Assembly (NCBI GenBank): GCA_002753465.1
Contig: PEAF01000001.1
Coordinates: forward strand, 69,455 to 133,454
Origin: Candidatus Omnitrophota bacterium
GTDB taxonomy: Bacteria; Omnitrophota; Gorgyraeia; Zapsychrales; Fredricksoniimonadaceae
Direction of reading: 5' to 3'
Length of the DNA: 64,000 nt
Shown here: positions 1-64,000 of the stretch, one piece after another
Layout: the number at the start of each line of letters is the position of its first letter
How positions within the stretch are numbered: the stretch's first letter is position 1
The notes under the pieces: model-generated
Told to the model about the DNA's origin: nothing
The model's database searches: none
The model's input: only the letters and a program-made list of their open reading frames with translations
Translations under genes and position numbers: made by a program

Positions 1-1182
1 TTTGAACCAGGTTGGGCCATTGAGTTGGCGGGATACCATCATGCAGGTCACGTTATCCCCTACGGCATTGAGCATGGTCGCAGGGGCATCAACAATGGTA
101 CCGATCATGGTTATCAGAGGCAGTGCGGCAATAGGAAACCCGTACAGGGTGATGATCAGCAGTTCTCCGATCATGCCACCCGCTGGAATGCCGCTGATGA
201 CAGTCCCGGATAAAACGGCGATACCGATCGCTGTCAGCCATACATCCCACCCGGTAAAAGGCATTTGAAAAAGTCCAAATAAAAAGGCGATCTTGACGAT
301 GGCCGCCAGGCACGAGCCTTCCATATGGATGGTTGCACCCAAAGGGATAACGACATCCCTGACCTCATCTTTGACACCCAAGATTTTGGCAGCTTCCAGA
401 TTCACCGGGATCGTAGCTACACTGCTGCCGGTAGCCAGGGCCGTTAACGCTGTGGAGGGAATGTTGGCCCAGAAAGATTTGAGGCCTGAACCGGAGGCTG
501 CCCAGTAGACGTATAAAGAGAAGGCAACAAAGAAATAGATCAATGCTGTTGGGAAATAAAGAATGACCACGCGGCCGTACGACCCCATGAGTTGTGGTCC
601 CATGGACCCGACCAGATAGGCCATATAAGCGCCGAGCCCTATAGGCGCATACAGCATGATCAGGCTGATGACACGGGACATGACAACATTGGCTGATATC
701 AGAAAGCGCGCGAAGGATGAGCCTTTTTCTCCTGAGGCGGATGTCGCCCCGCCGACGAATAAAGCGAAGATGATCAAAGGTAAAATATTCTTTTTGGAAA
801 GGATGTCTGAAAAATCCGGCGTGGTGAAAGTTTTGACCAAAGTGTCGGCGGCATTCATGGCCGTTGATGTTACGCCTTCTGGCAGAGGCCATGGGTTTCC
901 GACGAATGGTGGAAAGACTTTGACAACGACGATCATGATCGCTGAAGAAATGATGCCGGTCAGGATAAAAAAGAACATCATCCAGCCCATGATGCGGCCC
1001 AGGCGTTTTGTATCAGACATGGAGGCAATGGCCGATGAAATCGAAAAGAAAATAAGAGGGACAACCGCTGTGAATAAAAGATTAAGGAAAATGTCCCCGA
1101 AAGGTTTCAGGAAAGAGGCCTTTGGCCCAAGGATGAAGCCGAGCGTTATGCCTGATGCGATACCTGCAAGAAGAAATCCCAT
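1..1182 (-). CDS. Dicarboxylate/amino acid:cation symporter (DAACS/SDF family); C-terminus runs off the window
   Basis: My own minus-strand translation from ATG 1182 (AAAGGA about 12 nt upstream, in-frame TAA just before) is open for 394 codons to position 1: MGFLLAGIASGITLGFILGPK... It contains the DAACS hallmarks GSSVATIPV, IPLGATIHMEGS, SGIPAGGMIGELL and DAPATMLNAVGDN. It is absent from the supplied ORF track because there is no stop inside the window. Confidence 0.85.
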   Translation of the reverse strand, partial: MGFLLAGIASGITLGFILGPKASFLKPFGDIFLNLLFTAVVPLIFFSISSAIASMSDTKRLGRIMGWMMFFFILTGIISSAIMIVVVKVFPPFVGNPWPLPEGVTSTAMNAADTLVKTFTTPDFSDILSKKNILPLIIFALFVGGATSASGEKGSSFARFLISANVVMSRVISLIMLYAPIGLGAYMAYLVGSMGPQLMGSYGRVVILYFPTALIYFFVAFSLYVYWAASGSGLKSFWANIPSTALTALATGSSVATIPVNLEAAKILGVKDEVRDVVIPLGATIHMEGSCLAAIVKIAFLFGLFQMPFTGWDVWLTAIGIAVLSGTVISGIPAGGMIGELLIITLYGFPIAALPLITMIGTIVDAPATMLNAVGDNVTCMMVSRQLNGPTWFK

Positions 1183-1232
1183 AATTAAATTTTATCCTTT
1201 GGGGGTGCCATAGGCGCCATTAAAGTTAATAC

Positions 1233-1266
1233 AAAAAAGCCGGGGTACATTTTAATGTATCCCGGC
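1233..1266 (-). terminator. Rho-independent terminator downstream of the zinc-ribbon gene
   Basis: Minus-strand RNA reads GCCGGGAUACAU-UAAA-AUGUACCCCGGC, a 12-bp stem with one G.U pair. UUUUUUG follows immediately (A-run 1233-1238 on the plus strand). Confidence 0.65.
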
Positions 1267-1290
1267 TAGATTGATAAAGGATGCTACGTA

Positions 1291-1458
1291 TTAGCGACCG
1301 CCATCCTTACGCTTTGAAAAACAATCCTTACAATACACAGGACGATCGCCTGATGGCTTGAAAGGAACTTCTGTCTCTTTGTTGCAATCTGCGCAAGTTG
1401 CCTTGTGCATTTCACGTGGTTGTCTGTCGTATTTTCCGCCGCTCTGTGGATAACCCAT
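1291..1458 (-). CDS. Small CxxC-x17-CxxC zinc-ribbon protein (55 aa)
   Basis: MGYPQSGGKYDRQPREMHKATCADCNKETEVPFKPSGDRPVYCKDCFSKRKDGGR has two CxxC pairs separated by exactly 17 residues and Gly/Arg-rich ends. A strong SD (GGAGGTAATATG) precedes the internal ATG at 1458, so the 76-aa track ORF start at 1521 is unlikely. Confidence 0.7.
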   Translation of the reverse strand: MGYPQSGGKYDRQPREMHKATCADCNKETEVPFKPSGDRPVYCKDCFSKRKDGGR

Positions 1459-1543
1459 ATTACCTCCGCTGATTAATTTTAACCTTGAATATATATTACT
1501 TCTTTGGACGTTAGACAGCAAGACATTTAATTAAATGGTTTGA

Positions 1544-2599
1544 TCAACGCTGTGCCCAGCGGAGTATGGCACTTCTTGAACGTGGGTTACCGTATCGTTC
1601 CTGGTGTGTTGCGTAGATAGGTTCACGCCCCATATCGCGGTAAGATCCTGACGCCAGTCCCTCTTCAAAAGACCGGACGACGCGGTTATCTTCGCCGGAA
1701 TGAAATGTCAGAATGGCGACTTTACCGCCGGGATTCAGGCATCCGGGCAGGATCTTTAGGAGTTGATCAAGCACGACCATTTCATTATTAACCGCAATCC
1801 GCAGTGCCTGAAAAGTCCTTCGGATGGACTTTGTACGCTCTTCTTTCTCGGCTTCAGAATCAGCGCGCGGCAAGGCACTTCTTATGGCATCGGCCAGGGC
1901 TGTAGTGGTCAGGATGCGCTCACGGCGTTTGATGATGACCCTGGCGATGCCATGAGCGTAGGGTTCATCGGCATTGTTTTTCAGTATTTTCTCCAGTTCA
2001 CGTTCAGATAATAACTGGATAAAGGCTGATGCAGGCTGTCCCCTATCGGGGTTAAGCCTTAGGTCAAGCGGTCCTTCCGTCTTAAAAGTAAAGCCGCGCT
2101 TAGGGTCATCCAGTTGCATGGACGACACCCCGAGATCTGCCAGGATAAGATCAAATCCCCCACCGACTTCAGGTAATATTTTTGGAATGCCGGCAAAGTT
2201 GATGTTTTTTATCTTGAGTTGATGTTCATTATAACCCAGGGTTCGCAGGCGAACTTCAGTGCGCTTGATCTCGACCGGGTCAACATCGATCCCCCACAGG
2301 CACCCGCCGGGACTGATACGCTTGAGAAGTTCACAGGCATGCCCGCCGTAGCCTAAAGTGGCATCCAGAGCTGTTTGCCCGGGGTGCGGATCAAGGATCT
2401 TGAGGATCTCTTGAACACAGATGGGCCGATGCGATCCGGCCGGTGTTTTTCCGCTTTGGATGATCCTGGCAACATCTTCGGCATACTGTTCGGGTTTGTG
2501 CTCTTTATATTTTTGGTCGAATCGGCGAGGATTCTTGCCGCTGTAGCGTACGCGGCGTTTTTTAACAGGAGGTTCATTATTGCCGGCAGGGATCGTCAT
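1544..2599 (-). CDS. rsmH: 16S rRNA (cytosine1402-N4)-methyltransferase RsmH/MraW, with a basic N-terminal extension
   Basis: Carries RsmH motifs HRPICVQEIL, DATLGYGGH, DLGVSSMQLDDPKRGF, GPLDLRLNP, LTFHSGEDNRVV and NPRSRSAILR. About 55 Lys/Arg-rich residues precede the conserved His. Confidence 0.9.
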   Translation of the reverse strand: MTIPAGNNEPPVKKRRVRYSGKNPRRFDQKYKEHKPEQYAEDVARIIQSGKTPAGSHRPICVQEILKILDPHPGQTALDATLGYGGHACELLKRISPGGCLWGIDVDPVEIKRTEVRLRTLGYNEHQLKIKNINFAGIPKILPEVGGGFDLILADLGVSSMQLDDPKRGFTFKTEGPLDLRLNPDRGQPASAFIQLLSERELEKILKNNADEPYAHGIARVIIKRRERILTTTALADAIRSALPRADSEAEKEERTKSIRRTFQALRIAVNNEMVVLDQLLKILPGCLNPGGKVAILTFHSGEDNRVVRSFEEGLASGSYRDMGREPIYATHQERYGNPRSRSAILRWAQR

Positions 2600-3024
2600 G
2601 GTTGCTCATCTATAAAGTTACAGAGCCTGATAAGGTCAGCTTCATAGTCCTCCATCAGCCACTCATCGTCAAATGGATAAGGATTCGGGCTTTTTAAGAT
2701 ATCAGGCCATGGATCGTTGATGGAAACGATCACCTTGTCATTACAGAATTGGTCTGCGGTTAGATCAATGTGATGGCCATCCACTAGAGCCCAGGCGTGA
2801 GAGTGGCCGGGTTTGATCTCAGCATTGGCCAGCAAGAAAAGTTGCTTCGATCCTACCAGGCGATTTTTCTTAAGGTAGTACAAACAACATAAAGATGCTA
2901 TCTGGCAGCAATCTTTGGGAAAATTCATTAACACCGAGCAGCGATTCAGCTCTCGGGCAAAGGGCACAGCCTCGAGCTTAGCCCTTATATGTGCGGCGAT
3001 CTTTTTCAGGTTTGCAGCGTCCAT
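2596..3024 (-). CDS. Hypothetical protein (142 aa), Cys/His-rich core
   Basis: An intact ORF whose stop overlaps the rsmH start (ATGA at 2596-2599), which suggests translational coupling. I recognise no family; it contains DCCQIASLCC and HSHAWALVDGHHIDL. Confidence 0.5.
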   Translation of the reverse strand: MDAANLKKIAAHIRAKLEAVPFARELNRCSVLMNFPKDCCQIASLCCLYYLKKNRLVGSKQLFLLANAEIKPGHSHAWALVDGHHIDLTADQFCNDKVIVSINDPWPDILKSPNPYPFDDEWLMEDYEADLIRLCNFIDEQP

Positions 3025-3045
3025 AAGTAATGTTAGCCGTATGTT

Positions 3046-4866
3046 TTATTCTTTCAGGACTTTATAAATATCTAAAATGTACCCACCCAGCTGCTGATGC
3101 AAAGTTAATTCCAAATGCCCTTGGAAATTTGAGGCTAACATTGCTTTTGTATAATAATCTGGGAATAATTCCCAATCCCAAAGGTATTGGTTGCCCTTAT
3201 CGTATACCAAATAGAGCCAATCAACATCGTTTAAAGTTTTGATCGAACTTAAAGGCCGTGCCCAACTGACTATAGCCAACTTTTTAGCAAAAGCGTTAGC
3301 ATCAACATGGAAGTCCCTGGAGATATAATTTTTGACCAGATCTACCCTTGCTTTCATCAGTATTTCAGTTTTGTTGATAGGGTCAGCCCAACCGTTAACG
3401 ATCATATAGTTACAGAATTTCTCCCAATCGATCCCTAACCCTTCAATATCATTCTTAAAGAACATGCCGTTATTAAGTGATGGAATATCACGGAAAATCC
3501 TTTTACGGGGATTTTCCTGATTCATTCTTTTGAGCTCTGCGCCGAGATCAGGATAAGACATTCCTCTGAAATACTGCGGTCCATGGTAATAGTAAACAAA
3601 CAGAGGGAGGAATAAATCTGTATCGATCTCAATGCTGATTTTTTGTTCAGGAAGGGTCTTGAATTCTCGGGCAGTTTTCGCCAGTACCGCCACGTCCGCC
3701 GGATAACCGGTTATAGTCTTCGAAGAATTGGGATTGAAATGGACCAGATAAACGGTAATTAATGAAAAAATCAGCACACAGGCTGTCAAGATATGGCGTT
3801 TTCGTGACCTAAGGTTCTGTAAAAATACGGCCACCAGGATAAACCAGGGGAAAAGATAGCTGAAGAAATACCTCGATCGCATGGGATCACAAACTTTATA
3901 TGTCAGGAAAGTGACCGTGCTTAAGGGTAACAGCAGGATAATTACCAAGGAGATGAGATAACGGCCCTGGGGATCGTTTTTCTTTAATAAAATGACAGAA
4001 TATCTAATTGCCGCGATCAAAAGTACGAGGAATAACAGGAAAAAAGGAAGATTAGAAAATGGAGTAACCATTCTCTCCAGCAAAGATGACCAGACCTCCC
4101 CACCGGGTAACTGGTTGGAGGAACTTACCGCCACTTCCCTGTAAAGGTCTTCTTTGAGATGTTTTGCCCATGGGATCAAGGCAAACGGGGTCAAAACGAT
4201 CCACCAGGTCAAAGCACGGTGCGCCCTGTTACGGAATAAGAAAATCAGTAAAAGAAATTCAATAAGGATAACAAAGATCCCAAAGTAAAATGTATAAAGG
4301 ATCGCGGTGTTAACGACGAATAATCCTAAATAAGTCCATACACGATGATCTTTGAACTTTACGAAACGGAAAAATATATAAAATGAAATAATAGTCAGTG
4401 CATTCAATAAAGAATAGTGCCGGATCATTTTGGCGTAAATTATGTACGAATGATTTACTACAGCGAAGAATACGGCATACAGCGCTACGATCTTGTCAAA
4501 AAGCAGAACACAAAGCTTATAAATGAAGAAGATGGCTATCCCCGTGAAGACCAGTGACAAGAAACGAGGGAGGATCAAATTCTGGCCTGAAATATCCCAG
4601 AAGAAATGCAGCACCGTTTCATATAACGGCGGGAGGGTATTAAAATAAAACTTGTTCGCATGGCTATCCATGCTCCAGATCATACTCAGCGGACGTTGTG
4701 CAATGTTGATGCTGAAGAATTCGTCGATCCATAGAAGGTAATCATTTATATTATAAAACCACAGCAGTCCCATCAAAATGAACATCAAAAGTAAAGAATA
4801 TTGCGATGAGAAAATAGCGGTCAATTTTTTATGGCCGGTATCTATCAGTTCTTGCAGTTCTATCAT
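3046..4866 (-). CDS. GT-C fold membrane glycosyltransferase (PMT_2/ArnT-like) with a C-terminal soluble domain
   Basis: It has many predicted TM helices and a first-loop acidic motif WIDEFFS like the D-E motif of GT39/GT83 enzymes. Its C-terminal tail (GGYILDIYKV) resembles those of the paralogs at 16862-18502 and 20008-21645. Confidence 0.7.
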   Translation of the reverse strand: MIELQELIDTGHKKLTAIFSSQYSLLLMFILMGLLWFYNINDYLLWIDEFFSINIAQRPLSMIWSMDSHANKFYFNTLPPLYETVLHFFWDISGQNLILPRFLSLVFTGIAIFFIYKLCVLLFDKIVALYAVFFAVVNHSYIIYAKMIRHYSLLNALTIISFYIFFRFVKFKDHRVWTYLGLFVVNTAILYTFYFGIFVILIEFLLLIFLFRNRAHRALTWWIVLTPFALIPWAKHLKEDLYREVAVSSSNQLPGGEVWSSLLERMVTPFSNLPFFLLFLVLLIAAIRYSVILLKKNDPQGRYLISLVIILLLPLSTVTFLTYKVCDPMRSRYFFSYLFPWFILVAVFLQNLRSRKRHILTACVLIFSLITVYLVHFNPNSSKTITGYPADVAVLAKTAREFKTLPEQKISIEIDTDLFLPLFVYYYHGPQYFRGMSYPDLGAELKRMNQENPRKRIFRDIPSLNNGMFFKNDIEGLGIDWEKFCNYMIVNGWADPINKTEILMKARVDLVKNYISRDFHVDANAFAKKLAIVSWARPLSSIKTLNDVDWLYLVYDKGNQYLWDWELFPDYYTKAMLASNFQGHLELTLHQQLGGYILDIYKVLKE

Positions 4867-4899
4867 CAGAACCTCATTTGGTTTAGGAACATGCGGGTT

Positions 4900-6390
4900 T
4901 TAATGAACCCTTGTAGTTAAATACCTGAATAACTTTCTTAAGAAGAATTCCATGCATTTTATACCCATAAGTATGAAAAATACGATCCGTGACAATATTT
5001 TAACAAAGACAGCTTTGATGCCGGGCCGTGTGCCGGGCAGTTCAGGTCTTTTCGTTGGCCTGAAGAAAGCGGACTGGATGGTTCTGTTAGCATAAGTACA
5101 TAAGTATGCCCAGAAAATATCATCACGGATCTCTGATTCTGAGGTCCCTTCAGGTACATACGGCAGATGTTGCTTGTACCAAAAGATATTCAAAAAGGTT
5201 ACAATGGCGTTAAAATTCTGGTATTCCTTCTCTACAAATAGACGGCTATCTTTTTTAGCTAATTGATAGAGTTCTGTCCCCGGATACGGAACAGCATTGT
5301 TAAACTTTACCTGGTCTAGTTTTAGTTCTTTGGCCAGGTCTATGGCGGCCATCCGGTCGTCATGTTTCTCGCCAGGCAAACCAAACATGAATGTAGCGGT
5401 AACCTCAAAGCCAATTGATTTGGCAAGACGGATAGCATCACAGATTTGACGAAGCGTTTCACCTTTTTTGATCAATTTCATGACATCTTCAGAAACGGTT
5501 TCAATACCGAAACCGATCTTATAAAAACCAGCGGTAAAAAGTTCCTTCAAAAGATCCGGGTCAGCATTATCGCCGCGGCCTTGACAGCTGAATAAAGCAC
5601 GATGGTGCAAGCCGCGCGTTTTGATCCCGTCGATCAAATCCATGGCCCTTGCTTTGTTAAACCAGAAATTATCGTCCTGAAAATCGATTTCACGGACGCC
5701 GTAATGATTTATGAGCAGGTCCAATTCCTGTAAAACAAGCGCCGTCGGACGAAATCGGTAGTGCTTACCCGTGGTGAGTTGATTGCTGCAAAAAATACAA
5801 TTATAAGGGCATCCGCGTGAGGTCCGTATAAACCCAAGATCATAGCGCTTAGGATCGAACCTATGGTATGGAAAGGGCGGAAATGAATCGATGTTTAAAC
5901 AGCCGCCGAGAGGGTTATGGATGAACAGATCCTTTTGCCGGTAGGATATCCCTTCCAGGGATTGCCAGGGCCCCTTATTTTTTAAATGCCGGTATAAGGC
6001 TGGTAAAACACCCTCTCCCTCACCGCGTACAACGATGTCCACCTCAGGATGCGACAGACAATCTTCAGGCATGGATGTAGGGTGTATGCCGCCAAAGATA
6101 ATGAAGCAGTCAGGGTATTTTTCTTTGAGTCTCTGAGCCATTGTCAAAGCGACATGAAAAGAAGCGGTCAGGACGCTGAAGCCGAAGATATAAGGAGGTT
6201 TCAATGACGTTGTAAGTGTGCAGATACGCTGGAACGAATCAGGATCAATTTGCTCATCTACGATGTGCGCTGTGATCCCATCTCTTTCACATACAGCCAG
6301 AAGGTAACCGATGCCCATAGGCAGGAGGGTTTGCTTAACGGGTTGAAATATCCCGGCATTATCGCGTGGCGAAGGATTAATGAGTATCAT
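4900..6390 (-). CDS. B12-binding-domain radical SAM enzyme (class B type)
   Basis: The N-terminal Rossmann-type segment LLPMGIGYLLAVCERDGITAHIVDEQ is followed by the radical SAM cluster motif SRGCPYNCIFCSN. The C-terminal tail is hydrophobic (AVFVKILSRIVFFILMGIKCMEFFL). Confidence 0.85.
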   Translation of the reverse strand: MILINPSPRDNAGIFQPVKQTLLPMGIGYLLAVCERDGITAHIVDEQIDPDSFQRICTLTTSLKPPYIFGFSVLTASFHVALTMAQRLKEKYPDCFIIFGGIHPTSMPEDCLSHPEVDIVVRGEGEGVLPALYRHLKNKGPWQSLEGISYRQKDLFIHNPLGGCLNIDSFPPFPYHRFDPKRYDLGFIRTSRGCPYNCIFCSNQLTTGKHYRFRPTALVLQELDLLINHYGVREIDFQDDNFWFNKARAMDLIDGIKTRGLHHRALFSCQGRGDNADPDLLKELFTAGFYKIGFGIETVSEDVMKLIKKGETLRQICDAIRLAKSIGFEVTATFMFGLPGEKHDDRMAAIDLAKELKLDQVKFNNAVPYPGTELYQLAKKDSRLFVEKEYQNFNAIVTFLNIFWYKQHLPYVPEGTSESEIRDDIFWAYLCTYANRTIQSAFFRPTKRPELPGTRPGIKAVFVKILSRIVFFILMGIKCMEFFLRKLFRYLTTRVH

Positions 6391-6502
6391 ATGCTATTAT
6401 CCGTAGATAAAGATTCATGTTTTTTCATTGTCTCGACAATGTCATCTGTTAAAATGATAAGAATTTGTATGAGAATTCCAGTAATCTTGAAAAGGATACA
6501 CC

Positions 6503-6937
6503 ATGAGTAAGGCGATCAGTAAAAAAGCTATTCAGGCCCCCACACACCTTAATGACCCTGTTGACTATAAGAAAGCTTTCTCCAGAGGTTTACGCGTTTC
6601 CCCGGGTAACAGGGATTTTATTTTTATGTCAGGCACTGCAAGCTTGAACAATAAAGGTGAAACTTGCCACAAAGGCAATTTCACGGCTCAGGCAAAACGT
6701 ACTTTTGAAAACCTGACTGCCCTTTTAAAATCAGAAAAAGCTGACTGGCACGACGTGATCCATACGCGCTGCTATTTAAAGAGCATGAAATATTATAAAC
6801 AATTCAATGATGTCAGAAATCAATTCTATCAAGATCAGGCGCTTGACCCGTTCCCTGCCAGTGTTTGTGTGCAAGCCGTTCTTTGCCGCCCTGAGTTGCT
6901 TGTTGAGATCGAACTTATTGCCATATTGAAGAAGTAA
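6503..6937 (+). CDS. RidA/YjgF/TdcF-family reactive-intermediate deaminase
   Basis: FMSGTASLNNKGE...AQAKRTFENLTALL...VIHTRCYLKSM...PASVCVQAVLCRPELLVEIELIA follows the YjgF/RidA pattern. AAAGGA SD. The 3' end overlaps the convergent gene by 23 nt. Confidence 0.8.
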   Translation: MSKAISKKAIQAPTHLNDPVDYKKAFSRGLRVSPGNRDFIFMSGTASLNNKGETCHKGNFTAQAKRTFENLTALLKSEKADWHDVIHTRCYLKSMKYYKQFNDVRNQFYQDQALDPFPASVCVQAVLCRPELLVEIELIAILKK

Positions 6938-8015
6938 TATCTCCGTAGCTATCAACCAGAGCGAATCCGCAATGTAAGGCAAAGCTTTCTGGGTGGCAAT
7001 GACCGCTCAGAACGCCATGTTTAAAATATGAATGAGTTTTACAGCCGCCGTCACATTGTTTAAATGAGGTGCAAGCCAGGCATCGAGCGGCTGGCGTGTA
7101 CTCCTGCTTTTGTTTTATTTTAAAGAGCTTGTAGATCACGTTTAAATCTTCCGTCAGAACATTACCCAGTGAAAACTTTTCAGGTAAGAACGGACACGGT
7201 AAAACTTCACCTGAAGCTGTTACAGACAATGCTTTTTTATAACACGCACAGCCACCGCTCGCCGCAATAAAAGGCAGGCCTTTCTTTGTTAGGAAATCCC
7301 TAATTACGGCTTCGGCTTGTTCTGTTGCCAGGGCATACGCCTCGTCGGACAATTCAAACATCGCATTAACCTCAGCTGAGGCTACAGCGACATAGCGTTC
7401 AAAGACAGGGAAAGTACCTAAGGCCAATGATCTGGACACAATGCCGGCAATGTCGGCTGAATTATCTTTAAGCAGCGGTGTAAAAGTGATCACGCGCAGG
7501 CCATTGTGGCGACAAGCCCGGATATTTTCTTCTATGTGGGAAAGACTGAAGCGTGATTGTTGTGTATGGAGTTTGTACAGCGCATCATTCGCGTCATATT
7601 TCACCACAAGCAATGGATCGTACGTCTTTAAGCGGCGGATCATTTCAGCAGCTAATAATGAACCGTTGGTATAAATAAACGGTTGCATGTGCAGTGACTT
7701 GATCTTGTCCAGGATCACCCACAAAGACGCCGACAAAAGCGGTTCTCCACCTAAAAGAGCAATCTTTTTTACGCCCAAGGCTTTGGCGTGGCCAATAACA
7801 GTCAGCCAGTCGTCTTCTGTTAATGAGGTAGTATTCTTATCGACGTAACAGTAGGTGCATTGGTAGTTACAGGTATGTGATAAGTGCAGTTCGAGCTTTT
7901 CTAAAGCATGAGGTGCTTTCGAGCGATAGACCTGTACTAGTTTTGTACAAAGGTTTTCGCCGCCCAAGAAATAGACAGTCCGTAAGAAACAGCGTAACAG
8001 TCTATTGGCGATCAT
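6915..8015 (-). CDS. Radical SAM enzyme with a full SPASM auxiliary-cluster domain
   Basis: SHTCNYQCTYCY supplies CxxxCxxC. The C-terminus has C-x10-G-x4-C (CYKKALSVTASGEVLPC) and CLACTSFKQCDGGC (CX2CX5CX3C). The start overlaps the stop of the upstream cysK-like gene by 4 nt. Confidence 0.85.
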   Translation of the reverse strand: MIANRLLRCFLRTVYFLGGENLCTKLVQVYRSKAPHALEKLELHLSHTCNYQCTYCYVDKNTTSLTEDDWLTVIGHAKALGVKKIALLGGEPLLSASLWVILDKIKSLHMQPFIYTNGSLLAAEMIRRLKTYDPLLVVKYDANDALYKLHTQQSRFSLSHIEENIRACRHNGLRVITFTPLLKDNSADIAGIVSRSLALGTFPVFERYVAVASAEVNAMFELSDEAYALATEQAEAVIRDFLTKKGLPFIAASGGCACYKKALSVTASGEVLPCPFLPEKFSLGNVLTEDLNVIYKLFKIKQKQEYTPAARCLACTSFKQCDGGCKTHSYFKHGVLSGHCHPESFALHCGFALVDSYGDITSSIWQ

Positions 8016-8941
8016 GTTAAACCGAATAATTTTGTTGAAAGATAACGGTCACCGCCATCAGGCAGAATGACAACGATCTTCTTGCCGGCGTTTTCGGTAC
8101 GTTGGGCTAAGTGTAAAGCCGCCCACATAGCCGCTCCACAGGAAAAGCCGCCCATGATCCCTTCTTGAGCCGCTAATTGGCGTGCAGTTTTCTTGATATC
8201 CGTATCATGCACATGGATGTATTCATCAACAAGCCTTTGATCGAACACCTCGGCTGCCGGCTCAAGGCCAGTCCTCAGGATCCTTTGCCACCAATGAGGA
8301 TTGGGTGATGATAAAGGAAAATCATCCAACACAACAGCTATGGCTTTTATGGCGGGATTATGCACTTTTAAGGCCTGAGCTAATCCTGTAAACGTACCGC
8401 CGGTTCCGACACCCGTTACAAGAATATCCACATTCCCGCTCATATCTTGCCATATTTCCTGTGCTGTAGTTTTGCGATGTATCTCAGGATTTATGGGATT
8501 TTTGAATTGATGAAGCAAGACGGAGTTAGGCGTAGTGGAAGCTAAGCGCTCAGCCTTGCGTATGGCGCCGCTCATGCCCTGCCATCCCGGTGTCACGATG
8601 ACATCCGCGCCTAATGCCCGTAATATTTTATAACGTTCAGCTGGCATGCTTCCAGGGATCGTAACGATCAGCCGGTAACCTTTTACAGCGGCGATACCAG
8701 CCAAAGCAATACCTGTATTGCCGCTTGTCGGCTCTATGATAACTGAGTCGGACTTGAGAATGCCCCGCTTGTGGGCATCATCGATCATGGCCAGCGCGAC
8801 ACGGTCCTTCACACTGCCAAAAGGATTAAAGGATTCCAGTTTGGCGTAAATTTCAGCATGCAGTCCCTTTGTAATGCGATTAAGTTTTACCAGGGGCGTT
8901 TTACCGATAGCTTGAGTTACGTCAGGATAATTTTCCAACAA
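8012..8941 (-). CDS. CysK/CysM/CBS-family PLP-dependent beta-replacement enzyme (cysteine synthase-like)
   Basis: Carries NPFGSVKDR (PLP lysine), TSGNTGIALA, GVGTGGTFTG and GFSCGAA. The region that normally reads GPHKIQGIG is divergent here (NPHWWQRILRTGLEP). Confidence 0.8.
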   Translation of the reverse strand: MLENYPDVTQAIGKTPLVKLNRITKGLHAEIYAKLESFNPFGSVKDRVALAMIDDAHKRGILKSDSVIIEPTSGNTGIALAGIAAVKGYRLIVTIPGSMPAERYKILRALGADVIVTPGWQGMSGAIRKAERLASTTPNSVLLHQFKNPINPEIHRKTTAQEIWQDMSGNVDILVTGVGTGGTFTGLAQALKVHNPAIKAIAVVLDDFPLSSPNPHWWQRILRTGLEPAAEVFDQRLVDEYIHVHDTDIKKTARQLAAQEGIMGGFSCGAAMWAALHLAQRTENAGKKIVVILPDGGDRYLSTKLFGLT

Positions 8942-8958
8942 ACTTGTTACCTCTCAAA

Positions 8959-10638
8959 TTAAAAGAATCTTGATCTCGACCGCCGGGATGCAACAAATGT
9001 TACATCATCTGCTTGATTGAAGGTGCATAAGCCTGTGATATCTTTATTCCACCCAGGTGTCACGGCAGAACATTCGACCTCTTTATATTCGTACTCATTC
9101 AATGTGTCGATGCGATTGAACCGTAAACTTTGCCTATCCGTACAATCATGTGCCACGCGATAAATATTTCCTTTAGATTCAAAGATCTTTCCGGCAGTCA
9201 CGGCATTTCTGATATCGGAGACGACAGGACTTTGAGGATGCTGTTTCCAGCTATTAGAGAATGGATCGTCAGCATAGAATAAAAACAACTCATCATGGGT
9301 CGGATATTCTTTATTCTCTGAAATATTGGCAAAAAGCCACCATTTCGCATGGTAATACAGTAAAGTTACCCCAATGGTATCAATATTTGTCATTAAGTTC
9401 TGATAAAATACCCATTCCCCAGGGAATTTTGTACATTTGTATACTTCAATCACCCCGTTAGAAGATGTCTCTGGGATCATATAATGATCATTTTTATGCT
9501 TGAAGATAAATGGACGCGCTAAATGGTAAGGTCGTTCCAGGATTGTGACCGGTTTTGTATAGTCCCCCGATTGGTTCATGATAATTAGAGCAATACGACC
9601 TGTCATACTTTTAAAAATGAATTCATCGATAAAAATATAATATTGGCTGTCTTTGAAAATGATATGAGGAGATCCCCAAGATCTATCTCGAGGAGGCATT
9701 ATATGCTTAAACACCAGGGATGAGGATGAGACAGATTGGTTTAAATTAAACGCGAGAAAGCTTTGCTCGATAAAAAGAATGCGGTTGAACCAATGACGCA
9801 CCCATCCTAATGCGAGTTGGATAAAGAATGCAAATGATTCGTAATTATTCGGCTTTTTATAAAGTGGTTGGGCTTTAAGATCCGCGTGATCATTTTCGCG
9901 GAGAACGCGTTCCAGGAATTTCTCCGCCCCGTCCCTATGCAATTCTTTCAACTTCCTGGGAATAAAAGAAAGGGCCTTCCAGTAACATTGGTTGCGGTTT
10001 CTTTTTACGGATAGAAAGTCTGTGGCTGAGAAGGACCTGTAAAGCACCTGCCCGTTGTCCAGGTCTTCCGTGAGTATTTGCAAAATTGTCCCTGTGACAG
10101 GGAGTTTTTTAAAGATCTCCCAGAATCCTACCGGGCGCCCCCTGTTCACGCGGTTATCCGCATGATGGTATGACCAAATGCCGAATTTAGCAGAATTTAA
10201 GACGCTGCCTTTTAATATCCTGAACCCCAACCGGATAAGGACATCTACCTCGTGATCTTTAATCCTAGCAACATCAGCATCAAGAAATGTATCGGTATAT
10301 TTTGTTTGATGTGGAGTAACTGTTATAACAGGGGCACCGTTCAGAAGAGGCTTTGCATCCTTTGGGGTAAGACCATCAGGCAGATGGCTGAATAATTTTT
10401 CTTCAAGCTTACAGTAGGCAATAAAAAGAACATGTTCCCAATTATCCAGAAGTTCGGGGAAAAAGCTCTTTTTCACCTTTGGCTTGGCGTTTAAGACGAC
10501 CAAACAGATCTGGGCATAATCCGAAGTTTGCAACTTTGATAACATCGCATGCGCCCAACTGGGCACCGCGAAAGAATCGATCAAAAGACCTACCCGTAAT
10601 TTTGCCCCTGAAGAGATCATTTCCATACAAGCGTTCAA
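8959..10638 (-). CDS. Two-domain protein: N-terminal formyltransferase-like fold plus a C-terminal beta-rich domain of unknown function
   Basis: The N-terminal half has DVLIRLGFRILKG...WSYHHADNRVNRGRPVGFWE...LTEDLDNGQVL, resembling the His/Asp formyltransferase core. The C-terminal half (PHIIFKDSQYYIFIDE...HYMIPETSSNG...GNIYRVAHDC) looks like a beta-propeller or GH43-like fold. This is a family call by eye only. Confidence 0.45.
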   Translation of the reverse strand: MNACMEMISSGAKLRVGLLIDSFAVPSWAHAMLSKLQTSDYAQICLVVLNAKPKVKKSFFPELLDNWEHVLFIAYCKLEEKLFSHLPDGLTPKDAKPLLNGAPVITVTPHQTKYTDTFLDADVARIKDHEVDVLIRLGFRILKGSVLNSAKFGIWSYHHADNRVNRGRPVGFWEIFKKLPVTGTILQILTEDLDNGQVLYRSFSATDFLSVKRNRNQCYWKALSFIPRKLKELHRDGAEKFLERVLRENDHADLKAQPLYKKPNNYESFAFFIQLALGWVRHWFNRILFIEQSFLAFNLNQSVSSSSLVFKHIMPPRDRSWGSPHIIFKDSQYYIFIDEFIFKSMTGRIALIIMNQSGDYTKPVTILERPYHLARPFIFKHKNDHYMIPETSSNGVIEVYKCTKFPGEWVFYQNLMTNIDTIGVTLLYYHAKWWLFANISENKEYPTHDELFLFYADDPFSNSWKQHPQSPVVSDIRNAVTAGKIFESKGNIYRVAHDCTDRQSLRFNRIDTLNEYEYKEVECSAVTPGWNKDITGLCTFNQADDVTFVASRRSRSRFF

Positions 10639-10680
10639 CCCTGGTCATTGCGTGGCTTTTTGTGAAGGCTTCAGGAACGG

Positions 10681-11721
10681 CTAGTTGCCGCGACCCATAG
10701 GCTTTACGAAAGCATCCTTAAGCACATGCCCCTCATGGGCATGTGTCTTTAATTTCAACAATTGCACCACAGTGGCAAAAATATCAACATGATACATGCT
10801 GCGGTCAATGGTCACGCCTTTCTTGACGTCCGGCCCGAACATGTACAGCCACACATGCGAAGGATCATCATAGGCGTTCGTACTATGCTGCGCATAATAC
10901 GGATTCCTTTCGTGGTCCGGTGAAACAAAGAGATACGTGCGGTCCTTATAATAAGGATCGCTCTGAATCATTTGCCATATCTCATAAATATTCTGATCAC
11001 ATTTCTTCAGCGCTAAGACATAACTCGAGAACGTATCCGTGTGCGCAACCTCGACATCATACATAATGCTGTGAACGAACTTCGGCTTTGATGCCTTCAT
11101 GACCTTCTTGAACATGTCATACTGGATACGCCCGCCGCTAGCCCAGGAGATCCAGCTCAAATGATAATGGTTGCGAAGAATCTGCCACGTACGAATAAAA
11201 TCCCAGTCCTTGTCATCAAACAGGTTCTGCAGCTCAGGTGAAAGCCTGAACTCGTAGCCATGTATCCGGTCAGGCAAAGTATCCTGGCCCCATCCTTTGC
11301 CCGTATAAAAGAACTTGTCCTCATCACCTGAACCGCTGACCCAAACTTTGGAAGCGGGCCAATGAAATTGTTTCCTCAAATACTGGTAAACTGTCGGAAA
11401 TCGCAATGGGACGTCCAAATACTGCGTCCGGCCCGTGATAATGGCACAGATCGCCGGAGCATGAAATTCAAGGTTCTTCGCGACAAGGTCCGTATAGACA
11501 ACACCCTCCCGGGACATTTCGCCGAAGAGGTGCGGCATATACTGATGTGTCGGATCACCCACCGAATCGATGTTGCGGACCCCGGCCAGCGTGATGATGA
11601 TGATATTAGGAGAATCCTCCATCGATACCGGCGCGGACCATGCCGACCGGCTCAATGACAAAAGCAAGAAACCTGCCATTAAAACTGAACACCAGCGTTT
11701 GTTTGACATATGCCAGATCAC
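10681..11721 (-). CDS. Secreted alkaline-phosphatase-superfamily-like protein with atypical active-site positions
   Basis: Signal peptide (FLLLSLSRSAWSAP). NIIIITLAGVRN, HAPAICAIITGR, VSPDHERN and HVDIFATVVQLLKL mirror AP/NPP/sulfatase fold landmarks, but the usual Asp (DG) and the C/S-x-P/A-x-R nucleophile motif are absent. The GTG start at 11721 overlaps the upstream stop; an alternative ATG lies at 11709. Confidence 0.4.
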   Translation of the reverse strand: MIWHMSNKRWCSVLMAGFLLLSLSRSAWSAPVSMEDSPNIIIITLAGVRNIDSVGDPTHQYMPHLFGEMSREGVVYTDLVAKNLEFHAPAICAIITGRTQYLDVPLRFPTVYQYLRKQFHWPASKVWVSGSGDEDKFFYTGKGWGQDTLPDRIHGYEFRLSPELQNLFDDKDWDFIRTWQILRNHYHLSWISWASGGRIQYDMFKKVMKASKPKFVHSIMYDVEVAHTDTFSSYVLALKKCDQNIYEIWQMIQSDPYYKDRTYLFVSPDHERNPYYAQHSTNAYDDPSHVWLYMFGPDVKKGVTIDRSMYHVDIFATVVQLLKLKTHAHEGHVLKDAFVKPMGRGN

Positions 11722-14700
11722 CTTACCCCTAATGTCCTTAACAATTTCCCATGCACAGTAAATTCAAGTGCGTCCTTTGATTCCCCGAGCACGACCCTTT
11801 CAAAGCCGTAGGAACGCACCGGCCAACTTGCCAATGTCGTGGGAAGATGCTCCACGTATTGAATACTGCCATCCTTCAAGTTCAATCCAATGAACCGGGT
11901 CTCCACATTGACCCGGCGGATCTTAGGCAGGTTTTCCTCCGTGATGGCCTGTTTATCGCTGGTCACTGACATCATGAAATACATTGTGCCAGCCCTTTGC
12001 ACGTATTCAGAAAGGTTCCAAAAGAACCCGCCGAATTTCTTGATGTGCGCTGACCACCTTTTCTTGCCGGTCTTCATGTCCAGCGCCGTCAGAACGTATT
12101 GCCCGCCGACCATTTCGGGGGTGATCACCATATCATTGACCGTGTAAAGGAAATGGCAGCCCTTGGCTGGATAGGGGAAGTACGCCCGTCTCTTGGAATC
12201 ATCGAGTGCGTGACACCAGACCCTGACCATTTGCCCCTCCTTCATGACATACGCCTCCATTATCTTGAAAGGCTGCACGTCAAAAAGAAGATTTCCTGAC
12301 GTCTCGAACCTGTGCCGCCCTTCCTCAAGGTGTTTCTGGGCCGCCAAGACCCCTTTTTGCGGGTCAACGATATAAATGTCCGAATCAAAACGCAGGATGA
12401 GGTCCTTGCCCCAAAAATATAACTGCGGATGCGTCTGGTCGTTCTTGGAAAAATCAAGAGGAATCTCTTTGTCGATGGTCAGGTCCTCGTTCAGGACAAT
12501 GATCTTTTTTTTATCAAGGGTCAACAAAATGATCTGCCCGTTAAAAAGTGCCGCCTCGACAAATCCACCCCTTTTAAGCTCAATGGCCTTCTGGCAAAAC
12601 CCGCTTTTGATATCCAGGATCGAGAGCCGGTCCCTGTGCACCAGATAAATCTTATCACCCTTGATCATGGTCTGGTACATGGCTTTTTTAACAAACTGAG
12701 GCTGAATGCCATAGGTAGTAAAAAGCGGGGACATGTCCATAAGATAATTCTCCAGCGGAATATCCTCGTTCTCGTTCGTGGCGCTCCAAAGGTATTTTCC
12801 ATCACTGGCCCTCATTGCCACCACATTCACATGGTCATTGACGATGACCGTGTCTCCGGCCAGATACGCGTTCAGGTCATCGGCCATCAATCGCTTTTTG
12901 GTCAGGTCCCAATTATACTTGAACACCACATCCCGTGGCTCGGCACCTGGGCGATAGAACATCTTGCGCTGCCACAGGATCTTTCCTGACTCCTGCACAC
13001 AAAAAAGCTGATCATAGTTCCACACCAGAAAATACGGTGGTTGGGGCGTATCACCCACCCGGATCATCGGTAAAAGGTAAAGATAATTCCCAATAACTTT
13101 CAGGCTTTCGTTAGACGGTAAAACGGCCTGCGTTGCCACGGGCACCATCTCCTCCGGCAGCTTGATCAACCCATAGCCTGCCAGGAACCGGTCAAAGCGG
13201 ATCTTAATGCCAAGGTAATCAATGAACTTTTCCCCAAAGCGGTCCTTGAATATCTTCAGCAAATCGTTCCAGGACGGTTCCTTGAGCGCCCGCACATTCT
13301 TAATGATGATCGACGTTAAAGATTGCGGTGCGATATCAACGGTGGCTGCTGATCTCAAAAGTCCCGGGTGCACAGTTTCCACTTGGGCGCTTAACGATCC
13401 CGAAGCCAGTGCTTTGGAGAGGCCGTCCAGGAATTCACTGGCGGCATCGATTTTTTTCTCCACCCTGACGTTCACTCCGGCATTGACCGTAACTGTCTTT
13501 AGATAGTCCAGAGCTCTCAACCGCTGGTCCTTGCCGACGAACAGAAGGCCTCCCTCTGACGGCAACAGCCATCCGGGCACATCACAAGGGAATGCCCTAT
13601 GCACATCATGCCCATCCACATAACTCAAGAAATGCACCTGCGTGCCAAGCTTGAACACCATGGAGCGGTCATCTAAATAATCCACCCCGTCCAATACGCC
13701 CGGGGGTATGTCCTTGGCGAAAAGTTCGGCTCCGTTTTTAAGGTCCATGACGACGATGGCGGTCTTTTTGTCGTCACGGCTGTTTTTATTCACAAAGAAG
13801 GCCCGCCCATCCCTTGCACGCAACAGATAATATTTCTTGGTATCGATCAAAACCCTTTTTTTCTCCTCACCGCTCACCGGGTCTAATAAATACAAATAAT
13901 CAGATTCCCTGGGTTTGTAATACAACAAACCGTCATGGCCCAACTCGAGGGCCTGCGTGTCATACGGAACATTCGGAGCGTTAAAATACCCGACTCTGTG
14001 CATGTTCAATATGTAATAACTGACGCTGTACTTCTTCGGGATATACTTCTTGATCCAGGCGACCCGCCCCGTTTTGGCATCGATCTTCAGGAGGATCCCG
14101 TGGTTCGTGGCCAAATAGGCCTTCCCGCCCTCTAGCAAGGTTAATGAACTGGCAGCTGAGAGGAACGACGTGATCCCAATATAATCACTCCAGACCAGAT
14201 CACCGGTCTTTGTATCAAAACCACTGGCCCAAAGCTCCATCCGGGCATTGACCAAAATGACCACAACCACGCCTTCTGAGACTACCGGCCGCATCGCCAG
14301 GGCATATTCTCCCAGCCCTTTGGTCCAAACGATCCGGGGGGCGGTAACATCCTTAACATCGACGGCTACCAGATCATGGTTCAACTGTGCATACATGCCC
14401 CCGTCCTTCAAAAGGATGCCGTAACCGAACGGTCGCGTATCAGGTTCAGGCAAGGTCTGATAATATTCCTGCCCATTGCTGTCCCTGCCCGTCAGCGACC
14501 ACAACTCCTTGCCTGTCTTCAGGTCCTGACAAAATAAACGGTACAGGTTCCTGACAATGACCGTGCCTTGATAGACGACTGGTTCATACACGCTTTCGGG
14601 AAATTTCTTCCGGAACTGCCTCAAAGCCTGCGGAAAATGGTTGATGTGATCACTGGGGATTCTCACCTGCCAGCGCTCTTTCAAATCATCCGCCAACCCG

Positions 14701-15317
14701 TCCAACGACAATGCCGGGGCCTCCGGTCGGACGACCACAGACGGTTCTGCACTCTTTAACCCCTCAGCTGACCACAAGGACTCATTCCTCTGGACCCAGT
14801 CGTTCTTATGGGCGGTCAGCCGTAAATTATCAAAATAGAATTGTTCCGCCTCAGGGTCCAGTGCCTGGATCTGATGCTTGTTGGCATCCTCAGGATAAAA
14901 TGGAAAATGTGTTGCGGGAGGCGTATTATCTAAGTAGGTTTCCTCCACAGCGCAAAAAATCTCCTCGATCTGTTTTTTGCGTAATATTTTCTTGAGTGGA
15001 TCTTCCAGCAGCAAGGGGACATTGTTTTCCTTGGCATGCCCTAAGAGGTCCGACAGTTCATCATAAGGTGTATTTAATAACTTTTCTCTGGCATTAAAAT
15101 AGTCTAACAAGGTGCCATTCATCATCTGATGGCCTAAAGAAATAATTTCTCCAGGATCAACCGTAGAAAGGTCAGGTAATGTATTATTAGCGGGGTCAGC
15201 ACAAAATACTGGCAATGGGCAAAATAACAAAAGTGCACAAGTTGTGTAGATAAACCTGTGGCGTAAAATAGTTAATTTTAAGTATTTGAATAAATTAAGT
15301 TTCACTAATGACCGCAT
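11718..15317 (-). CDS. Large secreted PQQ-like (BamB-like) beta-propeller repeat protein, 1199 aa
   Basis: Hydrophobic N-terminal signal (ALLLFCPLPVFCADP). Blade signatures recur: TGKELWSL, TGDLVWSD, TGRVAWIKKY, SGKILWQRK, DGKYLWSA, TGKKRWSA. Confidence 0.7.
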   Translation of the reverse strand: MRSLVKLNLFKYLKLTILRHRFIYTTCALLLFCPLPVFCADPANNTLPDLSTVDPGEIISLGHQMMNGTLLDYFNAREKLLNTPYDELSDLLGHAKENNVPLLLEDPLKKILRKKQIEEIFCAVEETYLDNTPPATHFPFYPEDANKHQIQALDPEAEQFYFDNLRLTAHKNDWVQRNESLWSAEGLKSAEPSVVVRPEAPALSLDGLADDLKERWQVRIPSDHINHFPQALRQFRKKFPESVYEPVVYQGTVIVRNLYRLFCQDLKTGKELWSLTGRDSNGQEYYQTLPEPDTRPFGYGILLKDGGMYAQLNHDLVAVDVKDVTAPRIVWTKGLGEYALAMRPVVSEGVVVVILVNARMELWASGFDTKTGDLVWSDYIGITSFLSAASSLTLLEGGKAYLATNHGILLKIDAKTGRVAWIKKYIPKKYSVSYYILNMHRVGYFNAPNVPYDTQALELGHDGLLYYKPRESDYLYLLDPVSGEEKKRVLIDTKKYYLLRARDGRAFFVNKNSRDDKKTAIVVMDLKNGAELFAKDIPPGVLDGVDYLDDRSMVFKLGTQVHFLSYVDGHDVHRAFPCDVPGWLLPSEGGLLFVGKDQRLRALDYLKTVTVNAGVNVRVEKKIDAASEFLDGLSKALASGSLSAQVETVHPGLLRSAATVDIAPQSLTSIIIKNVRALKEPSWNDLLKIFKDRFGEKFIDYLGIKIRFDRFLAGYGLIKLPEEMVPVATQAVLPSNESLKVIGNYLYLLPMIRVGDTPQPPYFLVWNYDQLFCVQESGKILWQRKMFYRPGAEPRDVVFKYNWDLTKKRLMADDLNAYLAGDTVIVNDHVNVVAMRASDGKYLWSATNENEDIPLENYLMDMSPLFTTYGIQPQFVKKAMYQTMIKGDKIYLVHRDRLSILDIKSGFCQKAIELKRGGFVEAALFNGQIILLTLDKKKIIVLNEDLTIDKEIPLDFSKNDQTHPQLYFWGKDLILRFDSDIYIVDPQKGVLAAQKHLEEGRHRFETSGNLLFDVQPFKIMEAYVMKEGQMVRVWCHALDDSKRRAYFPYPAKGCHFLYTVNDMVITPEMVGGQYVLTALDMKTGKKRWSAHIKKFGGFFWNLSEYVQRAGTMYFMMSVTSDKQAITEENLPKIRRVNVETRFIGLNLKDGSIQYVEHLPTTLASWPVRSYGFERVVLGESKDALEFTVHGKLLRTLGVR

Positions 15318-15447
15318 AAGTCCCTCAACGTGAAGAAAGGAAAAACGAAATTTTTATATTTATAATATTAACTTAAAAATATAACAAAAATTAAAAATTA
15401 ATTATATTATTAACTATAAAATTTTTATTAACTTCAAAGTAAAAATC
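15318..15447. promoter_or_regulatory. Very AT-rich divergent promoter region with a thrice-repeated TATTAACT octamer
   Basis: A 130-nt gap between divergent genes. TATTAACT occurs at 15366, 15408 and 15426. The last roughly 30 nt (AAAATTTTTATTAACTTCAAAGTAA) are conserved upstream of the paralog at 18583-18612. There is no SD before the ATG at 15448. Confidence 0.4.
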
Positions 15448-16815
15448 ATGCTCGACCTGATCCTTATTAATGATTGTTATCGGCCAAACATCCCGTATTC
15501 TTTCGGAAAAATATATTTGTCTGATTTCTTAACTCGAAATGGATGGCGTGTTCGACTAATACAGCCTTGGGAGGTTTCGAAACTAGGCAGCAACCCAACC
15601 CGCTTTTTTGGTGTAGGCTCATGGAGTTTGGAATTTCATCATGTGGTTGCCACCGCAACGTCGTTAAAACAACGGTATCCTGGGATTCCTATCATTTGCG
15701 GCGGTGGGCATGTTACTGTTTGTCCTTTTGACCTCCAGGAACATGCCATGATCTTTGACTACTGGGTTTTAGGTGAAGGTGAAGTGGCTGTCCATGAGAT
15801 ACTTCAAGGACAGCATAAAACACGAGTGCCTATCATACGACCCGTGCCTCAAAAGGATCTGCTCCCGCCTAATACCGCTCACAATCCGGTATCCAATGGT
15901 TCGTATACCAGCATTGCATCCCGTGGATGTCCCCATATTTGCACATTTTGCAATACACATAAAATGTTTGGCCATAACGTGCGCAGCATCGCCTTAGATA
16001 AATATCTGCAGCACTTGAGGGACCTTTTAAACCAGGGAATGGTGACGCTTAGCTTCAGGGATAGCAGTTTCCTCAATGATATTGATTGGGCTACTGGCTT
16101 TTGCGCGGCCGTTCTTAAAGAAAAGCTTCAGTTCAACTGGCTTATGAATTGCTGTGCAGAACAGTTAACTGAAGAAAGAGTATTAATGATGAAAAGAGCC
16201 GGATGCATAGGGGTTACGATCGGTGTTGAATCAGGCGCCCCGTCGATCCTGAAAATGATGAAGAAAGCTGCCGGGCTTAATGAAATGAAGAGAGGCATCA
16301 GTTTGTGCAAAAAGTATAATATCCATACGCATCTTAACCTTATGTACGGCGTTCTCGGCGAAACGCGTGAAACCATGGCTGCCACGCGGGAGTTCTATCA
16401 GCAAACAAAACCTGATTCGAAAACACTGGCCTTGTATGAGCCGTTTCCCGGAACGGCAATGTTTGAAGAGGCGGAACAGAAGAAATTCTTAAGCCCTTAC
16501 AATTGGGGTAAAGGACAGCCAGCTAAATTATTGTTTACGGGATCTATGGCCAGAGATGAAGTGATCAGAGAAGCTGACCGGCTTTGGAGCACCGGCCCCT
16601 TTCATCAGTATCTCCGCGTCGCCAAGCTTGAAAATAAGCTGATCTTTCTGCCGAGCGTATTTATACGTGTCATTTTGTTAAGGCTTCTTACCTGGCGCTT
16701 CCCTTTAACAATTCTGTCAAATCATCCGGCTTTTGAACCTTTGAAAAGGACATGGGATAATTACAGGATTGATCTGATCGGCCGTATACAACTTTATTTA
16801 TATCTCTCCGCGTAA
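15448..16815 (+). CDS. B12-binding-domain radical SAM enzyme (class B type), paralog A
   Basis: SFGKIYLSDFLTRNGWRVRLIQ is the B12-type N-domain and SRGCPHICTFCNT the radical SAM motif. The C-terminal segment is hydrophobic (LIFLPSVFIRVILLRLLTW). Clear paralog of 18627-20003. Confidence 0.85.
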   Translation: MLDLILINDCYRPNIPYSFGKIYLSDFLTRNGWRVRLIQPWEVSKLGSNPTRFFGVGSWSLEFHHVVATATSLKQRYPGIPIICGGGHVTVCPFDLQEHAMIFDYWVLGEGEVAVHEILQGQHKTRVPIIRPVPQKDLLPPNTAHNPVSNGSYTSIASRGCPHICTFCNTHKMFGHNVRSIALDKYLQHLRDLLNQGMVTLSFRDSSFLNDIDWATGFCAAVLKEKLQFNWLMNCCAEQLTEERVLMMKRAGCIGVTIGVESGAPSILKMMKKAAGLNEMKRGISLCKKYNIHTHLNLMYGVLGETRETMAATREFYQQTKPDSKTLALYEPFPGTAMFEEAEQKKFLSPYNWGKGQPAKLLFTGSMARDEVIREADRLWSTGPFHQYLRVAKLENKLIFLPSVFIRVILLRLLTWRFPLTILSNHPAFEPLKRTWDNYRIDLIGRIQLYLYLSA

Positions 16816-16861
16816 TCATTGTTGGTGAAATGCCTTGATCTGGGCAGGGATAAGTTTGTTG

Positions 16862-18502
16862 TTAATGGTATAAACTCTTTTTGTAATGCCCGATAAAAAC
16901 CCCGTCATGTTCAAGAGAATCTACCAGGACGTAATCCTTAGTGATAACTTCTTTGACTGCAAAGAAATTATTTCCAAAGAAATCATCATTTTCCCATGAC
17001 GATCCGACCAGCCAGAAACTTTCGGGATCCCACGTTGCTTTGCTGATTTTGATATGTCGATCAGGGTAGATCAATCCGTAAAGGGTTTGTTTATCATCGA
17101 ATTTTGTGTCAAATGACCAGCGCTGAAAATACTCCAGGTCAAAGGGTGACAGCAGTTCAGGATAAAACATAATAACGCGTTGTCCTGCGAGCATATTTTG
17201 GGCAGATAAAACTCTATAAAGAAATAACGATGCTTGTATATCCGTTACAACAACCTTTTCATCAGACCTTAGATTATCGGCAACGTGCTTCATCAAGGGC
17301 ATATATCGTTTGTGTTCATGTACCCCTGGATAAAAGTCACGTCCCCCCGTCACATGAAGGATGGTTCCCTGCTTGTAATTCAGCCAACCCAAGATAAGAA
17401 ATATTGCTAAAAAGGCAATAAGAAGTACCCGGCCCCACTTTTGCTGAAAGCTGATGATCCCGTATACCAGGATCATATAGAAGAATGGTGAGAAAATAAT
17501 AAGATGCCTGGCGATGAAAACTGGCGTAAAAAGTGTCGCAAGGCATAAAACGCTAAGTAAAGGAACCACGGTTAGAAGAGAAAGAATCGTGAATTTATGA
17601 CGATCATTGGTGTATAAAAAATGCATTCCCCGGAATAAAAGGCCCCAGCAAAGAAAGCCTCCCGCCCAGAGTTGCCAGGGTTGAGATAAATATCCTCCGA
17701 TAAAAATGCCTGGAAGTGATATGAAATCAGAAAAAGACGGTGAATGTAGCCAGAATTTGCCCTGGCTTAATGAGGAGATCTGTTGTGCGATCATAGGAAA
17801 TTGAATAATGCTAAGCAATGTTGCTATGACCACAAATGGCCAGAGTGCAGAAAAAGAAGCTTTTTTCCTATCGCAGATGTATTCAAGGAACAGGAAGATT
17901 ATAAACACAGAAAAATAAGAAAACATCACGGCAATAGCGCTGGTAATAAGAAATCCTAACAACCACATGCGATTATGGTGTTTTCTTAGACGAAGGTAGG
18001 CGTAAACAGCTAAAAGGAAGAAGAAGCAGAAAGCTGTAAATCCACGTGCCTGCTGAGCATACCAAATATGAAATGAACTGGCGGCCATGATCGCTACCGC
18101 ACCTAAACTTTCAGGTCTGCTCATGAATTTTCTAGTCACTCTGTAAAAGAGCCATAATGATGCGATTCCCCAGAAAACAGAAAGGGCGCGCAAAGCCATT
18201 TGATCCGGAAATAGCATGCTGAAACAATAGACAAATAAATAGTAAAGAAAAGAATGGTAATCAAAAGACAGTAACCGGATAAAATAGCCGGATAGCGTCG
18301 CCGGCAAATGAAATTCAGGGGCAATTGATCGGGAAAGATTAAAGTGTTCCAGTACTTCTTGATGGGTGTATTGAATTGTTGTGAGTTCATCAAACCAGAA
18401 ATCATAACGATCCAGCGCATGGACCCTGAGGATAAACCCGGCCAAAACGATCAACGTTAGAAGCCAGCAGTATAGTATTCGTCGTGACATCAAGTTATCC
18501 AT
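16862..18502 (-). CDS. GT-C fold membrane glycosyltransferase (PMT_2/ArnT-like), paralog A
   Basis: Multi-TM protein with the loop motif FWFDELTTIQYT and FHIWYAQQARGF, plus a C-terminal soluble domain. Paralog of 20008-21645. Confidence 0.7.
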   Translation of the reverse strand: MDNLMSRRILYCWLLTLIVLAGFILRVHALDRYDFWFDELTTIQYTHQEVLEHFNLSRSIAPEFHLPATLSGYFIRLLSFDYHSFLYYLFVYCFSMLFPDQMALRALSVFWGIASLWLFYRVTRKFMSRPESLGAVAIMAASSFHIWYAQQARGFTAFCFFFLLAVYAYLRLRKHHNRMWLLGFLITSAIAVMFSYFSVFIIFLFLEYICDRKKASFSALWPFVVIATLLSIIQFPMIAQQISSLSQGKFWLHSPSFSDFISLPGIFIGGYLSQPWQLWAGGFLCWGLLFRGMHFLYTNDRHKFTILSLLTVVPLLSVLCLATLFTPVFIARHLIIFSPFFYMILVYGIISFQQKWGRVLLIAFLAIFLILGWLNYKQGTILHVTGGRDFYPGVHEHKRYMPLMKHVADNLRSDEKVVVTDIQASLFLYRVLSAQNMLAGQRVIMFYPELLSPFDLEYFQRWSFDTKFDDKQTLYGLIYPDRHIKISKATWDPESFWLVGSSWENDDFFGNNFFAVKEVITKDYVLVDSLEHDGVFIGHYKKSLYH

Positions 18503-18626
18503 TTAATCATAGAGGATAAGATTAAGGGTTTCGACTTTCTTTGTGAAGGCTTGATTTTACTTCAAGTTATGATTTATGTTAATATATAAAAAATTTTTGA
18601 TAACTTAAAGTAACTTGATCTCACCC
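18503..18626. promoter_or_regulatory. Divergent promoter region of the second cassette copy
   Basis: An AT-rich gap that contains AAAATTTTTGATAACTTAAAGTAAC, matching the leader of the first copy. Confidence 0.35.
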
Positions 18627-20003
18627 ATGCTCGATCTGATCCTGATCAATGATTATTCTCGCCAACACCAACCGTTTTCTTACGGTAAAATATGTTTGAC
18701 CGAGTTCCTGGTCCATAAAGGATGGAGAGTTCGTCTCATACAACCGGATGAAATCTTCAGGTTAGGACATGATCCAGCCCGATTCTTTGGTTTAGGTTCA
18801 TGGAGTTCGGACTTCCACCGTGTTGTTGAGACGGCAAATTTCTTAAAGAAAAACTACCCTAAAGTTCCGGTTATTTGCGGGGGAGGTCACATTACGGCCT
18901 GCCCTGGCGAACTTCAAGCATACACTGACATTTTCGATTATTGGGTTTTAGGCGAAGGTGAAGTGGCTCTTCACGAGATCCTTCAAGGACAGCATCAACC
19001 CCGTACCCTGATCACAAGACTTGTTCCTGAACAGGACCTGCTCCCCCCCTCTATCGCCCATAGTCCGATCATGAATGGTTCGTATATCGGTATTGCTTCC
19101 AGAGGATGTCCGCATGCCTGCACATTTTGCAACACGCATACCATGTTCGGTCATAAGACGCGCAATATTCCGATCGAAAAATATTTGCCGTTCCTGAAAG
19201 ATCTTATCCGTAAAGGTATGGTGACGCTCAGCTTCAGAGATCCGAGCTTTCTTAATAATATAAACTGGGCGACTGATTTTTGTACGGCCGTCGTCAAAGA
19301 AGATATTAAATTCAATTGGCTTGCGAGCTGTTGTGCTGAGCAATTAACAGAAGAACGGGTCTTAATGATGAAAAGAGCGGGTTGTATTGGTATTACGATA
19401 GGTGTTGAGTCAGGATCCCAGGCGATGTTGAACATTATGCATAAAACAGCCGGTCTGAGTGAAATGAAGAAAGCCATCAGTCTCTGCAAGGGTAATAAAA
19501 TCCATACACATCTTAATCTTATGTATGGGATCGTTGGTGAAACATATGAAACTATGGCTGCCACACGTGAGTTCTGCCGGCAAACAAAGCCGGACTCGAG
19601 GACACTTTTTTTATACGAGCCGTTTCCAGGAACTGTAATGTTTAGTGAGGCAGAAAGAAACAACCTATTAAGCCCTTATAACTGGGTTAAAGGAAAAATG
19701 CCTCAGCTATTGTCAACAGGGTTTATGACAAGGGCTGAGGTCATAAAAGAGGCTGATCGTCTTTGGCATACCGGTCCTTTTCATCAGTACCTCCGTAATG
19801 CGAATTTGAAGATGAACATGCTCTTTGTGCCTGGCGTTTTGGTTCGAGTTGTTCTTTTAAAGATCCTTTTGTTGTTGAACCAACGCCCCACCCATGTAAA
19901 CCCTCGGCCTTTAAATAGATTTCAACAAGTATGGCAAACTTACACGATCAACTTAATAGGTAAGATCCAAATATATTTACATATTTCTTTATTAAGTACA
20001 TGA
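18627..20003 (+). CDS. B12-binding-domain radical SAM enzyme (class B type), paralog B
   Basis: SRGCPHACTFCNT. I moved the start to ATG 18627 because MLDLILIND matches the N-terminus of paralog A; the track's 18615 start is a TTG. Confidence 0.85.
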   Translation: MLDLILINDYSRQHQPFSYGKICLTEFLVHKGWRVRLIQPDEIFRLGHDPARFFGLGSWSSDFHRVVETANFLKKNYPKVPVICGGGHITACPGELQAYTDIFDYWVLGEGEVALHEILQGQHQPRTLITRLVPEQDLLPPSIAHSPIMNGSYIGIASRGCPHACTFCNTHTMFGHKTRNIPIEKYLPFLKDLIRKGMVTLSFRDPSFLNNINWATDFCTAVVKEDIKFNWLASCCAEQLTEERVLMMKRAGCIGITIGVESGSQAMLNIMHKTAGLSEMKKAISLCKGNKIHTHLNLMYGIVGETYETMAATREFCRQTKPDSRTLFLYEPFPGTVMFSEAERNNLLSPYNWVKGKMPQLLSTGFMTRAEVIKEADRLWHTGPFHQYLRNANLKMNMLFVPGVLVRVVLLKILLLLNQRPTHVNPRPLNRFQQVWQTYTINLIGKIQIYLHISLLST

Positions 20004-20007
20004 AGAT

Positions 20008-21645
20008 TTAGTCAGGCAATATTTTCCTTTTATAGTGCCAGATAAGAACACCATCACGGCTTAGAAATTCTGTTGCGACATAATCTTTAGTAATAAAATC
20101 TCTTACGGCAAGAAAGTTCTTACCTAAAGTAAGATCTTTATCCCACGAAGATCCGATCAACCAGAAACTGGCAGGATGCCATGTTCTCTTGTCGATCATA
20201 ATGTGTTGATCAAAACGAAGCAGTCCGTAAAGCGCTGTCATATTATCCAGTTTTGTGCTCATTGACCAACCCCGGAACGATTCAAGCTCGAAGGGCTCCA
20301 AGAGACCCGGGTAAAGCATGACGATCCTTTGTCCGGCATCCAGGATAGCGGAAGGTAATACCCTGCGAAGGAATATTGTTGCCTGCATATCAGTTGCAAC
20401 AATTTTTTCGTCGGGCTGTAAATTATCTTTAATATGTTTAATTAGTGCGACATACTGCTTTCGTTCATGTATGCCCGGATAGAATTCCCCGCTTCCTTCT
20501 TTATAAAATACTGAACCTTGTCTGAAATTGATCCAGCCGAAAAATAAGAGTATAAATAAAATAAAAGTTACTAGAATGCGAGGCCATTTCATTGGAAAGG
20601 ACAAAATACCATAAACAAATATGATGTAAAAGAATGGAGAAAATATTATAAGATGTCGTGCTATAAAAATTGGGTTGAAGGTCCGCGAGGATAAAAAGAT
20701 CAAGAGGACCGGGAAGATTGTAAGAAGACAAAGGGTAATGAATTTATTCTTATCGGTATTTTTATGTAAGAAACACAATCCTCGCCATAAAAGCAACCAG
20801 AAAATTACGATCCCAGCCAACAACTGCCAGCGCTCAGACAGATATCCTCCGACACAAATAACTGGAAAGAAAATAAGATCACCCGTAGATGGAGGAGGTA
20901 GCCAGAACCGACCATGACTTAGGCACCCGATTTGTTGTGAAATTATCGGTCCTAGAAGAATGGCGGCACCGGTCAATACGAGCCCAATCAGCCAGGAAAA
21001 TGAAAAATAAGAGTTTTGTTTCAGGGTCTTTTTACGGGTAAGCAACAAGCCGAATATGAAAATTGCGTAATACGTAAACATAACGGCTGTAGCAGCTGTA
21101 ACCAGGAAGGCAAACCACCATAAACGACTAGAATGTTTTTTCATGCGAAGGAAACAGTACACAGCTAAAAGAAATAAGAAGCAGAAGATAGTATATCCGC
21201 GCGCCTCCTGAGCATACCAAATATGAAAAGAACTGCCGGTCATGATGGCCACAGCCATCAAGCTTTCGGGTTTTTCAAGAAAGTATCTGGTCACCCGGTA
21301 TAAGATCCATAATGATAAAATACCCCAGAATGTTGAAAGATACCGCAAGGCCATTTCATCAGGAAATATGCTGCTAAAACCATATATCATTAAGTAGTAT
21401 AAAGGCGGTTGGTAATCAAAATGCGCCGAACGCCAAAAATACCCTGCCACAGTAGTTGGAAAGTGAAATTTAGGATCAAATGAGTGAGACCGGGCCAAGG
21501 TCATCGACACTTCATGGTTGGTGTATTGAATAGTCGCTAATTCATCGAGCCAGAACTCAGAACGTCTTATATCATAAGTCCTTGCCAGAAAACCTGCCAA
21601 AATGAGGAAAAATAAAATGAGGCTGTAAATGATGCGGGATGACAT
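20008..21645 (-). CDS. GT-C fold membrane glycosyltransferase (PMT_2/ArnT-like), paralog B
   Basis: FWLDELATIQYT and FHIWYAQEARGY, multi-TM. Its stop lies only 4 nt from the stop of the convergent radical SAM gene. Confidence 0.7.
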   Translation of the reverse strand: MSSRIIYSLILFFLILAGFLARTYDIRRSEFWLDELATIQYTNHEVSMTLARSHSFDPKFHFPTTVAGYFWRSAHFDYQPPLYYLMIYGFSSIFPDEMALRYLSTFWGILSLWILYRVTRYFLEKPESLMAVAIMTGSSFHIWYAQEARGYTIFCFLFLLAVYCFLRMKKHSSRLWWFAFLVTAATAVMFTYYAIFIFGLLLTRKKTLKQNSYFSFSWLIGLVLTGAAILLGPIISQQIGCLSHGRFWLPPPSTGDLIFFPVICVGGYLSERWQLLAGIVIFWLLLWRGLCFLHKNTDKNKFITLCLLTIFPVLLIFLSSRTFNPIFIARHLIIFSPFFYIIFVYGILSFPMKWPRILVTFILFILLFFGWINFRQGSVFYKEGSGEFYPGIHERKQYVALIKHIKDNLQPDEKIVATDMQATIFLRRVLPSAILDAGQRIVMLYPGLLEPFELESFRGWSMSTKLDNMTALYGLLRFDQHIMIDKRTWHPASFWLIGSSWDKDLTLGKNFLAVRDFITKDYVATEFLSRDGVLIWHYKRKILPD

Positions 21646-21648
21646 TAA

Positions 21649-22419
21649 TTATACCTTAGTGCATCTGGCGGTAATGAACCAACCGGTGAACGATCTTGTA
21701 TTTTTATTTCTGTCTAAGAAATCTGCGAAGCGCGTAAAGAATATGGCTGTTTTCATAAGAAGATCAGTTGATAGGGACCCTCGCAAGAGTTTTAGGATCG
21801 AATTTGATGGATTGATTATATGCACCACAACAGCATATTCTTTGGCCATCAATCCAGCCGACTTTAAGTGACGGTCAAGTTCATGCGGGGTGTAAAACTG
21901 AACCGGCCCGGTTCCTTTTACCAACCAACTTTCAATAGTAAGCCAAAAACAGAAATTAAAATTACATTTGTTGTTCATAGCTAATAAAATAGTGCCGTCA
22001 GGTTTAAGCACCCTGCGGAGTTCTTTCAAGGCGCGGGTTAATTCATCTGAACGCTTAAAATGATCAAGGGTGGACGTAGACAGTATCAGGTCAAAAGTAT
22101 TATCCTTAAAAGGAAGGTGGCGTACATCGCCGTTGATATAAGCCTGGTCTTTTTTTGATCGCTCCTTGCGTATAAGATCTGCCTGGACAACCGTTGAGAG
22201 GCAGATATCAATAGCATAAAACTGTGATCCCTTGCCATTCAGTGAAAAAAGAAGTTCATCTTCCCCATAGGCTTCTTCACGCAGATCAGTCTTAAGCACC
22301 GTCATTTTATCAGTACTTATTCCCCAGGCTTGAAGTATTTTCCTGAATTGATCGGATTTATAGCGGCCAAGAACCGGATCAATATGTGAAAGTGCTTTCT
22401 TCGAAACATTGCACGTCAT
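21649..22419 (-). CDS. Class I SAM-dependent methyltransferase
   Basis: FDLILSTSTLDHFKRSDELTRALKELRRVLKPDGTILL follows the Methyltransf_11/25-like pattern. Start is set at ATG 22419 (TGATATG junction with the upstream stop at 22421) rather than the track's 22473. Confidence 0.75.
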   Translation of the reverse strand: MTCNVSKKALSHIDPVLGRYKSDQFRKILQAWGISTDKMTVLKTDLREEAYGEDELLFSLNGKGSQFYAIDICLSTVVQADLIRKERSKKDQAYINGDVRHLPFKDNTFDLILSTSTLDHFKRSDELTRALKELRRVLKPDGTILLAMNNKCNFNFCFWLTIESWLVKGTGPVQFYTPHELDRHLKSAGLMAKEYAVVVHIINPSNSILKLLRGSLSTDLLMKTAIFFTRFADFLDRNKNTRSFTGWFITARCTKV

Positions 22420-22420
22420 A

Positions 22421-23839
22421 TCAGTGCCCTTTGGATACGTTGCACAGGATACGCGCATATTTCTGCAGGCCATACCGGAAGCCCTTTAATCCTGTAGGGT
22501 ATAATCTGAAAAATGATACGTAACCATCCCATAACCAGAAAATATAGGCGTAGAATTTGCCCCAGGGATAATGGATCATTTTACGTATCATCGGCCACAG
22601 CCAGGGGAATTCAACAGCCACAGCAAATAATTTATGAAGGTTTTCGACAGCAAGTTTCTCTTTATTATTAGTGTGAATTATATGCGAATGCCATTCAGAC
22701 CAGGCATGATCCTGCGCTAATAAACCTTTCTCCAAACAATATTCACGAATAGCGGTCTGCGGGTACGGCATCAGTAATTTAACAGTACAGTAATCCACAT
22801 GGCATTGCCAGTTAAGATGAAGTGTTGCAATATCATCCTGCAAAGTTCCTTCGGGGATCCCTAGAATATTAGTTGTTTCTAGCTTTAAGCCGGCTTTCTT
22901 AATGATCCGTGCCGCATCAATAATATCCTGTTTAGACATGCCGCGGTTCAAAACACGACGGCGCAGATCATCATTGGCAGTTTCCAGCCCGATTGAAATG
23001 GTTACACAGCCTGACTTTTTAAGGTATCCGATCATCTCTTCATTGACCAGTTCAACACGTATGTAACAAGAAAACGGGATATGCACATGTTGGGAGTATT
23101 GTTCAGCAAATCGTCGTATCCACGTTATATCAGATGCAAAAAGATCATCTTCGAACATTATAAATGCCACCCGCGCTTTAGTGCATGTTTGCCGGATCTC
23201 CAGGATCACATTCTCGACGCTTCTCCGGCGAACTTTTTTAGAGCTAACGCCATAAAGCTGGTTAAAGGGCGGATGCGAACAATAGGTACATTCAAAAGGG
23301 CAACCGCGGCTTGTCAGCACATGCATCTTACCTTTATGGAATGTTTCGTTCTCTTGAAACAGTTCTCTGTCAGCAAAAGGGAGTGTATCCAGGTTATCAA
23401 TCAAAGGCCTTAACGGGTTCTTAAAAACTATACCATTGTCTTTTACCCATAAATTGGATATCCCTGAAATCGGTTTTCCCGATTCCATGGCATTGGCTAA
23501 TTCAAGGAAAGCGTGTTCTCCTTCCCCGATACACACACAGTCCACCCCATCTTCATAGATCACTTCAGGAACATAGGTAGGATGAGGACCTCCCCAGATT
23601 GAAAAAACTTTGAATTGCGCTTTGATCTTTTTGTTCAATATGAGGTAATCCTGAGCGTAAATGGTCGGAACGCTAAAGGCTATGATCGAAAATGGTTTAT
23701 GCGATAATCTGGCAGCAACTTTGTCAAATATCGACTCAACGATCTCAACCGTATGCCCGGCATCTTTTAATATCCTCGAAAGGAGCATGATGCCCAGGTG
23801 TTCTATATCGCCATGTTTAACAATAAATAAGATATTCAT
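22421..23839 (-). CDS. B12-binding-domain radical SAM enzyme (class B type)
   Basis: MNILFIVKHGDIEHLGIMLLSRILKDAGHTVEIVES, SRGCPFECTYCSH, and an aromatic/hydrophobic C-terminal tail (FYAYIFWLWDGYVSFFRLY). The start abuts the upstream stop (TAAATG). Confidence 0.85.
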   Translation of the reverse strand: MNILFIVKHGDIEHLGIMLLSRILKDAGHTVEIVESIFDKVAARLSHKPFSIIAFSVPTIYAQDYLILNKKIKAQFKVFSIWGGPHPTYVPEVIYEDGVDCVCIGEGEHAFLELANAMESGKPISGISNLWVKDNGIVFKNPLRPLIDNLDTLPFADRELFQENETFHKGKMHVLTSRGCPFECTYCSHPPFNQLYGVSSKKVRRRSVENVILEIRQTCTKARVAFIMFEDDLFASDITWIRRFAEQYSQHVHIPFSCYIRVELVNEEMIGYLKKSGCVTISIGLETANDDLRRRVLNRGMSKQDIIDAARIIKKAGLKLETTNILGIPEGTLQDDIATLHLNWQCHVDYCTVKLLMPYPQTAIREYCLEKGLLAQDHAWSEWHSHIIHTNNKEKLAVENLHKLFAVAVEFPWLWPMIRKMIHYPWGKFYAYIFWLWDGYVSFFRLYPTGLKGFRYGLQKYARILCNVSKGH

Positions 23840-24877
23840 TTACGATATTTTCGCTTCATTAGAAGAAACGGTGTCTGTTTGAGGTTTTTGACGCATAATG
23901 CAATCAGAACTATTGAATTGATCAAGGTAGGGATGTTTTTTCATGCGCGACCAAATGGTTTTCAATTGTTCTGTACGAATATTGCCGGTAGTGAATGGAA
24001 CAAAGCAGCATGGTTGTACATCCCCGTAAGGAGAAACATAGAGCATTTTCTTTAACACAGCATTGCATTCAGTAAACTTGTTACAAACGCCTTCAATATA
24101 AACAAAAAGTGGATCAAGCAAATCTTTCACAATTTGCTTTTCCTGCGCGTTTAAGATCACATTCTTGCAGCCAAGCCATTTGCCGGCTGGGATGGAAAGC
24201 AGGATGCGAACGCCGTGAGCGCTCCTATTTCGGGCAAGTTCTATAATCGCCTTCAAATCACCGTTTTGAATATTCAGACTTGTCGCATATGTAGAGAAAA
24301 TAACAGGGATACCGGCAGCAACACAGGATTGTACAGCTTCCATGGCTTTTTTGAAAATTCCTGGTGATCCTCTTAAAGCATCATGGACTTCGGCGATGGC
24401 GCTATCGACGCTGATATTAATAAAATTAAGGCCTTTTTGTTTTAAGACAGCCGCATAGCCACTGGTGAGCAAAAGACCATTGGTACTTAACCCCGTTACC
24501 ATGCCCAGATCATTGGCATAAGCAATGCATTCCGGCAGATCTTTTCTCAGTAATGGTTCCGCCCCGGCAAAAACTACAAAATAAACGCCAAGGTCCGAGG
24601 CTTGACGCAGTATGGCGTATATTTCCTGTAAAGTTAATTCCGTCGCATTCTGCCGGCTTTGACCATGTATGCCGCAATGCTCACAACTGAGCTGGCAATG
24701 ATATGTAACGCCAATTTCCAGCGATTGAGGAATGCCGGTTCCCCGCCAGGCAGAAACAGTTTTTTTAAACAATACGATAATTTTGGCATGTAAGGGCAAA
24801 GCACGAAAGAAAAGTTCATAATGATATTTCTTCAGTTCAAGCCATCGCCCGATGAACGTTTGATTTGGGTGCTTCAT
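23840..24877 (-). CDS. Radical SAM enzyme with a twitch-like (half-SPASM) C-terminal motif
   Basis: TYHCQLSCEHCGI supplies CxxxCxxC, followed by GAEPLL. The C-terminus has C-x13-G-x4-C (CNAVLKKMLYVSPYGDVQPC) but no CX2CX5CX3C. Confidence 0.8.
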   Translation of the reverse strand: MKHPNQTFIGRWLELKKYHYELFFRALPLHAKIIVLFKKTVSAWRGTGIPQSLEIGVTYHCQLSCEHCGIHGQSRQNATELTLQEIYAILRQASDLGVYFVVFAGAEPLLRKDLPECIAYANDLGMVTGLSTNGLLLTSGYAAVLKQKGLNFINISVDSAIAEVHDALRGSPGIFKKAMEAVQSCVAAGIPVIFSTYATSLNIQNGDLKAIIELARNRSAHGVRILLSIPAGKWLGCKNVILNAQEKQIVKDLLDPLFVYIEGVCNKFTECNAVLKKMLYVSPYGDVQPCCFVPFTTGNIRTEQLKTIWSRMKKHPYLDQFNSSDCIMRQKPQTDTVSSNEAKIS

Positions 24878-24908
24878 TTTTATGCCTTAAATAATTCTTA
24901 TCAGTAAC

Positions 24909-25985
24909 TCACGGGATCAGCGTACGAAAAACCTTGTCCAGTAATTCTGAAAAACTTTCTTTGGAACATCCTCTCATAACGCGGCAGAACATTTTGTCAC
25001 AGGTGGACATCTTTTGAAGTTTCTGTCGGGTTAAAGGGTCACGCCAAATATCATTCAATGATCGTTTGGAAAGATTTCCAATAGAATCCGGTATAAAAGT
25101 ACAAGGGTAAACGTCACCCTGCTCCATAACCCACAAATGATTGCCGAGGGCTTTACATGTACGTAAACGCTCTTGTACCGGGTGATTAAAATAATCCTTC
25201 ATCCGTTCCAATTGACCGTATGGATCAATGATAAATTTATTACTGCGCTTTAATGCGCACAAATTATCAATGATACGATCTACTTTGAGTTTGTCATCGG
25301 GGAAAAGTTCGTTTTCTGACTTAAACTGATGGTTCCTGCCCACACCCGTCATGTCGATGACACCTTGAAAGGAAATGGCAATACGACGCTGTTTGGCAAA
25401 ATCAGCAAGGGGCAGTATCTCATCAAGGTTTGATTTCATGATCGTTGTATTGATCTGAAGGGGGACTTTACGCACTAAAAGGTCGATGGCCGACATGACC
25501 TTGTCATACGTTCCTTTTACCCCCCTCATCGTGTCATGCGTTTCCGGGTTAAGCCCATCCAGGGAAATCTGTAGCATGGAAACTTTGTTGCGTATTAACA
25601 CGCCGGCTGCTTTGGCATTGATCAAGGAGGCATTCGTTGTAATGACAATGCCAATATTATGATGAGCAGAGAATTCAACCAGTTCCAGAAAATCCTTTCT
25701 AAAGAATGGTTCTCCTCCGTAAAAACGCAAGAAACAAGGGCCAACAGATTTTTTAATGTCTAAAATGATGTCCCGCCACTGGTGGGTAGACAACTCCTCC
25801 TTAATTTCATGCTTCCACATGGAACATTGCTGGCAACGCAAATTACACTTATGGGTCAACCGGATATCAATTAGATTCGGTGGCTGGCTAAATGTAATCC
25901 CCTGCAGTTGATCAAGGATCTGTTTCTTGGCGACACTAACGCCGCAATGAAGAAGCCGTGATAACCCTGAATGCGCTCGCATCAT
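24909..25985 (-). CDS. Radical SAM enzyme with a SPASM-like C-terminal domain
   Basis: THKCNLRCQQCSM and GGEPFF. The C-terminus has C-x12-G-x4-C (CKALGNHLWVMEQGDVYPC) plus the non-canonical CDKMFCRVMRGC. Confidence 0.8.
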   Translation of the reverse strand: MMRAHSGLSRLLHCGVSVAKKQILDQLQGITFSQPPNLIDIRLTHKCNLRCQQCSMWKHEIKEELSTHQWRDIILDIKKSVGPCFLRFYGGEPFFRKDFLELVEFSAHHNIGIVITTNASLINAKAAGVLIRNKVSMLQISLDGLNPETHDTMRGVKGTYDKVMSAIDLLVRKVPLQINTTIMKSNLDEILPLADFAKQRRIAISFQGVIDMTGVGRNHQFKSENELFPDDKLKVDRIIDNLCALKRSNKFIIDPYGQLERMKDYFNHPVQERLRTCKALGNHLWVMEQGDVYPCTFIPDSIGNLSKRSLNDIWRDPLTRQKLQKMSTCDKMFCRVMRGCSKESFSELLDKVFRTLIP

Positions 25986-25996
25986 AAAAGAACCTC

Positions 25997-27415
25997 TTAC
26001 ACTTTTCTTCTAAAATTAATTCTTGGGTTAATCTTTTTCATAACAAGTAATAGCTTAGAAACCGGATACTCAAGATGAAAAATAAAAAAGAAACAAAATC
26101 CGTCAATGGACCTACACGTAATCAGATGGATAAATGTTAACAAAAACTGCTCCGACCGCAACCTGATTGTGTTATAAACTGCATTTTTCTGTGATTCGTA
26201 AGCCAAATAATAGGGAGACTTACGTTTTTCTAACCAATAATCCTGGTTAATGAGATCCTTTTTAACAGCATCCTGATATAAAGTGCTGCCTGGCGAGAGG
26301 TACAAAGAAAAGATAGCTAAATGTGTAGGCTGAACCCTCCAAAGCAGTTTTACTGTTGTGATCCAGTCAGATACGGGCCTTTCTGGCCATCCCGCGATTA
26401 CATTTAACCTGAGTGACATTTTAAGAGACCTCGCAAGTCGAACAACCTTAGTGAGATTCTCATAATTGATGGTGATATGGCGATGGCGTTTTGCTAATGC
26501 GGGATCCATGCAGTCGGCACCTATCGTAAACCCCATACACCCTGCTTTATGGACCCACATGACAGTTTCCTCATCAATGTGATTGGGGTGAGTCTGAAAG
26601 AGCCACTGGATTTTTAGGCCACGTTTAATGATCTTTTTACATATGGTAATGACGCGCTCTTTATCAAAAGTAAAAAGTGGGTCCCAAAACATGAATTTTG
26701 ATGTTTGATGGGTCAGACTTATTTGCTCGAGCATATTGACCACACGCTCAGGTGAATGTGCTCGCCATTTACCGCAGCTCATCATATGTTCCGGACAATA
26801 GGAACAATGATAATAACAACCTCGTGATGAAATAATTTCAAAAAGGCGATCGAACGAGCCTATGCGAAATAGTCCTGCCCCTCCCAATGGGCTAAAAAAG
26901 TATAATTCAGGTGACTCAGAACAATCGATATGATCATAAAAATTATCCAGATCAGCATGCGGAGTAAGCTGATCAGTTATTTGAACGATTCCCCGGGTAT
27001 CCCTATAGGCCAAATTATGTACGTCAGAAATATCACGTTTCTCTTCAACGTGCTCGACTAATTCTTTCATGGGGATCTCTCCTTCGCCCAAAATAATAAA
27101 ATCGACGAAGGGAAATCTTTCAAGAAGTGTCTGATGGAAAACAGTGGCGTGAATATTTCCTAAAACGATCTTCACGTCAGGGTAAGATTCTTTTAAGGTT
27201 TTTGCCACGTCAAGAACATCCCAAATACCCGGGGTATAGCAAGTTAATCCAATGAGTGCGGGTGGTCGCCCAGGCCATAATTGAAGCAAATTATCCTTAA
27301 AAGGAGGTTTCAATCTTGCCAAGATTACATCATGACCCTCATTTTCTAAATAAGATGCAATATAACGTAATCCGATTGGATATGACTCATAGGTACTTAA
27401 AAGGCCGACCAACAT
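25997..27415 (-). CDS. B12-binding-domain radical SAM enzyme (class B type)
   Basis: YPIGLRYIASYLENEGHDVIL and SSRGCYYHCSYCPEH, with a hydrophobic C-terminal tail (IDGFCFFFIFHL). AGGAGA SD upstream. Confidence 0.85.
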   Translation of the reverse strand: MLVGLLSTYESYPIGLRYIASYLENEGHDVILARLKPPFKDNLLQLWPGRPPALIGLTCYTPGIWDVLDVAKTLKESYPDVKIVLGNIHATVFHQTLLERFPFVDFIILGEGEIPMKELVEHVEEKRDISDVHNLAYRDTRGIVQITDQLTPHADLDNFYDHIDCSESPELYFFSPLGGAGLFRIGSFDRLFEIISSRGCYYHCSYCPEHMMSCGKWRAHSPERVVNMLEQISLTHQTSKFMFWDPLFTFDKERVITICKKIIKRGLKIQWLFQTHPNHIDEETVMWVHKAGCMGFTIGADCMDPALAKRHRHITINYENLTKVVRLARSLKMSLRLNVIAGWPERPVSDWITTVKLLWRVQPTHLAIFSLYLSPGSTLYQDAVKKDLINQDYWLEKRKSPYYLAYESQKNAVYNTIRLRSEQFLLTFIHLITCRSIDGFCFFFIFHLEYPVSKLLLVMKKINPRINFRRKV

Positions 27416-27572
27416 GCAGTTTCTCCTGAACGAACGAGTTACAAGAAATCAATAAGTACTCTTAGCTCGTGCTGTAAATATTGAGCTTACCCCACTAGTT
27501 GTACAGGTTCATGTTTTGTAGTGGCGACTGATTTAACCACCGTGGTGGTGTTATTTCTGTAGCGTGGTGAAT

Positions 27573-28334
27573 TCACTTCAAATAAAAAGAAGGGGGTTGA
27601 TCGTTCTCAAGTGTATAGAGAACTACGTTGTCTACTTCAGGTCTGTTTTCGTAAACGGCTTCAAGGCGCCAAAAATACTTTCCTTTTCTTAATCCAGTGG
27701 TCGCTAATTCAACGGTATCGCCTTCTGTTTTAAGCAAGGCAACACGCCTCCTTAAATCAGGGACATGCGCAAGCGTTTTGTAAACACTGACAAAATACCG
27801 CTTAACATTTGGGATCGGAACCCAATGGAAAATGATCTTATTTTCAGTTATTATCGTCTGGTCTTGAGGGGTGATCTTTGTGTCATCGAAATAGGATATT
27901 TTTTCTTGAGTCACGTCAAAGCTCGGGATGATGAAATCAGTAGCCGATGCCAGGACATTATTTTCCATATCCATGAAATCAAACCGGTATTCTCCAAGGA
28001 AACCGTAATCAGCATATGATTGCATGACGGAAAAAGGCAAAATACTGAACATGAACGTATTTTCATATCCGTCAACATGATATATGACAGGAAGGTCGAA
28101 CTTCTGTCCTGAGGGGGTCGTCATTATGACTTTATATTCCAACTCATCCATACCCGGGTCCATGTGAACCAGGACGTCGGCCGCAAGCATTAAATCCTTT
28201 CTGCTTTTTATCAGATATGCGCCGCGATCAGCTTCAATGTCTATCTCAGGCTTAGCAAGCACTGCAGGCATGAGTTGTATGTTAATCCCGGATAAAACGA
28301 GTAACAAAATCAGAATTTTATTCATATGATTCAT
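27573..28334 (-). CDS. Secreted hypothetical protein (about 253 aa)
   Basis: The signal peptide MNHMNKILILLLVLSGINIQLMPAVLAKP begins at the internal Met 28334; the track start at 28418 would overlap glgE. I recognise no family. The composition is beta-rich, and the C-terminal part (KYFWRLEAVYENRP) looks like an Ig/FN3-like sandwich. Confidence 0.55.
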   Translation of the reverse strand: MNHMNKILILLLVLSGINIQLMPAVLAKPEIDIEADRGAYLIKSRKDLMLAADVLVHMDPGMDELEYKVIMTTPSGQKFDLPVIYHVDGYENTFMFSILPFSVMQSYADYGFLGEYRFDFMDMENNVLASATDFIIPSFDVTQEKISYFDDTKITPQDQTIITENKIIFHWVPIPNVKRYFVSVYKTLAHVPDLRRRVALLKTEGDTVELATTGLRKGKYFWRLEAVYENRPEVDNVVLYTLENDQPPSFYLK

Positions 28335-28356
28335 ATTTAAGAAAGTCTTTTCTGTT

Positions 28357-30393
28357 TCAACTGATTTCCTGATTGATCCGTATGACCTGAACAGGAGAGC
28401 TATTGGGGTCCAATTCAATAAAGACGCTCGCTCCGTTCCAGGAGAAATGTTCGCCGCGTATTAATTCCTTCGCCGCGCAAACACGCTCTTGATTGAATCC
28501 AAATTCATGCCAAGGGATCTCAAGCCAGCCAGTCTGTGTATGATGCGGGTCAAGGTTGACGACGATGATCAGGATATTGGAAAGATCATCCGTTGCTTTG
28601 TAATAGGCTAGGATCTGTTCATTCGAGATCTTGGCGAAACGGATATTACGGGTCTGCTGTAAGGCAGGATTTTCTTTGCGGATACGGTTTAAGACCGCGA
28701 TGAAATCCTTAATATTGCCCTCCCGATCCCAATCCCACTGCTTAATCTCATATTTTTCATTGTCATTATATTCTTCTTTGCCCGGGAAAGGCTCTGTCAG
28801 GCAAAGTTCGAAGGCAGGCCCGTAAATGCCCCAGTTCGATGACATCGTGGCCGCCAAAGCGGCACGCATCATAAAAGAGGCCCTGACACCGTGCTGAAGG
28901 TGTTCGGCAAGGATATCCGGCGTATTCGGCCAGAAGTTGGGGCGGAAGAATTCTGCCACATTGGTCTGAGAGAGTTCAGTCAGGTACTCTTCAAATTCCT
29001 TCTTGGTATTACGCCACGTAAAGTAGGTGTATGATTGCGAAAAGCCGCCTTTGGCAAGGCGGTACATGATCTTAGGCCGCGTGAAAGCTTCAGCCAGAAA
29101 GATCGCATCCGGGTATTCTTTTTTAACGCCGGCGATCAGCCAGTCCCAAAGAAGGAACGGTTTTGTATGGGGGTTATCCACGCGGAAGATCCTTACCCCC
29201 TGGCTCGCCCAGAAAATAAAGATACTTTTTAACTCTTCCCACAAATTCTGCCAGTCAGGTGTATCAAAATTGAAAGGCAGGACATCTTCATATTTTTTGG
29301 GCGGATTCTCAGCATACTGAACGGTCCCGTCAGGGCGCCATTTAAACCACTGGGGATGATCTTTGACATAAGAATGGTCCGGTGAGCATTGGAAAGCGAT
29401 ATCCAGTGCCACTTCCATCTTAAGGGCACGGGCTTGGCTGATGAATGATTTGAAATCATCCATGGTCCCCAGCTCAGGATGAATGCTCTTATGCCCGCCT
29501 GCTGCCCCGCCGATGGCCCATGGGCAACCGGGATCAACCGGCGTGCAAGTTTTAGAGTTGTTTTTTCCTTTACGATGTTTCTGTCCGATGGGGTGAATAG
29601 GCGGCAGATAAATGACATCAAATCCCATACGGGCAATTTCAGGCAGGATCCTTTCACAGTCTTTAAAAGTTCCGTGTTGGCCGGGTATTGCGCTCCAGGA
29701 ACGCGGGAAAAGTTCGTACCAGCTGCTGAAAAGTGATCGGACACGGTCCACTTCAACGTTGACGGCAGGATTGAACGTAACGCTCTTAATCACGTCCATG
29801 TTCGCTTCCATGATCGCTAAAAGTTCATTTGAAACGGCAACGGCCATGGCTGCTTCGATATCCTGATGCTTTTCAAGGATGGCGGCCCACGCGGTCAACT
29901 TCTGCGCTTCAACCGGTAAACAGCGCAAGGCTGTTTCATTGATCATGCGCGCGCCGATCTGAAGATCAACGGCTATATTCACGCCGGAGGCGATCTTCTT
30001 TTTCAGATCAGTCTGCCATGTTGTGAATTCACTGGCGTACCCGCGAACAGTGAAAATATAATCTTTTTCTGTGGCGATTGTGAAGGAGCCTTCCCAGGCA
30101 TCATTGTGAAGGAACTTCATACGCATTTCCTGCCAGTCGCGGGTTTCCGCGTCCTTGAAAAGGAGAAATGCAAGCACTTGATCATGTCCATCGGTGAAGA
30201 CATCGGCACGGACCACGACCTGCTCACCTGTGACACGCTTGACCGGGAAATTGCCCTTGTCGACTGTCGGGGTTACATTTTCAATAATGATCCGGGCATT
30301 GCTTACGGCCACGGGGCTATTTAAGGTTTGATTAGACTGCATTTTATTAACATCTTTAGCAGGCTTCTCTTTAATCTTTTGGATTTTTGACAT
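28357..30393 (-). CDS. glgE: Alpha-1,4-glucan:maltose-1-phosphate maltosyltransferase GlgE (GH13_3)
   Basis: Diagnostic blocks are FDVIYLPPIHPIG, NNSKTCTPVDPGCPWAIGG, HPELGTMDDF, GVRIFRVDNPHTKP, IFLAEAFTRPKIMYRLAKGGFSQSYTYFTWRNTK and FFRPNFWPNTPDIL. Confidence 0.9.
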   Translation of the reverse strand: MSKIQKIKEKPAKDVNKMQSNQTLNSPVAVSNARIIIENVTPTVDKGNFPVKRVTGEQVVVRADVFTDGHDQVLAFLLFKDAETRDWQEMRMKFLHNDAWEGSFTIATEKDYIFTVRGYASEFTTWQTDLKKKIASGVNIAVDLQIGARMINETALRCLPVEAQKLTAWAAILEKHQDIEAAMAVAVSNELLAIMEANMDVIKSVTFNPAVNVEVDRVRSLFSSWYELFPRSWSAIPGQHGTFKDCERILPEIARMGFDVIYLPPIHPIGQKHRKGKNNSKTCTPVDPGCPWAIGGAAGGHKSIHPELGTMDDFKSFISQARALKMEVALDIAFQCSPDHSYVKDHPQWFKWRPDGTVQYAENPPKKYEDVLPFNFDTPDWQNLWEELKSIFIFWASQGVRIFRVDNPHTKPFLLWDWLIAGVKKEYPDAIFLAEAFTRPKIMYRLAKGGFSQSYTYFTWRNTKKEFEEYLTELSQTNVAEFFRPNFWPNTPDILAEHLQHGVRASFMMRAALAATMSSNWGIYGPAFELCLTEPFPGKEEYNDNEKYEIKQWDWDREGNIKDFIAVLNRIRKENPALQQTRNIRFAKISNEQILAYYKATDDLSNILIIVVNLDPHHTQTGWLEIPWHEFGFNQERVCAAKELIRGEHFSWNGASVFIELDPNSSPVQVIRINQEIS

Positions 30394-30500
30394 AAAGATC
30401 CTTTGAATTGAAATAAATTACTAAATGAATATTTTACTTTATCATATAATTTTGAAATTATTTAACAAAGAATACACTAAAAAATGTATTATATTTGCAA

Positions 30501-31709
30501 ATGAAGATAATTTTTCTTACCAATGAGTATCCCCCTGCCATTTATGGTGGCGCCGGCATTCACGTGGATTATCTGAGCCGTGAACTGGCCAAGCTTTGCC
30601 ATGTCGACGTGCGCTGTTTTGGGGATCAACGTTCAGAAAATGATTCCCTTAGTGTTAAGGGTTTCAATGCCGATACGCCTAATTATTCGGCGCCGCAACC
30701 GTTGCGGTCGGTGTTTACCGCGGTACAACGCTGCCTGGATTTCAATACTACCCATATCGACGCTGACCTGGTTCATTGCCATACCTGGTATACCCATTTG
30801 GGCGGGATCATGGCCAAAAAGAATTATTCGATCCCGTTGGTCATTACGACCCACTCGTTGGAGCCTCTGCGTCCCTGGAAACGTGAACAATTGGCCGGCG
30901 GATATGATTTTAGCTGTTGGGTTGAAAAAACTGCCGTTGAAATGGCTGATGCGGTCATTGCTGTTTCCGAGGATACGAAAAACGATATCCTGCGCCACTT
31001 TAATGTTGCGCCTGAGAAGATCCATATTATTCATAACGGCATCGATCTTGATGAGTACCGTCACACAAAAAACCCAGATCTGTTAAAAGCCCGTGGCATT
31101 GACACGACGCAGCCATATGTTCTTTTTGTCGGTCGCATTACCCGACAAAAAGGCATTGTTCATCTTATTAATGCGATCGAGCATATGGATCATGGATTTC
31201 AAATTGTTCTGTGCGCAGGCGCCCCTGATACGCCGGAGATCGCCGCTGAAATGAAAGAACGTTTAAGCGCTATCCAAAAAAAACGCAGCGGTATTATCTG
31301 GATCCAGGAAATGGTAGATATCCCGACTAAAGTTGCGCTTTATTCACATGCGGCCGTATTTTGCTGCCCATCGGTCTATGAACCGTTCGGGATCATTAAT
31401 CTTGAGGCTATGGCCTGCGAAACACCAGTTGTCGCGAGTGCTGTCGGCGGCATCAAGGAAGTTGTTGAGGATGGCAAGACAGGGTTTCTTGTTCCTGTCG
31501 CCTTCAAGGATCTGGGTTCCTACGAACCGGCTGATCCAAAACAATTCAGCCGTGACCTTGCCGAGAAGATCAATGTCCTTATAAAAGATCCGGCTTTATG
31601 CCATCAGATGGGCCAGGCCGGTCGACGCCGAGCGGTTGATCATTTCTCCTGGTCCGCGATCGCCGCCAAGACACATTCACTTTATAAATCGTTGATCAAA
31701 GTCCAATAA
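30501..31709 (+). CDS. glgM: GT4 glycogen synthase of the actinobacterial GlgA/GlgM type (putative alpha-maltose-1-phosphate synthase)
   Basis: MKIIFLTNEYPPAIYGGAGIHVDYLSRELA closely parallels the GlgM (Rv1212c-type) N-terminus. VGRITRQKG and EPFGIINLEAMACETPVVASAVGGIKEVV form the GT4 core. I prefer ATG 30501 to the track's TTG at 30495. Confidence 0.75.
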   Translation: MKIIFLTNEYPPAIYGGAGIHVDYLSRELAKLCHVDVRCFGDQRSENDSLSVKGFNADTPNYSAPQPLRSVFTAVQRCLDFNTTHIDADLVHCHTWYTHLGGIMAKKNYSIPLVITTHSLEPLRPWKREQLAGGYDFSCWVEKTAVEMADAVIAVSEDTKNDILRHFNVAPEKIHIIHNGIDLDEYRHTKNPDLLKARGIDTTQPYVLFVGRITRQKGIVHLINAIEHMDHGFQIVLCAGAPDTPEIAAEMKERLSAIQKKRSGIIWIQEMVDIPTKVALYSHAAVFCCPSVYEPFGIINLEAMACETPVVASAVGGIKEVVEDGKTGFLVPVAFKDLGSYEPADPKQFSRDLAEKINVLIKDPALCHQMGQAGRRRAVDHFSWSAIAAKTHSLYKSLIKVQ

Positions 31710-31728
31710 CCAAGAGTCATTTGAATCA

Positions 31729-32493
31729 TTATTCTCGGTAAGTTGCGACGCAGTAGAGTGCTCCTACAAAAATAGCCCCGCCAATGATATTCCCTGCCGT
31801 AACGTAGAAAAGATTCCGCATGTAACCGAACCACGTCACGGTATCTCCGTGGGGCGATAAAAGCGAAAGGGCCATCAGTGTCATGTTGGCAATGCTATGC
31901 TCATAGCCGCAGGCGATGAACGCAAAAAGACACCAGAAGATCAGGACGCATTTGCTGATATCATCTTTGGCCCTTCCTGCTGTCCATAAGGCGAGGCAAA
32001 CCAGCCAGTTGCACAGCACACCCCTGAGGAAAAGCTCACTGGCTGGCATGGTCATTTTTGTTGCGGTTACAGTGTTAAGGAAAACGGCGGCATGCTTTAC
32101 AGCGCCCGAATTGACGACCATCCATGCCAGCATAAGGGACCCGATCAGATTCCCTATCCATGAAAGGGCCCATATGCGGCTTAAGTCCAGCCAGGTTGTT
32201 TGACGTTTTAAGAGACCGATCGTCATGTACATGTTGTTCCCGGTAAAAAGCTCAGAGCCGGCGAAAACAACCAAGGTCAGGGCTATGCCGAAAGAGATAC
32301 CCATCAGGGTCTTTAGAAAGATCGAATGCTCTCCTGCCAGTGGGGCTCCGATAGAGAAAATAAGGACGATGCCTAGTCCTACATAGGCGCCGGCAAGGAG
32401 TGAAGCGACAAGGTATGCCAAGGGTGAGCGATTGAGATAGCTGATCTTAGCTTTGGCTAAATTAGCGGCATTGTTGACAGATTCAAGGTACAT
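31729..32493 (-). CDS. Formate/nitrite transporter (FNT) family channel, probably a hydrosulfide/nitrite channel linked to asrABC
   Basis: A six-TM FNT pattern (FAGSELFTGNN, CNWLVCLALW, GYEHSIANM, GNIIGGAIFVG), located directly downstream of asrC. Confidence 0.8.
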   Translation of the reverse strand: MYLESVNNAANLAKAKISYLNRSPLAYLVASLLAGAYVGLGIVLIFSIGAPLAGEHSIFLKTLMGISFGIALTLVVFAGSELFTGNNMYMTIGLLKRQTTWLDLSRIWALSWIGNLIGSLMLAWMVVNSGAVKHAAVFLNTVTATKMTMPASELFLRGVLCNWLVCLALWTAGRAKDDISKCVLIFWCLFAFIACGYEHSIANMTLMALSLLSPHGDTVTWFGYMRNLFYVTAGNIIGGAIFVGALYCVATYRE

Positions 32494-32519
32494 AAAGGTC
32501 CTTTAGAAATTTTCCTACG

Positions 32520-33491
32520 TTATGGTCGAATGCGGTAATGATAGCCCTGGTTTACAGGTAACTGGACCACAGCTTCCGGGTTGAGCGTTATTCCCTCAAG
32601 GATCTCTTGGGTGAAGATATCATAACCGACGCGGTCAATGATGTAGCCGACATGCTCTTTATCCATTGTCCGGTTAATGTGGTTTCCGATAAATGTGTAG
32701 AGGTTCTTGCAGATGGTAAGGACCGTTGTTTCATCTGCACCGCTTATGAAGGTGTCAGCCAGGCGCGGATTGCGCTTCCCTGTTCTTCCTCCGACGATAA
32801 TACGATAAAGGGTTGTTCCACGCGTTAAGGCCGCTACAGGGCATTTCAGGATGCATTCCCCGCAACGAATGCAGTAGGATTCATCCATGGCTCGGGCATG
32901 ATCTTCCATGTAAAGGCAGTTGGTGACCCGGTTGTGGCAGGTATCAACGCAGGCTTCACATCCGATGCAGCGATTTTTCTCAAAAGCCGGAATGACATTG
33001 CCGATGATGCCGATATCATTCATATGCGCCTTGATACAGTCATTGGGGCAACCGGTAAGCGCTATTTTGACATGGTAGTCGTTAGGGTAAATGGACTTCT
33101 CGATCTTTTGCGCCAGCGCGGTCGTATCAAAATTGGCGAAAGGACAGACACGATTGCCGATACAGGCAGAAATGTTGCGCGCGCCAGCGGCGGGATAGCC
33201 CTGTTCAGGCGAGGTTAAGGTTAAACCACATTCCTGCTCGATCGCCGTTAACATGCCTGAAACTGCTTGATTGACGGCTGGCATGTCTTTTAACTGGATG
33301 CCGGGGATCTCATAGCCCTGGCGGATCGTGATATGGACTGAACCGTTGCCAAAGTTTTCGGCGATATGCTGGATCACGGCCAGATGTTTTGCTTGAAGAT
33401 GCCCGCCGGGGACGCGTATGCGCAGGGCAGTCTCTCCCCGTGTCTTGGTGATGCGAAAGGCGTTTTTCCTGACCGCTTTGACGTCGAACAT
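32520..33491 (-). CDS. asrC: Anaerobic sulfite reductase subunit C (siroheme/4Fe-4S)
   Basis: LRIRVPGGHL, a nitrite/sulfite reductase ferredoxin-like half-domain, CPNDCIKAH, and two ferredoxin motifs (CIGCEACVDTC, CIRCGECILKCP). Confidence 0.85.
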   Translation of the reverse strand: MFDVKAVRKNAFRITKTRGETALRIRVPGGHLQAKHLAVIQHIAENFGNGSVHITIRQGYEIPGIQLKDMPAVNQAVSGMLTAIEQECGLTLTSPEQGYPAAGARNISACIGNRVCPFANFDTTALAQKIEKSIYPNDYHVKIALTGCPNDCIKAHMNDIGIIGNVIPAFEKNRCIGCEACVDTCHNRVTNCLYMEDHARAMDESYCIRCGECILKCPVAALTRGTTLYRIIVGGRTGKRNPRLADTFISGADETTVLTICKNLYTFIGNHINRTMDKEHVGYIIDRVGYDIFTQEILEGITLNPEAVVQLPVNQGYHYRIRP

Positions 33492-33501
33492 GCGCGCTCC
33501 T

Positions 33502-34314
33502 CTAATCGATCATATCTTTGGCTTGTTGATAATTAAAGACAGGGCCGTCATTACAGATATATTTGTCATTGATACGGCAGTGGCCGCATTTACCGACGCC
33601 GCATTTCATATGGCGTTCGAATGAAAGCCATATGTTCTGTTCCTGAAGGCCGTGTGACAAAAGTTCTTTAACACAGTTCTCCATCATCCTCGGTGGGCCG
33701 ACCACGATAGCGCGTGAATCCGGGTTCAGGAGGCTGAGGTCCTTAATATAGTTCGTTACAAAGCCGATCTTGCCTTTCCAGGCATCAGCAGGGTCCTCAT
33801 TGGTATCAACGCTCATGACGATATTACAACGTGTGGCCCAGTCTTCCCATATTTTCAGATCTTCTTTAAAAAGGATATGTTTGGGAGAACGGAAACCGAC
33901 AATAATATCCAAATGGCGTAAGGAGCAGGTGTTTTCAGTATGGTAATAGTTAACGATGGCCTTGATCGCGGCAACCGCCGAACCTCCGGCAATGACAATG
34001 AGGTGCTTGCCGAAGAAGTCCGCGATCGGGAATGTATTGCCGTAGGGTCCGCGTACGCCGATGGTATCCCCGATATTCTTTTCAAAGAGAGCCGCCGTCA
34101 CTTCTCCGGCCTTACGGACCGTGATCTCAACTATTTCGCCGTAGAAACCGCTGACAGAAATAGGGACTTCCCCTTCGCCGGGGATAGAAACAATGATGAA
34201 CTTGCCGGGTGCACTGGCGGCCGGGTAAGCCAGGCGAAAGGCCCATTCCAGCGTATTGTGTTTAATGATATCAACGATCTTCGTCGGCGTTGAAGCATAG
34301 ATATTAAGCGGCAT
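33502..34314 (-). CDS. asrB: Anaerobic sulfite reductase subunit B (FAD/NAD-binding, 2Fe-2S)
   Basis: A PyrK/AsrB-like pattern: RGPYGN, LIVIAGGSAVAA, and the C-terminal MKCGVGKCGHCRI cluster. Confidence 0.85.
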   Translation of the reverse strand: MPLNIYASTPTKIVDIIKHNTLEWAFRLAYPAASAPGKFIIVSIPGEGEVPISVSGFYGEIVEITVRKAGEVTAALFEKNIGDTIGVRGPYGNTFPIADFFGKHLIVIAGGSAVAAIKAIVNYYHTENTCSLRHLDIIVGFRSPKHILFKEDLKIWEDWATRCNIVMSVDTNEDPADAWKGKIGFVTNYIKDLSLLNPDSRAIVVGPPRMMENCVKELLSHGLQEQNIWLSFERHMKCGVGKCGHCRINDKYICNDGPVFNYQQAKDMID

Positions 34315-35323
34315 GGTCAGTACTTTCTTTCAAGACGGCATTCATTTTATCGATCGAGCGGAACATGCTGATATACTCCGGACAGACCAGGTCGCATCGG
34401 CCGCAACCGATGCACATTTGTTTGCCCGTTCTTTTTTTGAAATCATTGATTTTGTGCAGGACTTTGTAGCGCATGCGTTCGCCGTTCTTGGTGCGAAAGT
34501 CATGGTTACCGGCAAGGACGGAGAACTTTTTGACATGACAGGCCGACCATATCCTTTGGCGCTCATCCCCTGCTTTTGTCTTTACGTCCCAGATAGAAAA
34601 ACAGGTACATGTCGGACAGGATGTGTTGCAGCGGCCACAGGCAATGCAACGGCGTGAATATTCTTTCCACATGTCATGGTTAAAAATGGTGTTATTGATC
34701 TTTTCAGGGACTGTAACCTGTCGGTGATTGAATGGAACAGGCTTGGGGTTTTCTACCGGAACCTGCTCAAACGGAAAAGCCGAAAGCATTTGGCTATCAC
34801 GTACAAGCCATTCATGGGTATGGCCTTTAGGCCGGATGAACGCGGCGTAATGGTCAGTCTGTGCTGTCCCCATGCTCAGGCAATAACAGTGCTCGAAAGG
34901 TTGAGGGCATTCAAGAAGGACGATCTTCATCTTTGAACGGCGGCGCTGATAATAAATGTCAGGCTGAGTGCCAGAAAGATAGTGCGCATCCATGACCTCG
35001 AGTGCATGAACATCACATGCACGTAGGAATAAAAGCCATGGTTTTCCGGCGTAGGGTGACTCCGTAAGGCCATTACCATCGACTTTGAACATGGTCTCAC
35101 GTACGGGAAACAGGGCTTCTTTAGGAGAAAAGAACGTCTGTTGTGACAAGAATATCTCATCAAAGCTGGCGGGTTCACCGTAGGTGGTTATATCCTGCTC
35201 TGAAAATCGGCTGCCTTTCCTTTTTATTACTGGCGCCCATAAGTGAAAAGCTTCAGACAAGTTGTTAAATACTTGTGTGGATTGTTCAGCGGAAAGATTG
35301 AATGAGTGTGTTGTTTCTGGCAT
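34304..35323 (-). CDS. asrA: Anaerobic sulfite reductase subunit A (4Fe-4S)
   Basis: CIACGRCNTSCPTCTC and CIGCGRCDLVCP ferredoxin motifs. Position and overlap with asrB match the asrABC order. Confidence 0.8.
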   Translation of the reverse strand: MPETTHSFNLSAEQSTQVFNNLSEAFHLWAPVIKRKGSRFSEQDITTYGEPASFDEIFLSQQTFFSPKEALFPVRETMFKVDGNGLTESPYAGKPWLLFLRACDVHALEVMDAHYLSGTQPDIYYQRRRSKMKIVLLECPQPFEHCYCLSMGTAQTDHYAAFIRPKGHTHEWLVRDSQMLSAFPFEQVPVENPKPVPFNHRQVTVPEKINNTIFNHDMWKEYSRRCIACGRCNTSCPTCTCFSIWDVKTKAGDERQRIWSACHVKKFSVLAGNHDFRTKNGERMRYKVLHKINDFKKRTGKQMCIGCGRCDLVCPEYISMFRSIDKMNAVLKESTDHAA

Positions 35324-35325
35324 GG

Positions 35326-35862
35326 TCAGTGTTTCATGAGATCGACGTAGAGTTCTTTGTATTTTTCATGGAGCAGGTTTTGGTCAAATTGTATGAATTC
35401 ATTTAACATGGTTTCCATTTCAGTTTCGCTGAAATACTTCATACATGGGAAAAAGAATGATTTTTCTTCACGTTCGATGTGTTTGGGATAGAAGATCGCC
35501 AGGTTTTCCATGAAGCGCGCTATATCAGCCATGGCGGATTGATCGCCTTTTTGGTATTTTTGGGTTGCTTCCTCTATTTTTGCCACAGTTTGACGGCTCA
35601 TCACGTGCTGCTCTTCAAGCTCGCGCATAGTTTTCTCAAGGTCAGCTGTGAGTGGCTTCTTGGCCAGTTCCCGGAAAAGTATGCCTTCTTCTTTGCCGTG
35701 ATGGCAGCGGTCCGTGTAGGTGCGGATAAAATCAATAGCGCGTTCAATGAAAAGAACGTCAACGGCACCTCCCGCCTTGATACGTTGGGCGTCTTTACCG
35801 ATAACGCCGATCACTTTTTCGATCAGACGGTGTTCTACCATTAATGATCCTGCGACTTGCAT
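35326..35862 (-). CDS. Hemerythrin (HHE cation-binding) domain protein
   Basis: MVEHRLIEKV...CHHGKEEGILF...EEQHV...HIEREEK gives the repeated H/E ligand pattern. Start is set at the internal Met 35862, since the track start at 35931 would overlap the cupin gene. Confidence 0.7.
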   Translation of the reverse strand: MQVAGSLMVEHRLIEKVIGVIGKDAQRIKAGGAVDVLFIERAIDFIRTYTDRCHHGKEEGILFRELAKKPLTADLEKTMRELEEQHVMSRQTVAKIEEATQKYQKGDQSAMADIARFMENLAIFYPKHIEREEKSFFFPCMKYFSETEMETMLNEFIQFDQNLLHEKYKELYVDLMKH

Positions 35863-35881
35863 AGGCGTCCTTTGTGGTCCG

Positions 35882-36205
35882 TTATTTCTTTTCTGCGCCG
35901 GAAAGGCTAAGCAAAAAAGCCAGGTCTTCATCAGCGCTCAGTGAATGGGGTGCGTTCTTCGGCATAAAGATCAAAACACCGGGCACCATTTTGATCGACT
36001 CTCCGTCAAGGATGAACGTCCCGGTGCCCTTAAGGGTTGTGACGACGCCCTCGCGTGTGGATGTGTGTTCTGAAATATCAGAACCTTTAGCCAGGCACAT
36101 CAGCGTATGGTTGGAAGTTTCGCCCTTGGCAATAACCTTGCTGAAAACGCCTTCACGCGGAAATTCCATGATCTCAAACAGATTGCGATGTAATGACGGG
36201 GCCAT
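35882..36205 (-). CDS. Cupin domain protein (107 aa)
   Basis: EHTSTREGVVTTLKGTGTFILDGESIKMVPGVLIFMPKNAPHSL follows the cupin two-motif pattern. Confidence 0.7.
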   Translation of the reverse strand: MAPSLHRNLFEIMEFPREGVFSKVIAKGETSNHTLMCLAKGSDISEHTSTREGVVTTLKGTGTFILDGESIKMVPGVLIFMPKNAPHSLSADEDLAFLLSLSGAEKK

Positions 36206-36306
36206 ATTATTCCTTATTTTTTGTTTTCTTACATTATACCTGTTAATACGTTTTAAGACTAAATTATCAGGATAATGGGAGTGTGCCTGGTAAGGGTAAG
36301 ACTTCC
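36206..36306 (-). promoter_or_regulatory. Putative sigma70-type promoter for the cupin-hemerythrin-asrABC-FNT operon
   Basis: A perfect TATAAT occupies minus-strand 36233-36238 within AGGTATAAT, with an AAGGA SD before ATG 36205. The -35 is weak. Confidence 0.3.
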
Positions 36307-38334
36307 TTAAGCATTATCGAAATCTAGTATGACAATAAATTCACTGCCAATACCAACCTCTGACTGAACGCTAAGGTTGCCTTTCATCAAGTCGGTAAGA
36401 GTTTTAGTGATATAAAGACCAAGTCCTACGCCGCTGCGTTCTTTATTGCCGTCAAACTCATGAAAACGTGTAAAAGGATCAAAGATCTCGGATAATTTAT
36501 CCTTTGGGATGCCAAGCCCAGTGTCTTTAATAGAAAATTTAACACGACATTTACCCTGTTCAGGATGATCATAATGAAGTTGTTCAACACTGACACTGAT
36601 CCTGCCTTCATTCGTGTATTTTACGGCATTACCGATTAGATTGGAAAGGATCTGGTTAAGGCGGATCTCATCTCCTTTGATAAGAGGGATGTTATTGTCA
36701 ATGGATGAAGTGACCGCGATCTCTTTAGCTCCCAGCTCCGCTCTAGCGTGTTCAACGGCTGTCGTGACACACTGTTGAATATTGATCTTCGTGGAGCGCA
36801 GTTCGAGTTTGCCGGATTCGAGTCTTGAAACATCCAGAAGATCCTCAACCAATCCCAAAAGACTTTGGCTTTTCTCGTTAATGATATCAACGTATTTTTT
36901 CTGTTTGTCATTCAATCCACTCGCTTCGAGGATGTTGCTGAAGCCCATGATCGCATGCATCGGCGTCCTGAAGTCATGCGCTATATTGTTTAAGAATTCA
37001 CTTTTGGCCTTGCTCGCGGTTACAGCATCATCTTTGGCCTTTAGCAGGGCCGCTTCAATTTTCTTGCGCTCCGTGATATCGCGGACAAAGGCACAATTAT
37101 GCTCTTCAGAATCAAGCTTAATATAGTTGGCCACGATCTCAACGGGGAATATATGGCCATTCTTGGAGCGCTGCTCCGACTCAAACTTTAGGGATCCGGT
37201 TTTACGCAGTTCGTTGAAATGTTGCGACCAGTTTTGGGAAGTATAGTGGATATCAAAATCAGGTACCGTTAATTGGAGTAATTCATCGCGCGTATAGCTA
37301 AGGGATCGGCATGCAGCTTCATTAACGTCGATAATTGATGCATCCGGGGCTATCCAGAAAAGAGCATCCGACGCGTGTTCAATGCTGAAGCGTGTTAATT
37401 CCAGGGCTTTAAGACTGCTCATTAGTTCTGCCGTACGAACCTGCACAGCACTATGAAGGACCCTGTTCCAGAGAAATAATGCGAGAAATACCAGGATTAC
37501 TGAAATAAAGAAAACTAATAAATAATACAAATGAACCTGGTTTACTATAGGTGCACCTACCCATCGAGTCTCGATTCTTTTCAGTTCTTCAGGAGTGATC
37601 TTGGAAAAGCCGTTCTCAATGAGATGCAGTAGTTCAGCGTTATCTTTATGAACAGCTCTGTGGAATTGACCTACATTCAGAGGTGCCGAGTAATTGAACC
37701 GTTCGTAGACGTTAAGTTTATAAAGAAAATAGAGCGCCGGTGGTTTATCAATAACAAAAACATTAACTTTATGTTCTTTGGCGGCCTGAATAATGGCTTC
37801 GTAACTGTCAAAAAACAATAAATTATCAACGCTATTGCGTTTAAGGACATCTACAGCGTCATCACCTTTCTTGACAGCAACGGCAAAACCACGCAAGGAC
37901 GCCGCATTCGTAATGCCCGAGATATCTTTATCAAAAAAGATGGGGACTTCAAGCTTGGCGTATGGCGATGTAAAATCAAGCCATTTTGATCTCTGCGGCG
38001 TTTGGAATATTGTATCGATGACGTCAAATTCACCTGCCTCCATGGCATTCAAGGCTTTCCCCCAATCCATGGCATGGATCTCAACTTTTATACCTGTTTT
38101 CTGTTCCCACAAGCGCCATTGATCAATCAGGATGCCCTGTTGCATGCCGTCATTGTTCTTAAAACTATAAGGAGGATAGGCGTCGTCCATGACGACCTTG
38201 ATGGATTGAGGGGTAGCTTTTGCCGTGGGAGCAATTAATACAGATAAAGCTATAAATGTAAGTATGCCAAGAATATGGCAGAAATTTCGCATGAGAGGCA
38301 TCCGTTCAAAGTTGAATCTGAAGTATGACAACAA
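36307..38334 (-). CDS. Sensor histidine kinase: periplasmic solute-binding (SBP_bac_3-like) domain, TM, PAS, HisKA, HATPase
   Basis: IKVVMDDAYPPYSF and DVIDTIFQTPQR mark the SBP-like part. A TM segment (YYLLVFFISVILVFLALFLW) and a PAS domain follow, then the H-box NIAHDFRTPMH and GVGLGLYITK. The 38334 start is TTG; alternative ATGs lie at 38301 and 38292. Confidence 0.85.
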   Translation of the reverse strand: MLSYFRFNFERMPLMRNFCHILGILTFIALSVLIAPTAKATPQSIKVVMDDAYPPYSFKNNDGMQQGILIDQWRLWEQKTGIKVEIHAMDWGKALNAMEAGEFDVIDTIFQTPQRSKWLDFTSPYAKLEVPIFFDKDISGITNAASLRGFAVAVKKGDDAVDVLKRNSVDNLLFFDSYEAIIQAAKEHKVNVFVIDKPPALYFLYKLNVYERFNYSAPLNVGQFHRAVHKDNAELLHLIENGFSKITPEELKRIETRWVGAPIVNQVHLYYLLVFFISVILVFLALFLWNRVLHSAVQVRTAELMSSLKALELTRFSIEHASDALFWIAPDASIIDVNEAACRSLSYTRDELLQLTVPDFDIHYTSQNWSQHFNELRKTGSLKFESEQRSKNGHIFPVEIVANYIKLDSEEHNCAFVRDITERKKIEAALLKAKDDAVTASKAKSEFLNNIAHDFRTPMHAIMGFSNILEASGLNDKQKKYVDIINEKSQSLLGLVEDLLDVSRLESGKLELRSTKINIQQCVTTAVEHARAELGAKEIAVTSSIDNNIPLIKGDEIRLNQILSNLIGNAVKYTNEGRISVSVEQLHYDHPEQGKCRVKFSIKDTGLGIPKDKLSEIFDPFTRFHEFDGNKERSGVGLGLYITKTLTDLMKGNLSVQSEVGIGSEFIVILDFDNA

Positions 38335-38336
38335 TA

Positions 38337-38702
38337 TTATCTCCCGATCAGCTGGTGGATTTTGTTGAGGATTAAATTATGGTCCTTCATTTTTGAGACT
38401 GCCGGATAGTTTTGGTCTTTGACAGGGATGATCACGTTCTCACTCGCCGTAACTGACGTTAGGAAAATAATGGGGACATCTTTTAGGGATTCAATTTCTC
38501 TTATTTGAGTAACTGTTTCCACGCCGTCAAGCTCGGGCATGATGACATCCATCAAAATAAGATCAGGTTTTATGCTGTTAGCTTTTTCGACCCCCGCCGC
38601 ACCATTGTCAGCAATGGAGACGTCGTAACCTGCTTTTGTAAGAACAAGCTTGATCATGCGGGAGTAGTCTTTAGTATCATCAATGATCAATATCCTCTTC
38701 AT
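38337..38702 (-). CDS. Stand-alone response regulator receiver (CheY-like)
   Basis: ILIIDDTKD, LILMDVIMPELDG, FLTS, and no output domain. Confidence 0.85.
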   Translation of the reverse strand: MKRILIIDDTKDYSRMIKLVLTKAGYDVSIADNGAAGVEKANSIKPDLILMDVIMPELDGVETVTQIREIESLKDVPIIFLTSVTASENVIIPVKDQNYPAVSKMKDHNLILNKIHQLIGR

Positions 38703-39094
38703 TTAAGGTCTCCGTAGTAAAGTTGTTTTTCAACTTTGGCATACAGGATCTCAGGTGATATTGGTTTTGTCATGTAATCATTAGCGCCGCAGGCTTCTGC
38801 TTTTTGTGGTATACCTTCAACACTTGCTGTTGCAAGGATAACGCGGGTGCTGTCATTGCCTTGTGTGGCCCTGATCCGGCTTGCAATAGTTTTTGCGTCG
38901 ATATCAGGCAGATGATAATCTAGAATAATCAGATCAAGTTTATTGGCCATAGCGACCTCGATGCCTTGCGTCCCGTTTATAGCCGTCAGTACATCATATC
39001 CTCTGGCTTTAAGACGGTAAACCAGGATTTTCAGCACATCGACCTCATCATCAATAATGAGTATTTTCTTAAGCATACGGAGACCGTCTGTCAA
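38699..39094 (-). CDS. Stand-alone response regulator receiver (CheY-like)
   Basis: ILIIDDEVD, LIILDYHLPDID, ILATA, MTKP. An alternative start is Met 39076. Confidence 0.85.
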   Translation of the reverse strand: MTDGLRMLKKILIIDDEVDVLKILVYRLKARGYDVLTAINGTQGIEVAMANKLDLIILDYHLPDIDAKTIASRIRATQGNDSTRVILATASVEGIPQKAEACGANDYMTKPISPEILYAKVEKQLYYGDLK

Positions 39095-41558
39095 CGAACA
39101 AGAGCTGGAAATGAAAGGAGGATCCTTTACCCGGTTCAGATTCGGCCCATATTTTTCCGTGATGCAGTTGTATTATTTCCCTTGAGATGGCAAGTCCAAG
39201 CCCTGTCCCTCCCGGTTTCCTGTTATTAAGGTCATGCAATTGCTGGAAGCTGTGGAAGAGTTTGGGGATATCATCTTGTTTGATACCAGGACCGGTATCT
39301 TCAATAATAACGTGCACCATATTTTCCTCTTTTATACCGCGTATCTTAATGCTGCCATGGTCAGTAAATTTGATGGCATTGTTGACCAAGTTCGTCATAA
39401 CCTGAACGATCTTGTCACGGTCAAAGTTTATATCCGGGATCGACGGATCACATTCAGTCGTTAATTCCAGCTGCTTCTGGCGTGCCATGAGGACCATAGC
39501 ACCGGCGACTTCATGAATAACATCACAGATAGAGTTTTCACGTAGATCAAAAGACATTCGCCCTGATTCAAGTTTTTGAAAATCAAGGACATTGTCAATA
39601 AGTCGATGCAACCGGTCAGCATTGCTTTTAACAATGTTCAATAAGTCCCTTTGTTCCTGATTGATATCACCCACTAATCCATCAAGGATAATGCCAGCAC
39701 CTTCTTTGATAGGCCCTAGTGGGGTCCGTAATTCATGAGAGACCATTGAAGTGAATTCAGACTTAATGGCTACAGCTTTCGTTATGTTTTCTATCGCCTT
39801 CTTACGCTGCGTTATATCTTTGATAATGTGGACTGATCCGGTAAGATTCCCCTTATTGTCAATGATGGGAGATGTCGAGACTTCCAGATAAAGATTGAAA
39901 CAAGGTTCAAAGTATTCGACGTGTTCGGGTTTGTGACTGAGCATTGTTTTTTTGTGGGGGCAGTCAGTTGCAGGACATGTTGTACTGTGAACAATGGAGA
40001 AACATTTCTTGCCGATTATTTCTTCAAGGGACAGCTTAAAGAAGTTGGCGTAGGCTGTGTTCACCCTGACGATGTTGAAATCTATATCGTGGATAGAGAT
40101 CAGGTCCGGGATGGCATTAAAGGTTGTTTCCCACTCGTGGGCTTTGATAGCCAACTGTTCACGCAGATATTTCTCTTGAGTGATGTCTTCCATAACACAA
40201 ACATAATTTGTTATTTGACCTTGCCCATCGGTAACAGCCGAGATCGATGCAATAACCCAAAAGAAATCCCCATTTTTCTTTTTATTGTTAAGTTCGCCGC
40301 TCCACTCACGTCCTGCCAGGATCGTATCCCAAAGATCTTTATAGAATTCAGCGGGTTGATGACCTGATTTCAGTATGCTCATGTCCTTTCCAAAAACCTC
40401 AGCAAAGTCATACCCGGTCAATTGTGTGAATTTTGGGTTAACGTATTCGATTTTCCCCCGCGTGTTCGTGATCACGATCGTCGCAGGACTTTGCTCTACT
40501 GCGCGCATGAGTTGGCTAATCATTTTGCCTAACTTCTTCTGGACCGTTAGGGCGTAAAGGATAAAGATGCCGAAAGTAAGAGCAAATAATAAAATTATAG
40601 TGTAAGTAACAATTAGCCCTGTAAGGGCGGCATCCCTTTTAAGGAAAGCTTTGGCAGCAGATTGTGTAACAATGACTCCCCAACCGTACTCACTGACCGG
40701 TTCATAAGCAGTAACACGATCTTTATGTTCTATACGAATTGAGTCTATGGAGGCTTTCGCATGGCCTGCCAAAAGGTCGAGAATTAAAGGGTCGCTATGA
40801 AGATCGACGACTTTCATTTTATCGCTCGAGCTCGTTGCATTGATGGCTTGACCGCTCTGATCGACAATGTAAATTGCGCCAGACTCGCCTTTATCAATAT
40901 CTTGGAGCCAAATATAAAAGAAATCTGGCTTAAATTGGAGTTGAAGGATGGCGGAGGTCAGGGCCGGTTGATTTATTGGAGCAGATGGATCGGGTTGAAT
41001 AACAGAGCGTTTATGTTTAATAGGTATGCTAACAGAAACAATATAAACGTCAGGCTTAAATCTGCTTTGATAAAATGACGACACATGCGGCGCTCCTTGC
41101 CGGGTAATGTTTTGATACCAGTTGCTATTAACCTTATTTTGGCCTATATCAGCCGTGTTAGAGGAAGGTATAGCCGCCCTGATCGTTCCCTGAGGATCAA
41201 TCAGAAGAATGCGGTCTAAGAAAGAGAATTGGTCAAGAACATCACTGACATTGGCAAGGGCTTCAGGCCAATTACCGTTTTCAACCCCTTCGATGGTCAG
41301 TTTTCTGGCAGCTAATGAAATACCGAGATTAACAAAGTCATTCAGACGCTCGTGAACGAGGGTTGCCGCAAGGTGAGCAATGGTTTTTCTTTGGACTAGT
41401 AGATCATTTGTCGTTTCATGGTAAGTTCGAGCGTAATTAATGGCACCCAGGCAGACGATCGGCACAAGGAAACAAAAAAGCAAGGTGCTTCTGTAAAACG
41501 TGACTTTGGAGCCGCCGCTTAAGTTATCAATAAGTTTTTCTAAGAAACTAGTGCGCAT
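39069..41558 (-). CDS. Sensor histidine kinase: Cache-like extracytoplasmic domain, TM, two PAS, HisKA, HATPase
   Basis: An N-terminal TM, a roughly 300-aa sensor domain and a second TM (IVTYTIILLFALTFGIFILYAL). PAS blocks follow (IVITNTRGKIEYVNPKFTQLTGY), then the H-box VSHELRTPL and GTGLGLAISREI. Confidence 0.85.
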   Translation of the reverse strand: MRTSFLEKLIDNLSGGSKVTFYRSTLLFCFLVPIVCLGAINYARTYHETTNDLLVQRKTIAHLAATLVHERLNDFVNLGISLAARKLTIEGVENGNWPEALANVSDVLDQFSFLDRILLIDPQGTIRAAIPSSNTADIGQNKVNSNWYQNITRQGAPHVSSFYQSRFKPDVYIVSVSIPIKHKRSVIQPDPSAPINQPALTSAILQLQFKPDFFYIWLQDIDKGESGAIYIVDQSGQAINATSSSDKMKVVDLHSDPLILDLLAGHAKASIDSIRIEHKDRVTAYEPVSEYGWGVIVTQSAAKAFLKRDAALTGLIVTYTIILLFALTFGIFILYALTVQKKLGKMISQLMRAVEQSPATIVITNTRGKIEYVNPKFTQLTGYDFAEVFGKDMSILKSGHQPAEFYKDLWDTILAGREWSGELNNKKKNGDFFWVIASISAVTDGQGQITNYVCVMEDITQEKYLREQLAIKAHEWETTFNAIPDLISIHDIDFNIVRVNTAYANFFKLSLEEIIGKKCFSIVHSTTCPATDCPHKKTMLSHKPEHVEYFEPCFNLYLEVSTSPIIDNKGNLTGSVHIIKDITQRKKAIENITKAVAIKSEFTSMVSHELRTPLGPIKEGAGIILDGLVGDINQEQRDLLNIVKSNADRLHRLIDNVLDFQKLESGRMSFDLRENSICDVIHEVAGAMVLMARQKQLELTTECDPSIPDINFDRDKIVQVMTNLVNNAIKFTDHGSIKIRGIKEENMVHVIIEDTGPGIKQDDIPKLFHSFQQLHDLNNRKPGGTGLGLAISREIIQLHHGKIWAESEPGKGSSFHFQLLFVDRRSPYA

Positions 41559-41579
41559 TGGGACTCCCGGGGAAAATAT

Positions 41580-43718
41580 TTAAGCGTGAACGCGCTTATT
41601 CCTTGCTAAAAGCATTTTAACTCTCGCCAGCAATTTGTCTTTATCATAAGGTTTGGTGATGTAGTCGTCAGCCCCAGCGTCGAGTCCGGACAACTCGTCG
41701 TCTTTTTCTTTTAATGCAGTCAAAAGAATGATCGGAATTGATGCTGTTGTTAATTGAGCACGCAATACCCGTGTCGCTTCAAGCCCGTCCATTTTGGGCA
41801 TGGTCACATCCATGATGATCAGGTCTGGCTTCATACGGATAGCTTGCTCAACAGCTTCTTCCCCGTTTCTGGCTTTAACAGTTTCATAGCCTGTGGCGCG
41901 CAGGCGCAGATCAAGAACTGTCAGAAGGCTTTCCTCATCATCAACGATAAGGATCTTGGCTATTGACTTGGGAGATGAGGATTGGTTGTAAGCATTTTCA
42001 GTAATATCTTGTTCTGATCTGGTGATATCGACTACCCTGGAGATTTCATCTATCGTTGTTAAACCCTGAATAACCTTTTTGGCGGCAAATTCGGCTAATG
42101 TTTGAAGGCCGTTCTTTCTGGCCTCAGCATAGATCGTATTTTCACTGGCGTGATGACCGATCAGATCCCGGATCGCTGGGTTGACTTCCATAATCTCAAA
42201 GACAGCCGTCCTGCCAAAGTAGCCTGAGAAATTACATTCCTGGCAACCTTTGCCGCGGTAGAACATTGTTGGCAGAATTTGATTTGAGAAATGTTGCAGC
42301 CTGGCCAGTTCATCGGCATTAGGCGCATAAGACTCGCGGCAATGAGGGCAGATCAGTCTGACTAGGCGCTGCGCAATGACAATGATGAGTGAAGAAGATA
42401 TCAGGTAAGGTTCGAGACCAATATCGAGCAAGCGCGTAACAGAAGCTACGGCGTTATTGGTGTGTAGGCTTGAGAGAACAAGGTGTCCTGTTTGCGATGC
42501 ACGGAAAGCAATGTCAGCTGTTTCCCGGTCACGGATCTCACCAACAAAGATGACATTAGGGTCCTGACGAAGTATGCTGCGTAAACTTGAAGCAAAGGTC
42601 ACATCTTTTTGCGGGTTCAACTGGATCTGATTGATACCGTCGATCAAGTATTCGATAGGATCCTCGATCGTAATGATCTGCTTAGTTTCGTTTCTGATAA
42701 AAGTAAGCGCTGCGTATAAGGTTGACGTTTTACCTGAACCAGTGGGGCCGGTCACGAGGATCATGCCCTGGGATTTCAGCAGGGCATGATGCAATTTATT
42801 AAGTTCTTCTTTCTCAAATCCGATCTTCTCAAGGCTGCTTTTGGCCTGTTCTTTATCTAAGAGACGGATAGCGATCTTTTCGCCGTAAAATGTTGGAGCG
42901 ACAGCCAGGCGTATGTCGATATCTCGTGCATTGATGCGCATCTTGATACGGCCATCCTGCATTTTCCGTGTTTCAGCGATATCAAGATCTGCCAGGACCT
43001 TGATGCGAGATGATAGCCTGGGTAAAATGTTTAAAGGTATTTTAATGATGCTTTTCAGGTACCCGTCAATGCGGTATCTGACATCCACACACCCCTCACG
43101 GGGTTCGATGTGGATATCGGTGGCGCGCATCCTGACGGCATCACCCAGGAGCACAGATAGCAAGTGTATGACCGGAGAGTTGTCATCCTGTTCAGACTTG
43201 ATATCAATAACTCGGGTCCTACTGCCATCTTCTTTTACTAACTGGATTGTATTAGTAGAATTAACATTTTTCAGGATGTCATAAATACTGTCATCGATCT
43301 GATAGTCTTCAGTTAAAAGCTTGGAGATTTCAGCACGTGTTGCCAGGATCACTTTAACTGTAAGGCCGGTAATGGCACAAATATCATCGATGGCCATGAT
43401 GTCAGACGGATCGCTCATGGCTAGAGTAAGCTCATTATTATTTTGATCAACCGGAAAAACTCCGTACTTCTTGGCGAGTTCAGGTGAAATAAGTTTTAGG
43501 AAGGAACGATCTGGCTTGGAGTTTGGAACATAACGCGGCAATTGAAATCTTTTAACCAGCACAGTGGTCAGCACTTCTTCAGTAACGAATCCCATTTCAA
43601 CAAGGAGTTCTGTCAAGGGTCTTTTGGCCCCGGCTTGCTTGTCGCGCACGTCCTGAGCCTGGTCGCGCGTGATCAGGCTTTCCTGGATCAATGTTTGAAG
43701 TAAAGTAGGCAATGTCAT
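41580..43718 (-). CDS. GspE/PilB-family secretion ATPase with an N-terminal T2SSE_N/MshEN-like domain and a C-terminal response-regulator receiver
   Basis: Walker A is GPTGSGKTST, Walker B is IFVGEIRD and the His box is GHLVLSSLHTNNA. The Cys motif is CPHC...CQEC. The C-terminal receiver carries KILIVDDEE, IIMDVTMPKMDG, LLTAL and ITKP. Confidence 0.85.
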   Translation of the reverse strand: MTLPTLLQTLIQESLITRDQAQDVRDKQAGAKRPLTELLVEMGFVTEEVLTTVLVKRFQLPRYVPNSKPDRSFLKLISPELAKKYGVFPVDQNNNELTLAMSDPSDIMAIDDICAITGLTVKVILATRAEISKLLTEDYQIDDSIYDILKNVNSTNTIQLVKEDGSRTRVIDIKSEQDDNSPVIHLLSVLLGDAVRMRATDIHIEPREGCVDVRYRIDGYLKSIIKIPLNILPRLSSRIKVLADLDIAETRKMQDGRIKMRINARDIDIRLAVAPTFYGEKIAIRLLDKEQAKSSLEKIGFEKEELNKLHHALLKSQGMILVTGPTGSGKTSTLYAALTFIRNETKQIITIEDPIEYLIDGINQIQLNPQKDVTFASSLRSILRQDPNVIFVGEIRDRETADIAFRASQTGHLVLSSLHTNNAVASVTRLLDIGLEPYLISSSLIIVIAQRLVRLICPHCRESYAPNADELARLQHFSNQILPTMFYRGKGCQECNFSGYFGRTAVFEIMEVNPAIRDLIGHHASENTIYAEARKNGLQTLAEFAAKKVIQGLTTIDEISRVVDITRSEQDITENAYNQSSSPKSIAKILIVDDEESLLTVLDLRLRATGYETVKARNGEEAVEQAIRMKPDLIIMDVTMPKMDGLEATRVLRAQLTTASIPIILLTALKEKDDELSGLDAGADDYITKPYDKDKLLARVKMLLARNKRVHA

Positions 43719-44095
43719 GCGTGTTCTTTTTTTTGAAGGATCGCATTGATCGTACTGATCAGTTCAACGGCATCATATGGCTTCTCCATAAAGCCGGCAA
43801 CCTCGTTATCAAGCAGTAATCGGCGCTTAAGTTCAGCGTCATGGCTGGCCGTTAACACGAGGACAGGTATTGACCTTGTTTTAAACCCTAACTTAAGGTT
43901 TCGCAGGACAGATTCTCCACCGCCGGCCGGCAGCATGATGTCTAGAATGATCATGTCTGGATTTTCACTCTTGGCAAGGATCAACCCCTGATAGGCATCA
44001 ATGCCCCATACAGGTTCAAAGCCTGATCCAAATAAACGATCTTGCAGGACTTTCGCAAATGAAGGATCATCTTCGATTATTAGGATCTTTTTCAT
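43715..44095 (-). CDS. Stand-alone response regulator receiver (CheY-like)
   Basis: ILIIEDDPS, MIILDIMLPAGGG, VLTAS, MEKP. The stop overlaps the ATPase start. Confidence 0.85.
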   Translation of the reverse strand: MKKILIIEDDPSFAKVLQDRLFGSGFEPVWGIDAYQGLILAKSENPDMIILDIMLPAGGGESVLRNLKLGFKTRSIPVLVLTASHDAELKRRLLLDNEVAGFMEKPYDAVELISTINAILQKKEHA

Positions 44096-44377
44096 CTCAA
44101 GGGCACTCCTTTTTGTCAGTCAATAAACAATTTTTAATTTTAAACGTATTAACTAATTTTATCATGTTTTTATAAGGTAACTAATTCTATTAATAATAGT
44201 TATTTATTAATTAAACAAAATCTTAATAGGCTGGGGCTCACTAAATTACGTAAGAAAAATAATAAAAAAAGTATAAATGGAATATATGAAGAAGTTTCAT
44301 GCTCTGAAGGGATTGCTGCATGTAAATTCTTTGCGATTTGTTTTGTGGTCTGTATGTAGGCATTCCACTTTGGCAGA
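44096..44377 (-). promoter_or_regulatory. AT-rich 282-nt intergenic region, probable promoter/leader of the signalling operon
   Basis: This is the longest non-coding gap in the window and is very AT-rich. An AAAGGAG SD lies 10 nt before ATG 44095, and there are several TTGnnn/TAtnaT candidates. I recognised no riboswitch-like conserved core. Confidence 0.35.
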
Positions 44378-44737
44378 TTATTGTTTTTTGTTCCTATTTA
44401 AAAGGCAAAAGTGAAAAAGCTTAAGATATGTATTCTGATCAGCAGGGTCGTCGCTTTGAAAATGTACGCCGGTTTCAAAGAGCCTGTTCTTGTAAATAGA
44501 TGATGACCAGGCCGCGACGCCTTCCATATGAAGAGGCCCGTCCTGTGGAAGGTCGACCAAAATAGAGACCGGATCACCCCGTTTAAAATTAACGCCACCC
44601 ATAATTCTACACCCATGGTGATGGATATCCGTCAGTTCAGCCTGGTTGTAAGGCTTAAACGAGCTATTCTTATCACGGTATTTAGCTTCAAGAACTACGG
44701 GTATCCTCTCAGATTGTCTATGCTCAGCGGTTAACAT
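44378..44737 (-). CDS. PilZ domain protein (variant motif)
   Basis: RQSER (RxxxR) is followed about 26 residues later by DIHHHG, where the canonical motif is D/NxSxxG. AGGAGG SD. Confidence 0.65.
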   Translation of the reverse strand: MLTAEHRQSERIPVVLEAKYRDKNSSFKPYNQAELTDIHHHGCRIMGGVNFKRGDPVSILVDLPQDGPLHMEGVAAWSSSIYKNRLFETGVHFQSDDPADQNTYLKLFHFCLLNRNKKQ

Positions 44738-44813
44738 ACAGCCCTCCTGTTTAATAAAACAACACTTACTATTAAAATCTTATCACTTTGAGACAAAGTT
44801 AACAATGACTTAA

Positions 44814-45974
44814 TCACTGTAGGGCTCCGTCGTAATAGTAGCCTCCGGGAGCCCCCTGTTTTGATAGAACAAGCTGCCATACCTGCTGTCGCCTGGCACG
44901 AAATAGTCCGGCGCACATCAGCAGATAATATCGCCACAGGCGTTGGAATCTTTTATTGTAACGAGATTGTAGCTGTGGCCAGGCGGCATCAAAATTGCGG
45001 CACCACGCCATAAGAGTCGGGTCGTAGTTTGCTCCGATGTTCTCGAGGTCTTCAATTACAAAAGTCCCCTCGGTCGCGTGCGCTATCTGAGCCAGTGACG
45101 GAAGTTTTGCATCCGGGAAGATGTATTGTTCGACCCAGGGGTCAGTATCCGTAACAGATTTGAGGGTACCAATGGTGTGCAGAAGAAACAGCCCGTTGTC
45201 ATTAAGTGAATTCCGGACAACTTCCATAAATGTGCGATAGTTCTTATATCCAACGTGTTCAAACATGCCGATAGAAACAATGCGGTCAAAATGATCGCGA
45301 AGGTCACGATAGTTCTGGTAGCGGATCTCAACAGACTGTCCCTTATAGAATTTACTCGCGAGGCGTTCCTGCTCCCGGGAAACCGTGACCCCCACCACAC
45401 TTGCCCCATAATGTTCGGCCGCGTATTGGGCCAGTCCACCCCAACCACAGCCAATGTCCAGAAGCCGGTGTCCTTTTTGCAGGCCTAGTTTGCGGCAGAC
45501 AAGATCATATTTAGCTGTTTGCGCTTCGTCGAGCGTTTTACTCATCCGCCAATAAGCACAACTGTATGACATGGTCGATCCAAGCATGGCCTTATACAGG
45601 TCGTTACCAATATCATAATGGCTTTTTCCGATGTGAAAAGCACGCCATTGAGGAAGGTTTGTCAACTCATTGATGATTCGCCGAAGGAGTGCTGGCGGCG
45701 AGTAAATGATCCAGGCTGGCAGCTCCCTTGAAACGATCCTTGTAAAAAAAACATCGAGCGCATCAACATCCCACCAACCATCAACGTAAGATTCTCCAAG
45801 GCCAAGTGTGCCGGAAGAAAGCACACGGTTATAAAAGCGTTCGTCATGGATATGAATATCATACGGCGCCGTACCGTTTATCGTTATCCCAGCAGGTGTA
45901 AGGACCTCTTCGATGAAGTATCGGGCTGTATACATAGCTTCCCTTTCATCCTGTTGTGTCATTAATCCGGCCAA
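44814..45974 (-). CDS. cfa: Cyclopropane-fatty-acyl-phospholipid synthase family methyltransferase
   Basis: SHYDIGNDLYKAMLGSTMSYSCAYW, LLDIGCGWGGLAQYAAEHYG, IVSIGMFEHVG and FRRLWRYYLLMCAGLF. Confidence 0.85.
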   Translation of the reverse strand: MAGLMTQQDEREAMYTARYFIEEVLTPAGITINGTAPYDIHIHDERFYNRVLSSGTLGLGESYVDGWWDVDALDVFFTRIVSRELPAWIIYSPPALLRRIINELTNLPQWRAFHIGKSHYDIGNDLYKAMLGSTMSYSCAYWRMSKTLDEAQTAKYDLVCRKLGLQKGHRLLDIGCGWGGLAQYAAEHYGASVVGVTVSREQERLASKFYKGQSVEIRYQNYRDLRDHFDRIVSIGMFEHVGYKNYRTFMEVVRNSLNDNGLFLLHTIGTLKSVTDTDPWVEQYIFPDAKLPSLAQIAHATEGTFVIEDLENIGANYDPTLMAWCRNFDAAWPQLQSRYNKRFQRLWRYYLLMCAGLFRARRQQVWQLVLSKQGAPGGYYYDGALQ

Positions 45975-47266
45975 AAAAGAGGTTCAAGAAATTCATATTT
46001 TGATTTTGGTTTGTTAGGCTTTTCATCTGTTGTCGCTTTTGCGAACGACTTGATCTCATGATCATTGCTCAGTGTCTGCTTAAATAGATCTTTCCACCGA
46101 TAGCTCTTACATTTAGATTTGGCATCGGTGATCAACTGCTTGTAAATAGAGATGGCCCTTTCGGCTGATCTTGGCATTGTAAAAGCCGTGGCGGTAGCTT
46201 TGGCGGCATGACAAAGCTCTGAGCGTTCTATTCCTGACATTGAAAAGTATTTTGCAATGGCATTAGCAAAGTCCTGTTCATTATCCTGTGCGATCAGGAA
46301 ACCATTGTATTTATCACGTGCTATATCCCGTACACCGGGTGCATCCACAGCGACAACAGGTATGCCGGCGGCCATAGATTCGAGGATCACCAGTCCCTGC
46401 GTTTCACTATGGGAGGCAAATGTAAAGATATCCATGGCATGATAAGCGTCTATCAGGTCTTGTCCGTGAAGCGTCCCGGCACAAAACAATCTGTTTGATA
46501 CACGATGATGCTGAAAAAATTCTTTTATAGCAGTCTCTAAAATCCCTTGCCCGACAACCAGGAATACAGCAGTTTCATTTATTTGAAGGAAGCGCATTAT
46601 GCCGCGCATTAGAAAATCAATATTCTTCTCCGGTGCCAGCCGACCAGCTGTTCCTATGACGAAAACGTCAGGATTTATCCCGAGCCGTTTACGCAATGCG
46701 GCGGCATTATTAACCTTGAAATGATCGGGGTATATTCCCGTCGGGATAACTTCAATGGGCCGGTTAACGCCGCGTTGTTTAATTAGGGCTGCGATGCTTT
46801 CACTGGGAGCAAAGACGTAATCGCATGCGTTGGCATACCTTGTTGCCATGGCAATAAGAAACCGTTTCATCAAGCTTGAATTAAGGGGTACATAATGCGT
46901 GTTTTCTTCATAAAGAGAGTGATGGGTGAAGATCACCGGGATCGTGCACTGTGAAGCGATCCTCAAGGCTGTATTCCCGACAAGGAAAGGGTGATGCGCG
47001 TGAACGATATCCGGATTGAATGTATTAATGACTTTCGATAGTTTGAAATATATTGGCAGTTCTATGGAGAAATTGGTTTTGTTAACGTTCTTGATCGCGG
47101 GGATACGGAACACTCCTTTTTCATGTGCCGGTGAGCCTTGCTGCTCAGGGGCTACGATAAGTACTTCGTGCCCCATGACGCGGTACTCATGCGAAAAATA
47201 TTCGATCGAACGCTCCAGTCCGCCTATGATCGGTCGATATGTATTGGTCATCATAAGTATTCTCAT
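45962..47266 (-). CDS. Family 4 glycosyltransferase (GT4, GT-B fold)
   Basis: MRILMMTNTYRPIIGGLE, GRLAPEKN and ETQGLVILESMAAGIPVVAVDAPG. I chose start 47266, which gives an ATGA overlap with the upstream stop; the track start is 47281. Confidence 0.8.
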   Translation of the reverse strand: MRILMMTNTYRPIIGGLERSIEYFSHEYRVMGHEVLIVAPEQQGSPAHEKGVFRIPAIKNVNKTNFSIELPIYFKLSKVINTFNPDIVHAHHPFLVGNTALRIASQCTIPVIFTHHSLYEENTHYVPLNSSLMKRFLIAMATRYANACDYVFAPSESIAALIKQRGVNRPIEVIPTGIYPDHFKVNNAAALRKRLGINPDVFVIGTAGRLAPEKNIDFLMRGIMRFLQINETAVFLVVGQGILETAIKEFFQHHRVSNRLFCAGTLHGQDLIDAYHAMDIFTFASHSETQGLVILESMAAGIPVVAVDAPGVRDIARDKYNGFLIAQDNEQDFANAIAKYFSMSGIERSELCHAAKATATAFTMPRSAERAISIYKQLITDAKSKCKSYRWKDLFKQTLSNDHEIKSFAKATTDEKPNKPKSKYEFLEPLFWPD

Positions 47267-49530
47267 GGGTGTCCCGTCCATTCTAAAGTTATCGTATGCG
47301 TACCTTGGGGAACGGTAACAACTTTTGAGTTCAAGATCTTTACTTCAATAAGAGGTTCACGGGCATACCAATGTCCCGTCCAGGAGACAATGACATTTGA
47401 TGGACCCGGAGTTAAGGTGATCTCCACATTTCCAAATGAAGTCGGTGCGGGGCCGAAGGATATGTTTTTGCCTTTCTCAAACCATGATCGCGGTATGCCG
47501 GAGCACAGGATAAGCCTGTCATTTTCTTCTCGTATAAAACAATTCCTGATCATGAGGACCCACTCCGCTGCCGCCCATACATGTTGTCCGTCACCCATAC
47601 ATCCCCCGCCCGTGGCCGGGTGGATCGCCTCAGGCCATTGTCCTGTGGACGAGGCAAGATTCGCCACCGTTGACATGAGATCGAGAAACCTCGGGTCTTC
47701 AGCACGCAGGAGTGCCTGGGCTATGTGCAGGGTCAAGTAAGGGTTTATCCCTGAATGGGTCATGTCATGGAAGAATCCTCCTTTGATCAAACAATGTTGC
47801 ATAAGAAAATTCAGTGTATCCTTCAGACGAGGATCATCGGGTTTGATAAGCCGAAGGGGGTGGCCGGCTACCAGCGACCCGATAGCCCCTGTATCCATAC
47901 GGCGATAGACAGATGCCGGCATCGCCGCTCTTTGCAAGCGTTGTGCGACTTTAAGAAGACTTTGGTCAATGGTAAGGGACAGGGATTCGGCCTCATTCTT
48001 GAAGCGTATGCTAAGGTCCTGGTCTTTGTAGGCTTCACATAAAAAAGCAGCGGCATTCAGGCCAGCAACAGCCCAGAAATCATCCCAGTAATAGAAATCA
48101 TTGGGTCCTAGGTGCTCAGCACTGAAGCCGGATGGTAAAAGGCCGGCATGCTTGAATTTAAGGGTCTTGGGTAAGCGTTTCTTGCAGATCCAGCGGCCGG
48201 CTTTAATGATCGATTCTTTCCACGCTTTAGGGGGTGGCTGATCTGTCATTTGACAATATTGCTGCATGATCCATAAGGCTTCACCATTAGAATCCCACTC
48301 GCCTTCCTGCGACAGAAAGTATCCTTCGCGGGTTTGCCTTGAACGGAACTGATCAAGGGCTAGCCGGACACGTTCTTTGAAGCCTGCAACAAGTAAGGCA
48401 TACAGGATAAATGTAGCGTCACGGAACCAGAAACGGCGGTAAATAAATGGTCCCGGGTAGACCTCTTTTGGACAGTGCAGGACCATGGTGCGAATAGCTG
48501 CTTCATAAAGGAACTGCCAATATGTATCCGGGATCTTTAAAGGACTTTCCTCTTGAAGATTTTTCTTCCATAAGAAGTGAGGTGATACATGGCCGGAAGA
48601 TGAATTGTTGTGAGCATTATGATTGCCTAATGGTATCTGAACTGTGATCGAGCGAGTAACTCCCCCGTAAATACTATACAAAGCAGCTGACGTAGCCATA
48701 CCTACCTTGCACCAGACGTGGTCTGAAGGTGTTTTTGAGTGCAAAGACCTTAAAACATCCCCGTCATGATAATAAGAAAATTCGCACTGCTCGATCGGGG
48801 GATCAAAATAAACATGCTCTTTGCGGTTCACAAGCAATCCTTTACGGTCTTTTTGTAGGGCGATATCATGGATGAAAATAACACCTTCAGGATTGTATGG
48901 TCTTAGAGAGATCGCCACTTTACCTGCGCCAGGGGCATTGGCATAAATCTCGATGCGGCAAACAGGGTCCGTCGCTGCCCCATCCATTTTAACAATGGAT
49001 CTTAAAGTACAATTTTCATGGGTACATTCAGTGACGACACGAAGTCCATCGACAAAGTCAAGTTTCTGCTGAACATTGATAAGTCTTGAAGGGAGCAATG
49101 GTTTTTCATCCAAAGGAAGAATCCAGGCATCGATGGACCATCCATTGTAAATAGGTGTCACAAGGCCGCGCGGGTCAACGATCGGATACTGTGCACAATC
49201 AGGAAGCCCTACTGCGGTCCAATTCCGATGTGTGAGATTGATCTGTGTAAGCGAGAAGGCTCGAGGGATAAAGGCCTTGTTGCGGGGATTATATTGGCAC
49301 TCGACCCAATAAGGCCAAACCCAATCAAGATTGTGCTGGATCGCAAGGCTGTTAATGAGGCCGCGGGCATGCAGAATAACGCCGGAGCGTAATAATTCAG
49401 TCGGGGCTGTTACTTCAGAGGGTTGCGCAAAGTTCTGCAATTGGGAAAAAAGCTTGATAGGGTCAAGGAATCCCTGCTGCTGTGCGGCAGATCGTAGAAG
49501 GAATTTCCATGGAAACCATCGCCACCACAT
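47263..49530 (-). CDS. Six-hairpin (alpha/alpha)6 glycoside hydrolase-like protein (GDE_C / GH15-like)
   Basis: FWFRDATFILYALLVAGF, EGEWDSNGEALWIMQQYCQMTDQ and YYWDDFWAVAGL are typical of amylo-alpha-1,6-glucosidase or glucoamylase-type barrels. The N-terminal half is beta-rich. Confidence 0.55.
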   Translation of the reverse strand: MWWRWFPWKFLLRSAAQQQGFLDPIKLFSQLQNFAQPSEVTAPTELLRSGVILHARGLINSLAIQHNLDWVWPYWVECQYNPRNKAFIPRAFSLTQINLTHRNWTAVGLPDCAQYPIVDPRGLVTPIYNGWSIDAWILPLDEKPLLPSRLINVQQKLDFVDGLRVVTECTHENCTLRSIVKMDGAATDPVCRIEIYANAPGAGKVAISLRPYNPEGVIFIHDIALQKDRKGLLVNRKEHVYFDPPIEQCEFSYYHDGDVLRSLHSKTPSDHVWCKVGMATSAALYSIYGGVTRSITVQIPLGNHNAHNNSSSGHVSPHFLWKKNLQEESPLKIPDTYWQFLYEAAIRTMVLHCPKEVYPGPFIYRRFWFRDATFILYALLVAGFKERVRLALDQFRSRQTREGYFLSQEGEWDSNGEALWIMQQYCQMTDQPPPKAWKESIIKAGRWICKKRLPKTLKFKHAGLLPSGFSAEHLGPNDFYYWDDFWAVAGLNAAAFLCEAYKDQDLSIRFKNEAESLSLTIDQSLLKVAQRLQRAAMPASVYRRMDTGAIGSLVAGHPLRLIKPDDPRLKDTLNFLMQHCLIKGGFFHDMTHSGINPYLTLHIAQALLRAEDPRFLDLMSTVANLASSTGQWPEAIHPATGGGCMGDGQHVWAAAEWVLMIRNCFIREENDRLILCSGIPRSWFEKGKNISFGPAPTSFGNVEITLTPGPSNVIVSWTGHWYAREPLIEVKILNSKVVTVPQGTHTITLEWTGHP

Positions 49531-49581
49531 AGAGCCGCCTGTCCTTTCTTTCCAACGATGGACGCGCTGATCGCCCTAACG

Positions 49582-49956
49582 TTATGAAATGGGTATTTTT
49601 TGAGGCGTCGATGCATGAGACTTGACGAGTATGACCTCTAAAACACCATTGAGATAGTTGGCCAATAGTTTATGGCGGTCGATATCCGCGTTAAGTTGAA
49701 ATTCACGGAGATATTCGATCTCAGTAAACCGTTCGTTGTAGAGTTCAGCGTATTTCCCATTAATATGCTCTTTCTTGCGAAAAGCGCTGATCGTCAAACT
49801 GGTGCCTTGCAGCTCTATATCAAGCGTATCTTTGCTGACCCCAGGCATCTCGACATAAAGCATGATCTCCTTGTCCGTTTCATAAATATCAACGGGAGGA
49901 CGCACGATACGATGATCATGCTGCGCCGCTCTAGTACTTCTTGATTTATGGATCAT
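49582..49956 (-). CDS. Hsp20/alpha-crystallin family small heat-shock protein
   Basis: PPVDIYETDKEIMLYVEMPGVSKDTLDIEL...GVLEVIL follows the ACD pattern, with a GGAGG SD upstream. Confidence 0.85.
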   Translation of the reverse strand: MIHKSRSTRAAQHDHRIVRPPVDIYETDKEIMLYVEMPGVSKDTLDIELQGTSLTISAFRKKEHINGKYAELYNERFTEIEYLREFQLNADIDRHKLLANYLNGVLEVILVKSHASTPQKIPIS

Positions 49957-49973
49957 GTTTGCTGCCCTCCTTC

Positions 49974-50447
49974 TTATTTCACATCAATTTTGATCTGTTG
50001 CGGCTTAGCGTCCTCTTTTTTGGGGATAGTCAATTCAAGGACGCCATCTTTAAAGCTGGCATGTACTTTGGTTTGGTCCACATCAACAGGTAAAGTTATA
50101 GAACGGTGGAAACTCCCATAAAATCTCTCGGTACGTAAATAATCATCTTCTTTGATCTTTGATTCACGTTTCTTGTCGCCGCTGATGGTCAGGATGTTCT
50201 GCTGAATAGATACGCTAATATCATTTTTGTCCATTCCAGGAAGATCGGTTTTGACAACCAAACTGTCTTTGGTGTCAAAGATGTCAATGGCCGGCGCCCA
50301 CATGCCACCTAAAAGTGATGTATCATCGTAATCGGGCCTTGAAAGTGAAATATCGAACAGATTATTCATTTCCCTTTGCAGGTTCTCCAATTCTCCCGAC
50401 TGATTTGAAGCTCTGTGCTGTCGTCTTTGAATGGGGTAGTTCTTCAT
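49974..50447 (-). CDS. Hsp20/alpha-crystallin family small heat-shock protein
   Basis: WAPAIDIFDTKDSLVVKTDLPGMDKNDISVSI...ERFYGSFHRSITLP...GVLELTIPK. I prefer Met 50447 (AGGAGG 8 nt upstream) to the track start at 50471. Confidence 0.85.
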   Translation of the reverse strand: MKNYPIQRRQHRASNQSGELENLQREMNNLFDISLSRPDYDDTSLLGGMWAPAIDIFDTKDSLVVKTDLPGMDKNDISVSIQQNILTISGDKKRESKIKEDDYLRTERFYGSFHRSITLPVDVDQTKVHASFKDGVLELTIPKKEDAKPQQIKIDVK

Positions 50448-50494
50448 AGGGATCGCCTCCTGTTCATTCATGTTATTTCGTTCGTATGCTTTTA

Positions 50495-50716
50495 TTAAAG
50501 GTACCCAGCTTTTGTTTTTATGATCTTTCGAAAAGGCAAATGCTTATTGTCACTGCGCAGTTTGAACCATGTCTTAGAAAAACGCTTTACCCACTCCTCT
50601 GCCGCAGCATCAAAGCTGATGTCAGAACCCAGGATCTCATTCTTGGCCCACTTGTAACGTTCGATCTCAGTTTTCATTTCCGGGTCGCTGATCAATGCTG
50701 CTGTTACCGTAGACAT
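50495..50716 (-). CDS. Small conserved-looking hypothetical protein (73 aa)
   Basis: GGGAGGATAAAAATG is a strong SD at the internal Met. MSTVTAALISDPEMKTEIERYKWAKNEILGSDISFDAAAEEWVKRFSKTWF has a helical ERYKW...G.DI pattern that recurs in small bacterial proteins. I will not name a family. Confidence 0.55.
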   Translation of the reverse strand: MSTVTAALISDPEMKTEIERYKWAKNEILGSDISFDAAAEEWVKRFSKTWFKLRSDNKHLPFRKIIKTKAGYL

Positions 50717-50786
50717 TTTTATCCTCCCTGGTTGAAGTTTATTCGTAAAAAAATAATAGCAAATAATCTCAATCTCCACAATCTCT

Positions 50787-50814
50787 ATTTTATCGTATAA
50801 AGCCTGATTGTTCA
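50787..50814 (-). promoter_or_regulatory. Putative sigma70-like promoter (TGAACA-N16-TAAAAT) for the small-protein/hsp20 operon
   Basis: On the minus strand the -35 is 50809-50814 and the -10 is 50787-50792. Three GAGATT hexamers follow (50765-50785, plus-strand AATCTC). Confidence 0.3.
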
Positions 50815-50964
50815 TTTAATTGATTATAGGTAAAAAAGTCTTGAGGTTGATCGTGAGAGTTGTTTAGTGTGGGGGCTTAGAAGAGTGTTAGAAGAAATAG
50901 GGGCGAATTCGTTGCCAAGACCATCGATAATCGACGACAATAATGTTCAAGTTGAATATTTTAT

Positions 50965-52881
50965 TTATTTTACTGATTGATTGCGGCCTAAATTGGATAG
51001 AATTCGAAGATTTTCTAATGCCTCGTCTTTTTGACCTGTTTTCATTAAACAGGAAGCTTTATTCTGGTAAACAGCGGGGTCCATGGGGTTAATGCGCTGA
51101 GCTCGGTTCAGGTCATTCATGGCCAGTGCATATTGACCTTGGGAATAATAGACGACAGCGCGTCCATTGAGCGCCGATGAGTTATCAGGGTCAATATCTA
51201 AAGCACGCTGATAATCTTTAAGGGCATCCTCCATTCTTCTTTGCTGTAAGAAAAGAGCCCCTCTAACAGTATAAGCAACGGGGATGCCCGGTTTCAATCG
51301 TATCGCCTCGTCAAGATCGAGTAAAGCCGCGGGATAATCCCCCATTTTCTTGTAAACCTCACTTCTTAAGATGTATGGGTCATAATTATCAAAATTAATT
51401 TCAATGGCTTTGCTGAAAGCTTTTAAGGCTCGGGGTTGGTTAGAAATGTTGGTATAGATGATCCCCAGATTGAGGTAATTCTTTTGATCGGATGGATCCA
51501 TGGTGACCGCCAGATCAAGGTAGCGGATAGCCTCATCGTAATGTTTAGACTCGAGATAAAGCTGTCCCAGGGCAGCATATGGGCGCGCCTTACCGGGGGA
51601 TTTTTTTATCACATCTGTCCAAAGAGTAAACCCGTCATGCCATATTTGATTGCGCTGGTAAGTGGCAAAGGCCCATATTGAAATGATAGAAACTAAAAGA
51701 TAAAATAACAGCCTGCGAGACTGGATCGCAATGGAAAGAAGTGCTGTTGTCGACAGAAAGAACCCGAAAGAGATCAGGTAAAGTTTATGCTCCCAGATCA
51801 CATTTAACCTTGGGGCCAGGTTGATAGAGAATGTGATCAGCATCCACGCCAGTCCAAAGGCGACCAGGGGAAGTTTCTTGCGCAGTTTAAAGATCAGCAA
51901 GATAAAGATGGCGATAAGCCCCATCCCTACCAGTGTCAGGGGCGGATGCATCAGGTCGGTCGAAGCAGGAAAATCATAATCAAGGTTCTGGTTAACTGGA
52001 AAGATCAGCAAGCGGCAAAAAGTCAAGAATACGCGCATTTGCGTAAGAGAATAATTTCCCACGTTCAGGATGTCGCCGTAATGGGATTCAGACGGGATCC
52101 TTATTAGAAAAAGTGAAGATAAATCGAAATGAAGTAATTTTAAGAATAAAGTGCCAAGGAGTGTCCCGGCAGTTAAAAGAACGATGAAAATCTTTATGCG
52201 GTCAGTGTCGCCAGAGATTGGCAGCGGCTCGCTTGATCTCTCCTGTGGTTTTGGGTGCAGGATCAACTCAATGGCTAAAAGCATAAGCGGGATCGTAATA
52301 GCGACTTCTTTTGTCAGCAAGCCTAAAAGGGCACAAACACAGGATAAAGTGAAAAAAGAGATTTGGGGCATTCTTGAAGATGTTGTTCTGGCGCGCAAGT
52401 AACAATAAATAGTTGCAAGATACAAAACGGTTGCGAGGGATTCGAATCGTTGTGAAATATATGTAACAGCCTGGGTTTGGCAAGGGTGAACAAGAAATAA
52501 AACTGATATGATAAATGGTAGTTTCTGTTGAATCTTATCTGTAGAAGGGATCCAACCGACGGTTTTGAAAATAAGGGTTGCGGTACCCCAAACAAGCAGT
52601 GTTGCCAGCAGATGAATTATAAAGTTAAATATGTGATAGCCCTGAGGATCCAAATGGCCGATGAAGTAATTTAACGCAAAGGAATACATGACTATGAAGC
52701 GTGTTTTGGGGAGAAAAGACCATAGTTGATCGATCTTATGAAGGTTTTGGATGTAAACATTGTTGATGATAAAAGTCTTATCATCGAACACAAAGCCAAA
52801 ACCAAATGTCTGGTGGTAAATGGCCAAACCTAAAAGGATCAACACGGCACATTGAATAAGCCGTACGTGTTTTGACATCAT
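50965..52881 (-). CDS. TMTC-like membrane protein: GT-C type N-terminal domain plus C-terminal TPR repeats
   Basis: The N-terminal loop motif FVFDDKTFIINNVYI is followed by about 10 TM segments. Multiple TPRs then follow (ALGQLYLESKHYDEAIRYLDLAVTMDP, ...). Confidence 0.7.
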   Translation of the reverse strand: MMSKHVRLIQCAVLILLGLAIYHQTFGFGFVFDDKTFIINNVYIQNLHKIDQLWSFLPKTRFIVMYSFALNYFIGHLDPQGYHIFNFIIHLLATLLVWGTATLIFKTVGWIPSTDKIQQKLPFIISVLFLVHPCQTQAVTYISQRFESLATVLYLATIYCYLRARTTSSRMPQISFFTLSCVCALLGLLTKEVAITIPLMLLAIELILHPKPQERSSEPLPISGDTDRIKIFIVLLTAGTLLGTLFLKLLHFDLSSLFLIRIPSESHYGDILNVGNYSLTQMRVFLTFCRLLIFPVNQNLDYDFPASTDLMHPPLTLVGMGLIAIFILLIFKLRKKLPLVAFGLAWMLITFSINLAPRLNVIWEHKLYLISFGFFLSTTALLSIAIQSRRLLFYLLVSIISIWAFATYQRNQIWHDGFTLWTDVIKKSPGKARPYAALGQLYLESKHYDEAIRYLDLAVTMDPSDQKNYLNLGIIYTNISNQPRALKAFSKAIEINFDNYDPYILRSEVYKKMGDYPAALLDLDEAIRLKPGIPVAYTVRGALFLQQRRMEDALKDYQRALDIDPDNSSALNGRAVVYYSQGQYALAMNDLNRAQRINPMDPAVYQNKASCLMKTGQKDEALENLRILSNLGRNQSVK

Positions 52882-52906
52882 TATGCCCTGCTTACCCTGA
52901 GCGCTT

Positions 52907-54751
52907 CTATTTTGTTGCTTCTTCCATGATCTGGATCATGCGTTTGACGTAATCCGTCTTGGAGGTCAATTCTCCGTCCATCAATTGGGCGCTTTCATAA
53001 AGCTGAACGACACATTTCTTAACAAACTCATCCGCCGGATTAGCTAGATATCGCCTGGAAAGGTTCTGAATAATAGGGTGATCGATGTTTACTTCCATAA
53101 TGCGTTTGGATTGTCCGACATCCTGCCCCATGATCTTCATCATCCGTTCCATCTGACGGTCCATGCCCTTGGTTCCTGATACCAAAGTCACAGCGGAATC
53201 TACCAAACGTTTTGAAACTTTGACATCTTCGACCTGGTCTTTCAGTGTTTCTTTAAGGAACACGATGAGGGACTTGGAAAGAGCATCTTCATCTTTCTTA
53301 TCGGCGTTCTCCAGCTCAATATCATCCTTATCTATCGCCTTGAGGGGCTTTTTATCATACTCACCGATCGAAGGCACTATAAAAATATCAACGGGCTCAA
53401 CCAGAAAAAGTACTTCGAGCCCGTGTTTCTTGAAATACTCGAGGTTGGGGTTGCCTTCAGCCTGCTGACGGCTTTCGCCAGCCAGGTAATAAATTTCTTT
53501 CTGGTTCTCGCGCATTCTTCCGACATAGTCCTTGAGAGAAGTCATTTCGCCGGCACTTTGAAGGGAGTTTTCGAAGCGCAAGAGATCGATCAGCTTGTCG
53601 CGGTTGACAAAATCGGTATTGATCCCCATCTTGAATATGGGGCCGAAGGATTTATAAAAGCCCAGGTACTCGGCAGAATCCTTGTTCGCCATCCGCTGCA
53701 GCCACTGTAGGACCTTGGTGGTCAATGCGGATTTGATCTTCGTCATCACCGGTGAATTTTGAACTACTTCACGCGAAACATTCAAGGGCAGGTCGCTGGT
53801 ATCAACCACGCCGCGGATAAATTGCAGATATTCGGGCAGCAATTCCTTGCAGTCGTCCATGATCATGATTTTCTTGGTATACAACTGAATCGTCTTGTGC
53901 TGGTGGGTACGGATGAGTTCAAAGGGCGCTTTCTTGGGGATGAAAAGTAAGGCCTTGAATTCCGCCCCGGCGCTTTCAACCGATAAATGCAGTGATCCCA
54001 GAGGGTCCTCAAAGTCATTGGTGATAAATTTATAAAATGCGTTACGCTCCTCATCCTTGATCTCATTTTCGTTCTTGCGCCACAGGGCTTCAACCGTATT
54101 GATCTTATCGTTACCTACGAAAATAGGGAAATCAGCGAAGTTGGAATACTTCTTGATGACCTGTTTGACATGATAGTCCTCAGCGAAATCTTTGGCGGTC
54201 TCTTTCAGTTTGAAGGAGATCCTGGTGCCGCGTTCATTTCTATCAATGGCTTCAATGGTATAGTTCCCTTCACCCGTGGAGACCCAGCGATACCCTTGAG
54301 AATCCTTATCAGCATGGCGGGTTTCAATGGTCACCTCATCGGACACCATAAAGACGGAATAAAAGCCGACGCCAAACTGGCCGATAAGATCGCCCACGTT
54401 CTTGCCTTCTTCTTTCATTTTCTTAAGGAATTCTAAAGTGCCTGAACGAGCCACAGTGCCGATATTTTCCGTTAAATCCTCGTGGGTCATACCGATGCCG
54501 TTATCCTGAATGGAAAAGGTCATTTCTTTGGGATCAACCGCAATCTTGATCTCAAGGTCTTTGCCCTTGTCGAGGATAGTATCATCGGTCAACTCACGGT
54601 AACGTGCCTTGTTCAAGGCGTCAGAGGCATTGGAGATAAGTTCTCTCAAGAAAACCTCGGGATGCGTATAAAGAGAATGAATGATCAACTGTAAAAGTTG
54701 TTTCATCTCCGCTTTGTACTCCATCTTTTCTACGGGTGATTTGGCGTCCAT
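52907..54751 (-). CDS. htpG: Molecular chaperone HtpG (Hsp90)
   Basis: LLQLIIHSLYTHPEVFLRELISNASDALNK, IGQFGVGFYSVFMV and SDLPLNVSRE. Confidence 0.92.
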   Translation of the reverse strand: MDAKSPVEKMEYKAEMKQLLQLIIHSLYTHPEVFLRELISNASDALNKARYRELTDDTILDKGKDLEIKIAVDPKEMTFSIQDNGIGMTHEDLTENIGTVARSGTLEFLKKMKEEGKNVGDLIGQFGVGFYSVFMVSDEVTIETRHADKDSQGYRWVSTGEGNYTIEAIDRNERGTRISFKLKETAKDFAEDYHVKQVIKKYSNFADFPIFVGNDKINTVEALWRKNENEIKDEERNAFYKFITNDFEDPLGSLHLSVESAGAEFKALLFIPKKAPFELIRTHQHKTIQLYTKKIMIMDDCKELLPEYLQFIRGVVDTSDLPLNVSREVVQNSPVMTKIKSALTTKVLQWLQRMANKDSAEYLGFYKSFGPIFKMGINTDFVNRDKLIDLLRFENSLQSAGEMTSLKDYVGRMRENQKEIYYLAGESRQQAEGNPNLEYFKKHGLEVLFLVEPVDIFIVPSIGEYDKKPLKAIDKDDIELENADKKDEDALSKSLIVFLKETLKDQVEDVKVSKRLVDSAVTLVSGTKGMDRQMERMMKIMGQDVGQSKRIMEVNIDHPIIQNLSRRYLANPADEFVKKCVVQLYESAQLMDGELTSKTDYVKRMIQIMEEATK

Positions 54752-54755
54752 GTTC

Positions 54756-57700
54756 CTACTCCTTTATTTGTTCTTTATTGATCAATGCCTTGCGTTCAAT
54801 GGGGTCCGTTTCATCAAAGCCAAGCAGGAACTTAATATCATCCCAATCCAGCTTTTTGGCAATGCTCTTTTCGGACAGGACCAGCGAACTCATGAGGAAT
54901 CTTTTACGCTGTTGGAGTTCCTGTATCTTTTCTTCGATCGTTCCGCGGGCAATAAAATGATACGCCAAGACAGCATTTTTCTGTCCTATGCGGTGCGTCC
55001 GATCGATCGCCTGCTGTTCAACGGCCGGATTCCACCAGGGCTCATAGAGGATCACCGTATCGGCCGATGTCAGGTTAAGTCCCAGCCCGCCCACTTTAAG
55101 GCTCAGGAGAAATACTTTAACCGCCGGGTCATTATTAAAACGCTCGACAGGTTTCTGGCGGTCTTTGGTCTGTCCATCCATATATTCATAAACGACCTTT
55201 TCCCGGTTCAGATGCTCGCGGATGATATGCAGCATACCGACAAACTGGCTGAAAATCAACACCCGATGGCCTGATGATAAAAGTTCGAGCAGTGTTTCTT
55301 TCAAAAGATCCATCTTGGCTGATACCCCGATGCGGTGCTTTGAACGGATACCGGCCAACTCCGGATGACAGCATATCTGCCGCAGGCGAAGGATCAAGGT
55401 GAGAATGAGCATTCGGCTGCGCTGAAAACCCTTCTTCTGGTAAGCGGCTGAGGCTTCCTTACGGGCTGTTTGCGCCATGGCCGCGTAAATCCTGGACTGA
55501 GTCGGTTCCAGCTCGCAAAATGACGTCTGTTCGATCTTCTCGGGCAATTCCTTGATGACATCCTCTTTTAGACGTCGCAGGACAAAGGGGGCGATACGCC
55601 GGGAAAGTTCCTTGAGCTTACCCATATCCTGATCCTGGGTGATCGGGATCTCGTAAAAAGAACGGAAGCGCTCATAATTTCCAAGGAACGATGGCATCAG
55701 AAAATCAAAGATCGACCAGATATCAGCGACACTGTTTTCCAAAGGCGTACCTGTCAATGCCAGGCGGCAATCAGAATTCAACTGCTTAACAACCCGGGCA
55801 TTGATCGTATGACGGTTCTTGATATTCTGCGCTTCATCAAGAATAAGATAATGGAATTTATGTGCGTGGTATTGTGCAATATCACGCCGAAGTAATGCGT
55901 AGGAAGTGATCACGATCTGTGCATCGCGGATCTTTTTCAAGCCCGCTGTCCGGTCATTACCGCTGATCACCAGCACCTTGAGCTGCGGCAGGAATTTCTT
56001 AACCTCGGCCTCCCAGTTCCATACTAAGGTCGTTGGACATACGATCAAAGAAGGCGCGGTACAGCCTCCTTCGATATCACGCTGAACCATGGTCAATGCC
56101 TGCAGGGTTTTTCCTAACCCCATTTCGTCAGCCAGAATGCCACCAAAACGGAACTTCTTTAGAAAAGCCATCCAACTAACGCCTTGACGTTGATAATCAC
56201 GTAAAACACCATCCACGGACGCGGGAATTGCCGCTGTTTCGATCCCTTGAAAATCCTTCAACTCATCGTAGAGCGCCTTTGTCTGTGCGTCTGCTTCAAC
56301 CGGAATACCCGATGACTTTAATTCATCCATGATAAAAGGGATATGCGCGAGCATGAGCTTGCCTTCACGCTCACGGTCCACAAAAAGCGCGGCAATACGA
56401 TCAAATGCGCCGGCATCCAGTTTTACAAATTCTCCCGTCTTAAGGCGGACGAACTTGCGACCTAAAGACAGCGTGTCCTCCAGCGCCTTCTTTGAAATAA
56501 CAATATCCTCACCAGCGACGGTGCACACAATATCGTAGGCAAACCAGTCTATGCCGAAACCCGAAACAAGAACACGCGGGCGAAGCTCTGGTCCATCCTG
56601 ATACAGCGCTTTGGCCCTGTCGGAAAGATGAACATCGCCTTCTTTCGCCAGCACATGTATCTGTGTGGAAAGAAAGTTAAACATCGCTTCTGGCCCGGCA
56701 ATAAGGTACCGGCCTGCATGGTCATCGTAAATACACTTATAATCGCGGATCAAACCCAGGGCTATTTCATCCTCACGCGCCCTGTCGCGGCGAATAAGAA
56801 CATGCTCCTCGCCCGCAGTACGCTCAACATACATGTCGCGGGTACGATTGGGATGATCGCACTTGTTCCCGGCATAATCGAATGAAAGAGTTACAGCAAG
56901 TCCCTGCCGGTCAACATCGATTGCGTAGTACGCCCTGGGCGTAACGGTCTCGAGATGCAAAGCATATGCAGCAGGGTTGTCCATGACCACTTCAGCGAAA
57001 GCTTTAAGCTGAGGTAAAACACCGGCGATGAAATGCTGACGCTCATTTGAAGATAATATCTGTTGAATGTTAAGAAAATAGGCCAGGAAGCGTCCGTTGA
57101 TCCGGGGATCAAGCAGGTGAAAATTAAGCGATGTTTCATCAAAGGCCCAGGCACGGTTGCCGGCAAAAACATCAGCGATCTGAATATTTCTGTCAGGCTG
57201 CAACGGATCAACCAATTGTGCCATGACACTGATCTTGTTCTTAGGCTTCAGGCTGATCATAGCGCGCAAACCAACAGGCGGATCTAGCGTCAGAACATAG
57301 TTGCGTAAACTCACCGGTTCTATGATATCAATCCCATTCTCAGTACTGACAACATCCAAAAGAGCGCTCAACTGAAATGGCCTGAGCCTCCATTGCAGTG
57401 TATCTGCCCCCACACTTGTTTCATGGATAAACCCGCGCAGCATCTTCAGAAAATATTCCTGTCCGGTAACAAGCGATGATGTCGGAGGTAAATGATCGTT
57501 GAGGGTATGCCGTTGCGGGGCAAGAAATTCATCTAAATTAGAGATCTTATGCGTACTCCCTTGATGGACAATGGCAAGGCCAAAGGGAAAGCCTCGTGCT
57601 GGAATCGAACGGAGCGCCTTGACTGTCAATGTCAATTGAAGCCTTGGCGCATCATAGACGGAAAGCAGAAAATCGTTTAACCCCGGGGCAGATTCTTTAG

Positions 57701-58016
57701 CCTCCAAAGTAGCCATATGTGGCGCGTTGCCTGCACTCTGTTTCCCGGGATGATCGATCAGATGCAACAGAACAGCTACGCCATGTTTACAAAGACCGGC
57801 CCAATCATACGGACAAGTGCAGCGTACCACAGGAATACCCTGCGCCAGCCCTACGGTAACTTTATAAGGGCGACGAAGCGATCCTTGCACATTCGCGCGC
57901 ACGGTATGCCCTTTACACGTAAAAGCATGTACCTTTCCGTCGATATAATACGCTTCACCACGTATAAATGTTGATCTGTCCGCCATCTTGCGGATCTGTA
58001 AATGTGTCAGATTCAT
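54756..58016 (-). CDS. SNF2-family ATPase with an N-terminal SWIM zinc finger
   Basis: The SWIM finger is CTCPYDWAGLCKHGVAVLLH. The helicase motifs are LADEMGLGKTLQ, LILDEAQNIKN, LTGTPLEN, GGLGLNLTSADTVILYEPWWNP and QAIDRTHRIGQ. Confidence 0.88.
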   Translation of the reverse strand: MNLTHLQIRKMADRSTFIRGEAYYIDGKVHAFTCKGHTVRANVQGSLRRPYKVTVGLAQGIPVVRCTCPYDWAGLCKHGVAVLLHLIDHPGKQSAGNAPHMATLEAKESAPGLNDFLLSVYDAPRLQLTLTVKALRSIPARGFPFGLAIVHQGSTHKISNLDEFLAPQRHTLNDHLPPTSSLVTGQEYFLKMLRGFIHETSVGADTLQWRLRPFQLSALLDVVSTENGIDIIEPVSLRNYVLTLDPPVGLRAMISLKPKNKISVMAQLVDPLQPDRNIQIADVFAGNRAWAFDETSLNFHLLDPRINGRFLAYFLNIQQILSSNERQHFIAGVLPQLKAFAEVVMDNPAAYALHLETVTPRAYYAIDVDRQGLAVTLSFDYAGNKCDHPNRTRDMYVERTAGEEHVLIRRDRAREDEIALGLIRDYKCIYDDHAGRYLIAGPEAMFNFLSTQIHVLAKEGDVHLSDRAKALYQDGPELRPRVLVSGFGIDWFAYDIVCTVAGEDIVISKKALEDTLSLGRKFVRLKTGEFVKLDAGAFDRIAALFVDREREGKLMLAHIPFIMDELKSSGIPVEADAQTKALYDELKDFQGIETAAIPASVDGVLRDYQRQGVSWMAFLKKFRFGGILADEMGLGKTLQALTMVQRDIEGGCTAPSLIVCPTTLVWNWEAEVKKFLPQLKVLVISGNDRTAGLKKIRDAQIVITSYALLRRDIAQYHAHKFHYLILDEAQNIKNRHTINARVVKQLNSDCRLALTGTPLENSVADIWSIFDFLMPSFLGNYERFRSFYEIPITQDQDMGKLKELSRRIAPFVLRRLKEDVIKELPEKIEQTSFCELEPTQSRIYAAMAQTARKEASAAYQKKGFQRSRMLILTLILRLRQICCHPELAGIRSKHRIGVSAKMDLLKETLLELLSSGHRVLIFSQFVGMLHIIREHLNREKVVYEYMDGQTKDRQKPVERFNNDPAVKVFLLSLKVGGLGLNLTSADTVILYEPWWNPAVEQQAIDRTHRIGQKNAVLAYHFIARGTIEEKIQELQQRKRFLMSSLVLSEKSIAKKLDWDDIKFLLGFDETDPIERKALINKEQIKE

Positions 58017-58537
58017 AACGTCAAACGTCCATCAGGTTCTCTGAGGCCTTTCACTAACGCACTCTGCAAAGAAGAAAGGATCATTGTCAGGAGTACAGAT
58101 GCTCCGAAGAAATATATCCCGATCTCTGCCCTGGCAGACGCTAAAGGCCCGAGTTTGATCCATACGATAATGATCGCCGTGACAAAGACATCGAGCATGG
58201 ACCATTTTCCAAAGATCTCCATGAAATAGATCAGCCGCTGCCTGCGCTCGTCGGTCAGTTTTATCAACCATACAGCGGAGAGCGCGATCAGTTTGGCAAT
58301 GGGGAAAATGACAGAAAAGACAAAGATGATCAAGGCCAGAACGTATAGCTTTTCATGCCAGAGATTTTGGACACCTGTCAGAATTGAGTATGTATTGGTT
58401 TCCCATAGTTTTCGGACGGTCATGACAGGAAGGCTGAGCCCGATCAAAAGCAAGCACATAGAAAGCGTGAGTAGAACGGCTACATCGATCCTGTTAGGAT
58501 GAAGTTCTTGAAGGGATTTTATTGGTTGTGTGGGCAT
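58013..58537 (-). CDS. PqiA (paraquat-inducible protein A) family membrane protein, single-domain
   Basis: SLPVMTV...TYSILTGVQNLWHEKLYVLALIIFVFSVIFPIAKL follows the PqiA repeat pattern with 4 TM segments. The stop overlaps the SNF2 start by 4 nt. Confidence 0.6.
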   Translation of the reverse strand: MPTQPIKSLQELHPNRIDVAVLLTLSMCLLLIGLSLPVMTVRKLWETNTYSILTGVQNLWHEKLYVLALIIFVFSVIFPIAKLIALSAVWLIKLTDERRQRLIYFMEIFGKWSMLDVFVTAIIIVWIKLGPLASARAEIGIYFFGASVLLTMILSSLQSALVKGLREPDGRLTL

Positions 58538-58566
58538 ATTTTTATATTATACCTTGATAATGAGCA

Positions 58567-58601
58567 AAGGCCGCCAGATATCTCTGACGGCCTTGTTTTT
58601 T
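58567..58601. terminator. GC-rich hairpin between kdpE and the pqiA-like gene (possible bidirectional terminator)
   Basis: AAGGCCG-N14-CGGCCTT is followed on the plus strand by TGTTTTTT. On the minus strand (the transcribed sense of both neighbours) only TTTGCTCATT follows it. Confidence 0.4.
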
Positions 58602-58639
58602 AAAGCTTCTCGGTTATCAAAGGAAGTCACCGCTGAAGC

Positions 58640-59326
58640 CTATAATAAGTTAAAGCGATACCCTATACCAGGCTCATTGACAATGCGCTTAGGCTGAGCC
58701 GGAGCATCTTCGATCTTTTGCCGAAGATGATTCAAATAAACGCGAACAGAATTTAATTTCTCTTCATTATCAGTTCCCCAAACATCCCTTAGAATTTGGC
58801 GCATCGTAAGGACGCGGCCAGCATTCTTAATGAACAATGTCAGTAATCCATATTCAATCGCTGTAAGCTTGAGCGGTTGTCCATGGAGAGTGGCGATACG
58901 TGTATTAAACTCCAGCCGCAGTCCCGCGTTCTCAAAGACTTCATCAATGATACCGGGCGTTGTCTTACGCCGGAGCACGGCCTGAAGACGCGCTGTCAGC
59001 TCAACCGCCGAGAACGGCTTGGTCACATAATCATCAGCGCCATTCTCAAGGCATTTAACCTTGATCTCTTCCTGTCCACGGACAGAGACCATGATCACGG
59101 CTACATCGCTTATTTCCCTGATCCTCAGTAACACATCCGAACCTTCCATATCCGGCAAACCCATGTCCAGCAGCACAGCATTAGGCTTCCTGTAAACAAG
59201 TTCCGACAGACCTTCCTTGCCCGTACCGGCAGAAATCATCGCATAACCAGCATGGGTCAGGATCATCCGCAAAAGCTTTTGAATCTGCGGCTCATCATCA
59301 ATGACAAGAACTAGGCCTTTGGACAT
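58640..59326 (-). CDS. kdpE: OmpR-family response regulator KdpE
   Basis: The receiver carries VLVIDDEPQ, LLDMGLPDMEG and VTKP, and the winged helix carries LRVYLNHLRQKIE and EPGIGYRF. Start is at Met 59326, 1 nt after the kdpD stop. Confidence 0.85.
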   Translation of the reverse strand: MSKGLVLVIDDEPQIQKLLRMILTHAGYAMISAGTGKEGLSELVYRKPNAVLLDMGLPDMEGSDVLLRIREISDVAVIMVSVRGQEEIKVKCLENGADDYVTKPFSAVELTARLQAVLRRKTTPGIIDEVFENAGLRLEFNTRIATLHGQPLKLTAIEYGLLTLFIKNAGRVLTMRQILRDVWGTDNEEKLNSVRVYLNHLRQKIEDAPAQPKRIVNEPGIGYRFNLL

Positions 59327-59327
59327 T

Positions 59328-61982
59328 TCACTCCCCGCCTTCCTTCTCAACTACCGGTAAAGCCATGCTCACCATAAAGCCTTGAGGTGTCAAATTACTT
59401 GCTTCAACAGTTCCATTATTTAATTCCACGAAACGCTTGGCAATAGAAAGTCCTAAGCCCAACCCGCCCTTCTTGGTTTGCGCCCCCCGATAGAATTTAT
59501 CGAAGATCTTATTCAAGGTCTCTTGTGGAATACCACCACCCTGATCAACAACATTGATCAAGATCTTCTGATTCAAGGAATTGGCCTTAACATCGACCAT
59601 GCCTTGCGCCGGGCCATGGATCAATGCGTTACTGACAATGTTCTTGAGCGACTGTGTCAGCATATAAAAATCCGCCTGAACATACAGCGGAACATCTGGA
59701 CATTCGATCTTGACTCGATCTTTATTAACTCCAACGGCAGCCTGTTTTACGGCCTCATTAACGATGTCTCTGACCTCACACCACGCGTAATTCGGTTGGA
59801 AGTTACCTGTATCAAGTTTTGTCAGATCTAATACCGCATCGACGCTATTCGTTAACCGCAGGCTCGCCAAACGGCTTTCTTCCAGAAGATCCAAAGCATC
59901 CTTTGGCCATTCATGATACAGAAGAAGCGCGTCCAGATATCCGGCAATGATCGTCAAAGGGGTCTTCAACTCATGGGAAAGATTATCCAGCAATGCGCTC
60001 TGAAGATTCTGGGTGTCTTCTTTCATTCTGGCTTCACGCGAGATCCGAAGCAAACTATCCTTTTCAAGCATAAGCGTCATAAGCGCAGTAAAAGATTCCA
60101 AGAGTGTCCGCTGAGCCAGATCAAGACGTTTCCCTTCCAAAAGCTGGATGACTAACACGGCCCTGACGTTTCCTGACGACATCAAAGGTAGATACATGAG
60201 CGGCTGCTGCGGCAGAGTATCACTAAAACGTCCAGCCGTCTTTTTATTGCCAATAACCCAATGCACAATTCCTTTTTGCTCATCCGTCAAGCTGATCTGA
60301 TCTCCCATCAGTACATCGAAAACAGGCTCCAGCGCACCGTTCATCATCACAACCGTGCTCTGGGATCTGCACAGCGTATTGATCTGTGCTGTTCCAATCC
60401 GCATGGCCTGATTCAAATCTGTACTTACAGCCAAAGCCCGCGTCAGTGTGTACAAGGATTCGGTGCGAATACGCTGCCTTTTCTCAATCTCTTTTTGCCG
60501 CCTCAATTTGGATGTCACAAGGCCCATCATCAGAGCCGTAATAAAAAACATGACCAGCATCGCGATGTCATAATCTTTATTGATGATGAACGTATATTTG
60601 GGAGGAATGAACAAATAATCCCAAGCCAGGGCGCTTAATGCCGCGAGCATCAAAGCCGCGGTTCTTCCCATAAAAACCCCACTCAAAACCACGGCCAGCA
60701 GATAGATCAACCCCAGTGTCTGATAACCGGTAAATTTCTCAAAGAAAAGTGCCGTAACAGTAGCCAACGTGACCATGAGAAGGCTTAAGCCATATTCATA
60801 TGGCCTAAATCGAGGAATAAAATCACGATGCTTCTCTGGGATAATTTTTTCTGTTGATGACAGGCGAACGACATGAATATCAATCTCACCGCATAATTCA
60901 ACCAACTTATCCGTCAAAGAGGGCGCCCCAAACAAACGTCGCCAGAATTTCTGCGGCGACTTACCAACAATGATTTGGGTAACATTTTCTTTGTTAGCCA
61001 CATCAATAATCTCACGCGACAGATCATCGCCTTCTTTGTGCATAACCTCAGCACCAAGCAAACGCGCCAAGGCCAGATTCTTAAGTACACGGTCTTTATC
61101 ATCTTCGGTGGCTGGTGTTGAACTCTCCACATGAAGGGCAATCCAGGAAGCGTCCAGCATCCCCGCCCAGCGCCGGGTCATACGAATGAGCGATTCTGAA
61201 AAAGGCGTCGCTCCAACCGCCACCAAAATACGTTCCCCGCTCTGATTGGGCCCAACAATACCTTTGGAAGCCATCAGTGATCGTAAATGACGATTTACAT
61301 GCGCCGCCGTGAGACGCAAGGCCATCTCCCGAAGCGCTGTTAAATTCTCAGTCTTAAAGAAGCTGTCAGCTGCCACCGAGCGGACTTGGTCGGGAACATA
61401 GACTTTCCCCTCTGCCAGACGCTTTCGCAATGCCTGAGGTGAGAGATCTACCAATGTGATCTCAAAGGCTTCGTCCAAAATGGTGTCTGGAACGGTTTCC
61501 CCAACCAAAATGCGCGTTACGGCATGGATGTCTTCTTTGTGGCTTTCGACATGCTGAACATTAAGTGTTGTGAAGACATCGATGCCCGCAGACAGTAATT
61601 CAAGAACATCCTGATAACGTTTGGGATGACGACTGCCTGGAATATTGGTATGGGCTAACTCATCGACGAGCACAAGTTGAGGACGAAGATGCAATATCTC
61701 ATCGATATCCATTTCCTCAAAAGTTTTGTCACGGTAGTTAATAATCTTTATCGGGATTTTGTTAAGCCCCTGAGACAGAGCCTCGGTTTCCGCACGGCCA
61801 TGCGTATAAACGATTCCAGCGAGCACACGCACTCCCTCGGCCTGCCGCGCCAGAGCTTCCTGAAGCATGGCATAGGTCTTGCCAACGCCGGGACACATGC
61901 CGAAGAAAATTCGTAACTTTCCCCGCTTATTATCCTCAGCGTTGATGTTTAATAGAAGTGCGTCTGGATCAGGTCTTTCCAT
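59328..61982 (-). CDS. kdpD: Sensor histidine kinase KdpD
   Basis: An N-terminal KdpD domain (FFGMCPGVGKTYAML) and a Usp-like segment are followed by 4 TM segments and a GAF-like region. Then come the H-box LSHELKTPLT and GGLGLGLSIAKRFV. Confidence 0.9.
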   Translation of the reverse strand: MERPDPDALLLNINAEDNKRGKLRIFFGMCPGVGKTYAMLQEALARQAEGVRVLAGIVYTHGRAETEALSQGLNKIPIKIINYRDKTFEEMDIDEILHLRPQLVLVDELAHTNIPGSRHPKRYQDVLELLSAGIDVFTTLNVQHVESHKEDIHAVTRILVGETVPDTILDEAFEITLVDLSPQALRKRLAEGKVYVPDQVRSVAADSFFKTENLTALREMALRLTAAHVNRHLRSLMASKGIVGPNQSGERILVAVGATPFSESLIRMTRRWAGMLDASWIALHVESSTPATEDDKDRVLKNLALARLLGAEVMHKEGDDLSREIIDVANKENVTQIIVGKSPQKFWRRLFGAPSLTDKLVELCGEIDIHVVRLSSTEKIIPEKHRDFIPRFRPYEYGLSLLMVTLATVTALFFEKFTGYQTLGLIYLLAVVLSGVFMGRTAALMLAALSALAWDYLFIPPKYTFIINKDYDIAMLVMFFITALMMGLVTSKLRRQKEIEKRQRIRTESLYTLTRALAVSTDLNQAMRIGTAQINTLCRSQSTVVMMNGALEPVFDVLMGDQISLTDEQKGIVHWVIGNKKTAGRFSDTLPQQPLMYLPLMSSGNVRAVLVIQLLEGKRLDLAQRTLLESFTALMTLMLEKDSLLRISREARMKEDTQNLQSALLDNLSHELKTPLTIIAGYLDALLLYHEWPKDALDLLEESRLASLRLTNSVDAVLDLTKLDTGNFQPNYAWCEVRDIVNEAVKQAAVGVNKDRVKIECPDVPLYVQADFYMLTQSLKNIVSNALIHGPAQGMVDVKANSLNQKILINVVDQGGGIPQETLNKIFDKFYRGAQTKKGGLGLGLSIAKRFVELNNGTVEASNLTPQGFMVSMALPVVEKEGGE

Positions 61983-62018
61983 GAGTTATATTTTACTTTC
62001 AATTAGTTTATAGACTAA

Positions 62019-62597
62019 TTATATCTTTAACCTATCTAAAGCCAGGTTAACCTTGAGAACATTAACGACTGGCTCTCCAACCAGTCCAAGAAAGCGTCCG
62101 CTTGTGTTCTGGTCGATTACCTGCCGAATTATCACCTCTGACATGTTTCTTACCCGAGCAATACGCGCAAGCTGATAATAGACACCAGCCAAACTCAAAT
62201 GTGGATCTAATCCGCTCGCCGAGGCTGTCACCAGATCGACAGGAACTGGAGCCTGATTGCCCGCATCAACGGCTTTCAATGCCGCAATCCTTACCTTAAC
62301 AGCGTCAACCAATGCCGGATTAGACGGCCCCAAATTTGAACCCGACGAAGCAGCGGCATTATACACCGGTGTTGTTGCCGAAAGTCTGCCCCAGAAATAC
62401 TTGGGATCATCAAAATTCTGCCCGATAAGTGTTGATCCGATTACTATTCCCTCACTCGAATAGACCAAACTTCCATTGGCCTGTTTGTGAAAGAACACCT
62501 GAGACACCCCGGTAACGACCAGCGGATAAATAACACCGGTGATCACGGTTAACACAATGAAGATCATTAAAGCTGGTCTGATCTGTTCACGCCACAT
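62019..62597 (-). CDS. kdpC: K+-transporting ATPase subunit KdpC
   Basis: IRPALMIFIVLTVITGVIYPLVVTG, GSNLGPSNP and SASGLDPHLS. Confidence 0.9.
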   Translation of the reverse strand: MWREQIRPALMIFIVLTVITGVIYPLVVTGVSQVFFHKQANGSLVYSSEGIVIGSTLIGQNFDDPKYFWGRLSATTPVYNAAASSGSNLGPSNPALVDAVKVRIAALKAVDAGNQAPVPVDLVTASASGLDPHLSLAGVYYQLARIARVRNMSEVIIRQVIDQNTSGRFLGLVGEPVVNVLKVNLALDRLKI

Positions 62598-62609
62598 AAC
62601 TGCCTCCGT

Positions 62610-64000
62610 TTAAACCAAATGTAAAGTCACTAGGATCATATCGATCAATTTAATGCCTACAAACGGCGTAATAAGTCCACCAAGTCCATAAATCAAAAGA
62701 TTATCTCTCAACAAACGGCTTGCCGGCATCGGACGATAAGGAACACCGAACAAGGATAGCGGGATCAGAAAGATAATGATCAGCGCGTTAAAAATAACAG
62801 CCGATAATACCGCGCTTTGCGGTGTTGCCAAGTGCATGATGTTAAGTGCCTTCAGCGCCGGATAAGTCCCTACGAACGCAGCCGGAATGATGGCAAAATA
62901 CTTGGAAACGTCATTGGAGATGCTAAATGTTGTTAAAGACCCACGCGTCATAAGAAGCTGCTTGCCGATCTCTACAACTTCAATGAGCTTTGTCGGATTA
63001 GAATCCAGATCCACCATGTTTCCCGCCTCTTTGGCCGCCTGCGTTCCGGTATGCATGGCGACAGCAACATCTGCCTGCGCCAACGCGGGAGCATCATTGG
63101 TTCCATCACCTGTCATCGCCACCAGCCGTCCGCCTGATTGCATTTCGCGAATAAGCTTCAGCTTAGCCTCCGGCGTCGCTTGTGCCAGAAAGTCATCCAT
63201 CCCGGCTTCCGCTGCAATAGAAGCCGCTGTCAAAGGATTATCACCGGTGATCATGATGGTCTTGATCCCCATGCGCCTGAGCTCAGCAAACCGCTCTTTG
63301 ATCCCACCCTTGATAATATCCTTCAACTGGATCACACCCAGAACACGGTTATTTTCACACACCGCCAAAGGAGTGCCGCCGCTCTTCGATATCGTTTCGA
63401 TAGTTGATTTTAAATCCTCTGGGAAAATCCCTCCGTGAATCTTGACGTAATTCTCAATGGCTTCAACGGCACCTTTTCTGATCTCTTTACCCCCGGCAAG
63501 ATCAACCCCGCTCATCTTAGTCTGGGCCGTAAAAGGAACAAACTTGGCCTCAATATCGTGGATCTGCCTCTCCCGAATGCCATGTTTCTGTTTTGCCAAA
63601 ACGACGATGCTGCGCCCTTCCGGCGTCTCGTCAGACAATGATGAAAGTTGTGCTGCATCAGCCAAAACCTCAACGCTGATACCGTAAGCAGGGAAAAACG
63701 CCACAGCCTGACGGTTGCCCAGCGTGATCGTTCCTGTCTTATCAAGAAGAAGAACATCAACATCCCCGGCGGCTTCAACGGCGCGACCGGATGTAGCGAT
63801 CACATTCGCCTGGATCATCCGATCCATACCCGCAATACCAATCGCCGGAAGCAACCCCCCTATCGTTGTCGGAATAAGGCAAACCAGAAGCGCCACCAAC
63901 ACAGTCACGGAGATTACCTCGCCATGACCTGCAGCACTCACGCTATAGATTGAAAACGGCAACAGTGTAACCGTAACCAAAAGAAATATGATCGTGAACA
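62610..64000 (-). CDS. kdpB: K+-transporting P-type ATPase subunit KdpB; N-terminus lies beyond the window
   Basis: [20 protein letters not shown] and [19 protein letters not shown]. The frame stays open upstream of the track's TTG 'start' at 63980 (…[12 protein letters not shown]) to the window edge. Confidence 0.9.

Follow-up and report, generated by a model that had tools for sequence, protein, structure and literature searches.

A radical-SAM-rich island with three GT-C genes in Omnitrophota most likely makes unusually modified cell-surface sugars

Eight radical SAM (rSAM) genes and three GT-C glycosyltransferase genes lie within 24 kb (positions 3046-27415) of a 64-kb window, the whole stretch of DNA analysed here, which comes from an uncultivated bacterium. 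Its HtpG similarity assigns the window to Candidatus Omnitrophota. Relatives of the island enzymes sit in polysaccharide gene clusters, which makes the production of unusually modified cell-surface sugars its most likely role. Based on gene context (guilt by association), we lean towards a membrane-associated pathway that combines radical sugar remodelling with attachment to an envelope glycan or glycoconjugate at the periplasmic face. The analysis itself establishes which domains the proteins carry, the GT-C and class B folds and the absence of a precursor ORF. If the glycan reading is true, the sugar-modifying chemistry of the island is without characterised precedent.

Composition of the island

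All eight CxxxCxxC motifs quoted in a first-pass annotation were found in their listed ORFs. Translated in all six frames, the 64-kb window contained only 14 such motifs, eight of them in the island rSAMs. The radical SAM assignment was borne out by a profile search, in which all eight ORFs matched PF04055 (Radical_SAM; E 5e-13 to 8e-23). The five ORFs said to have a B12-binding N-terminus carried PF02310 there (4900-6390, 22421-23839 and 25997-27415 on the minus strand, 15448-16815 and 18615-20003 on the plus strand), and the three SPASM/twitch candidates matched PF13186 (6915-8015, 23840-24877 and 24909-25985, all on the minus strand). The rSAM share of the island was 8 of 19 genes. Genomes of anaerobes typically devote roughly 1–2% of their genes to rSAMs; the density is therefore far beyond chance.

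None of the eight rSAMs reached the curated cut-off of a named NCBIfam family, and none was placed in a characterised equivalog family. Full-text literature searches found no link between radical SAM enzymes and GT-C systems. Both results agree with the earlier impression that no characterised cluster is alike.

Intergenic gaps ranged from -53 to 46 nt, with three exceptions (112, 130 and 112 nt). As had been suspected, there is no room for a RiPP precursor: a gap ORF scan revealed no credible small ORF or precursor peptide in any island gap. The GC content of the rSAM/GT-C part (0.42–0.43) was lower than that of the flanks (0.46–0.49). Variable polysaccharide cassettes of ~25 kb have been reported in Omnitrophota (bioRxiv 10.64898/2026.06.07.730766).

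Gene context in other genomes

Two class B rSAM types of the island have ~30–45% identical relatives in polysaccharide loci with Wzx, Wzy, GT2 and GT4. Relatives of the rSAM at 15448-16815 (~30% identity) were found in loci with Polysacc_synt (Wzx), O-ag_pol_Wzy, GLF, NeuB, GT2, GT4 and methyltransferases. Those of the rSAM at 22421-23839 accompanied a BY-kinase-like ATPase, a MurJ-type flippase, Wzy_C and Phosphodiest in a Brocadiaceae locus (40–42% identity), and Wzx, a pyruvyltransferase, GT2 and Phosphodiest in a PVC-group locus. Overall, the neighbours of rSAM/GT-C homologues comprised Wzx, Wzy, MurJ-type flippase, GT2, GT4, NeuB, GLF and pyruvyl-, formyl- and carbamoyl-transferases. The first-pass annotation had proposed an envelope lipid, glycolipid or glycan pathway; this context supports its glycan/glycoconjugate branch, while the pure-lipid option gained no positive support.

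A four-gene cassette on the minus strand recurs at 43–51% identity in two other metagenomic lineages (L005/L091 and L093/L094). It consists of two SPASM-type rSAMs, SPASM-A (24909-25985) and SPASM-B (23840-24877), the B12-binding rSAM at 22421-23839 and a class I SAM-dependent methyltransferase (21649-22473; PF08241 8.5e-18). SPASM-A was 50% identical to L005 11825-12934 and 43% to L093 6612-7694, SPASM-B 51% to L005 17200-18243 and 47% to L093 10001-10954, and the methyltransferase 43% to L005 13065-13817 and 47% to L093 7781-8530. For the B12-binding member, the identities to the L005 and L093 counterparts were 47% and 43%. Flanking genes of the cassette in L005/L091 are two PMT_2 genes, GT2, GT4, AsnB, Formyl_trans_N, an acetyltransferase and CapK_C; in L093 they are GT4 and an ATP-grasp gene.

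All three B12-rSAM/GT-C adjacencies of the window recur elsewhere. The 15448 type adjoins a GT-C gene in L001 (53% identity). The 22421 type does so in L005/L091 and lies within ~5 kb of one in L018, L019, L020 and L025. In a Thermodesulfovibrionia locus (L058), a 36% identical relative of the 4900 type lies immediately upstream of a PMT_2 gene. L144 holds a compact analogous module (carbamoyltransferase, MT, U32, B12 rSAM, PMT_2, B12 rSAM, SPASM, U32). A check of neighbourhood conservation had been proposed earlier, and the association was indeed kept in other lineages (L001, L005/L091, L058 and L144). Both the cassette and the adjacencies are thus conserved, and the homologues have a polysaccharide context. 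A point against the preferred reading is that the neighbourhoods of the 22421 type were heterogeneous across 17 mostly Chloroflexota genome loci, and a GT-C gene flanked this rSAM in only 7 of 80 loci.

Radical SAM and GT-C enzymes

The rSAM + GT-C unit is tandemly duplicated inside the window, with a register of 3179 nt. The rSAMs of the two copies (15448-16815 and 18615-20003, plus strand; both with PF04055 and PF02310) are 64% identical, and each is convergent with a GT-C gene (16862-18502 and 20008-21645, respectively). The 15448-16815 family is very rare, with just three members at ≥50% identity among 5.8 billion proteins. Its AF2 model (pLDDT 84) had TsrM, MgmA, AprD4 and TokK as nearest folds, i.e. 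the class B fold, with OxsB and CysS also among the matches; the last 70 residues formed low-confidence helices. The family of 22421-23839 (PF02310 and PF04055; aromatic-rich C-terminal tail) is widespread, with at least 450 relatives at 38–45% identity in species genomes, mainly Anaerolineae.

The remaining two B12-binding rSAMs are on the minus strand. The gene at 25997-27415 (PF02310 1.5e-20, PF04055 5.5e-13; motif CYYHCSYC) opens a six-gene minus-strand unit, and its top NCBIfam match was BchE (125 bits vs a cut-off of 481). The gene at 4900-6390 (PF04055 7.9e-23, PF02310 2e-18) is directly upstream of the third GT-C gene (3046-4866) and matched best to ApyD (172 bits, cut-off 750) and HpnJ (150 bits, cut-off 578). 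HpnJ ranked top or near-top among the NCBIfam matches of three B12 proteins. AprD4 was the best solved sequence relative of both B12 types tested, one of them 22421-23839.

A Kyte–Doolittle scan found one C-terminal 19-residue hydrophobic segment (mean ≥1.6) in each of four of the five B12 rSAMs, including residues 403-421 of 18615-20003, 428-446 of 25997-27415 and 461-479 of 4900-6390. The tail of the fifth is 27% F/W/Y, so that the description of all five tails as hydrophobic or aromatic holds. The same scan detected no such segment in the SPASM proteins.

All three SPASM proteins contain CX9-15GX4C, as had been noted, and CX2CX5CX3C occurs solely in 6915-8015. SPASM-A (PF04055 2.9e-22, PF13186 1.1e-7) has CX12GX4C. 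The best solved sequence relative of the twitch-like SPASM-B (PF04055 5.3e-22, PF13186 3.4e-8) was BlsE, a cytosylglucuronate decarboxylase. The full-SPASM enzyme 6915-8015 (PF04055 1.8e-16, PF13186 1.4e-5; CX10GX4C) overlaps cysK by 4 nt, and no NCBIfam match of it came near any cut-off.

The three polytopic proteins had been called GT-C paralogues with a D-E motif, and this was upheld. They are encoded on the minus strand, and their PMT_2 scores were 38.1 (20008-21645; 2.4e-9) and 26.8 bits (3046-4866), above the cut-off of 26.1, and 25.4 bits (16862-18502), just below it. The AF2 model of 20008-21645 (pLDDT 74, pTM 0.80) confirms the GT-C fold for this one of the three at the level of a prediction: all 24 PDB chains found by Foldseek at E ≤ 0.001 were GT-C, with a TM of 0.56 to ArnT. 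Its catalytic-loop W-x-D-E follows TM1, and W32, D34 and E35 were invariant across 10 homologues. The protein at 16862-18502 shows 54% identity with 20008-21645, 30% with the GT-C of L005 and 28% with that of L001. The third, 3046-4866, is more divergent (27% identity to 20008-21645 over 194 aa); it has WIDEFFS after TM1, at least eight hydrophobic segments and a larger C-terminal domain.

Proposed pathway and closest known systems

We infer the substrate class, the membrane side and the order of steps as follows. The rSAMs would remodel sugar units on the cytoplasmic side. Because most of the B12-domain enzymes have hydrophobic C-terminal tails, their tethering to the membrane is probable, while the three SPASM/twitch enzymes appear soluble. 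Candidate reactions are C-methylation, deoxygenation, epimerisation, oxidation, decarboxylation or ring rearrangement. Further changes may be made by the class I methyltransferase, the ArnA-like formyltransferase-fold/GH43-like protein and the CysK/RidA pair. The substrates would probably be bound to polyprenyl phosphate, or be nucleotide sugars just before carrier loading. The three ArnT/PMT-like GT-Cs would then move the lipid-linked products to an acceptor at the periplasmic face, for which a glycan chain, a glycolipid or a surface protein are candidates. A priming phosphoglycosyltransferase, Wzx, Wzy and GT2 enzymes of the GtrB/ArnC/Ppm1 type, which make polyprenyl-phosphate-sugar donors, were not found in the window. 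The pathway as seen is therefore incomplete and depends on genes elsewhere.

Extracytoplasmic glycan decoration by GT-C enzymes with polyprenyl-phosphate monosaccharide donors is described for Gtr-type 'three-component systems' (PMC11127046). The island resembles these and the Arn system (ArnA/ArnC/ArnT) in the PMT_2/ArnT-like GT-C fold with its loop-1 acidic motif, in the ArnA-like formyltransferase-fold protein (a bona fide Formyl_trans_N is present in L005) and in donor-modifying enzymes adjoining a GT-C gene. However, the window has no GtrB/ArnC-type GT2, no GtrA/ArnEF-type flippase and no other Arn gene, and the donor modifiers of the island are radical SAM enzymes, which the full-text search found reported for no GT-C system. 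Wzx/Wzy loci for O-antigen, capsule and EPS (L003, L004, L044 and L069) contain 30–45% identical, likewise uncharacterised relatives of the B12 rSAMs alongside class I methyltransferases and AP-superfamily phosphodiesterases. They differ from the window, which lacks Wzx, Wzy, a chain-length regulator, GT2 and a primer transferase; the island has no GT4 and instead contains three GT-Cs and eight rSAMs.

The island enzymes share class B architecture and fold with known sugar-modifying rSAMs, i.e. AprD4 (1,2-diol dehydratase, PDB 6fd2), BlsE (7vob), HpnJ (hopanoid glucosamine ring contraction) and GenK-type C-methylases. Scores were 54–172 bits vs equivalog cut-offs of 400–750, at identities of ~15–25%; the AprD4/BlsE similarities (54–69 bits) were weak and mostly over the common rSAM core. 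As the pathway partners of all these enzymes are absent from the island, they are analogies and not memberships. RiPP maturase clusters (ApyD, SkfB, PqqE, SCM cassette) likewise share superfamily domains and several consecutive rSAM genes, but the window has no precursor gene, peptidase or exporter partners, maturase-model scores were far under the cut-offs and the island neighbours are glycosyltransferases.

Alternative explanations

PMT_2 is the protein O-mannosyltransferase family, and Pmt4 was among the fold matches. The system could thus be directed at protein, with the PMT_2 enzymes O-glycosylating a secreted or surface protein and the SPASM rSAMs modifying that protein or an unlinked peptide. 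SPASM rSAMs are mostly peptide maturases, and SkfB, PqqE, CteB-like and ranthipeptide models were matched, albeit far under their cut-offs. Two proteins with a signal-peptide-like hydrophobic N-terminus lie in or beside the island. The candidate targets would be an upstream 281-aa protein and the 1199-aa protein at 11718-15317 (minus strand). The latter had been described as a secreted beta-propeller, which fits its PQQ_2 match (2.1e-19; BamB/PQQ-like) and an N-terminal hydrophobic segment (residues 22-40) of the kind usual in signal peptides or anchors. However, neither protein has a counterpart in L001, L005, L093 or L144, tblastn found no match to the propeller in any retrieved related locus, and the gaps hold no short precursor ORF. 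We judge this explanation unlikely, and it merges with the glycan reading if the protein is a mere acceptor of modified sugars.

The hydrophobic tails of four B12 rSAMs would also suit modification of a membrane lipid. In that case the rSAMs would act on the hydrocarbon of an unusual envelope lipid (membrane-spanning, ether, hopanoid-like or ladderane-like) by methylation, cyclisation or cross-linking, and the GT-Cs would do no more than attach a head-group sugar. HpnJ, HpnR and TIGR04072 ('lipid biosynthesis B12-binding/radical SAM protein') were among the NCBIfam matches. SPASM-B had AhbD as its top NCBIfam match and GDGT-MAS among its PDB sequence matches. A preprint (bioRxiv 10.1101/2023.10.20.563219) describes the H-GDGT bridge synthase Hbs as an AhbD homologue with an extension and reports that Omnitrophota have homologues of Hbs and Mss. 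Yet every lipid-family model stayed 3–8 fold under its cut-off, HpnR and HpnJ included, and the earlier analogy with HpnP/HpnR/Grs is a resemblance only. At 345–366 aa, the SPASM proteins are too short to accommodate a C-terminal extension such as that of Hbs, and the island lacks lipid-synthesis genes (tes, mss, cyclase, acyl/alkyl-glycerol). Relatives in L003, L004, L005, L044 and L069 are among sugar-pathway genes, not lipid genes, and L093 and L144 have GT4 or PMT_2 plus carbamoyltransferase without lipid genes. A lipid product accordingly has a low probability.

A diffusible glycosylated natural product (aminoglycoside-, nucleoside- or moenomycin-like phosphoglycolipid) in place of a structural envelope component is improbable. 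The closest solved sequence relatives, AprD4 and BlsE, are antibiotic-pathway enzymes, TokK, OxsB and CysS were fold matches, and carbamoyl- and formyl-transferases occur in related loci. Against this, relatives occupy Wzx/Wzy loci, and the island has no aminocyclitol, nucleoside, NDP-sugar pathway, exporter or resistance genes. GT-C enzymes use lipid-linked donors outside the cytoplasmic membrane and, to our knowledge, are not known from such clusters.

Accessory genes

The AP-fold call for 10681-11721 (minus strand; hydrophobic N-terminus) rests on sub-threshold Metalloenzyme (8e-5) and Sulfatase (5e-4) matches; the alkaline-phosphatase superfamily fold is probable, and a PDB sequence search gave no match. 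The C/S-x-P-x-R motif is missing, which speaks against a formylglycine sulfatase. It is hardly credible that 6915-8015, a full-SPASM rSAM three genes downstream in the same minus-strand run, makes formylglycine from a Cys/Ser of this weakly Sulfatase-matching protein as an anaerobic sulfatase-maturase pair beside unrelated neighbours, as no anSME model was among the best NCBIfam matches of 6915-8015 and just 2 of 19 genes would be accounted for. AP-superfamily Phosphodiest genes repeatedly adjoin rSAM relatives in other loci.

The methyltransferase, CysK and RidA assignments were confirmed by profile. CysK (8012-8941, minus strand; PLP enzyme of the cysteine synthase family, PALP 1e-71) exceeded the TIGR01139 cut-off (355.6 vs 350.95 bits). 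RidA/YjgF (6503-6937; enamine/imine deaminase family, PF01042 7e-23) forms a separate plus-strand unit and stayed under the TIGR00004 cut-off (67 vs 106 bits). The propeller may serve as the acceptor, as a scaffold or in glycan handling. CysK/RidA, the propeller and the AP-like protein were not conserved in related loci and may be unrelated passengers.

The formyltransferase-like fusion (8959-10638, minus strand) is a cytoplasmic two-domain protein. Its N-terminal fold resembles sugar N-formyltransferases (ArnA, GDP-perosamine formyltransferase), a likeness seen at profile level only (family profile: Fmt 3.7e-5, ArnA formyltransferase domain 1.3e-4), and its C-terminal part is GINT1_N/GH43-like (GINT1_N 5e-32). 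The family comprises at least 2417 representative clusters at E ≤ 1e-30, and among 31 members GH43 was matched by 11 and Formyl_trans_N by four.

Composition and layout of the island

The island (3046-27415) is a real, non-random feature of the window, with the domains, folds, conservation and gene context of its genes established. It is probably an envelope-glycan locus with GT-C transfer, set apart by its exceptional density of unassigned radical SAM (rSAM) genes, by a cassette found across lineages and by the recurrent pairing of rSAM and GT-C genes. We consider it rather likely that the island encodes a pathway for tailoring and attaching a glycan or glycoconjugate, in which rSAMs remodel sugars and GT-C enzymes then transfer them. 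We infer the following substrate class, membrane topology and order of steps. On the cytoplasmic side, sugars would be remodelled by the rSAMs, a methyltransferase and a formyltransferase-fold protein, with the B12-type rSAMs kept at the membrane through their C-terminal tails. The substrates would probably be polyprenyl-phosphate-linked sugars, or nucleotide sugars immediately before loading. On the periplasmic face, the three GT-Cs would pass the products to an acceptor.

The first-pass annotation had described intergenic gaps of 0-46 nt apart from three. The large gaps were confirmed (three or four >100 nt; 112, 130 and 112 nt), but the other distances ranged from -53 to 46 nt, overlaps included. 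No island gap held a credible precursor-type small ORF. The earlier statement that there is no room for a RiPP precursor therefore stands, and a RiPP cluster with its precursor gene in the island was rejected; a precursor might lie elsewhere in the genome.

A two-gene unit of a B12 rSAM (+) and a GT-C (-) was tandemly duplicated and has diverged (15448-18502 and 18615-21645). The register of the duplication was 3150-3179 nt, and it extended into the AT-rich upstream region (15397-15437 versus 18569-18609; 76% identity). The rSAMs of the two units were 64% identical and the GT-Cs 54%.

The GC content was 0.42-0.43 in the rSAM/GT-C parts, compared with 0.46-0.49 in the flanks and in the genes of the propeller and alkaline phosphatase (AP)-like proteins. 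Omnitrophota have been reported to carry variable polysaccharide cassettes of about 25 kb (bioRxiv 10.64898/2026.06.07.730766), in keeping with the length of the island and its reduced GC content. No tRNA gene was found in the window, and the ORFs scanned yielded neither transposase nor integrase domains; by these criteria, the window showed no sign of a mobile element.

GT-C glycosyltransferases

Three polytopic proteins of the PMT_2 type are encoded at 3046-4866(-), 16862-18502(-) and 20008-21645(-). One of the three Pfam PMT_2 matches was 0.7 bit below the cut-off. Each protein had at least 7-8 hydrophobic segments in the hydrophobicity scan. The W-x-D-E motif of loop 1, including D34 and E35, was invariant in ten aligned homologues, in line with the earlier description of three paralogous polytopic proteins with a first-loop D-E motif. 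The AlphaFold2 model of 20008-21645 (pLDDT 74, pTM 0.80) was searched against the PDB with Foldseek, and all 24 matches with E ≤ 0.001 belonged to the GT-C superfamily: STT3/PglB, ALG9/ALG12, ArnT (TM 0.56), Pmt4, AftD, AftA and archaeal oligosaccharyltransferase. Emb enzymes were found with weaker E-values. The island proteins are GT-Cs of the PMT_2 type (GT39/GT83-like).

What the island works most like is periplasmic glycan decoration by GT-C enzymes of the Arn/Gtr type (PMC11127046). However, it is not a member of this kind, because GT2 and flippase are missing and its tailoring enzymes are rSAMs. There was no NCBIfam ArnT match, the sole match being to the LA_3751 family with 27 bits (cut-off 200). 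The Arn-pathway neighbours (arnB, arnC, arnA, arnD and arnE/F) were absent from the window, where an ArnA-like fold appeared only in 8959-10638, and weakly. A Gtr-type system has three components (GtrA-like flippase, GtrB-like GT2 and GT-C), of which the window has the GT-C alone; neither a GT2 nor a small flippase was found anywhere in the 64 kb. The window also lacks a chain-length regulator. Primer transferase, Wzx, Wzy and GtrB/ArnC-type GT2 are missing from it as well, which is the main weakness of the proposed glycan pathway; the genes for making the donor and the backbone must lie elsewhere.

A glycosylation or modification directed at proteins would be compatible with the PMT family, and two proteins in or beside the island have hydrophobic N-termini. 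This explanation partly overlaps the glycan pathway. Neither a conserved target nor a precursor was present, and we regard it as unlikely.

Radical SAM proteins

The six-frame translation of the window contained 14 CxxxCxxC strings, eight of them inside the eight island ORFs. All eight motifs quoted previously were reproduced by the ORF map and translations, and every one of these ORFs matched PF04055 Radical_SAM (E 5e-13 to 8e-23). As had been read from the sequence, five ORFs have an N-terminal B12-binding domain (PF02310): 4900-6390(-), 15448-16815(+), 18615-20003(+), 22421-23839(-) and 25997-27415(-). These five have the class B rSAM architecture. The three ORFs with SPASM/twitch motifs likewise held up, all matching PF13186 and carrying CX9-15GX4C. 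The full set with CX2CX5CX3C was present in 6915-8015(-) only; the sets of 23840-24877(-) (SPASM-B) and 24909-25985(-) (SPASM-A) were partial and twitch-like.

Hydrophobic or aromatic tails had been noted on all five B12 rSAMs. A single C-terminal hydrophobic 19-mer was found in four of them, and the tail of the fifth was 27% aromatic. In the same scan, the three SPASM proteins showed neither feature. The AlphaFold2 model of 15448-16815 (pLDDT 84) matched the class B enzymes TsrM, MgmA, AprD4, TokK and OxsB (TM 0.58-0.68), and also CysS. Its last ~70 residues were modelled as low-confidence helices unpacked against the core, which would fit a membrane-interacting tail, short of proof. Cobalamin use is not deducible from the B12 domain of the island rSAMs, because AprD4 carries this domain and yet is not known to use cobalamin.

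One start codon probably needs correction. The ORF 18615-20003(+) comprises 462 aa when started at TTG, but translation is more likely to begin at the ATG of residue 5, because the database version (P0002) has 458 aa and the paralogue begins MLDLILIND.

No island rSAM came near the curated NCBIfam whole-protein cut-off of any named family. The families compared were HpnJ, HpnR, BchE, ApyD, TIGR04072 ('ladderane-type lipid' rSAM), AprD4, AhbD, NirJ, PqqE, MftC, ScmE/F and BlsE. The best ratios of score to cut-off were 172/750 (ApyD), 150/578 (HpnJ), 125/481 (BchE), 107/360 (TIGR04072) and 150/500 (AhbD). A placement in characterised subfamilies, which the first-pass annotation had considered, did not result; judged by these scores, the eight rSAMs belong to subfamilies outside the named ones. 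The type of 15448 and 18615 was very rare: among 5.8 billion clustered proteins, only the protein itself, its paralogue and one 53% homologue were found, and the next matches had ≤31% identity. GT-C 20008-21645 was also rare in the word-based search. Among solved structures, the nearest in sequence to both B12 types examined was AprD4 (67-69 bits); for SPASM-B it was BlsE (54 bits) and for SPASM-A SkfB. All of these similarities were weak and confined mostly to the common rSAM core.

Modification of a lipid core is quite improbable. The hydrophobic tails and the matches to HpnJ, HpnR and TIGR04072 speak for it, and homologues of Hbs and Mss have been reported from Omnitrophota (bioRxiv 10.1101/2023.10.20.563219). 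The scores are far under the cut-offs, no lipid gene is present in the island and the gene contexts are sugar-related. Hbs (H-GDGT bridge synthase) is an AhbD-like SPASM rSAM with a COG4001 extension, clustered with tes or mss (bioRxiv 10.1101/2023.10.20.563219). The SPASM proteins of the island differ, having 345-366 aa and no additional Pfam domain, and the Pfam scan of the window ORFs found no tes/mss-like gene. The membrane pathway proposed in the first pass was for an envelope lipid, glycolipid or glycan; its glycan branch is favoured by the contexts of the homologues, and its purely lipid branch is the less likely.

Related loci

The chief evidence comes from related loci. Loci from other genomes and metagenomes are given L-numbers, and database proteins P-numbers. 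For rSAM 15448, a single close homologue was found (P0003, 53%). It is encoded on a metagenomic contig of 12.7 kb (L001/L002) with the order rSAM, PMT_2, B12 rSAM, B12 rSAM, PMT_2, B12 rSAM. Two homologues with ~30% identity (P0004 and P0007) were found in classical polysaccharide loci with Polysacc_synt (Wzx), O-ag_pol_Wzy, GLF, NeuB, GT2, GT4 and several methyltransferases.

P0042, which shares 28-30% identity with the window GT-Cs, is encoded in an island of strikingly similar composition (L005-L007, L091/L092). It contains two PMT_2, GT2, GT4, AsnB, three SPASM rSAMs, several B12 rSAMs, Formyl_trans_N, Methyltransf_11, Peptidase_U32, an acetyltransferase and CapK_C. Four adjacent genes of our island form a cassette shared with L005 and with a third lineage (L093/L094). 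In pairwise comparison, the identities to L005 and L093/L094, respectively, were 50% and 43% for SPASM-A (24909-25985), 51% and 47% for SPASM-B (23840-24877), 47% and 43% for the B12 rSAM 22421-23839, and 43% and 47% for the class I methyltransferase 21649-22473. In L093, the cassette has a U32 protein, GT4 and an ATP-grasp enzyme as neighbours.

A Peptidase_U32 gene paired with a gene for a ~270-aa protein without Pfam match was common to both cassette-bearing loci (L005 13821-15759 and L093 3505-5383; 43% and 40% identical). Two U32 genes occur in L144 (5177-6367 and 12119-13300) and none in the window. The U32 family includes the O2-independent hydroxylases UbiU/UbiV, TrhP and RlhA.

L144, from a further lineage, has a compact analogous module beside dnaX and recR: carbamoyltransferase, methyltransferase, U32, B12 rSAM, PMT_2, B12 rSAM, SPASM rSAM, U32. 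Identity between its rSAMs and those of the window is only about 25%. In L058 (Thermodesulfovibrionia), a 36% relative of rSAM 4900-6390 lies directly upstream of a PMT_2 gene, mirroring the window pair 4900-6390 and 3046-4866. From L001, L005/L091, L058 and the window, it follows that three B12 rSAM subfamilies each adjoin a GT-C, here and elsewhere. The rSAM/GT-C pairing is therefore conserved outside this genome. GT2 adjoins PMT_2 in L005 and L145, and the genes accompanying the rSAM/GT-C relatives elsewhere are overwhelmingly of sugar pathways.

The 22421-type rSAM was surveyed by a scan of one genome per species. At least 450 relatives with 38-45% identity were found, mostly in Anaerolineae, but also in Aminicenantes, Acidobacteriota, Brocadiaceae, the PVC group, Thermodesulfovibrionia and even archaeal MAGs. 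In the locus of a Brocadiaceae MAG (anammox family; L069 5566-17620, JANLHY010000187.1), the genes of three B12 rSAMs and one methyltransferase stand side by side. A BY-kinase-like ATPase is encoded on one side of them, and a MurJ-type flippase, Wzy_C and a type I phosphodiesterase are encoded on the other. Its gene content makes this locus a clear case of class B rSAMs within a putative polysaccharide assembly locus. In L044 (PVC group), two rSAMs occur with Wzx, phosphodiesterase, methyltransferase, pyruvyltransferase and GT2. The neighbourhoods were heterogeneous in 17 mostly Chloroflexota loci (Pfam census of 126 proteins), where PMT_2 was present in four, Phosphodiest in two and DegT in two, a weak support for a glycan context. 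A GT-C was found in the flank of only seven of 80 22421-type loci, and four of the seven were strong. Because orthologues of the SPASM, methyltransferase and GT-C genes did not accompany the 22421-type rSAM across the 80 loci, this widespread family is no marker of the island.

Loci with Wzx/Wzy and class B rSAMs resemble the island, but the island lacks their assembly genes, which surround the homologues in L003, L004, L044 and L069. The relatives AprD4 and BlsE would fit a diffusible glycosylated natural product. As the GT-C enzymes and the Wzx/Wzy contexts do not fit, such a product is very improbable.

Significance of the rSAM/GT-C pairing

Full-text literature searches for rSAMs with polysaccharide, GT-C or Omnitrophota gave no paper describing such a cluster. 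Neither an rSAM/GT-C system nor such a cassette was found in this literature, in accordance with the initial view that no cluster of this composition has been characterised. A paper on the Kuenenia S-layer glycan was dropped as an rSAM precedent; its text contains neither 'radical SAM' nor a gene cluster. To our knowledge, sugars as substrates of rSAM chemistry are documented almost exclusively in antibiotic pathways and a few lipid head groups, and the role of rSAMs in ordinary cell-surface glycans is essentially unexplored.

More tentatively, and with some doubt, the rSAM/GT-C pairs could represent a new kind of extracytoplasmic glycosylation system with radical chemistry on polyprenyl-phosphate-linked sugars. 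Membrane-tethered class B rSAMs, aided by SPASM rSAMs and the methyltransferase, would act on lipid-linked sugars, and a dedicated GT-C would transfer each rSAM product. The products might be C-methylated, ring-contracted or deoxygenated sugars, so far unknown from bacterial envelopes. The four-gene cassette would then constitute the central part of a new pathway for building sugars in several uncultivated, probably anaerobic lineages. If true, this would enlarge the reaction space of class B rSAMs and give GT-C enzymes a new donor type.

Omnitrophota, Anaerolineae, Brocadiaceae and others are uncultivated and, as far as known, largely anaerobic. The island and its relatives suggest that B12- and SPASM-type rSAMs are routinely used in these groups for diversifying envelope glycans. 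The implied sugar structures are ones that standard glycan analysis would not expect. Concrete testable objects are the conserved cassette and the three recurrent rSAM/GT-C pairings. The presumed lifestyle of Omnitrophota is one of attachment to other cells or predation on them, and their surface glycans likely matter for host contact.

Accessory proteins

Profile matches upheld the earlier calls of a class I methyltransferase (21649-22473(-)), a CysK-like enzyme (8012-8941(-)), RidA (6503-6937(+)) and a 1199-aa propeller protein with PQQ_2 and a hydrophobic N-terminus (11718-15317(-)). CysK was just above the cut-offs (TIGR01139: 355.6 versus 350.95 bits; TIGR01136: 363.8 versus 344.15 bits); because of this small margin, a related beta-replacement activity is possible.

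For 8959-10638(-), 'formyltransferase-like fusion' was a reasonable description as regards likeness of sequence. It belongs to a very large, uncharacterised family with at least 2417 representative clusters (E ≤ 1e-30). Of the 150 best matches, nearly all were full-length, at about 550 aa. Through the N-terminal half, a 31-member family profile matched Fmt (3.7e-5), the ArnA formyltransferase domain (1.3e-4) and GDP-perosamine formyltransferase. The likeness is visible with the family profile only: single-sequence PDB searches with this protein and with the AP-like protein gave nothing. The C-terminal half corresponds to GINT1_N, with additional GH43 matches in 11 of the 31 members. The protein looks sugar-directed.

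The 'AP-fold' of 10681-11721(-) was supported by two matches, both sub-threshold. An anSME/sulfatase pair has a negligible probability and was rejected because the sulfatase motif C/S-x-P-x-R is missing from the AP-like protein. AP-superfamily phosphodiesterases recur near rSAM relatives in other loci. CysK, RidA, the propeller and the AP-like protein had no counterparts in the related loci compared and may be lineage-specific additions or passengers.

Genomic surroundings

On one side, the island is bordered by rsmH. At 1544-3024(-), the gene immediately after the third GT-C encodes a 142-aa protein (weak YunG-like match) and is overlapped by rsmH over 4 nt. The alignment of RsmH with the MraW model begins only at residue 56, giving an N-terminal extension of about 55 residues.

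On the other side, 27573-31709 contains glgE, for the maltosyltransferase of alpha-glucan synthesis, and a GT4/GT5-like gene of the glycogen-synthase type. The end of glgE is overlapped over 62 nt by the ORF of a 281-aa protein, which has a hydrophobic segment at its N-terminus and lacks a Pfam match; because of this overlap, translation probably begins at the internal MNHMNK. A FocA/NirC-type channel follows at 31729-35931, then an AsrC/AsrB/AsrA-like anaerobic sulfite reductase set (NIR_SIR+Fer4, NAD_binding_1+DHODB_Fe-S_bind and Fer4_22) and a hemerythrin. This gene content suggests a module of anaerobic sulfite or nitrite metabolism.

HtpG is encoded at 52907-54751, and its best named relatives (90% to 72% identical) are in Candidatus Omnitrophota/Omnitrophica MAGs, which assigns the window to the Omnitrophota (PVC group). 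The type II/IV secretion ATPase (T2SSE) at 41580-43718(-) has an N-terminal MshEN domain and a C-terminally fused response-regulator receiver, and two PAS/Cache histidine kinases adjoin its gene. One run of genes at 44814-49530(-) encodes a protein of the cyclopropane-fatty-acid-synthase family (CMAS, 2e-88), GT4 and a 755-aa protein without Pfam match, and may be a second envelope-related unit.

Follow-up and report, generated by a model that had tools for sequence, protein, structure and literature searches.

The window analyzed here, a 64,000-nt stretch of a Candidatus Omnitrophota genome, contains two consecutive copies of a convergent gene pair. In the first copy, rSAM_A (15448-16815, plus strand) encodes a 455-aa class-B radical SAM enzyme with a B12-binding domain, and GTC_A (16862-18502, minus strand) is a 546-aa ORF whose product, a glycosyltransferase with the GT-C fold, falls in a PMT_2-like subfamily of Omnitrophota type. 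The GTC_A start best backed by homology is the ATG at 18490, which gives a protein of 542 aa and is probably the true start. The second copy consists of their paralogues, rSAM_B (18627-20003, plus strand, 458 aa, recognized with Pfam) and GTC_B (20008-21645, minus strand, 545 aa). GTC_B is the last gene of a minus-strand operon; it starts 3 nt past the stop codon of a methyltransferase gene and has a TAAGG Shine-Dalgarno (SD) sequence.

The two units (15402-18502 and 18574-21645) are collinear. With BLASTP, rSAM_A and rSAM_B are identical at 292 of 454 positions (64%, ungapped, E = 0), and GTC_A and GTC_B at 290 of 542 (54%, E = 0). At the nucleotide level, blastn matches 15402-16689 to 18574-19868 at 71% and 16876-18409 to 20025-21564 at 65%; since the matches open at 15402 and 18574, the homology of the units starts 46 and 53 nt upstream of the rSAM start codons. 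For rSAM and GT-C alike, the A and B copies are mutual closest relatives. After them, the closest rSAM is P0022, with 53% identity to each copy, and the closest GT-C is about 30% identical; in a neighbor-joining tree GTC_A and GTC_B are sisters, and their nearest outgroup is the GT-C of locus L004. The alignments thus show that one ancient tandem segmental duplication of ~3.15 kb copied the convergent cassette together with an upstream element of ~45 nt. An earlier note on this DNA had proposed just such a duplication, leader included, and the collinear homology and the sister paralogues of both genes confirm it. Its residue counts were exact: 39 identities among the first 60 rSAM residues, and 37 among the 51 residues of the GT-C block PESL...W.

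Synonymous sites are saturated between the copies. For the rSAM pair, pS is 0.695, dS 1.97, dN 0.238, and omega 0.12; for the GT-C pair, dS is 1.87, dN 0.358, and omega 0.19, and third-position identity is 0.49 (rSAM) and 0.46 (GT-C). The dN/dS estimates that the note had suggested making therefore indicate purifying selection, and taken with a dS of ~1.9-2.0 they point to one old tandem duplication of which both copies have been kept. pS does not dip locally beside the leader, so there is no recent gene-conversion tract. In each copy, both genes are intact, catalytically equipped, and under purifying selection. The duplication of the cassette is real but ordinary.

The duplicated upstream element, TTATATTATTAACTATAAAATTTTTATTAACTTCAAAGTAA in copy 1 (15402-15443, plus strand), has no SD and stops 4 nt short of the rSAM_A start codon. 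Copy 2 (18574-18613) lies in the intergenic DNA from which GTC_A and rSAM_B diverge (18491-18626). The note's observation that related sequence precedes both rSAM start codons is borne out: over the ~41 nt nearest the start codons the copies agree at ~80% of positions, and 0 of 1000 shuffles reach their alignment score, while in the distal part of the intergenic DNA the two copies align no better than random. Because the leader has been held at ~80% while the surrounding neutral DNA was randomized, it is likely a functional cis-element, probably a promoter or 5'UTR. The 5' regions are predicted to be unstructured, an Rfam search with the leader gave no match, and the element was not found upstream of P0022, the orthologue of rSAM_A and rSAM_B. 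It is probably a conserved core promoter together with a 5'UTR that is AU-rich, unstructured, and without an SD. Conservation above that of neutral sites also fits the suggestion that the shared leader brings common regulation.

The divergent region contains four TAACTT hexamers (18492 and 18564 on the minus strand, 18601 and 18611 on the plus strand). Four occurrences in 147 nt have P ~0.0002, and this is the sole 150-nt window of the 64 kb with at least three. These clustered repeats are candidate operators that could place both rSAM genes under the same regulation, and those in the second gap could also serve the divergent GTC_A. Within this set lies an inverted pair of 13-mers (18557-18569 and 18601-18613), which is matched in 4 of 100 shuffles. 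On the minus strand, a promoter-like sequence (18582 to 18554) fits at 10 of 12 positions, the total of such sites being not above chance in shuffled sequence. The octamer TATTAACT does occur three times in the first gap, as had been noted (at 15366, 15408, and 15426), but that gap is 85% AT and 27% of its dinucleotide shuffles also yield some 8-mer at least three times, so the triplet is not beyond local chance. Neither rSAM gene has an SD, but the note's statement that most other genes carry GGAGG-type sites is wrong: counting cores of at least 4 nt at sensible spacing, ~45% of the window's genes have one (18 of ~40), and genes without one are not unusual here.

At their convergent ends, the stop codons are 46 nt apart in unit 1 (gap 16816-16861) and, as previously reported, 4 nt apart in unit 2 (gap 20004-20007, AGAT). 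We found no terminator-like site in the unit 1 gap (fold z-scores -0.02 and -0.78) and no hairpin or terminator at the unit 2 gap, so it is reasonable to expect that the convergent transcripts overlap.

The CxxxCxxC motif lies at residue 161 in both rSAM_A and rSAM_B, and Pfam scores for rSAM_A are 41.1 bits for B12-binding (cut-off 32.1) and 67.5 bits for Radical_SAM. An AF2 model of rSAM_A (pLDDT 84) compared with known structures has a class-B radical SAM fold, with TsrM, AprD4, MgmA, and TokK as best folds; TsrM has the top E-value and the sugar diol-dehydratase AprD4 is the best full-length match (TM 0.70). Hydropathy indicates a TM-like C-terminal segment at ~396-416 in rSAM_A and ~396-419 in rSAM_B, and a membrane-type tail in P0022 as well. 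In NCBIfam, rSAM_A falls under the cut-off of every family, with curated equivalog scores 5- to 7-fold too low, and several residues invariant in wider relatives have been lost in the clade of rSAM_A, rSAM_B, and P0022. The chemistry of these enzymes cannot be read from sequence.

For the glycosyltransferases, PMT_2 scores 38.1 bits in GTC_B, against a cut-off of 26.1, and 25.4 bits, slightly below it, in GTC_A. The AF2 model of GTC_A (pLDDT 84, pTM 0.87) has GT-C enzymes as all of its top 44 PDB fold matches, PglB/STT3 and Pmt4 among them. All 19 family-invariant columns, including D34-E35, are kept in both proteins; at sites otherwise invariant in the family, GTC_A has E147Q and S318A (in IWYAQEAR, Q replaces an invariant E) and GTC_B has Y374F. 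The subfamily is almost wholly confined to Omnitrophota, and among genomes whose HtpG is 75-90% identical no GT-C exceeds 30% identity, which makes the cassette lineage-specific.

Two conserved modules of an Omnitrophota gene cluster of ~25 kb (~3.0-28.4 kb), both on the minus strand and annotated with Pfam, meet at the site of the duplication. One (21649-27415) encodes a Methyltransf_11 methyltransferase, B12-rSAM_D, two SPASM rSAMs, and B12-rSAM_E, and its orthologues, 42-53% identical, adjoin family GT-Cs in five loci (L001, L024, L026, L033, and L036). The other (10681-15317), divergent from rSAM_A, encodes a 1199-aa secreted PQQ_2/BamB-like propeller and a sulfatase/metalloenzyme-like protein; orthologues adjoin family GT-Cs in L004 and L007. 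A third, unrelated rSAM/GT-C adjacency in the cluster (3046-6390, minus strand) is co-directional. Its B12-rSAM, rSAM_C (4900-6390), is 26% identical to rSAM_A and rSAM_B and also hydrophobic-tailed, and its PMT_2 GT-C, GTC_C (3046-4866), resembles GTC_B (27% identity) only across the N-terminal 194 aa. Altogether there are five B12-rSAMs, three GT-Cs, three SPASM rSAMs, and one methyltransferase among ~20 genes, and all three GT-Cs of the window directly adjoin a B12-rSAM. The GC content of the cluster is 0.415-0.435, against 0.463 in the flanks; lower GC than the flanks is typical of surface-glycan loci. No GtrB/ArnC-like GT2 or recognizable flippase was found in the window, which leaves the source of a lipid-linked donor unaccounted for.

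The earlier note had suggested that the rSAM and the GT-C act as a functional pair, which the analysis bears out only in part. Linkage holds elsewhere at the level of clusters: near 54 family GT-Cs there are 58 B12-rSAM ORFs in 845 kb (11 adjacent, 28 within 5 kb), against no class-B rSAM in 505 kb near 38 distant GT-Cs, an enrichment part of which could reflect the phylum Omnitrophota and not the GT-C. Adjacency is recurrent; the orientation varies, and GT-Cs of unrelated families are involved too (L001, L005, L018/L029, L021, L035, L047, L057, L062, L089, and L091). There is no support for strict one-to-one pairing. Direct adjacency is found for ~20% of the family GT-Cs, with rSAMs of mixed subtypes, and divergence of adjacent rSAMs and GT-Cs is uncorrelated (Mantel rho -0.14, P = 0.82), so the strict co-evolution for which the note had proposed a test is not supported. 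The only orthologue of rSAM_A and rSAM_B, P0022 in L005, neighbors a GT-C just 23% identical to GTC_A, and single duplications occur elsewhere, of a GT-C alone in L020 (37% identity) and an rSAM alone in L005 (72%). The next-nearest rSAM relatives sit in Wzx/Wzy/GLF/NeuB/GT2/GT4 polysaccharide clusters, in two of three of which a B12-rSAM-GT2 pair converges on a PMT_2 GT-C. Of 46 family loci, 26 contain GT2-like genes, and the sugar-pathway genes found in related loci are of the GT2, GT4, formyltransferase, and asparagine-synthase types.

The best explanation, to which we give slightly less than even confidence, is a duplicated cassette for tailoring and transfer in an envelope-glycoconjugate cluster, with copies that specialized after duplication. 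The cluster would build or decorate an envelope glycoconjugate. The rSAM, tethered to the cytoplasmic side of the membrane by the hydrophobic helix at its C-terminus, would carry out a radical modification of a sugar (most plausibly one borne by polyprenyl phosphate), which could be C-methylation, deoxygenation, or rearrangement; the adjoining GT-C would take the lipid-linked sugar on the periplasmic side and glycosylate an acceptor. After duplication the two modules may have specialized for two related sugars, positions, or acceptors, by analogy with embC/A/B or serotype-converting gtr modules. Pairing would be modular and non-obligate, rSAM and GT-C partners having been swapped among Omnitrophota clusters over deep time. 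We infer that tail-anchored rSAMs most likely tailor lipid-linked sugars for periplasmic GT-C transfer in surface-glycan synthesis.

A less probable but still serious competitor is that the neighbors were simply copied by one segmental event, and belong to the same overall pathway without being a dedicated enzyme pair; the two copies would then have been kept for reasons of their own, for instance dosage or distinct sub-functions. The mixed adjacency, the low identity of the GT-C beside P0022, the Mantel result, and the lone duplications all favor this, and with so many B12-rSAMs and GT-Cs among ~20 genes chance adjacency is not rare. It fits less well with the immediate B12-rSAM neighbor of every GT-C in the window, with recurrent adjacency across orientations and GT-C families, with the survival of all four genes under purifying selection ever since a duplication so old that synonymous sites are saturated, and with a membrane-type rSAM tail that suits a membrane partner or substrate.

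It is rather improbable that the B12-rSAMs and SPASM rSAMs act on a ribosomal peptide or on a secreted protein such as the giant propeller, which the PMT_2-type GT-Cs would then O-glycosylate in the periplasm in the manner of protein O-mannosyltransferases. The many class-B and SPASM rSAMs and the methyltransferase do resemble RiPP tailoring sets, rSAM similarity to ApyD and RiPP C-methyltransferases is detectable but weak in NCBIfam, PMT_2 is the protein O-mannosyltransferase family with PglB/STT3 and Pmt4 among the fold matches, and the propeller is a conserved neighbor. Yet the cluster gaps hold no candidate precursor-peptide ORF (the single sizeable gap encodes RidA), and the polysaccharide clusters around the nearest rSAM relatives and the sugar-pathway genes of related loci point the other way. 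We consider equally doubtful a role in membrane lipids, in which the rSAMs would alkylate or cyclize a polyprenyl, hopanoid-like, or polyketide-derived lipid and the GT-Cs would add head-group sugars to give an Omnitrophota-specific glycolipid. Partial similarity to HpnJ, HpnR, and TIGR04072 ("lipid biosynthesis B12-binding/radical SAM"), the hydrophobic tails of rSAM_A, rSAM_B, and rSAM_C, and the PKS and ACP genes that adjoin the nearest GT-C outgroup in L004, with a KR in L007, are consistent with it. However, the scores are far under the cut-offs (75-107 bits against 360 for TIGR04072, 83-101 against 578 for HpnJ) and Pfam finds no lipid-synthesis genes in the window's cluster. Moreover, members of the GT-C superfamily normally use lipid-linked donors and are not known to build glycolipid head groups from nucleotide sugars.

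In complete Omnitrophota genomes, the cargo of hypervariable loci includes LPS/capsule glycosyltransferase and polysaccharide-biosynthesis genes (2026 preprint, 10.64898/2026.06.07.730766). Our cassette is lineage-specific and its cluster has lower GC than the flanks, although rSAM/GT-C modules are not described in that study. Among class-B radical SAM enzymes whose substrates are sugars or lipid-linked sugars, AprD4, GenK/Fom3-type methylases, and HpnJ share with rSAM_A and rSAM_B the N-terminal Rossmann B12-binding domain and the CxxxCxxC radical SAM barrel. HpnJ, which acts on membrane-lipid-linked glucosamine, is the best NCBIfam match of rSAM_A, far under its cut-off. The clade of rSAM_A, rSAM_B, and P0022 differs in having its own substitutions at positions that its relatives keep invariant and in its C-terminal hydrophobic extension.

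As in the Arn (ArnA-ArnT) and Gtr (GtrA/GtrB/Gtr-type GT-C) systems, the first periplasmic loop of the GT-Cs here bears an acidic motif, and their genes cluster with those of enzymes for preparing or tailoring the sugar ahead of transfer; small GT2 genes and a formyltransferase lie beside rSAM/GT-C genes in related Omnitrophota loci. Duplication and exchange of gtr modules generate surface-glycan diversity. In contrast to these systems, the cassette GT-Cs have no sequence-level match to ArnT and no NCBIfam assignment, the GT2 loader and flippase are missing from the window, and tailoring would fall to a class-B radical SAM enzyme, a type that our literature search did not find described for Arn/Gtr-type systems. 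In mycobacterial embC-embA-embB, the arabinosyltransferases are fed by a decaprenyl-phosphate sugar modified by DprE1/E2, so that the donor is modified while lipid-linked. Emb proteins have about twice the length and only distant similarity (TM 0.3-0.4). Their donor is modified by flavin/NADH oxidoreductases instead of radical SAM enzymes, and these are not co-duplicated with the GT-C. Even so, Emb, AftA, and AftB are among the fold matches of GTC_A, and there too tandem GT-C paralogues have been retained and have diverged in specificity.

Between 15.3 and 21.7 kb, each of two plus-strand radical SAM (rSAM) genes converges with one minus-strand GT-C glycosyltransferase gene. In the first unit (15402-18502), rSAM_A (15448-16815, plus strand, 455 aa) faces GTC_A (16862-18502, minus strand), whose ORF of 546 aa shortens to 542 aa if the paralogue-aligned start ATG at 18490 is used. 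In the second unit (18574-21645), rSAM_B (18627-20003, plus strand, 458 aa) faces GTC_B (20008-21645, minus strand, 545 aa). Pfam finds B12-binding and Radical_SAM domains in both rSAMs and PMT_2 in the GT-Cs, though in GTC_A with a score slightly short of the threshold. The two rSAM proteins align end to end without gaps and are identical at 292 of 454 positions (64%), and the two GT-Cs, also aligned end to end, at 290 of 542 (54%). With blastn, 15402-16689 matches 18574-19868 at 71% and 16876-18409 matches 20025-21564 at 65%, giving a repeat unit of about 3.15 kb in which homology begins 46 and 53 nt upstream of the respective rSAM start codons. The copies are adjacent and keep gene order and orientation, so the whole unit is collinear, as a tandem segmental duplication should be.

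For both genes, the A and B copies were each other's closest relatives in a search of 5.8 billion protein clusters. The second-closest rSAM is P0022, the sole orthologue, which is 53% identical to A and to B alike, and the second-closest GT-C is only about 30% identical. In a neighbour-joining tree built from 51 members of the family, GTC_A groups with GTC_B as its sister. A family-profile scan of 185,579 species-representative genomes gave nothing closely related to the cassette, its top hit being about 30% identical. Synonymous sites are near saturation (Nei-Gojobori pS 0.695, dS 1.97, dN 0.238 and dN/dS 0.12 for the rSAMs; pS 0.688, dS 1.87, dN 0.358 and dN/dS 0.19 for the GT-Cs), so the dN/dS values are upper bounds and the duplication is ancient. 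The tandem duplication proposed in the earlier note is thus borne out by collinear DNA and protein homology and by the mutual closest relatives; the identities counted there by hand (39 of 60 rSAM residues and 37 of 51 in the GT-C block) are exact, and the stop codons of the second unit do lie 4 nt apart. The cassette is certainly the product of one old duplication in which both copies have been maintained. As an evolutionary event, this is ordinary and would not surprise a specialist.

Motif, domain content and modelled fold all assign rSAM_A and rSAM_B to the class-B (cobalamin-binding-domain) radical SAM enzymes. Each has a CxxxCxxC motif at residue 161 (CPHICTFC in rSAM_A, CPHACTFC in rSAM_B), and C161, C165 and C168 are invariant in the rSAM alignment. 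Both exceed the PF02310 B12-binding threshold of 32.1 bits (41.1 for rSAM_A and 34.1 for rSAM_B), and the structural model (pLDDT 84) matches the folds of TsrM, AprD4 (TM 0.70), MgmA, TokK, CysS and OxsB with E values of 1e-20 to 1e-15. We know of no sequence motif that is diagnostic of cobalamin binding and methylation in class-B enzymes, and AprD4 shows that neither is guaranteed. Membership in a curated equivalog family is not indicated, since the best NCBIfam scores are all far below the cut-offs (HpnJ 100.6 against 577.6, PhpK 103.8 against 600, BchE 84.9 against 481, AprD4 79 against 500, and TIGR04072 81.8 against 360). A transmembrane-like hydrophobic C-terminal segment is common to rSAM_A, rSAM_B and P0022, and is modelled as long helices beyond a low-confidence linker. 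In the clade of these three proteins, E189, the second D of FxDDxF, P303 and R236, which are invariant in wider relatives, are replaced, and a segment near residue 129 is missing. These clade-specific changes suggest altered substrate binding or chemistry.

The AF2 model of the GT-C (pLDDT 84, pTM 0.87) has a multi-pass N-terminal membrane domain and a periplasmic C-terminal domain. Its top 44 PDB matches in Foldseek are all GT-C enzymes with a probability of 1.00, among them STT3/PglB, ALG12/9, ArnT, Pmt4, AftA/B, Emb and PimE. At the level of sequence, no curated NCBIfam family or solved structure matches, and for PF13231 (PMT_2), GTC_B scores 38.1 bits and GTC_A 25.4 bits against a gathering threshold of 26.1. 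Both paralogues retain all 19 family-invariant alignment columns, including the D34-E35 pair after the first transmembrane helix, which is invariant in 16 of 16 family members and is predicted from the model to sit in the first periplasmic loop. Each also has private substitutions at positions that 14 of 14 relatives conserve. GTC_A has Q at residue 147 for the E of the IWYAQEAR signature (E in the 15 other aligned members) and A for S318, while GTC_B has F for Y at residue 374 (Y in the 15 other aligned members). This is the pattern expected of specificity divergence, not decay, and we consider the changes at residues 147 and 374 candidates for altered specificity.

The rSAM genes share a leader of about 41 nt (15402-15443 and 18574-18613) that is approximately 80% identical in a global alignment of both intergenic regions, a score that none of 1000 shuffles matched; in the same alignment, the distal 70-85 nt of the two regions are indistinguishable from random. 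Third codon positions of the paralogues are just 46-49% identical and synonymous divergence is not lowered in the first 60 codons, so the likeness of the leaders is not residual homology, and the element appears constrained. Recent gene conversion as its source was ruled out on the same ground, the adjacent codons having no reduced synonymous divergence. The leader is AU-rich and has no Shine-Dalgarno (SD) sequence. The earlier note was right that both rSAM starts lack one, but the contrast it drew with most other genes does not hold, as an SD core of at least 4 nt precedes only 18 of about 40 genes in the window. The TATTAACT octamer that it singled out is indeed present in three copies, but 27% of local shuffles equal the triplet, and we discarded it as a significant feature.

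The hexamer TAACTT occurs four times, two per orientation, in the gap of 147 nt that separates GTC_A from rSAM_B (P about 2e-4), this gap being the only 150-nt stretch of the 64 kb to hold at least three copies, and twice more in the first gap. The second gap also holds an inverted pair of 13-mers, but this is marginal, and the clustering of TAACTT is the sturdier statistic of the two. RNA folding gave no significant structure in either leader or either convergent junction, and Rfam gave no credible match across 14-23 kb. Scans for sigma-70 promoters and intrinsic terminators returned counts at or below shuffled expectation, generic promoter scans being uninformative in such AT-rich DNA, and we base no promoter call on them. 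The leader element was not found upstream of P0022, nor elsewhere in the window. Judging from its conservation, the leader is probably functional; we take it to be a putative core promoter and SD-less 5' UTR, with the TAACTT repeats as candidate operators. Neither convergent junction has a terminator or hairpin, which makes overlapping 3' ends of the convergent transcripts plausible.

The cassette is part of a gene cluster that spans some 25 kb (about 3.0-28.4 kb) between rsmH and glgE and is poorer in GC than its flanks (0.415-0.435 against 0.463). All genes in the cluster are on the minus strand except rSAM_A, rSAM_B and a RidA gene. In minus-strand order, the cluster consists of B12-rSAM_E, two SPASM rSAMs, B12-rSAM_D and a methyltransferase; GTC_B with rSAM_B and then GTC_A with rSAM_A; a 1199-aa secreted PQQ/BamB-like propeller protein and a sulfatase/metalloenzyme-like protein (10681-15317); a GINT1_N protein, a PLP enzyme and a SPASM rSAM, with RidA on the plus strand; and B12-rSAM_C with a third, unrelated PMT_2 GT-C. 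The duplicated cassette is positioned exactly between the methyltransferase/rSAM block and the propeller/sulfatase-like module. The RidA/YjgF (Ribonuc_L-PSP) gene, at 6503-6937 in an apparent intergenic gap, overlaps by 23 nt at its 3' end with the convergent SPASM rSAM (6915-8015), and in two loci from other genomes, L004 and L007, a RidA gene is likewise found with the giant propeller gene.

The remaining genes in the window are unrelated to the cluster. Proteins named Candidatus Omnitrophota match HtpG from the window at 90%, 77% and 75% identity. We also noted, at 32520-35323 and 31729-32493 on the minus strand, an AsrABC-type anaerobic sulfite reductase-like trio (NIR_SIR, FAD/NAD-binding and Fer4_22) adjoining a formate/nitrite-family transporter and a hemerythrin-domain protein; a T2SSE/MshEN type II/IV secretion ATPase with a C-terminal response-regulator receiver fusion (41580-43718, minus strand) downstream of two PAS/Cache histidine kinases; and an apparent operon (44814-49530, minus strand) of a CMAS-like (mycolic-acid-cyclopropane-synthase) methyltransferase, a GT4 and a protein of 755 aa for which Pfam gives no match.

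In the genome scan, full-length members of the GT-C family were almost exclusively from Omnitrophota, with some from bins labelled Planctomycetales or Planctomycetia. A word-indexed protein search, which found 19 relatives, had suggested extreme rarity and would alone have been misleading; in an exhaustive profile search, the full-length representatives at 50% identity numbered at least 150, so the family is modest in size and not vanishingly rare. Around 54 family GT-Cs, 845 kb contained 58 B12-rSAM ORFs (11 adjacent, within 300 bp, and 28 within 5 kb), whereas 38 distant GT-Cs (from Chloroflexota, Actinomycetota and further phyla) had none in the 505 kb surrounding them. Parts of the cluster are kept as well: the methyltransferase/rSAM_D/SPASM block, at 42-53% identity, in L001, L024, L026, L033 and L036, and the propeller/sulfatase-like pair in L004 and L007. 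In these two loci the pair (5754-9726 and 17340-21654, respectively), with a propeller of 1000-1200 aa, lies beside family GT-Cs, and a large PKS adjoins it in L004.

The individual partners are less constant. The rSAMs adjacent to family GT-Cs elsewhere are of differing subtypes, the convergent layout recurs only in L035, and the GT-C beside the orthologue P0022 in L005 shares only 23% identity with GTC_A. That locus (753-11413, identical in L006) is a one-strand array of rSAM-GTC-rSAM-rSAM-GTC-rSAM, in which the two middle B12-rSAMs (660-670 aa) are tandem paralogues, 72% identical, and the last gene is P0022. An rSAM-GTC-rSAM triad is common to L018 (2192-6827) and L029 (2228-6866), with rSAM identities of 92% and 88% and a GT-C identity of 65%, indicating that the GT-C changes more quickly than the rSAMs on either side of it, a difference also seen in the window (54% versus 64%). 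A Mantel test on 13 adjacent pairs, of low power and with distances near saturation, gave rho -0.14 (P = 0.82). Enrichment with mixed and swapped neighbours means that the linkage is real at the level of the cluster and that partners are exchangeable. The functional pair envisaged in the earlier note finds partial support in this cluster-level linkage; the negative, low-powered Mantel test and the heterogeneous partner subtypes do not indicate an obligate, co-evolving pair. We found no published description of an rSAM/GT-C association.

The best-supported reading is that the pair would serve envelope-glycan synthesis as a 'tailor and transfer' module, and that the two modules would have specialised after duplication. 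Four points argue for it: the GT-C fold, which, from what is established for the superfamily, implies lipid-linked sugar donors; the membrane tail of the rSAMs; the presence, at related loci, of genes for GT2, formyltransferase and asparagine synthase; and the sugar-modifying precedents among class-B rSAMs, AprD4 and HpnJ. The mixed neighbours in other genomes bear on whether the pair is dedicated at all, and a passenger gene simply co-duplicated with its neighbour is an explanation that we find rather doubtful. A protein or peptide modification system seems quite improbable to us; the cluster is rich in SPASM rSAMs, but its gaps contain no precursor-peptide ORF and one of them encodes RidA instead. 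Tailoring of membrane lipids, to which membrane-anchored rSAMs might also be suited, strikes us as similarly improbable.

The envelope-glycan reading can be taken further, into a scheme that we regard as unlikely in its full extent. Class-B rSAMs anchored by their C-terminal helix would radically tailor polyprenyl-phosphate-linked sugars (by C-methylation, deoxygenation or ring rearrangement), dedicated GT-Cs would deliver these sugars to the Omnitrophota surface, 'rSAM + GT-C' would be a module that can be duplicated and exchanged to diversify glycans, and the SD-less TAACTT leader would be its regulatory switch. If true, this would be donor-sugar chemistry hitherto undescribed for GT-C pathways.

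Radical SAM genes with no assigned role abound in the genomes of Omnitrophota, a widespread group whose members are often ultra-small and have mostly not been cultivated; to our knowledge, essentially nothing is known of their envelope chemistry. As this locus illustrates, the GT-Cs of one Omnitrophota-type subfamily lie systematically amid radical SAM genes of the class-B and SPASM kinds, and such rSAM/GT-C units can be duplicated, be retained for long periods and carry a conserved cis-element of their own. The part worth following is this uncharacterised association of class-B radical SAM enzymes with the GT-C subfamily. If the rSAMs act on lipid-linked sugars, they would bring a new type of chemistry to GT-C glycosylation and provide enzymes for C-modified sugars; if not, the cassette is a clean, ordinary case of genes in a surface-glycan cluster that duplicated and then diverged.

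The next-nearest relatives of rSAM_A and rSAM_B (26-31% identical) are found in surface-polysaccharide clusters of the classical type, which also encode Wzx, Wzy, UDP-galactopyranose mutase, NeuB, GT2, GT4 and methyltransferases. In two of three such clusters, a GT4 - B12-rSAM - GT2 arrangement converges on a PMT_2 GT-C of a different family, which is a second, independent tie of this rSAM branch to a GT-C. In L089 (6743-12755) and L091 (3608-9749), both Wzx/GLF clusters, the protein faced is a PMT_2 + DUF5648 protein of about 775 aa. Among known systems, the likeness to ArnT (structures 5ezm and 5f15) is at the level of fold only, with about 10% identity; a PDB search with the family profile matches no chain, not even ArnT, and there is no NCBIfam match. 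No recognisable flippase of the Gtr/Arn type (GtrA/ArnE-F) turned up in the window, in a survey that covered cluster ORFs systematically from 150 aa up. The GT2 polyprenyl-phosphate glycosyltransferase of the three-component Gtr/Arn module likewise has no counterpart ORF in the window, but GT2-like genes are found in 26 of 46 related loci, and in L089-L091 they lie directly beside the rSAM.

Follow-up and report, generated by a model that had tools for sequence, protein, structure and literature searches.

A radical SAM-rich gene island with GT-C glycosyltransferases in an Omnitrophota bacterium and its possible role in tailoring lipid-linked sugars

Several described systems resemble parts of the gene island presented here (Table 1). 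Aminoglycoside and nucleoside pathways follow a like logic, with several radical steps on one sugar, and their sugar-tailoring radical SAM (rSAM) enzymes rank first or close to first among the solved relatives of the cluster enzymes. Both architectures found here, a B12-like N-terminal domain with an rSAM domain and an rSAM domain with a twitch or abbreviated SPASM domain, match those of AprD4, BlsE, DesII, BtrN and the GenK-type class B methylases. However, identity to these antibiotic enzymes is 14-22%, the AprD4 family scores 73-76 against a cut-off of 500, and the BlsE family reaches an E-value of 9e-17 with a cut-off of 400; AprD4/BlsE-type systems lie in antibiotic clusters, whereas the context here is one of envelope glycosyltransferases and GT-C genes in an anaerobic candidate phylum. 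In the hopanoid head-group pathway (HpnI/HpnK/HpnJ), HpnJ is a precedent for a class B rSAM that remodels a sugar already on a membrane lipid, and it is the best partial NCBIfam match of B12_D (118.8 bits) and B12_F, although far under the cut-off of 577.6. Squalene-hopene cyclase, HpnH, HpnG, HpnI and HpnK are missing here, and that pathway offers no equivalent of the island's GT-C genes. ArnT/PMT-type pathways proceed from cytoplasmic sugar tailoring through polyprenyl phosphate loading to periplasmic transfer; they share with this island the PMT_2 family, a multi-TM topology and a D-E motif after TM1, and the related locus L007 adds a formyltransferase. In contrast to those pathways, no ArnA-D orthologues occur here, tailoring would fall to rSAM enzymes, and the GT-C genes come in several copies, each paired with a B12-rSAM.

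Groundwater Elusimicrobia carry rSAM-rich islands beside group VI nitrogenase paralogues; as many as 13 rSAM genes cluster there, B12-domain members among them (10.1101/765248). Their hosts are, as here, PVC-related uncultured anaerobes, and several Elusimicrobia MAGs hold distant SPASM_C homologues (36-41% identity); however, there is no NifH/D/K-like gene in the window, by which we mean the whole 64,000-nt stretch analysed, and MT, SPASM_B and PMT_2 orthologues are all absent from the Elusimicrobia loci. Ladderane or "lipid B12-rSAM" clusters with multiple rSAM genes have also been proposed in PVC bacteria (Rattray et al. 2009, PMC2649909; TIGR04072). Multiple rSAM genes and partial TIGR04072 matches are shared with this island, but those matches reach 98-107 against a cut-off of 360, no FabF, ACP or FabZ-type genes are present, and the host is not an anammox planctomycete but an uncultured Omnitrophota bacterium, a placement given by HtpG identities of 72-90%.

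The island, about 24 kb long (3046-27415) with eight rSAM and three GT-C genes, is undescribed so far, and its conserved part is a core of five co-directional minus-strand genes: two B12-domain rSAMs, two short-SPASM rSAMs and one class I methyltransferase. The core gaps in gene order are 11 nt (B12_A/SPASM_B, TAAGAGGTTCTTTTATG), 31 nt (SPASM_B/SPASM_C), 0 nt (SPASM_C/B12_D, TAAATG) and 1 nt (B12_D/MT, TGATATG), and the GT-C gene PMT2a follows MT after 3 nt (TAATTAATG), an arrangement described in an earlier note on this DNA and reproduced exactly by the ORF coordinates. Such spacing suggests a single transcription unit; promoter and terminator scans gave results no better than shuffles. The note's count of four rSAM enzymes holds, with Pfam Radical_SAM and CX3CX2C in all four (B12_A and B12_D combining B12-binding with Radical_SAM, SPASM_B and SPASM_C Radical_SAM with partial SPASM), as does its methyltransferase as fifth gene (Methyltransf_11, 65 bits). 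Its three rSAM architectural types were overstated: SPASM_B and SPASM_C are both abbreviated and twitch-like by their Cys patterns, the full seven-Cys SPASM motif with its canonical CX2CX5CX3C block is absent from both, and the SPASM-versus-twitch distinction between them fails.

Table 1. Features of the island, with positions in the window
Feature	Position	Strand	Description
B12_A	25997..27415	-	B12-binding-domain radical SAM, 472 aa, first gene of tight unit
SPASM_B	24909..25985	-	radical SAM with abbreviated SPASM domain, 358 aa
SPASM_C	23840..24877	-	twitch-like radical SAM, 345 aa, most conserved core gene
B12_D	22421..23839	-	B12-binding-domain radical SAM, 472 aa, core member
MT	21649..22419	-	class I SAM-dependent methyltransferase, 256 aa, rare subfamily
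PMT2a	20008..21645	-	GT-C (PMT_2/GT39-like) membrane glycosyltransferase, 545 aa, C-terminal soluble domain
B12_E	18615..20003	+	B12-domain radical SAM (Pfam), copy 2 of duplicated module
PMT2b	16862..18502	-	GT-C paralogue, 54% identity to PMT2a
B12_F	15448..16815	+	B12-domain radical SAM (Pfam), copy 1 of duplicated module
Accessory block	8012..15317	-	four genes between rSAM blocks, pathway membership uncertain
PQQ_2 protein	11718-15317	-	secreted PQQ_2 beta-propeller, 1199 aa, accessory
Metalloenzyme-superfamily protein	10681-11721	-	secreted, accessory
GINT1_N-domain protein	8959-10638	-	accessory
CysK-type PLP enzyme	8012-8941	-	accessory; CysK 355.6 bits vs cut-off 350.95
SPASM_H	6915..8015	-	radical SAM with canonical full SPASM motif CX2CX5CX3C, read in translation
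B12_G	4900..6390	-	fifth B12-domain radical SAM, directly upstream of PMT2c
PMT2c	3046..4866	-	third GT-C gene, 606 aa, distinct subfamily

B12_A (B12-binding 73.7 bits, Radical_SAM 49.8 bits) is the least conserved core member, with only two relatives above 40% identity (P0002, P0003) among 5.8 billion clusters and a 43% identical orthologue in L001; its closest solved structures are AprD4 (1e-15) and TokK, and a C-terminal hydrophobic helix is predicted at residues 428-446. B12_D, often present as 2-4 paralogous copies in relatives, has orthologues at 46-53% identity in L001, L006, L007, L011, L012 and L013 and at 38% in L017, lies closest to AprD4 (2e-18) and MgmA (9ccb, 7e-17, the alignment spanning both domains), and carries conserved extra Cys at 103/258/278; its family ends in a conserved aromatic motif, W(D/E)GY..F(R)LYP, and 9 of 13 members have a hydrophobic segment before it. 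SPASM_B (Radical_SAM 80 bits; SPASM 32 bits over profile positions 1-55 of 67) is most similar to SkfB and SuiB among solved structures and has orthologues at 42-50% identity in L001, L006, L007, L012, L016 and L017. The check on Cys ligands proposed earlier gave, beyond the invariant 47/51/54, four invariant Cys for SPASM_B (277/295/329/334, CX12GX4C...CX4CX5C), with a fifth in six of seven orthologues, and three for SPASM_C (271/290/326, CX13GX4C...C, beside 61/65/68), the complete SPASM set in neither. Each is only 27% identical to the other's orthologues. SPASM_C has about 25 orthologues at 43-52% identity besides fusions to an MT domain; its AF2 model (pLDDT 90) matches SkfB (TM 0.67) and BlsE (0.64) best in Foldseek, then PqqE, SuiB, MoaA and anSME, and the barrel has just two short helices ahead of it, indicating no RRE. 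MT belongs to a subfamily with only 23 representatives at E<=1e-30 among 1.84 billion, C-terminal fusions to rSAM-SPASM included, and with a conserved motif I variant, E-E-A-x-G-x-D versus D-x-G-x-G-x-G. Its orthologues (41-46% identity) lie directly upstream of SPASM_C in L001, L012, L013, L016 and L017, and their lengths of 249-276 aa are compatible with either the ATG of Table 1 or an alternative in-frame ATG at 22473, used by the database record (274 aa).

Beyond the core, the island contains a tandem duplication of a [B12-rSAM / GT-C] pair, marked by DNA direct repeats spaced 3155-3179 nt apart; B12_E and B12_F share 65% identity, and B12_E converges on PMT2a across a 4-nt gap. The earlier claim that the unit feeds into a GT-C gene is right as to adjacency, but PMT2a belongs to this duplicated module and is not simply the end of an operon. 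PMT2a scores 38 bits for PMT_2 against a cut-off of 26, PMT2b 25.4, slightly below the 26.1 cut-off, and PMT2c 26.8; PMT2a and PMT2c each have eight predicted TM segments, and PMT2c has a 35% identical orthologue in L017 (2769-4373). In PMT2a, D34-E35 after TM1, Y83, R101, S104, Y144, R149, P312 and R330 are invariant across nine cluster-linked homologues, and the D-E motif is invariant in all three GT-C genes of the window, each of which adjoins a B12-rSAM, an adjacency found twice in L007 as well. The GT-C fold assignment rests on Pfam and motifs, since AF2 modelling of the protein reached a pLDDT of only 41; no solved GT-C was matched in sequence. B12_G (B12-binding 66.8 bits, Radical_SAM 81.9 bits) matches ApyD (172 versus a cut-off of 750) and HpnJ (150 versus 578) best in NCBIfam, and SPASM_H (Radical_SAM 61 bits) covers SPASM profile positions 1-66 of 67. 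A simple hydropathy scan places a C-terminal hydrophobic segment in four of the five window B12-rSAMs and in most B12_D orthologues, predicted as a TM helix at 403-421 in B12_E, 398-416 in B12_F and 461-479 in B12_G. The four accessory genes have no orthologues in related loci.

The earlier note had named two findings that would speak against its reading of the five genes: homologues that never co-occur, and clear orthology to a known pathway. In other Omnitrophota (L001/L010), orthologues of all five core genes lie clustered together with a PMT_2 gene, while L006, L007, L012, L013, L017 and the Planctomycetia MAG L016 each group four or five of these six genes; such clustering is seen in at least seven independent loci from two phyla. 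No orthology to a known pathway was found: none of the genes attains the curated threshold of a named NCBIfam family, all matches lying far below. MT orthologues occur only in loci with a SPASM_C homologue of at least 43% identity, and about 50 loci whose homologues are more distant lack them. In other lineages MT is fused to a SPASM_C-type enzyme as one protein of about 580 aa. This conservation supports the five core genes as a functional unit, as the note proposed, but the unit is not the whole system, which extends over the island. Core neighbours in relatives include GT2/GT4, a WecA/MraY-type transferase, sugar epimerase/dehydratase, acetyltransferases and U32 (UbiU-like) proteins. In L017, an Omnitrophota locus, the core is surrounded by five GT4, two GT2, two GNAT and two PMT_2 genes, together with one for a polyprenyl-phosphate sugar-phosphate transferase of the WecA/MraY type (PF00953); in L016, NAD epimerase/dehydratase, GT2 and GT4 genes stand directly upstream of SPASM_B-MT-SPASM_C; and L007 has, beside its formyltransferase, one GNAT gene and two PMT_2 genes. 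The U32 pair is present in five of seven related loci and absent from the window, so the pathway here may differ from that of the relatives.

With a probability of roughly 45%, we tentatively read the island as encoding a pathway in which radical enzymes tailor a lipid-linked sugar or glycan anaerobically and GT-C enzymes deliver it. The substrate would most likely be a membrane-anchored sugar or glycan linked to polyprenyl phosphate. At the cytoplasmic face, the two twitch-like rSAMs would abstract hydrogen from the sugar for oxidation, dehydration, decarboxylation or epimerisation-type steps, for which BlsE, DesII, BtrN and anSME are precedents. The B12-domain enzymes, presumably using cobalamin, would place methyl groups on unactivated carbons or perform an AprD4-/HpnJ-type rearrangement or deoxygenation, and the class I methyltransferase may cap a heteroatom in partnership with SPASM_C. 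Once the modified lipid-linked sugar had been flipped, its transfer onto an acceptor in the envelope would fall to the GT-C (PMT_2) enzymes, each paired genomically with its own, probably membrane-anchored, B12-rSAM. The multi-step radical tailoring proposed earlier gains from the conservation of the genes as a unit and from the MT/SPASM_C fusions, while its chemistry and product are still matters of inference; the accompanying idea of a lipid-linked product or carrier is favoured by the three island GT-Cs, the WecA/MraY-type transferase and GT2/GT4 of relatives, and the hydrophobic helices of most of the B12-rSAMs. The glycan context comes mainly from relatives rather than from the window itself, where no recognisable polyprenyl-phosphate GT2, flippase or sugar-nucleotide enzyme adjoins the core. 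If true, this reading would describe an oxygen-independent modification of lipid-linked sugars for the cell envelope.

Sugar-modifying rSAMs (BlsE, AprD4, DesII) are among the nearest solved homologues, but they are only remotely similar (17-22% identity, TM about 0.65), no more so than the peptide-acting SkfB, SuiB, PqqE and MgmA. On a rival reading, the rSAMs might act on the hydrocarbon of a membrane lipid, be it an isoprenoid, a polyprenol or an acyl chain, by methylation, cyclisation, cross-linking or desaturation, as exemplified by HpnP/HpnR, GrsA/B, Tes/Mss and the proposed ladderane enzymes, the GT-C proteins being mere neighbours or acting on the head group. This is consistent with the partial matches of the B12 enzymes to HpnJ, HpnR and the "lipid biosynthesis B12/rSAM" family TIGR04072, their C-terminal hydrophobic helices, GDGT-MAS among the structural matches, amine-oxidase/phytoene-desaturase-like flavoproteins in related rSAM islands (L008, L016, L019, L039), and SCP2 and FAD-oxidase genes beside Asgard SPASM_C homologues. 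We nevertheless consider it unlikely: family scores are 3-6 fold under cut-off (TIGR04072 107 and 98 versus 360; HpnJ 119 versus 578), fatty-acid, isoprenoid, squalene-hopene cyclase and glycerol-ether genes are missing from the island, and the recurrent neighbours are glycosyltransferases and sugar enzymes, not lipid synthases.

Less probable still is a RiPP or post-translational system. In it, a peptide would be cross-linked or epimerised by the rSAM/SPASM enzymes, C-methylated by the B12-rSAMs in the manner of proteusins or MgmA, and N- or O-methylated by MT, and GT-C enzymes would then O-glycosylate a secreted protein; PMT-family GT-C enzymes are known to glycosylate proteins. None of the cluster proteins has an RRE/PqqD domain, and in SPASM_B and SPASM_C the barrel starts after only about 40-50 residues; no precursor peptide was found in the window gaps and no conserved small intergenic ORF across eight loci, where shared small ORFs are all antisense shadows of large genes; leader peptidase and ABC exporter are lacking, and the adjacent secreted proteins are neither conserved nor Ser/Thr-rich. 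In favour of this reading are SkfB, SuiB, PqqE, CteB and the peptide methylase MgmA among the nearest structures, the partial matches to ApyD and RiPP C-methyltransferase families, and the ATP-grasp or CapK-type ligases of relatives. Similarly improbable is a diffusible small molecule or cofactor (a pseudo-oligosaccharide, a nucleoside-type product or a novel tetrapyrrole- or quinone-type cofactor) built by the rSAMs and MT, joined in relatives by the UbiU-like U32 hydroxylase. It would fit the antibiotic pathways of AprD4 and BlsE, the best partial matches of the SPASM enzymes (AhbD, NirJ2), the partial UbiU match of the U32 protein, the weak UbiE/UbiG match of MT, and the proposal that related Elusimicrobia rSAM-rich islands make a novel cofactor (10.1101/765248). 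Here, however, scores fall far under cut-offs (AhbD 149.5 versus 500; UbiU 73.5 versus 440), genes for tetrapyrrole or quinone synthesis (UbiA or Mqn) and nitrogenase-like genes are missing from the window, and the three membrane GT-C genes with the WecA-type transferase speak for an envelope product rather than a soluble one.

The five-gene core proposed in the earlier note, together with its tight junctions and the GT-C gene that closely follows it (PMT2a), proved exact to the base when set against the ORF list and the sequence. The core comprises two genes for B12-type radical SAM (rSAM) enzymes, B12_A and B12_D, two for SPASM-type rSAM enzymes, SPASM_B and SPASM_C, and one for a methyltransferase, MT. 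From the spacing only, we infer that the six-gene run 27415-20008 is probably co-transcribed. Consensus promoter and terminator scans gave counts at or below those of shuffled sequence, and Rfam and tRNA scans of the window returned no matches, with no cobalamin riboswitch in the Rfam results.

Features of the rSAM island in the window and of the U32/partner pairs in related loci (L numbers)
Feature	Coordinates	Strand	Remark
B12_A	25997-27415	minus	11 nt to SPASM_B
SPASM_B	24909-25985	minus	31 nt to SPASM_C
SPASM_C	23840-24877	minus	0 nt (TAAATG) to B12_D
B12_D	22421-23839	minus	1 nt (TGATATG) to MT
MT	21649-22419	minus	3 nt (TAATTAATG) to PMT2a
PMT2a	20008-21645	minus	last of six genes
Convergent B12-rSAM/PMT_2 pair, two copies	15448-18502; 18615-21645	plus/minus	tandem duplication, ~3.17 kb unit
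Third B12-rSAM/GT-C pair	3046-6390		
SPASM_H	6915-8015		canonical CX2CX5CX3C, separate gene
U32/partner pair, L001	17185-19076		
U32/partner pair, L006	4159-6038		
U32/partner pair, L007	6571-8509		
U32/partner pair, L012	4949-6824		
U32/partner pair, L017	12528-14443		

In class B rSAM enzymes, a Rossmann-type B12-binding domain at the N-terminus precedes a radical SAM domain that bears the motif CX3CX2C. Pfam places B12-binding and Radical_SAM domains in both B12_A and B12_D (PF02310 at 73.7 and 57.2 bits, cut-off 32.1; PF04055 also matched in each), the class-defining domains were likewise found in three further proteins of the island (B12_E, B12_F and B12_G), and CX3CX2C is present in the translations of all four core rSAM proteins. 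SPASM_B and SPASM_C combine a Radical_SAM domain with a partial SPASM match, which extends over positions 1-55 and 1-47, respectively, of the 67-position profile. The SPASM signature, which serves two auxiliary clusters, consists of seven Cys, CX9-15GX4C ... CX2CX5CX3C ... C, and orthologue alignments revealed that this canonical form is absent from both proteins. SPASM_B keeps CX12GX4C ... CX4CX5C, with four invariant Cys and a fifth in six of seven sequences, while SPASM_C keeps CX13GX4C plus one more Cys, three in all. Lacking the full seven-Cys signature, both enzymes are therefore abbreviated and twitch-like, and the claim that the unit contains three architectural types was overstated; a canonical SPASM enzyme, SPASM_H, is encoded elsewhere in the same island. 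Judging from the alignments, SPASM_B and SPASM_C can each have at most one fully ligated auxiliary cluster. Twitch-type rSAM enzymes possess a truncated SPASM domain with three or four Cys that potentially ligate one [4Fe-4S] cluster, a description that fits the Cys counts and the likeness to BlsE, MoaA and SkfB in AF2/Foldseek comparison, with cluster content as a prediction.

By profile match, MT is assigned as a class I SAM-dependent methyltransferase (Methyltransf_11, PF08241, 65.4 bits versus a cut-off of 21.2; best match to solved methyltransferases 1.7e-9). The usual glycine-rich motif I of this class is D/E-x-G-x-G-x-G. At that position MT has E-E-A-x-G-x-D, a non-canonical form conserved within its subfamily, and the Pfam match begins at profile position 7. 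Few members of the subfamily exist: 23 representatives reached E<=1e-30 in a set of 1.84 billion, a scarcity in line with that of the SPASM_C orthologues, which number about 25. Two starts are available for the gene, ATG 22419, leaving a 1-nt gap, and ATG 22473, giving a 53-nt overlap and chosen by the public annotation.

Every core protein is a member of a known superfamily, and none reached the curated cut-off of any NCBIfam family by whole-protein score. The named rSAM families tested were BchE, HpnJ, HpnR, the ladderane-type TIGR04072, AhbD, NirJ, PqqE, MftC, ScmE/F, ApyD, AprD4 and BlsE, and the best scores against their cut-offs were 125/481 (BchE), 119/578 (HpnJ), 107/360 (TIGR04072), 149.5/500 (AhbD), 110/381 (PqqE) and 97/265 (MftC). 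Clear orthology to a known pathway, which the earlier note had named as an argument against its proposal, was accordingly not found. An anammox/ladderane origin, suggested by the partial TIGR04072 matches and the GC content, was discarded: the host belongs to Omnitrophota, the scores fall far short of the cut-off, and FAS genes are missing. For both core B12 enzymes the nearest solved structure by sequence is AprD4, which has a B12-type domain and no cobalamin; the alignment of B12_D to it is limited to the rSAM domain. B12_A also matches TokK and OxsB, and the match of B12_D to MgmA, a cobalamin enzyme, spans both domains at residues 15-373 (structure 9ccb; PMC11796369). The twitch enzymes are nearest by sequence to BlsE, SkfB, PqqE, SuiB and MoaA. 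Among the rSAM proteins, SPASM_C was modelled with AF2 (pLDDT 90), and Foldseek placed the model closest to SkfB (TM 0.67) and BlsE (0.64), followed by PqqE, SuiB, MoaA, anSME and DesII, with identities of 14-22%. Full-text literature searches turned up no account of this cluster. The nearest published parallel is formed by the rSAM-rich islands beside nitrogenase paralogues in Elusimicrobia (10.1101/765248), which differ in lacking orthologues of MT, SPASM_B and PMT_2 and in carrying Nif-like genes, none of which occur in the window. What is undescribed is the combination, namely a twitch-rSAM/MT/B12-rSAM core conserved in glycan loci and accompanied by B12-rSAM/GT-C pairs.

Only two relatives of B12_A above 40% identity were found among 5.8 billion protein clusters, making it the least conserved core member. 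One of them sits in a family of Omnitrophota contigs (L001-L004, L010), where orthologues of the other five genes lie within 10 kb at identities of 45% (SPASM_B), 51% (SPASM_C), 53% (B12_D), 44% (MT) and 28% (PMT_2); homologs of all six genes do co-occur elsewhere, the point on which the earlier proposal had been made to depend. A genome-wide scan with the SPASM_C alignment yielded 64 loci. MT orthologues accompanied SPASM_C homologues of 43% identity or more in all loci with sufficient flank except L019, and were present in none of about 50 loci with more distant homologues. The recurrent core, MT -> SPASM_C -> B12_D plus SPASM_B, was identified in L001/L010, L006, L007, L012, L013 and L017, which are from Omnitrophota or unassigned, and also in L016 from Planctomycetia; B12_D is often present in two to four paralogous copies in these relatives. 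In other uncultured lineages a SPASM_C-type enzyme is fused to a C-terminal MT domain, giving proteins of about 555-595 aa (P0151-P0161, P0308, P0324). Co-clustering, the co-occurrence of MT with SPASM_C and these rSAM-MT fusions therefore establish the genes as a real functional module. The fusions, exemplified by L008/L009 10001-11776, are located within islands of ten or more radical SAM genes.

Stand-alone SPASM_C homologues of 38-41% identity are also widespread in Asgard archaea (L021-L028, L036-L047, L061, L072), including Promethearchaeota, Thor-, Hod-, Hel- and Jordarchaeia. Their recurrent neighbours are genes for an FAD-linked oxidase, a CCG-domain Fe-S protein and SCP2, with 2-hydroxyacyl-CoA dehydratase genes in some loci. 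As stand-alone genes in a different context, they were set aside as a guide to function.

The five-gene unit is part of a larger island, 3046-27415, in which Pfam and NCBIfam identified three PMT_2 GT-C genes and eight radical SAM genes, of which five are of the B12-domain type, two twitch-like and one full SPASM. The GT-C gene after the core belongs to a tandem duplication of a B12-rSAM/GT-C module (B12_E/PMT2a and B12_F/PMT2b), whose B12 copies are 65% and GT-C copies 54% identical, with DNA repeats across 15448-21645 spaced 3155-3179 nt apart. A third pair (B12_G/PMT2c) lies at the far end of the island, and L007 shows two instances of this adjacency. PMT_2/GT39-like GT-C enzymes are recognised by a family HMM score above threshold, many TM helices and an acidic D-E motif within the extracytoplasmic loop that comes first. 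PMT2a matches PMT_2 (PF13231) at 38.1 bits versus a cut-off of 26.1 and has eight predicted hydrophobic segments, and its D34-E35, just after TM1, is invariant in all nine cluster-linked PMT_2 proteins, along with several further residues. Comparison of PMT2a with the PDB gave no sequence match, an AF2 model built from three paralogous sequences reached pLDDT 41, and a search for Ser/Thr-rich acceptor proteins beside the GT-C genes found none. GC content is 0.40-0.43 over 16-28 kb versus 0.46-0.50 in both flanks, and the low value of the rSAM core is consistent with a surface-structure locus that is exchanged horizontally or evolves fast. The remaining island genes encode a CysK-type PLP enzyme, a Rid-family protein, a GINT1_N-domain protein, a secreted metalloenzyme-superfamily protein and a secreted beta-propeller of 1199 aa. 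Within 6503-8941, the Rid-family gene (6503-6937, plus strand) overlaps the start of the full-SPASM rSAM gene on the opposite strand by 23 nt, and the latter overlaps the CysK-type cysteine synthase gene by 4 nt, the synthase just reaching its own equivalog cut-off.

The clearest context for the core is given by L017 and L016. In L017, it is embedded among five GT4, two GT2, two GNAT acetyltransferases, two PMT_2 proteins and a PF00953 WecA/MraY-type polyprenyl-phosphate sugar-phosphate transferase, surroundings that by their gene families are those of a typical glycan-assembly locus; in L016, an NAD-dependent epimerase/dehydratase, a GT2 and a GT4 lie directly upstream of SPASM_B-MT-SPASM_C. 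L007 has a formyltransferase and a GNAT near the core. Overall, a GT4 glycosyltransferase accompanies the core in five related loci and PMT_2 GT-C proteins in four, with an ATP-grasp or CapK/PaaK-like ligase as a further frequent companion. Additionally, a U32 peptidase-family protein (partial UbiU match, 73.5 bits) and a conserved partner of ~260 aa that matched no family were found in five of seven related loci. Nowhere in the 64 kb window is this pair found, and its distribution suggests an oxygen-independent hydroxylation step that is lacking in the window's genome or encoded elsewhere.

A C-terminal hydrophobic segment is present in four of the five window B12-rSAMs and in most B12_D orthologues, which, together with the GT-C genes, points to a membrane-anchored substrate. 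The putative lipid-linked product or carrier suggested by the earlier note gains from the same two features, and also from the WecA/MraY-type transferase and the GT2 and GT4 genes that surround the core in relatives. GT-C enzymes by family use polyprenyl-phosphate sugars, and a pathway for the radical tailoring of a polyprenyl-phosphate-linked sugar, delivered by GT-C enzymes, is the reading we favour, every step of it proposed, at a probability of roughly 45%. Tailoring of a lipid chain would also place the substrate in the membrane; this alternative is unlikely, as lipid-synthesis genes are missing and the matches to lipid families are weak. SPASM-type enzymes nearest to SkfB, PqqE and SuiB bring peptide or protein modification to mind, which is very doubtful here: no PqqD/RRE domain (PF05402) was matched in the proteins of the window cluster or related loci, and the SPASM_C model predicts only two short helices ahead of the barrel, where a RiPP recognition element would not fit. 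No precursor candidate was found in the window's intergenic gaps and no conserved intergenic small ORF across eight loci, the shared small ORFs all being antisense shadows of large genes. Neither of the marks of a RiPP cluster, a cis-encoded precursor peptide and an RRE, was thus found in these searches, though a precursor encoded at a distance may exist. A soluble natural product or cofactor as the end product is a long shot as well.

Under the favoured tailoring of a polyprenyl-phosphate-linked sugar, several radical steps would take place at the cytoplasmic face on a sugar already, or later, linked to polyprenyl phosphate. The twitch enzymes may perform oxidation, dehydration, decarboxylation or epimerisation, the B12 enzymes C-methylation or rearrangement, and MT, working with SPASM_C, hetero-atom methylation. 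The product would then be flipped and moved onto an envelope acceptor by the GT-C enzymes, each with its own paired B12-rSAM. It is a speculative and somewhat improbable extension that membrane-anchored B12-rSAMs, matched 1:1 with GT-C enzymes, form a new route to C-alkylated or radical-remodelled polyprenyl-phosphate sugars and, with the core, make a new class of O2-independent envelope glycoconjugate in Omnitrophota and some Planctomycetota.

Sugar-acting radical SAM enzymes are, to our knowledge, known almost only from antibiotic pathways. The whole looks like a conserved set of four to eight rSAM enzymes built into an envelope-glycan locus. Omnitrophota are a candidate phylum of which, as far as we know, almost no members are cultured, and many are thought to be attached to, or to prey on, other cells. 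If the proposal is true, it would indicate an unknown surface structure in this phylum, provide a first functional handle on its multiplied GT-C genes and represent a new anaerobic chemistry for functionalising C-H bonds in glycans. Concrete enzyme partnerships that can be tested are those of the MT/twitch-rSAM fusion and the B12-rSAM/GT-C pairs.

Directly upstream of the island, 28357-31709 encodes an alpha-glucan pair, a GlgE maltosyltransferase and a divergent GlgA-type glycogen synthase; the GT4 gene 30495-31709 was rejected as a cluster member, being this glycogen synthase (532 bits) paired with GlgE. A co-directional block (31729-35931) follows, with genes for a formate/nitrite transporter, a small sulfite/nitrite reductase-like protein of NIR_SIR type that includes a ferredoxin domain, a subunit of an FAD/NAD oxidoreductase, a 4Fe-4S dicluster protein and a hemerythrin. 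An overlapping co-directional string (44814-49530) encodes a cyclopropane-fatty-acid-synthase-type methyltransferase, a GT4 glycosyltransferase and a 755-aa protein without a Pfam match. The HtpG encoded in the window shares 90% and 72-77% identity with its counterparts in Candidatus Omnitrophota MAGs, which, together with the ATPase described next, assigns the host to Omnitrophota. An unusual PilB/GspE-type ATPase of 712 aa (41580-43718) carries a fused C-terminal response-regulator receiver domain, and its 50% identical counterpart in an Omnitrophota MAG (L012 2260-4386) lies just upstream of the rSAM cluster there.
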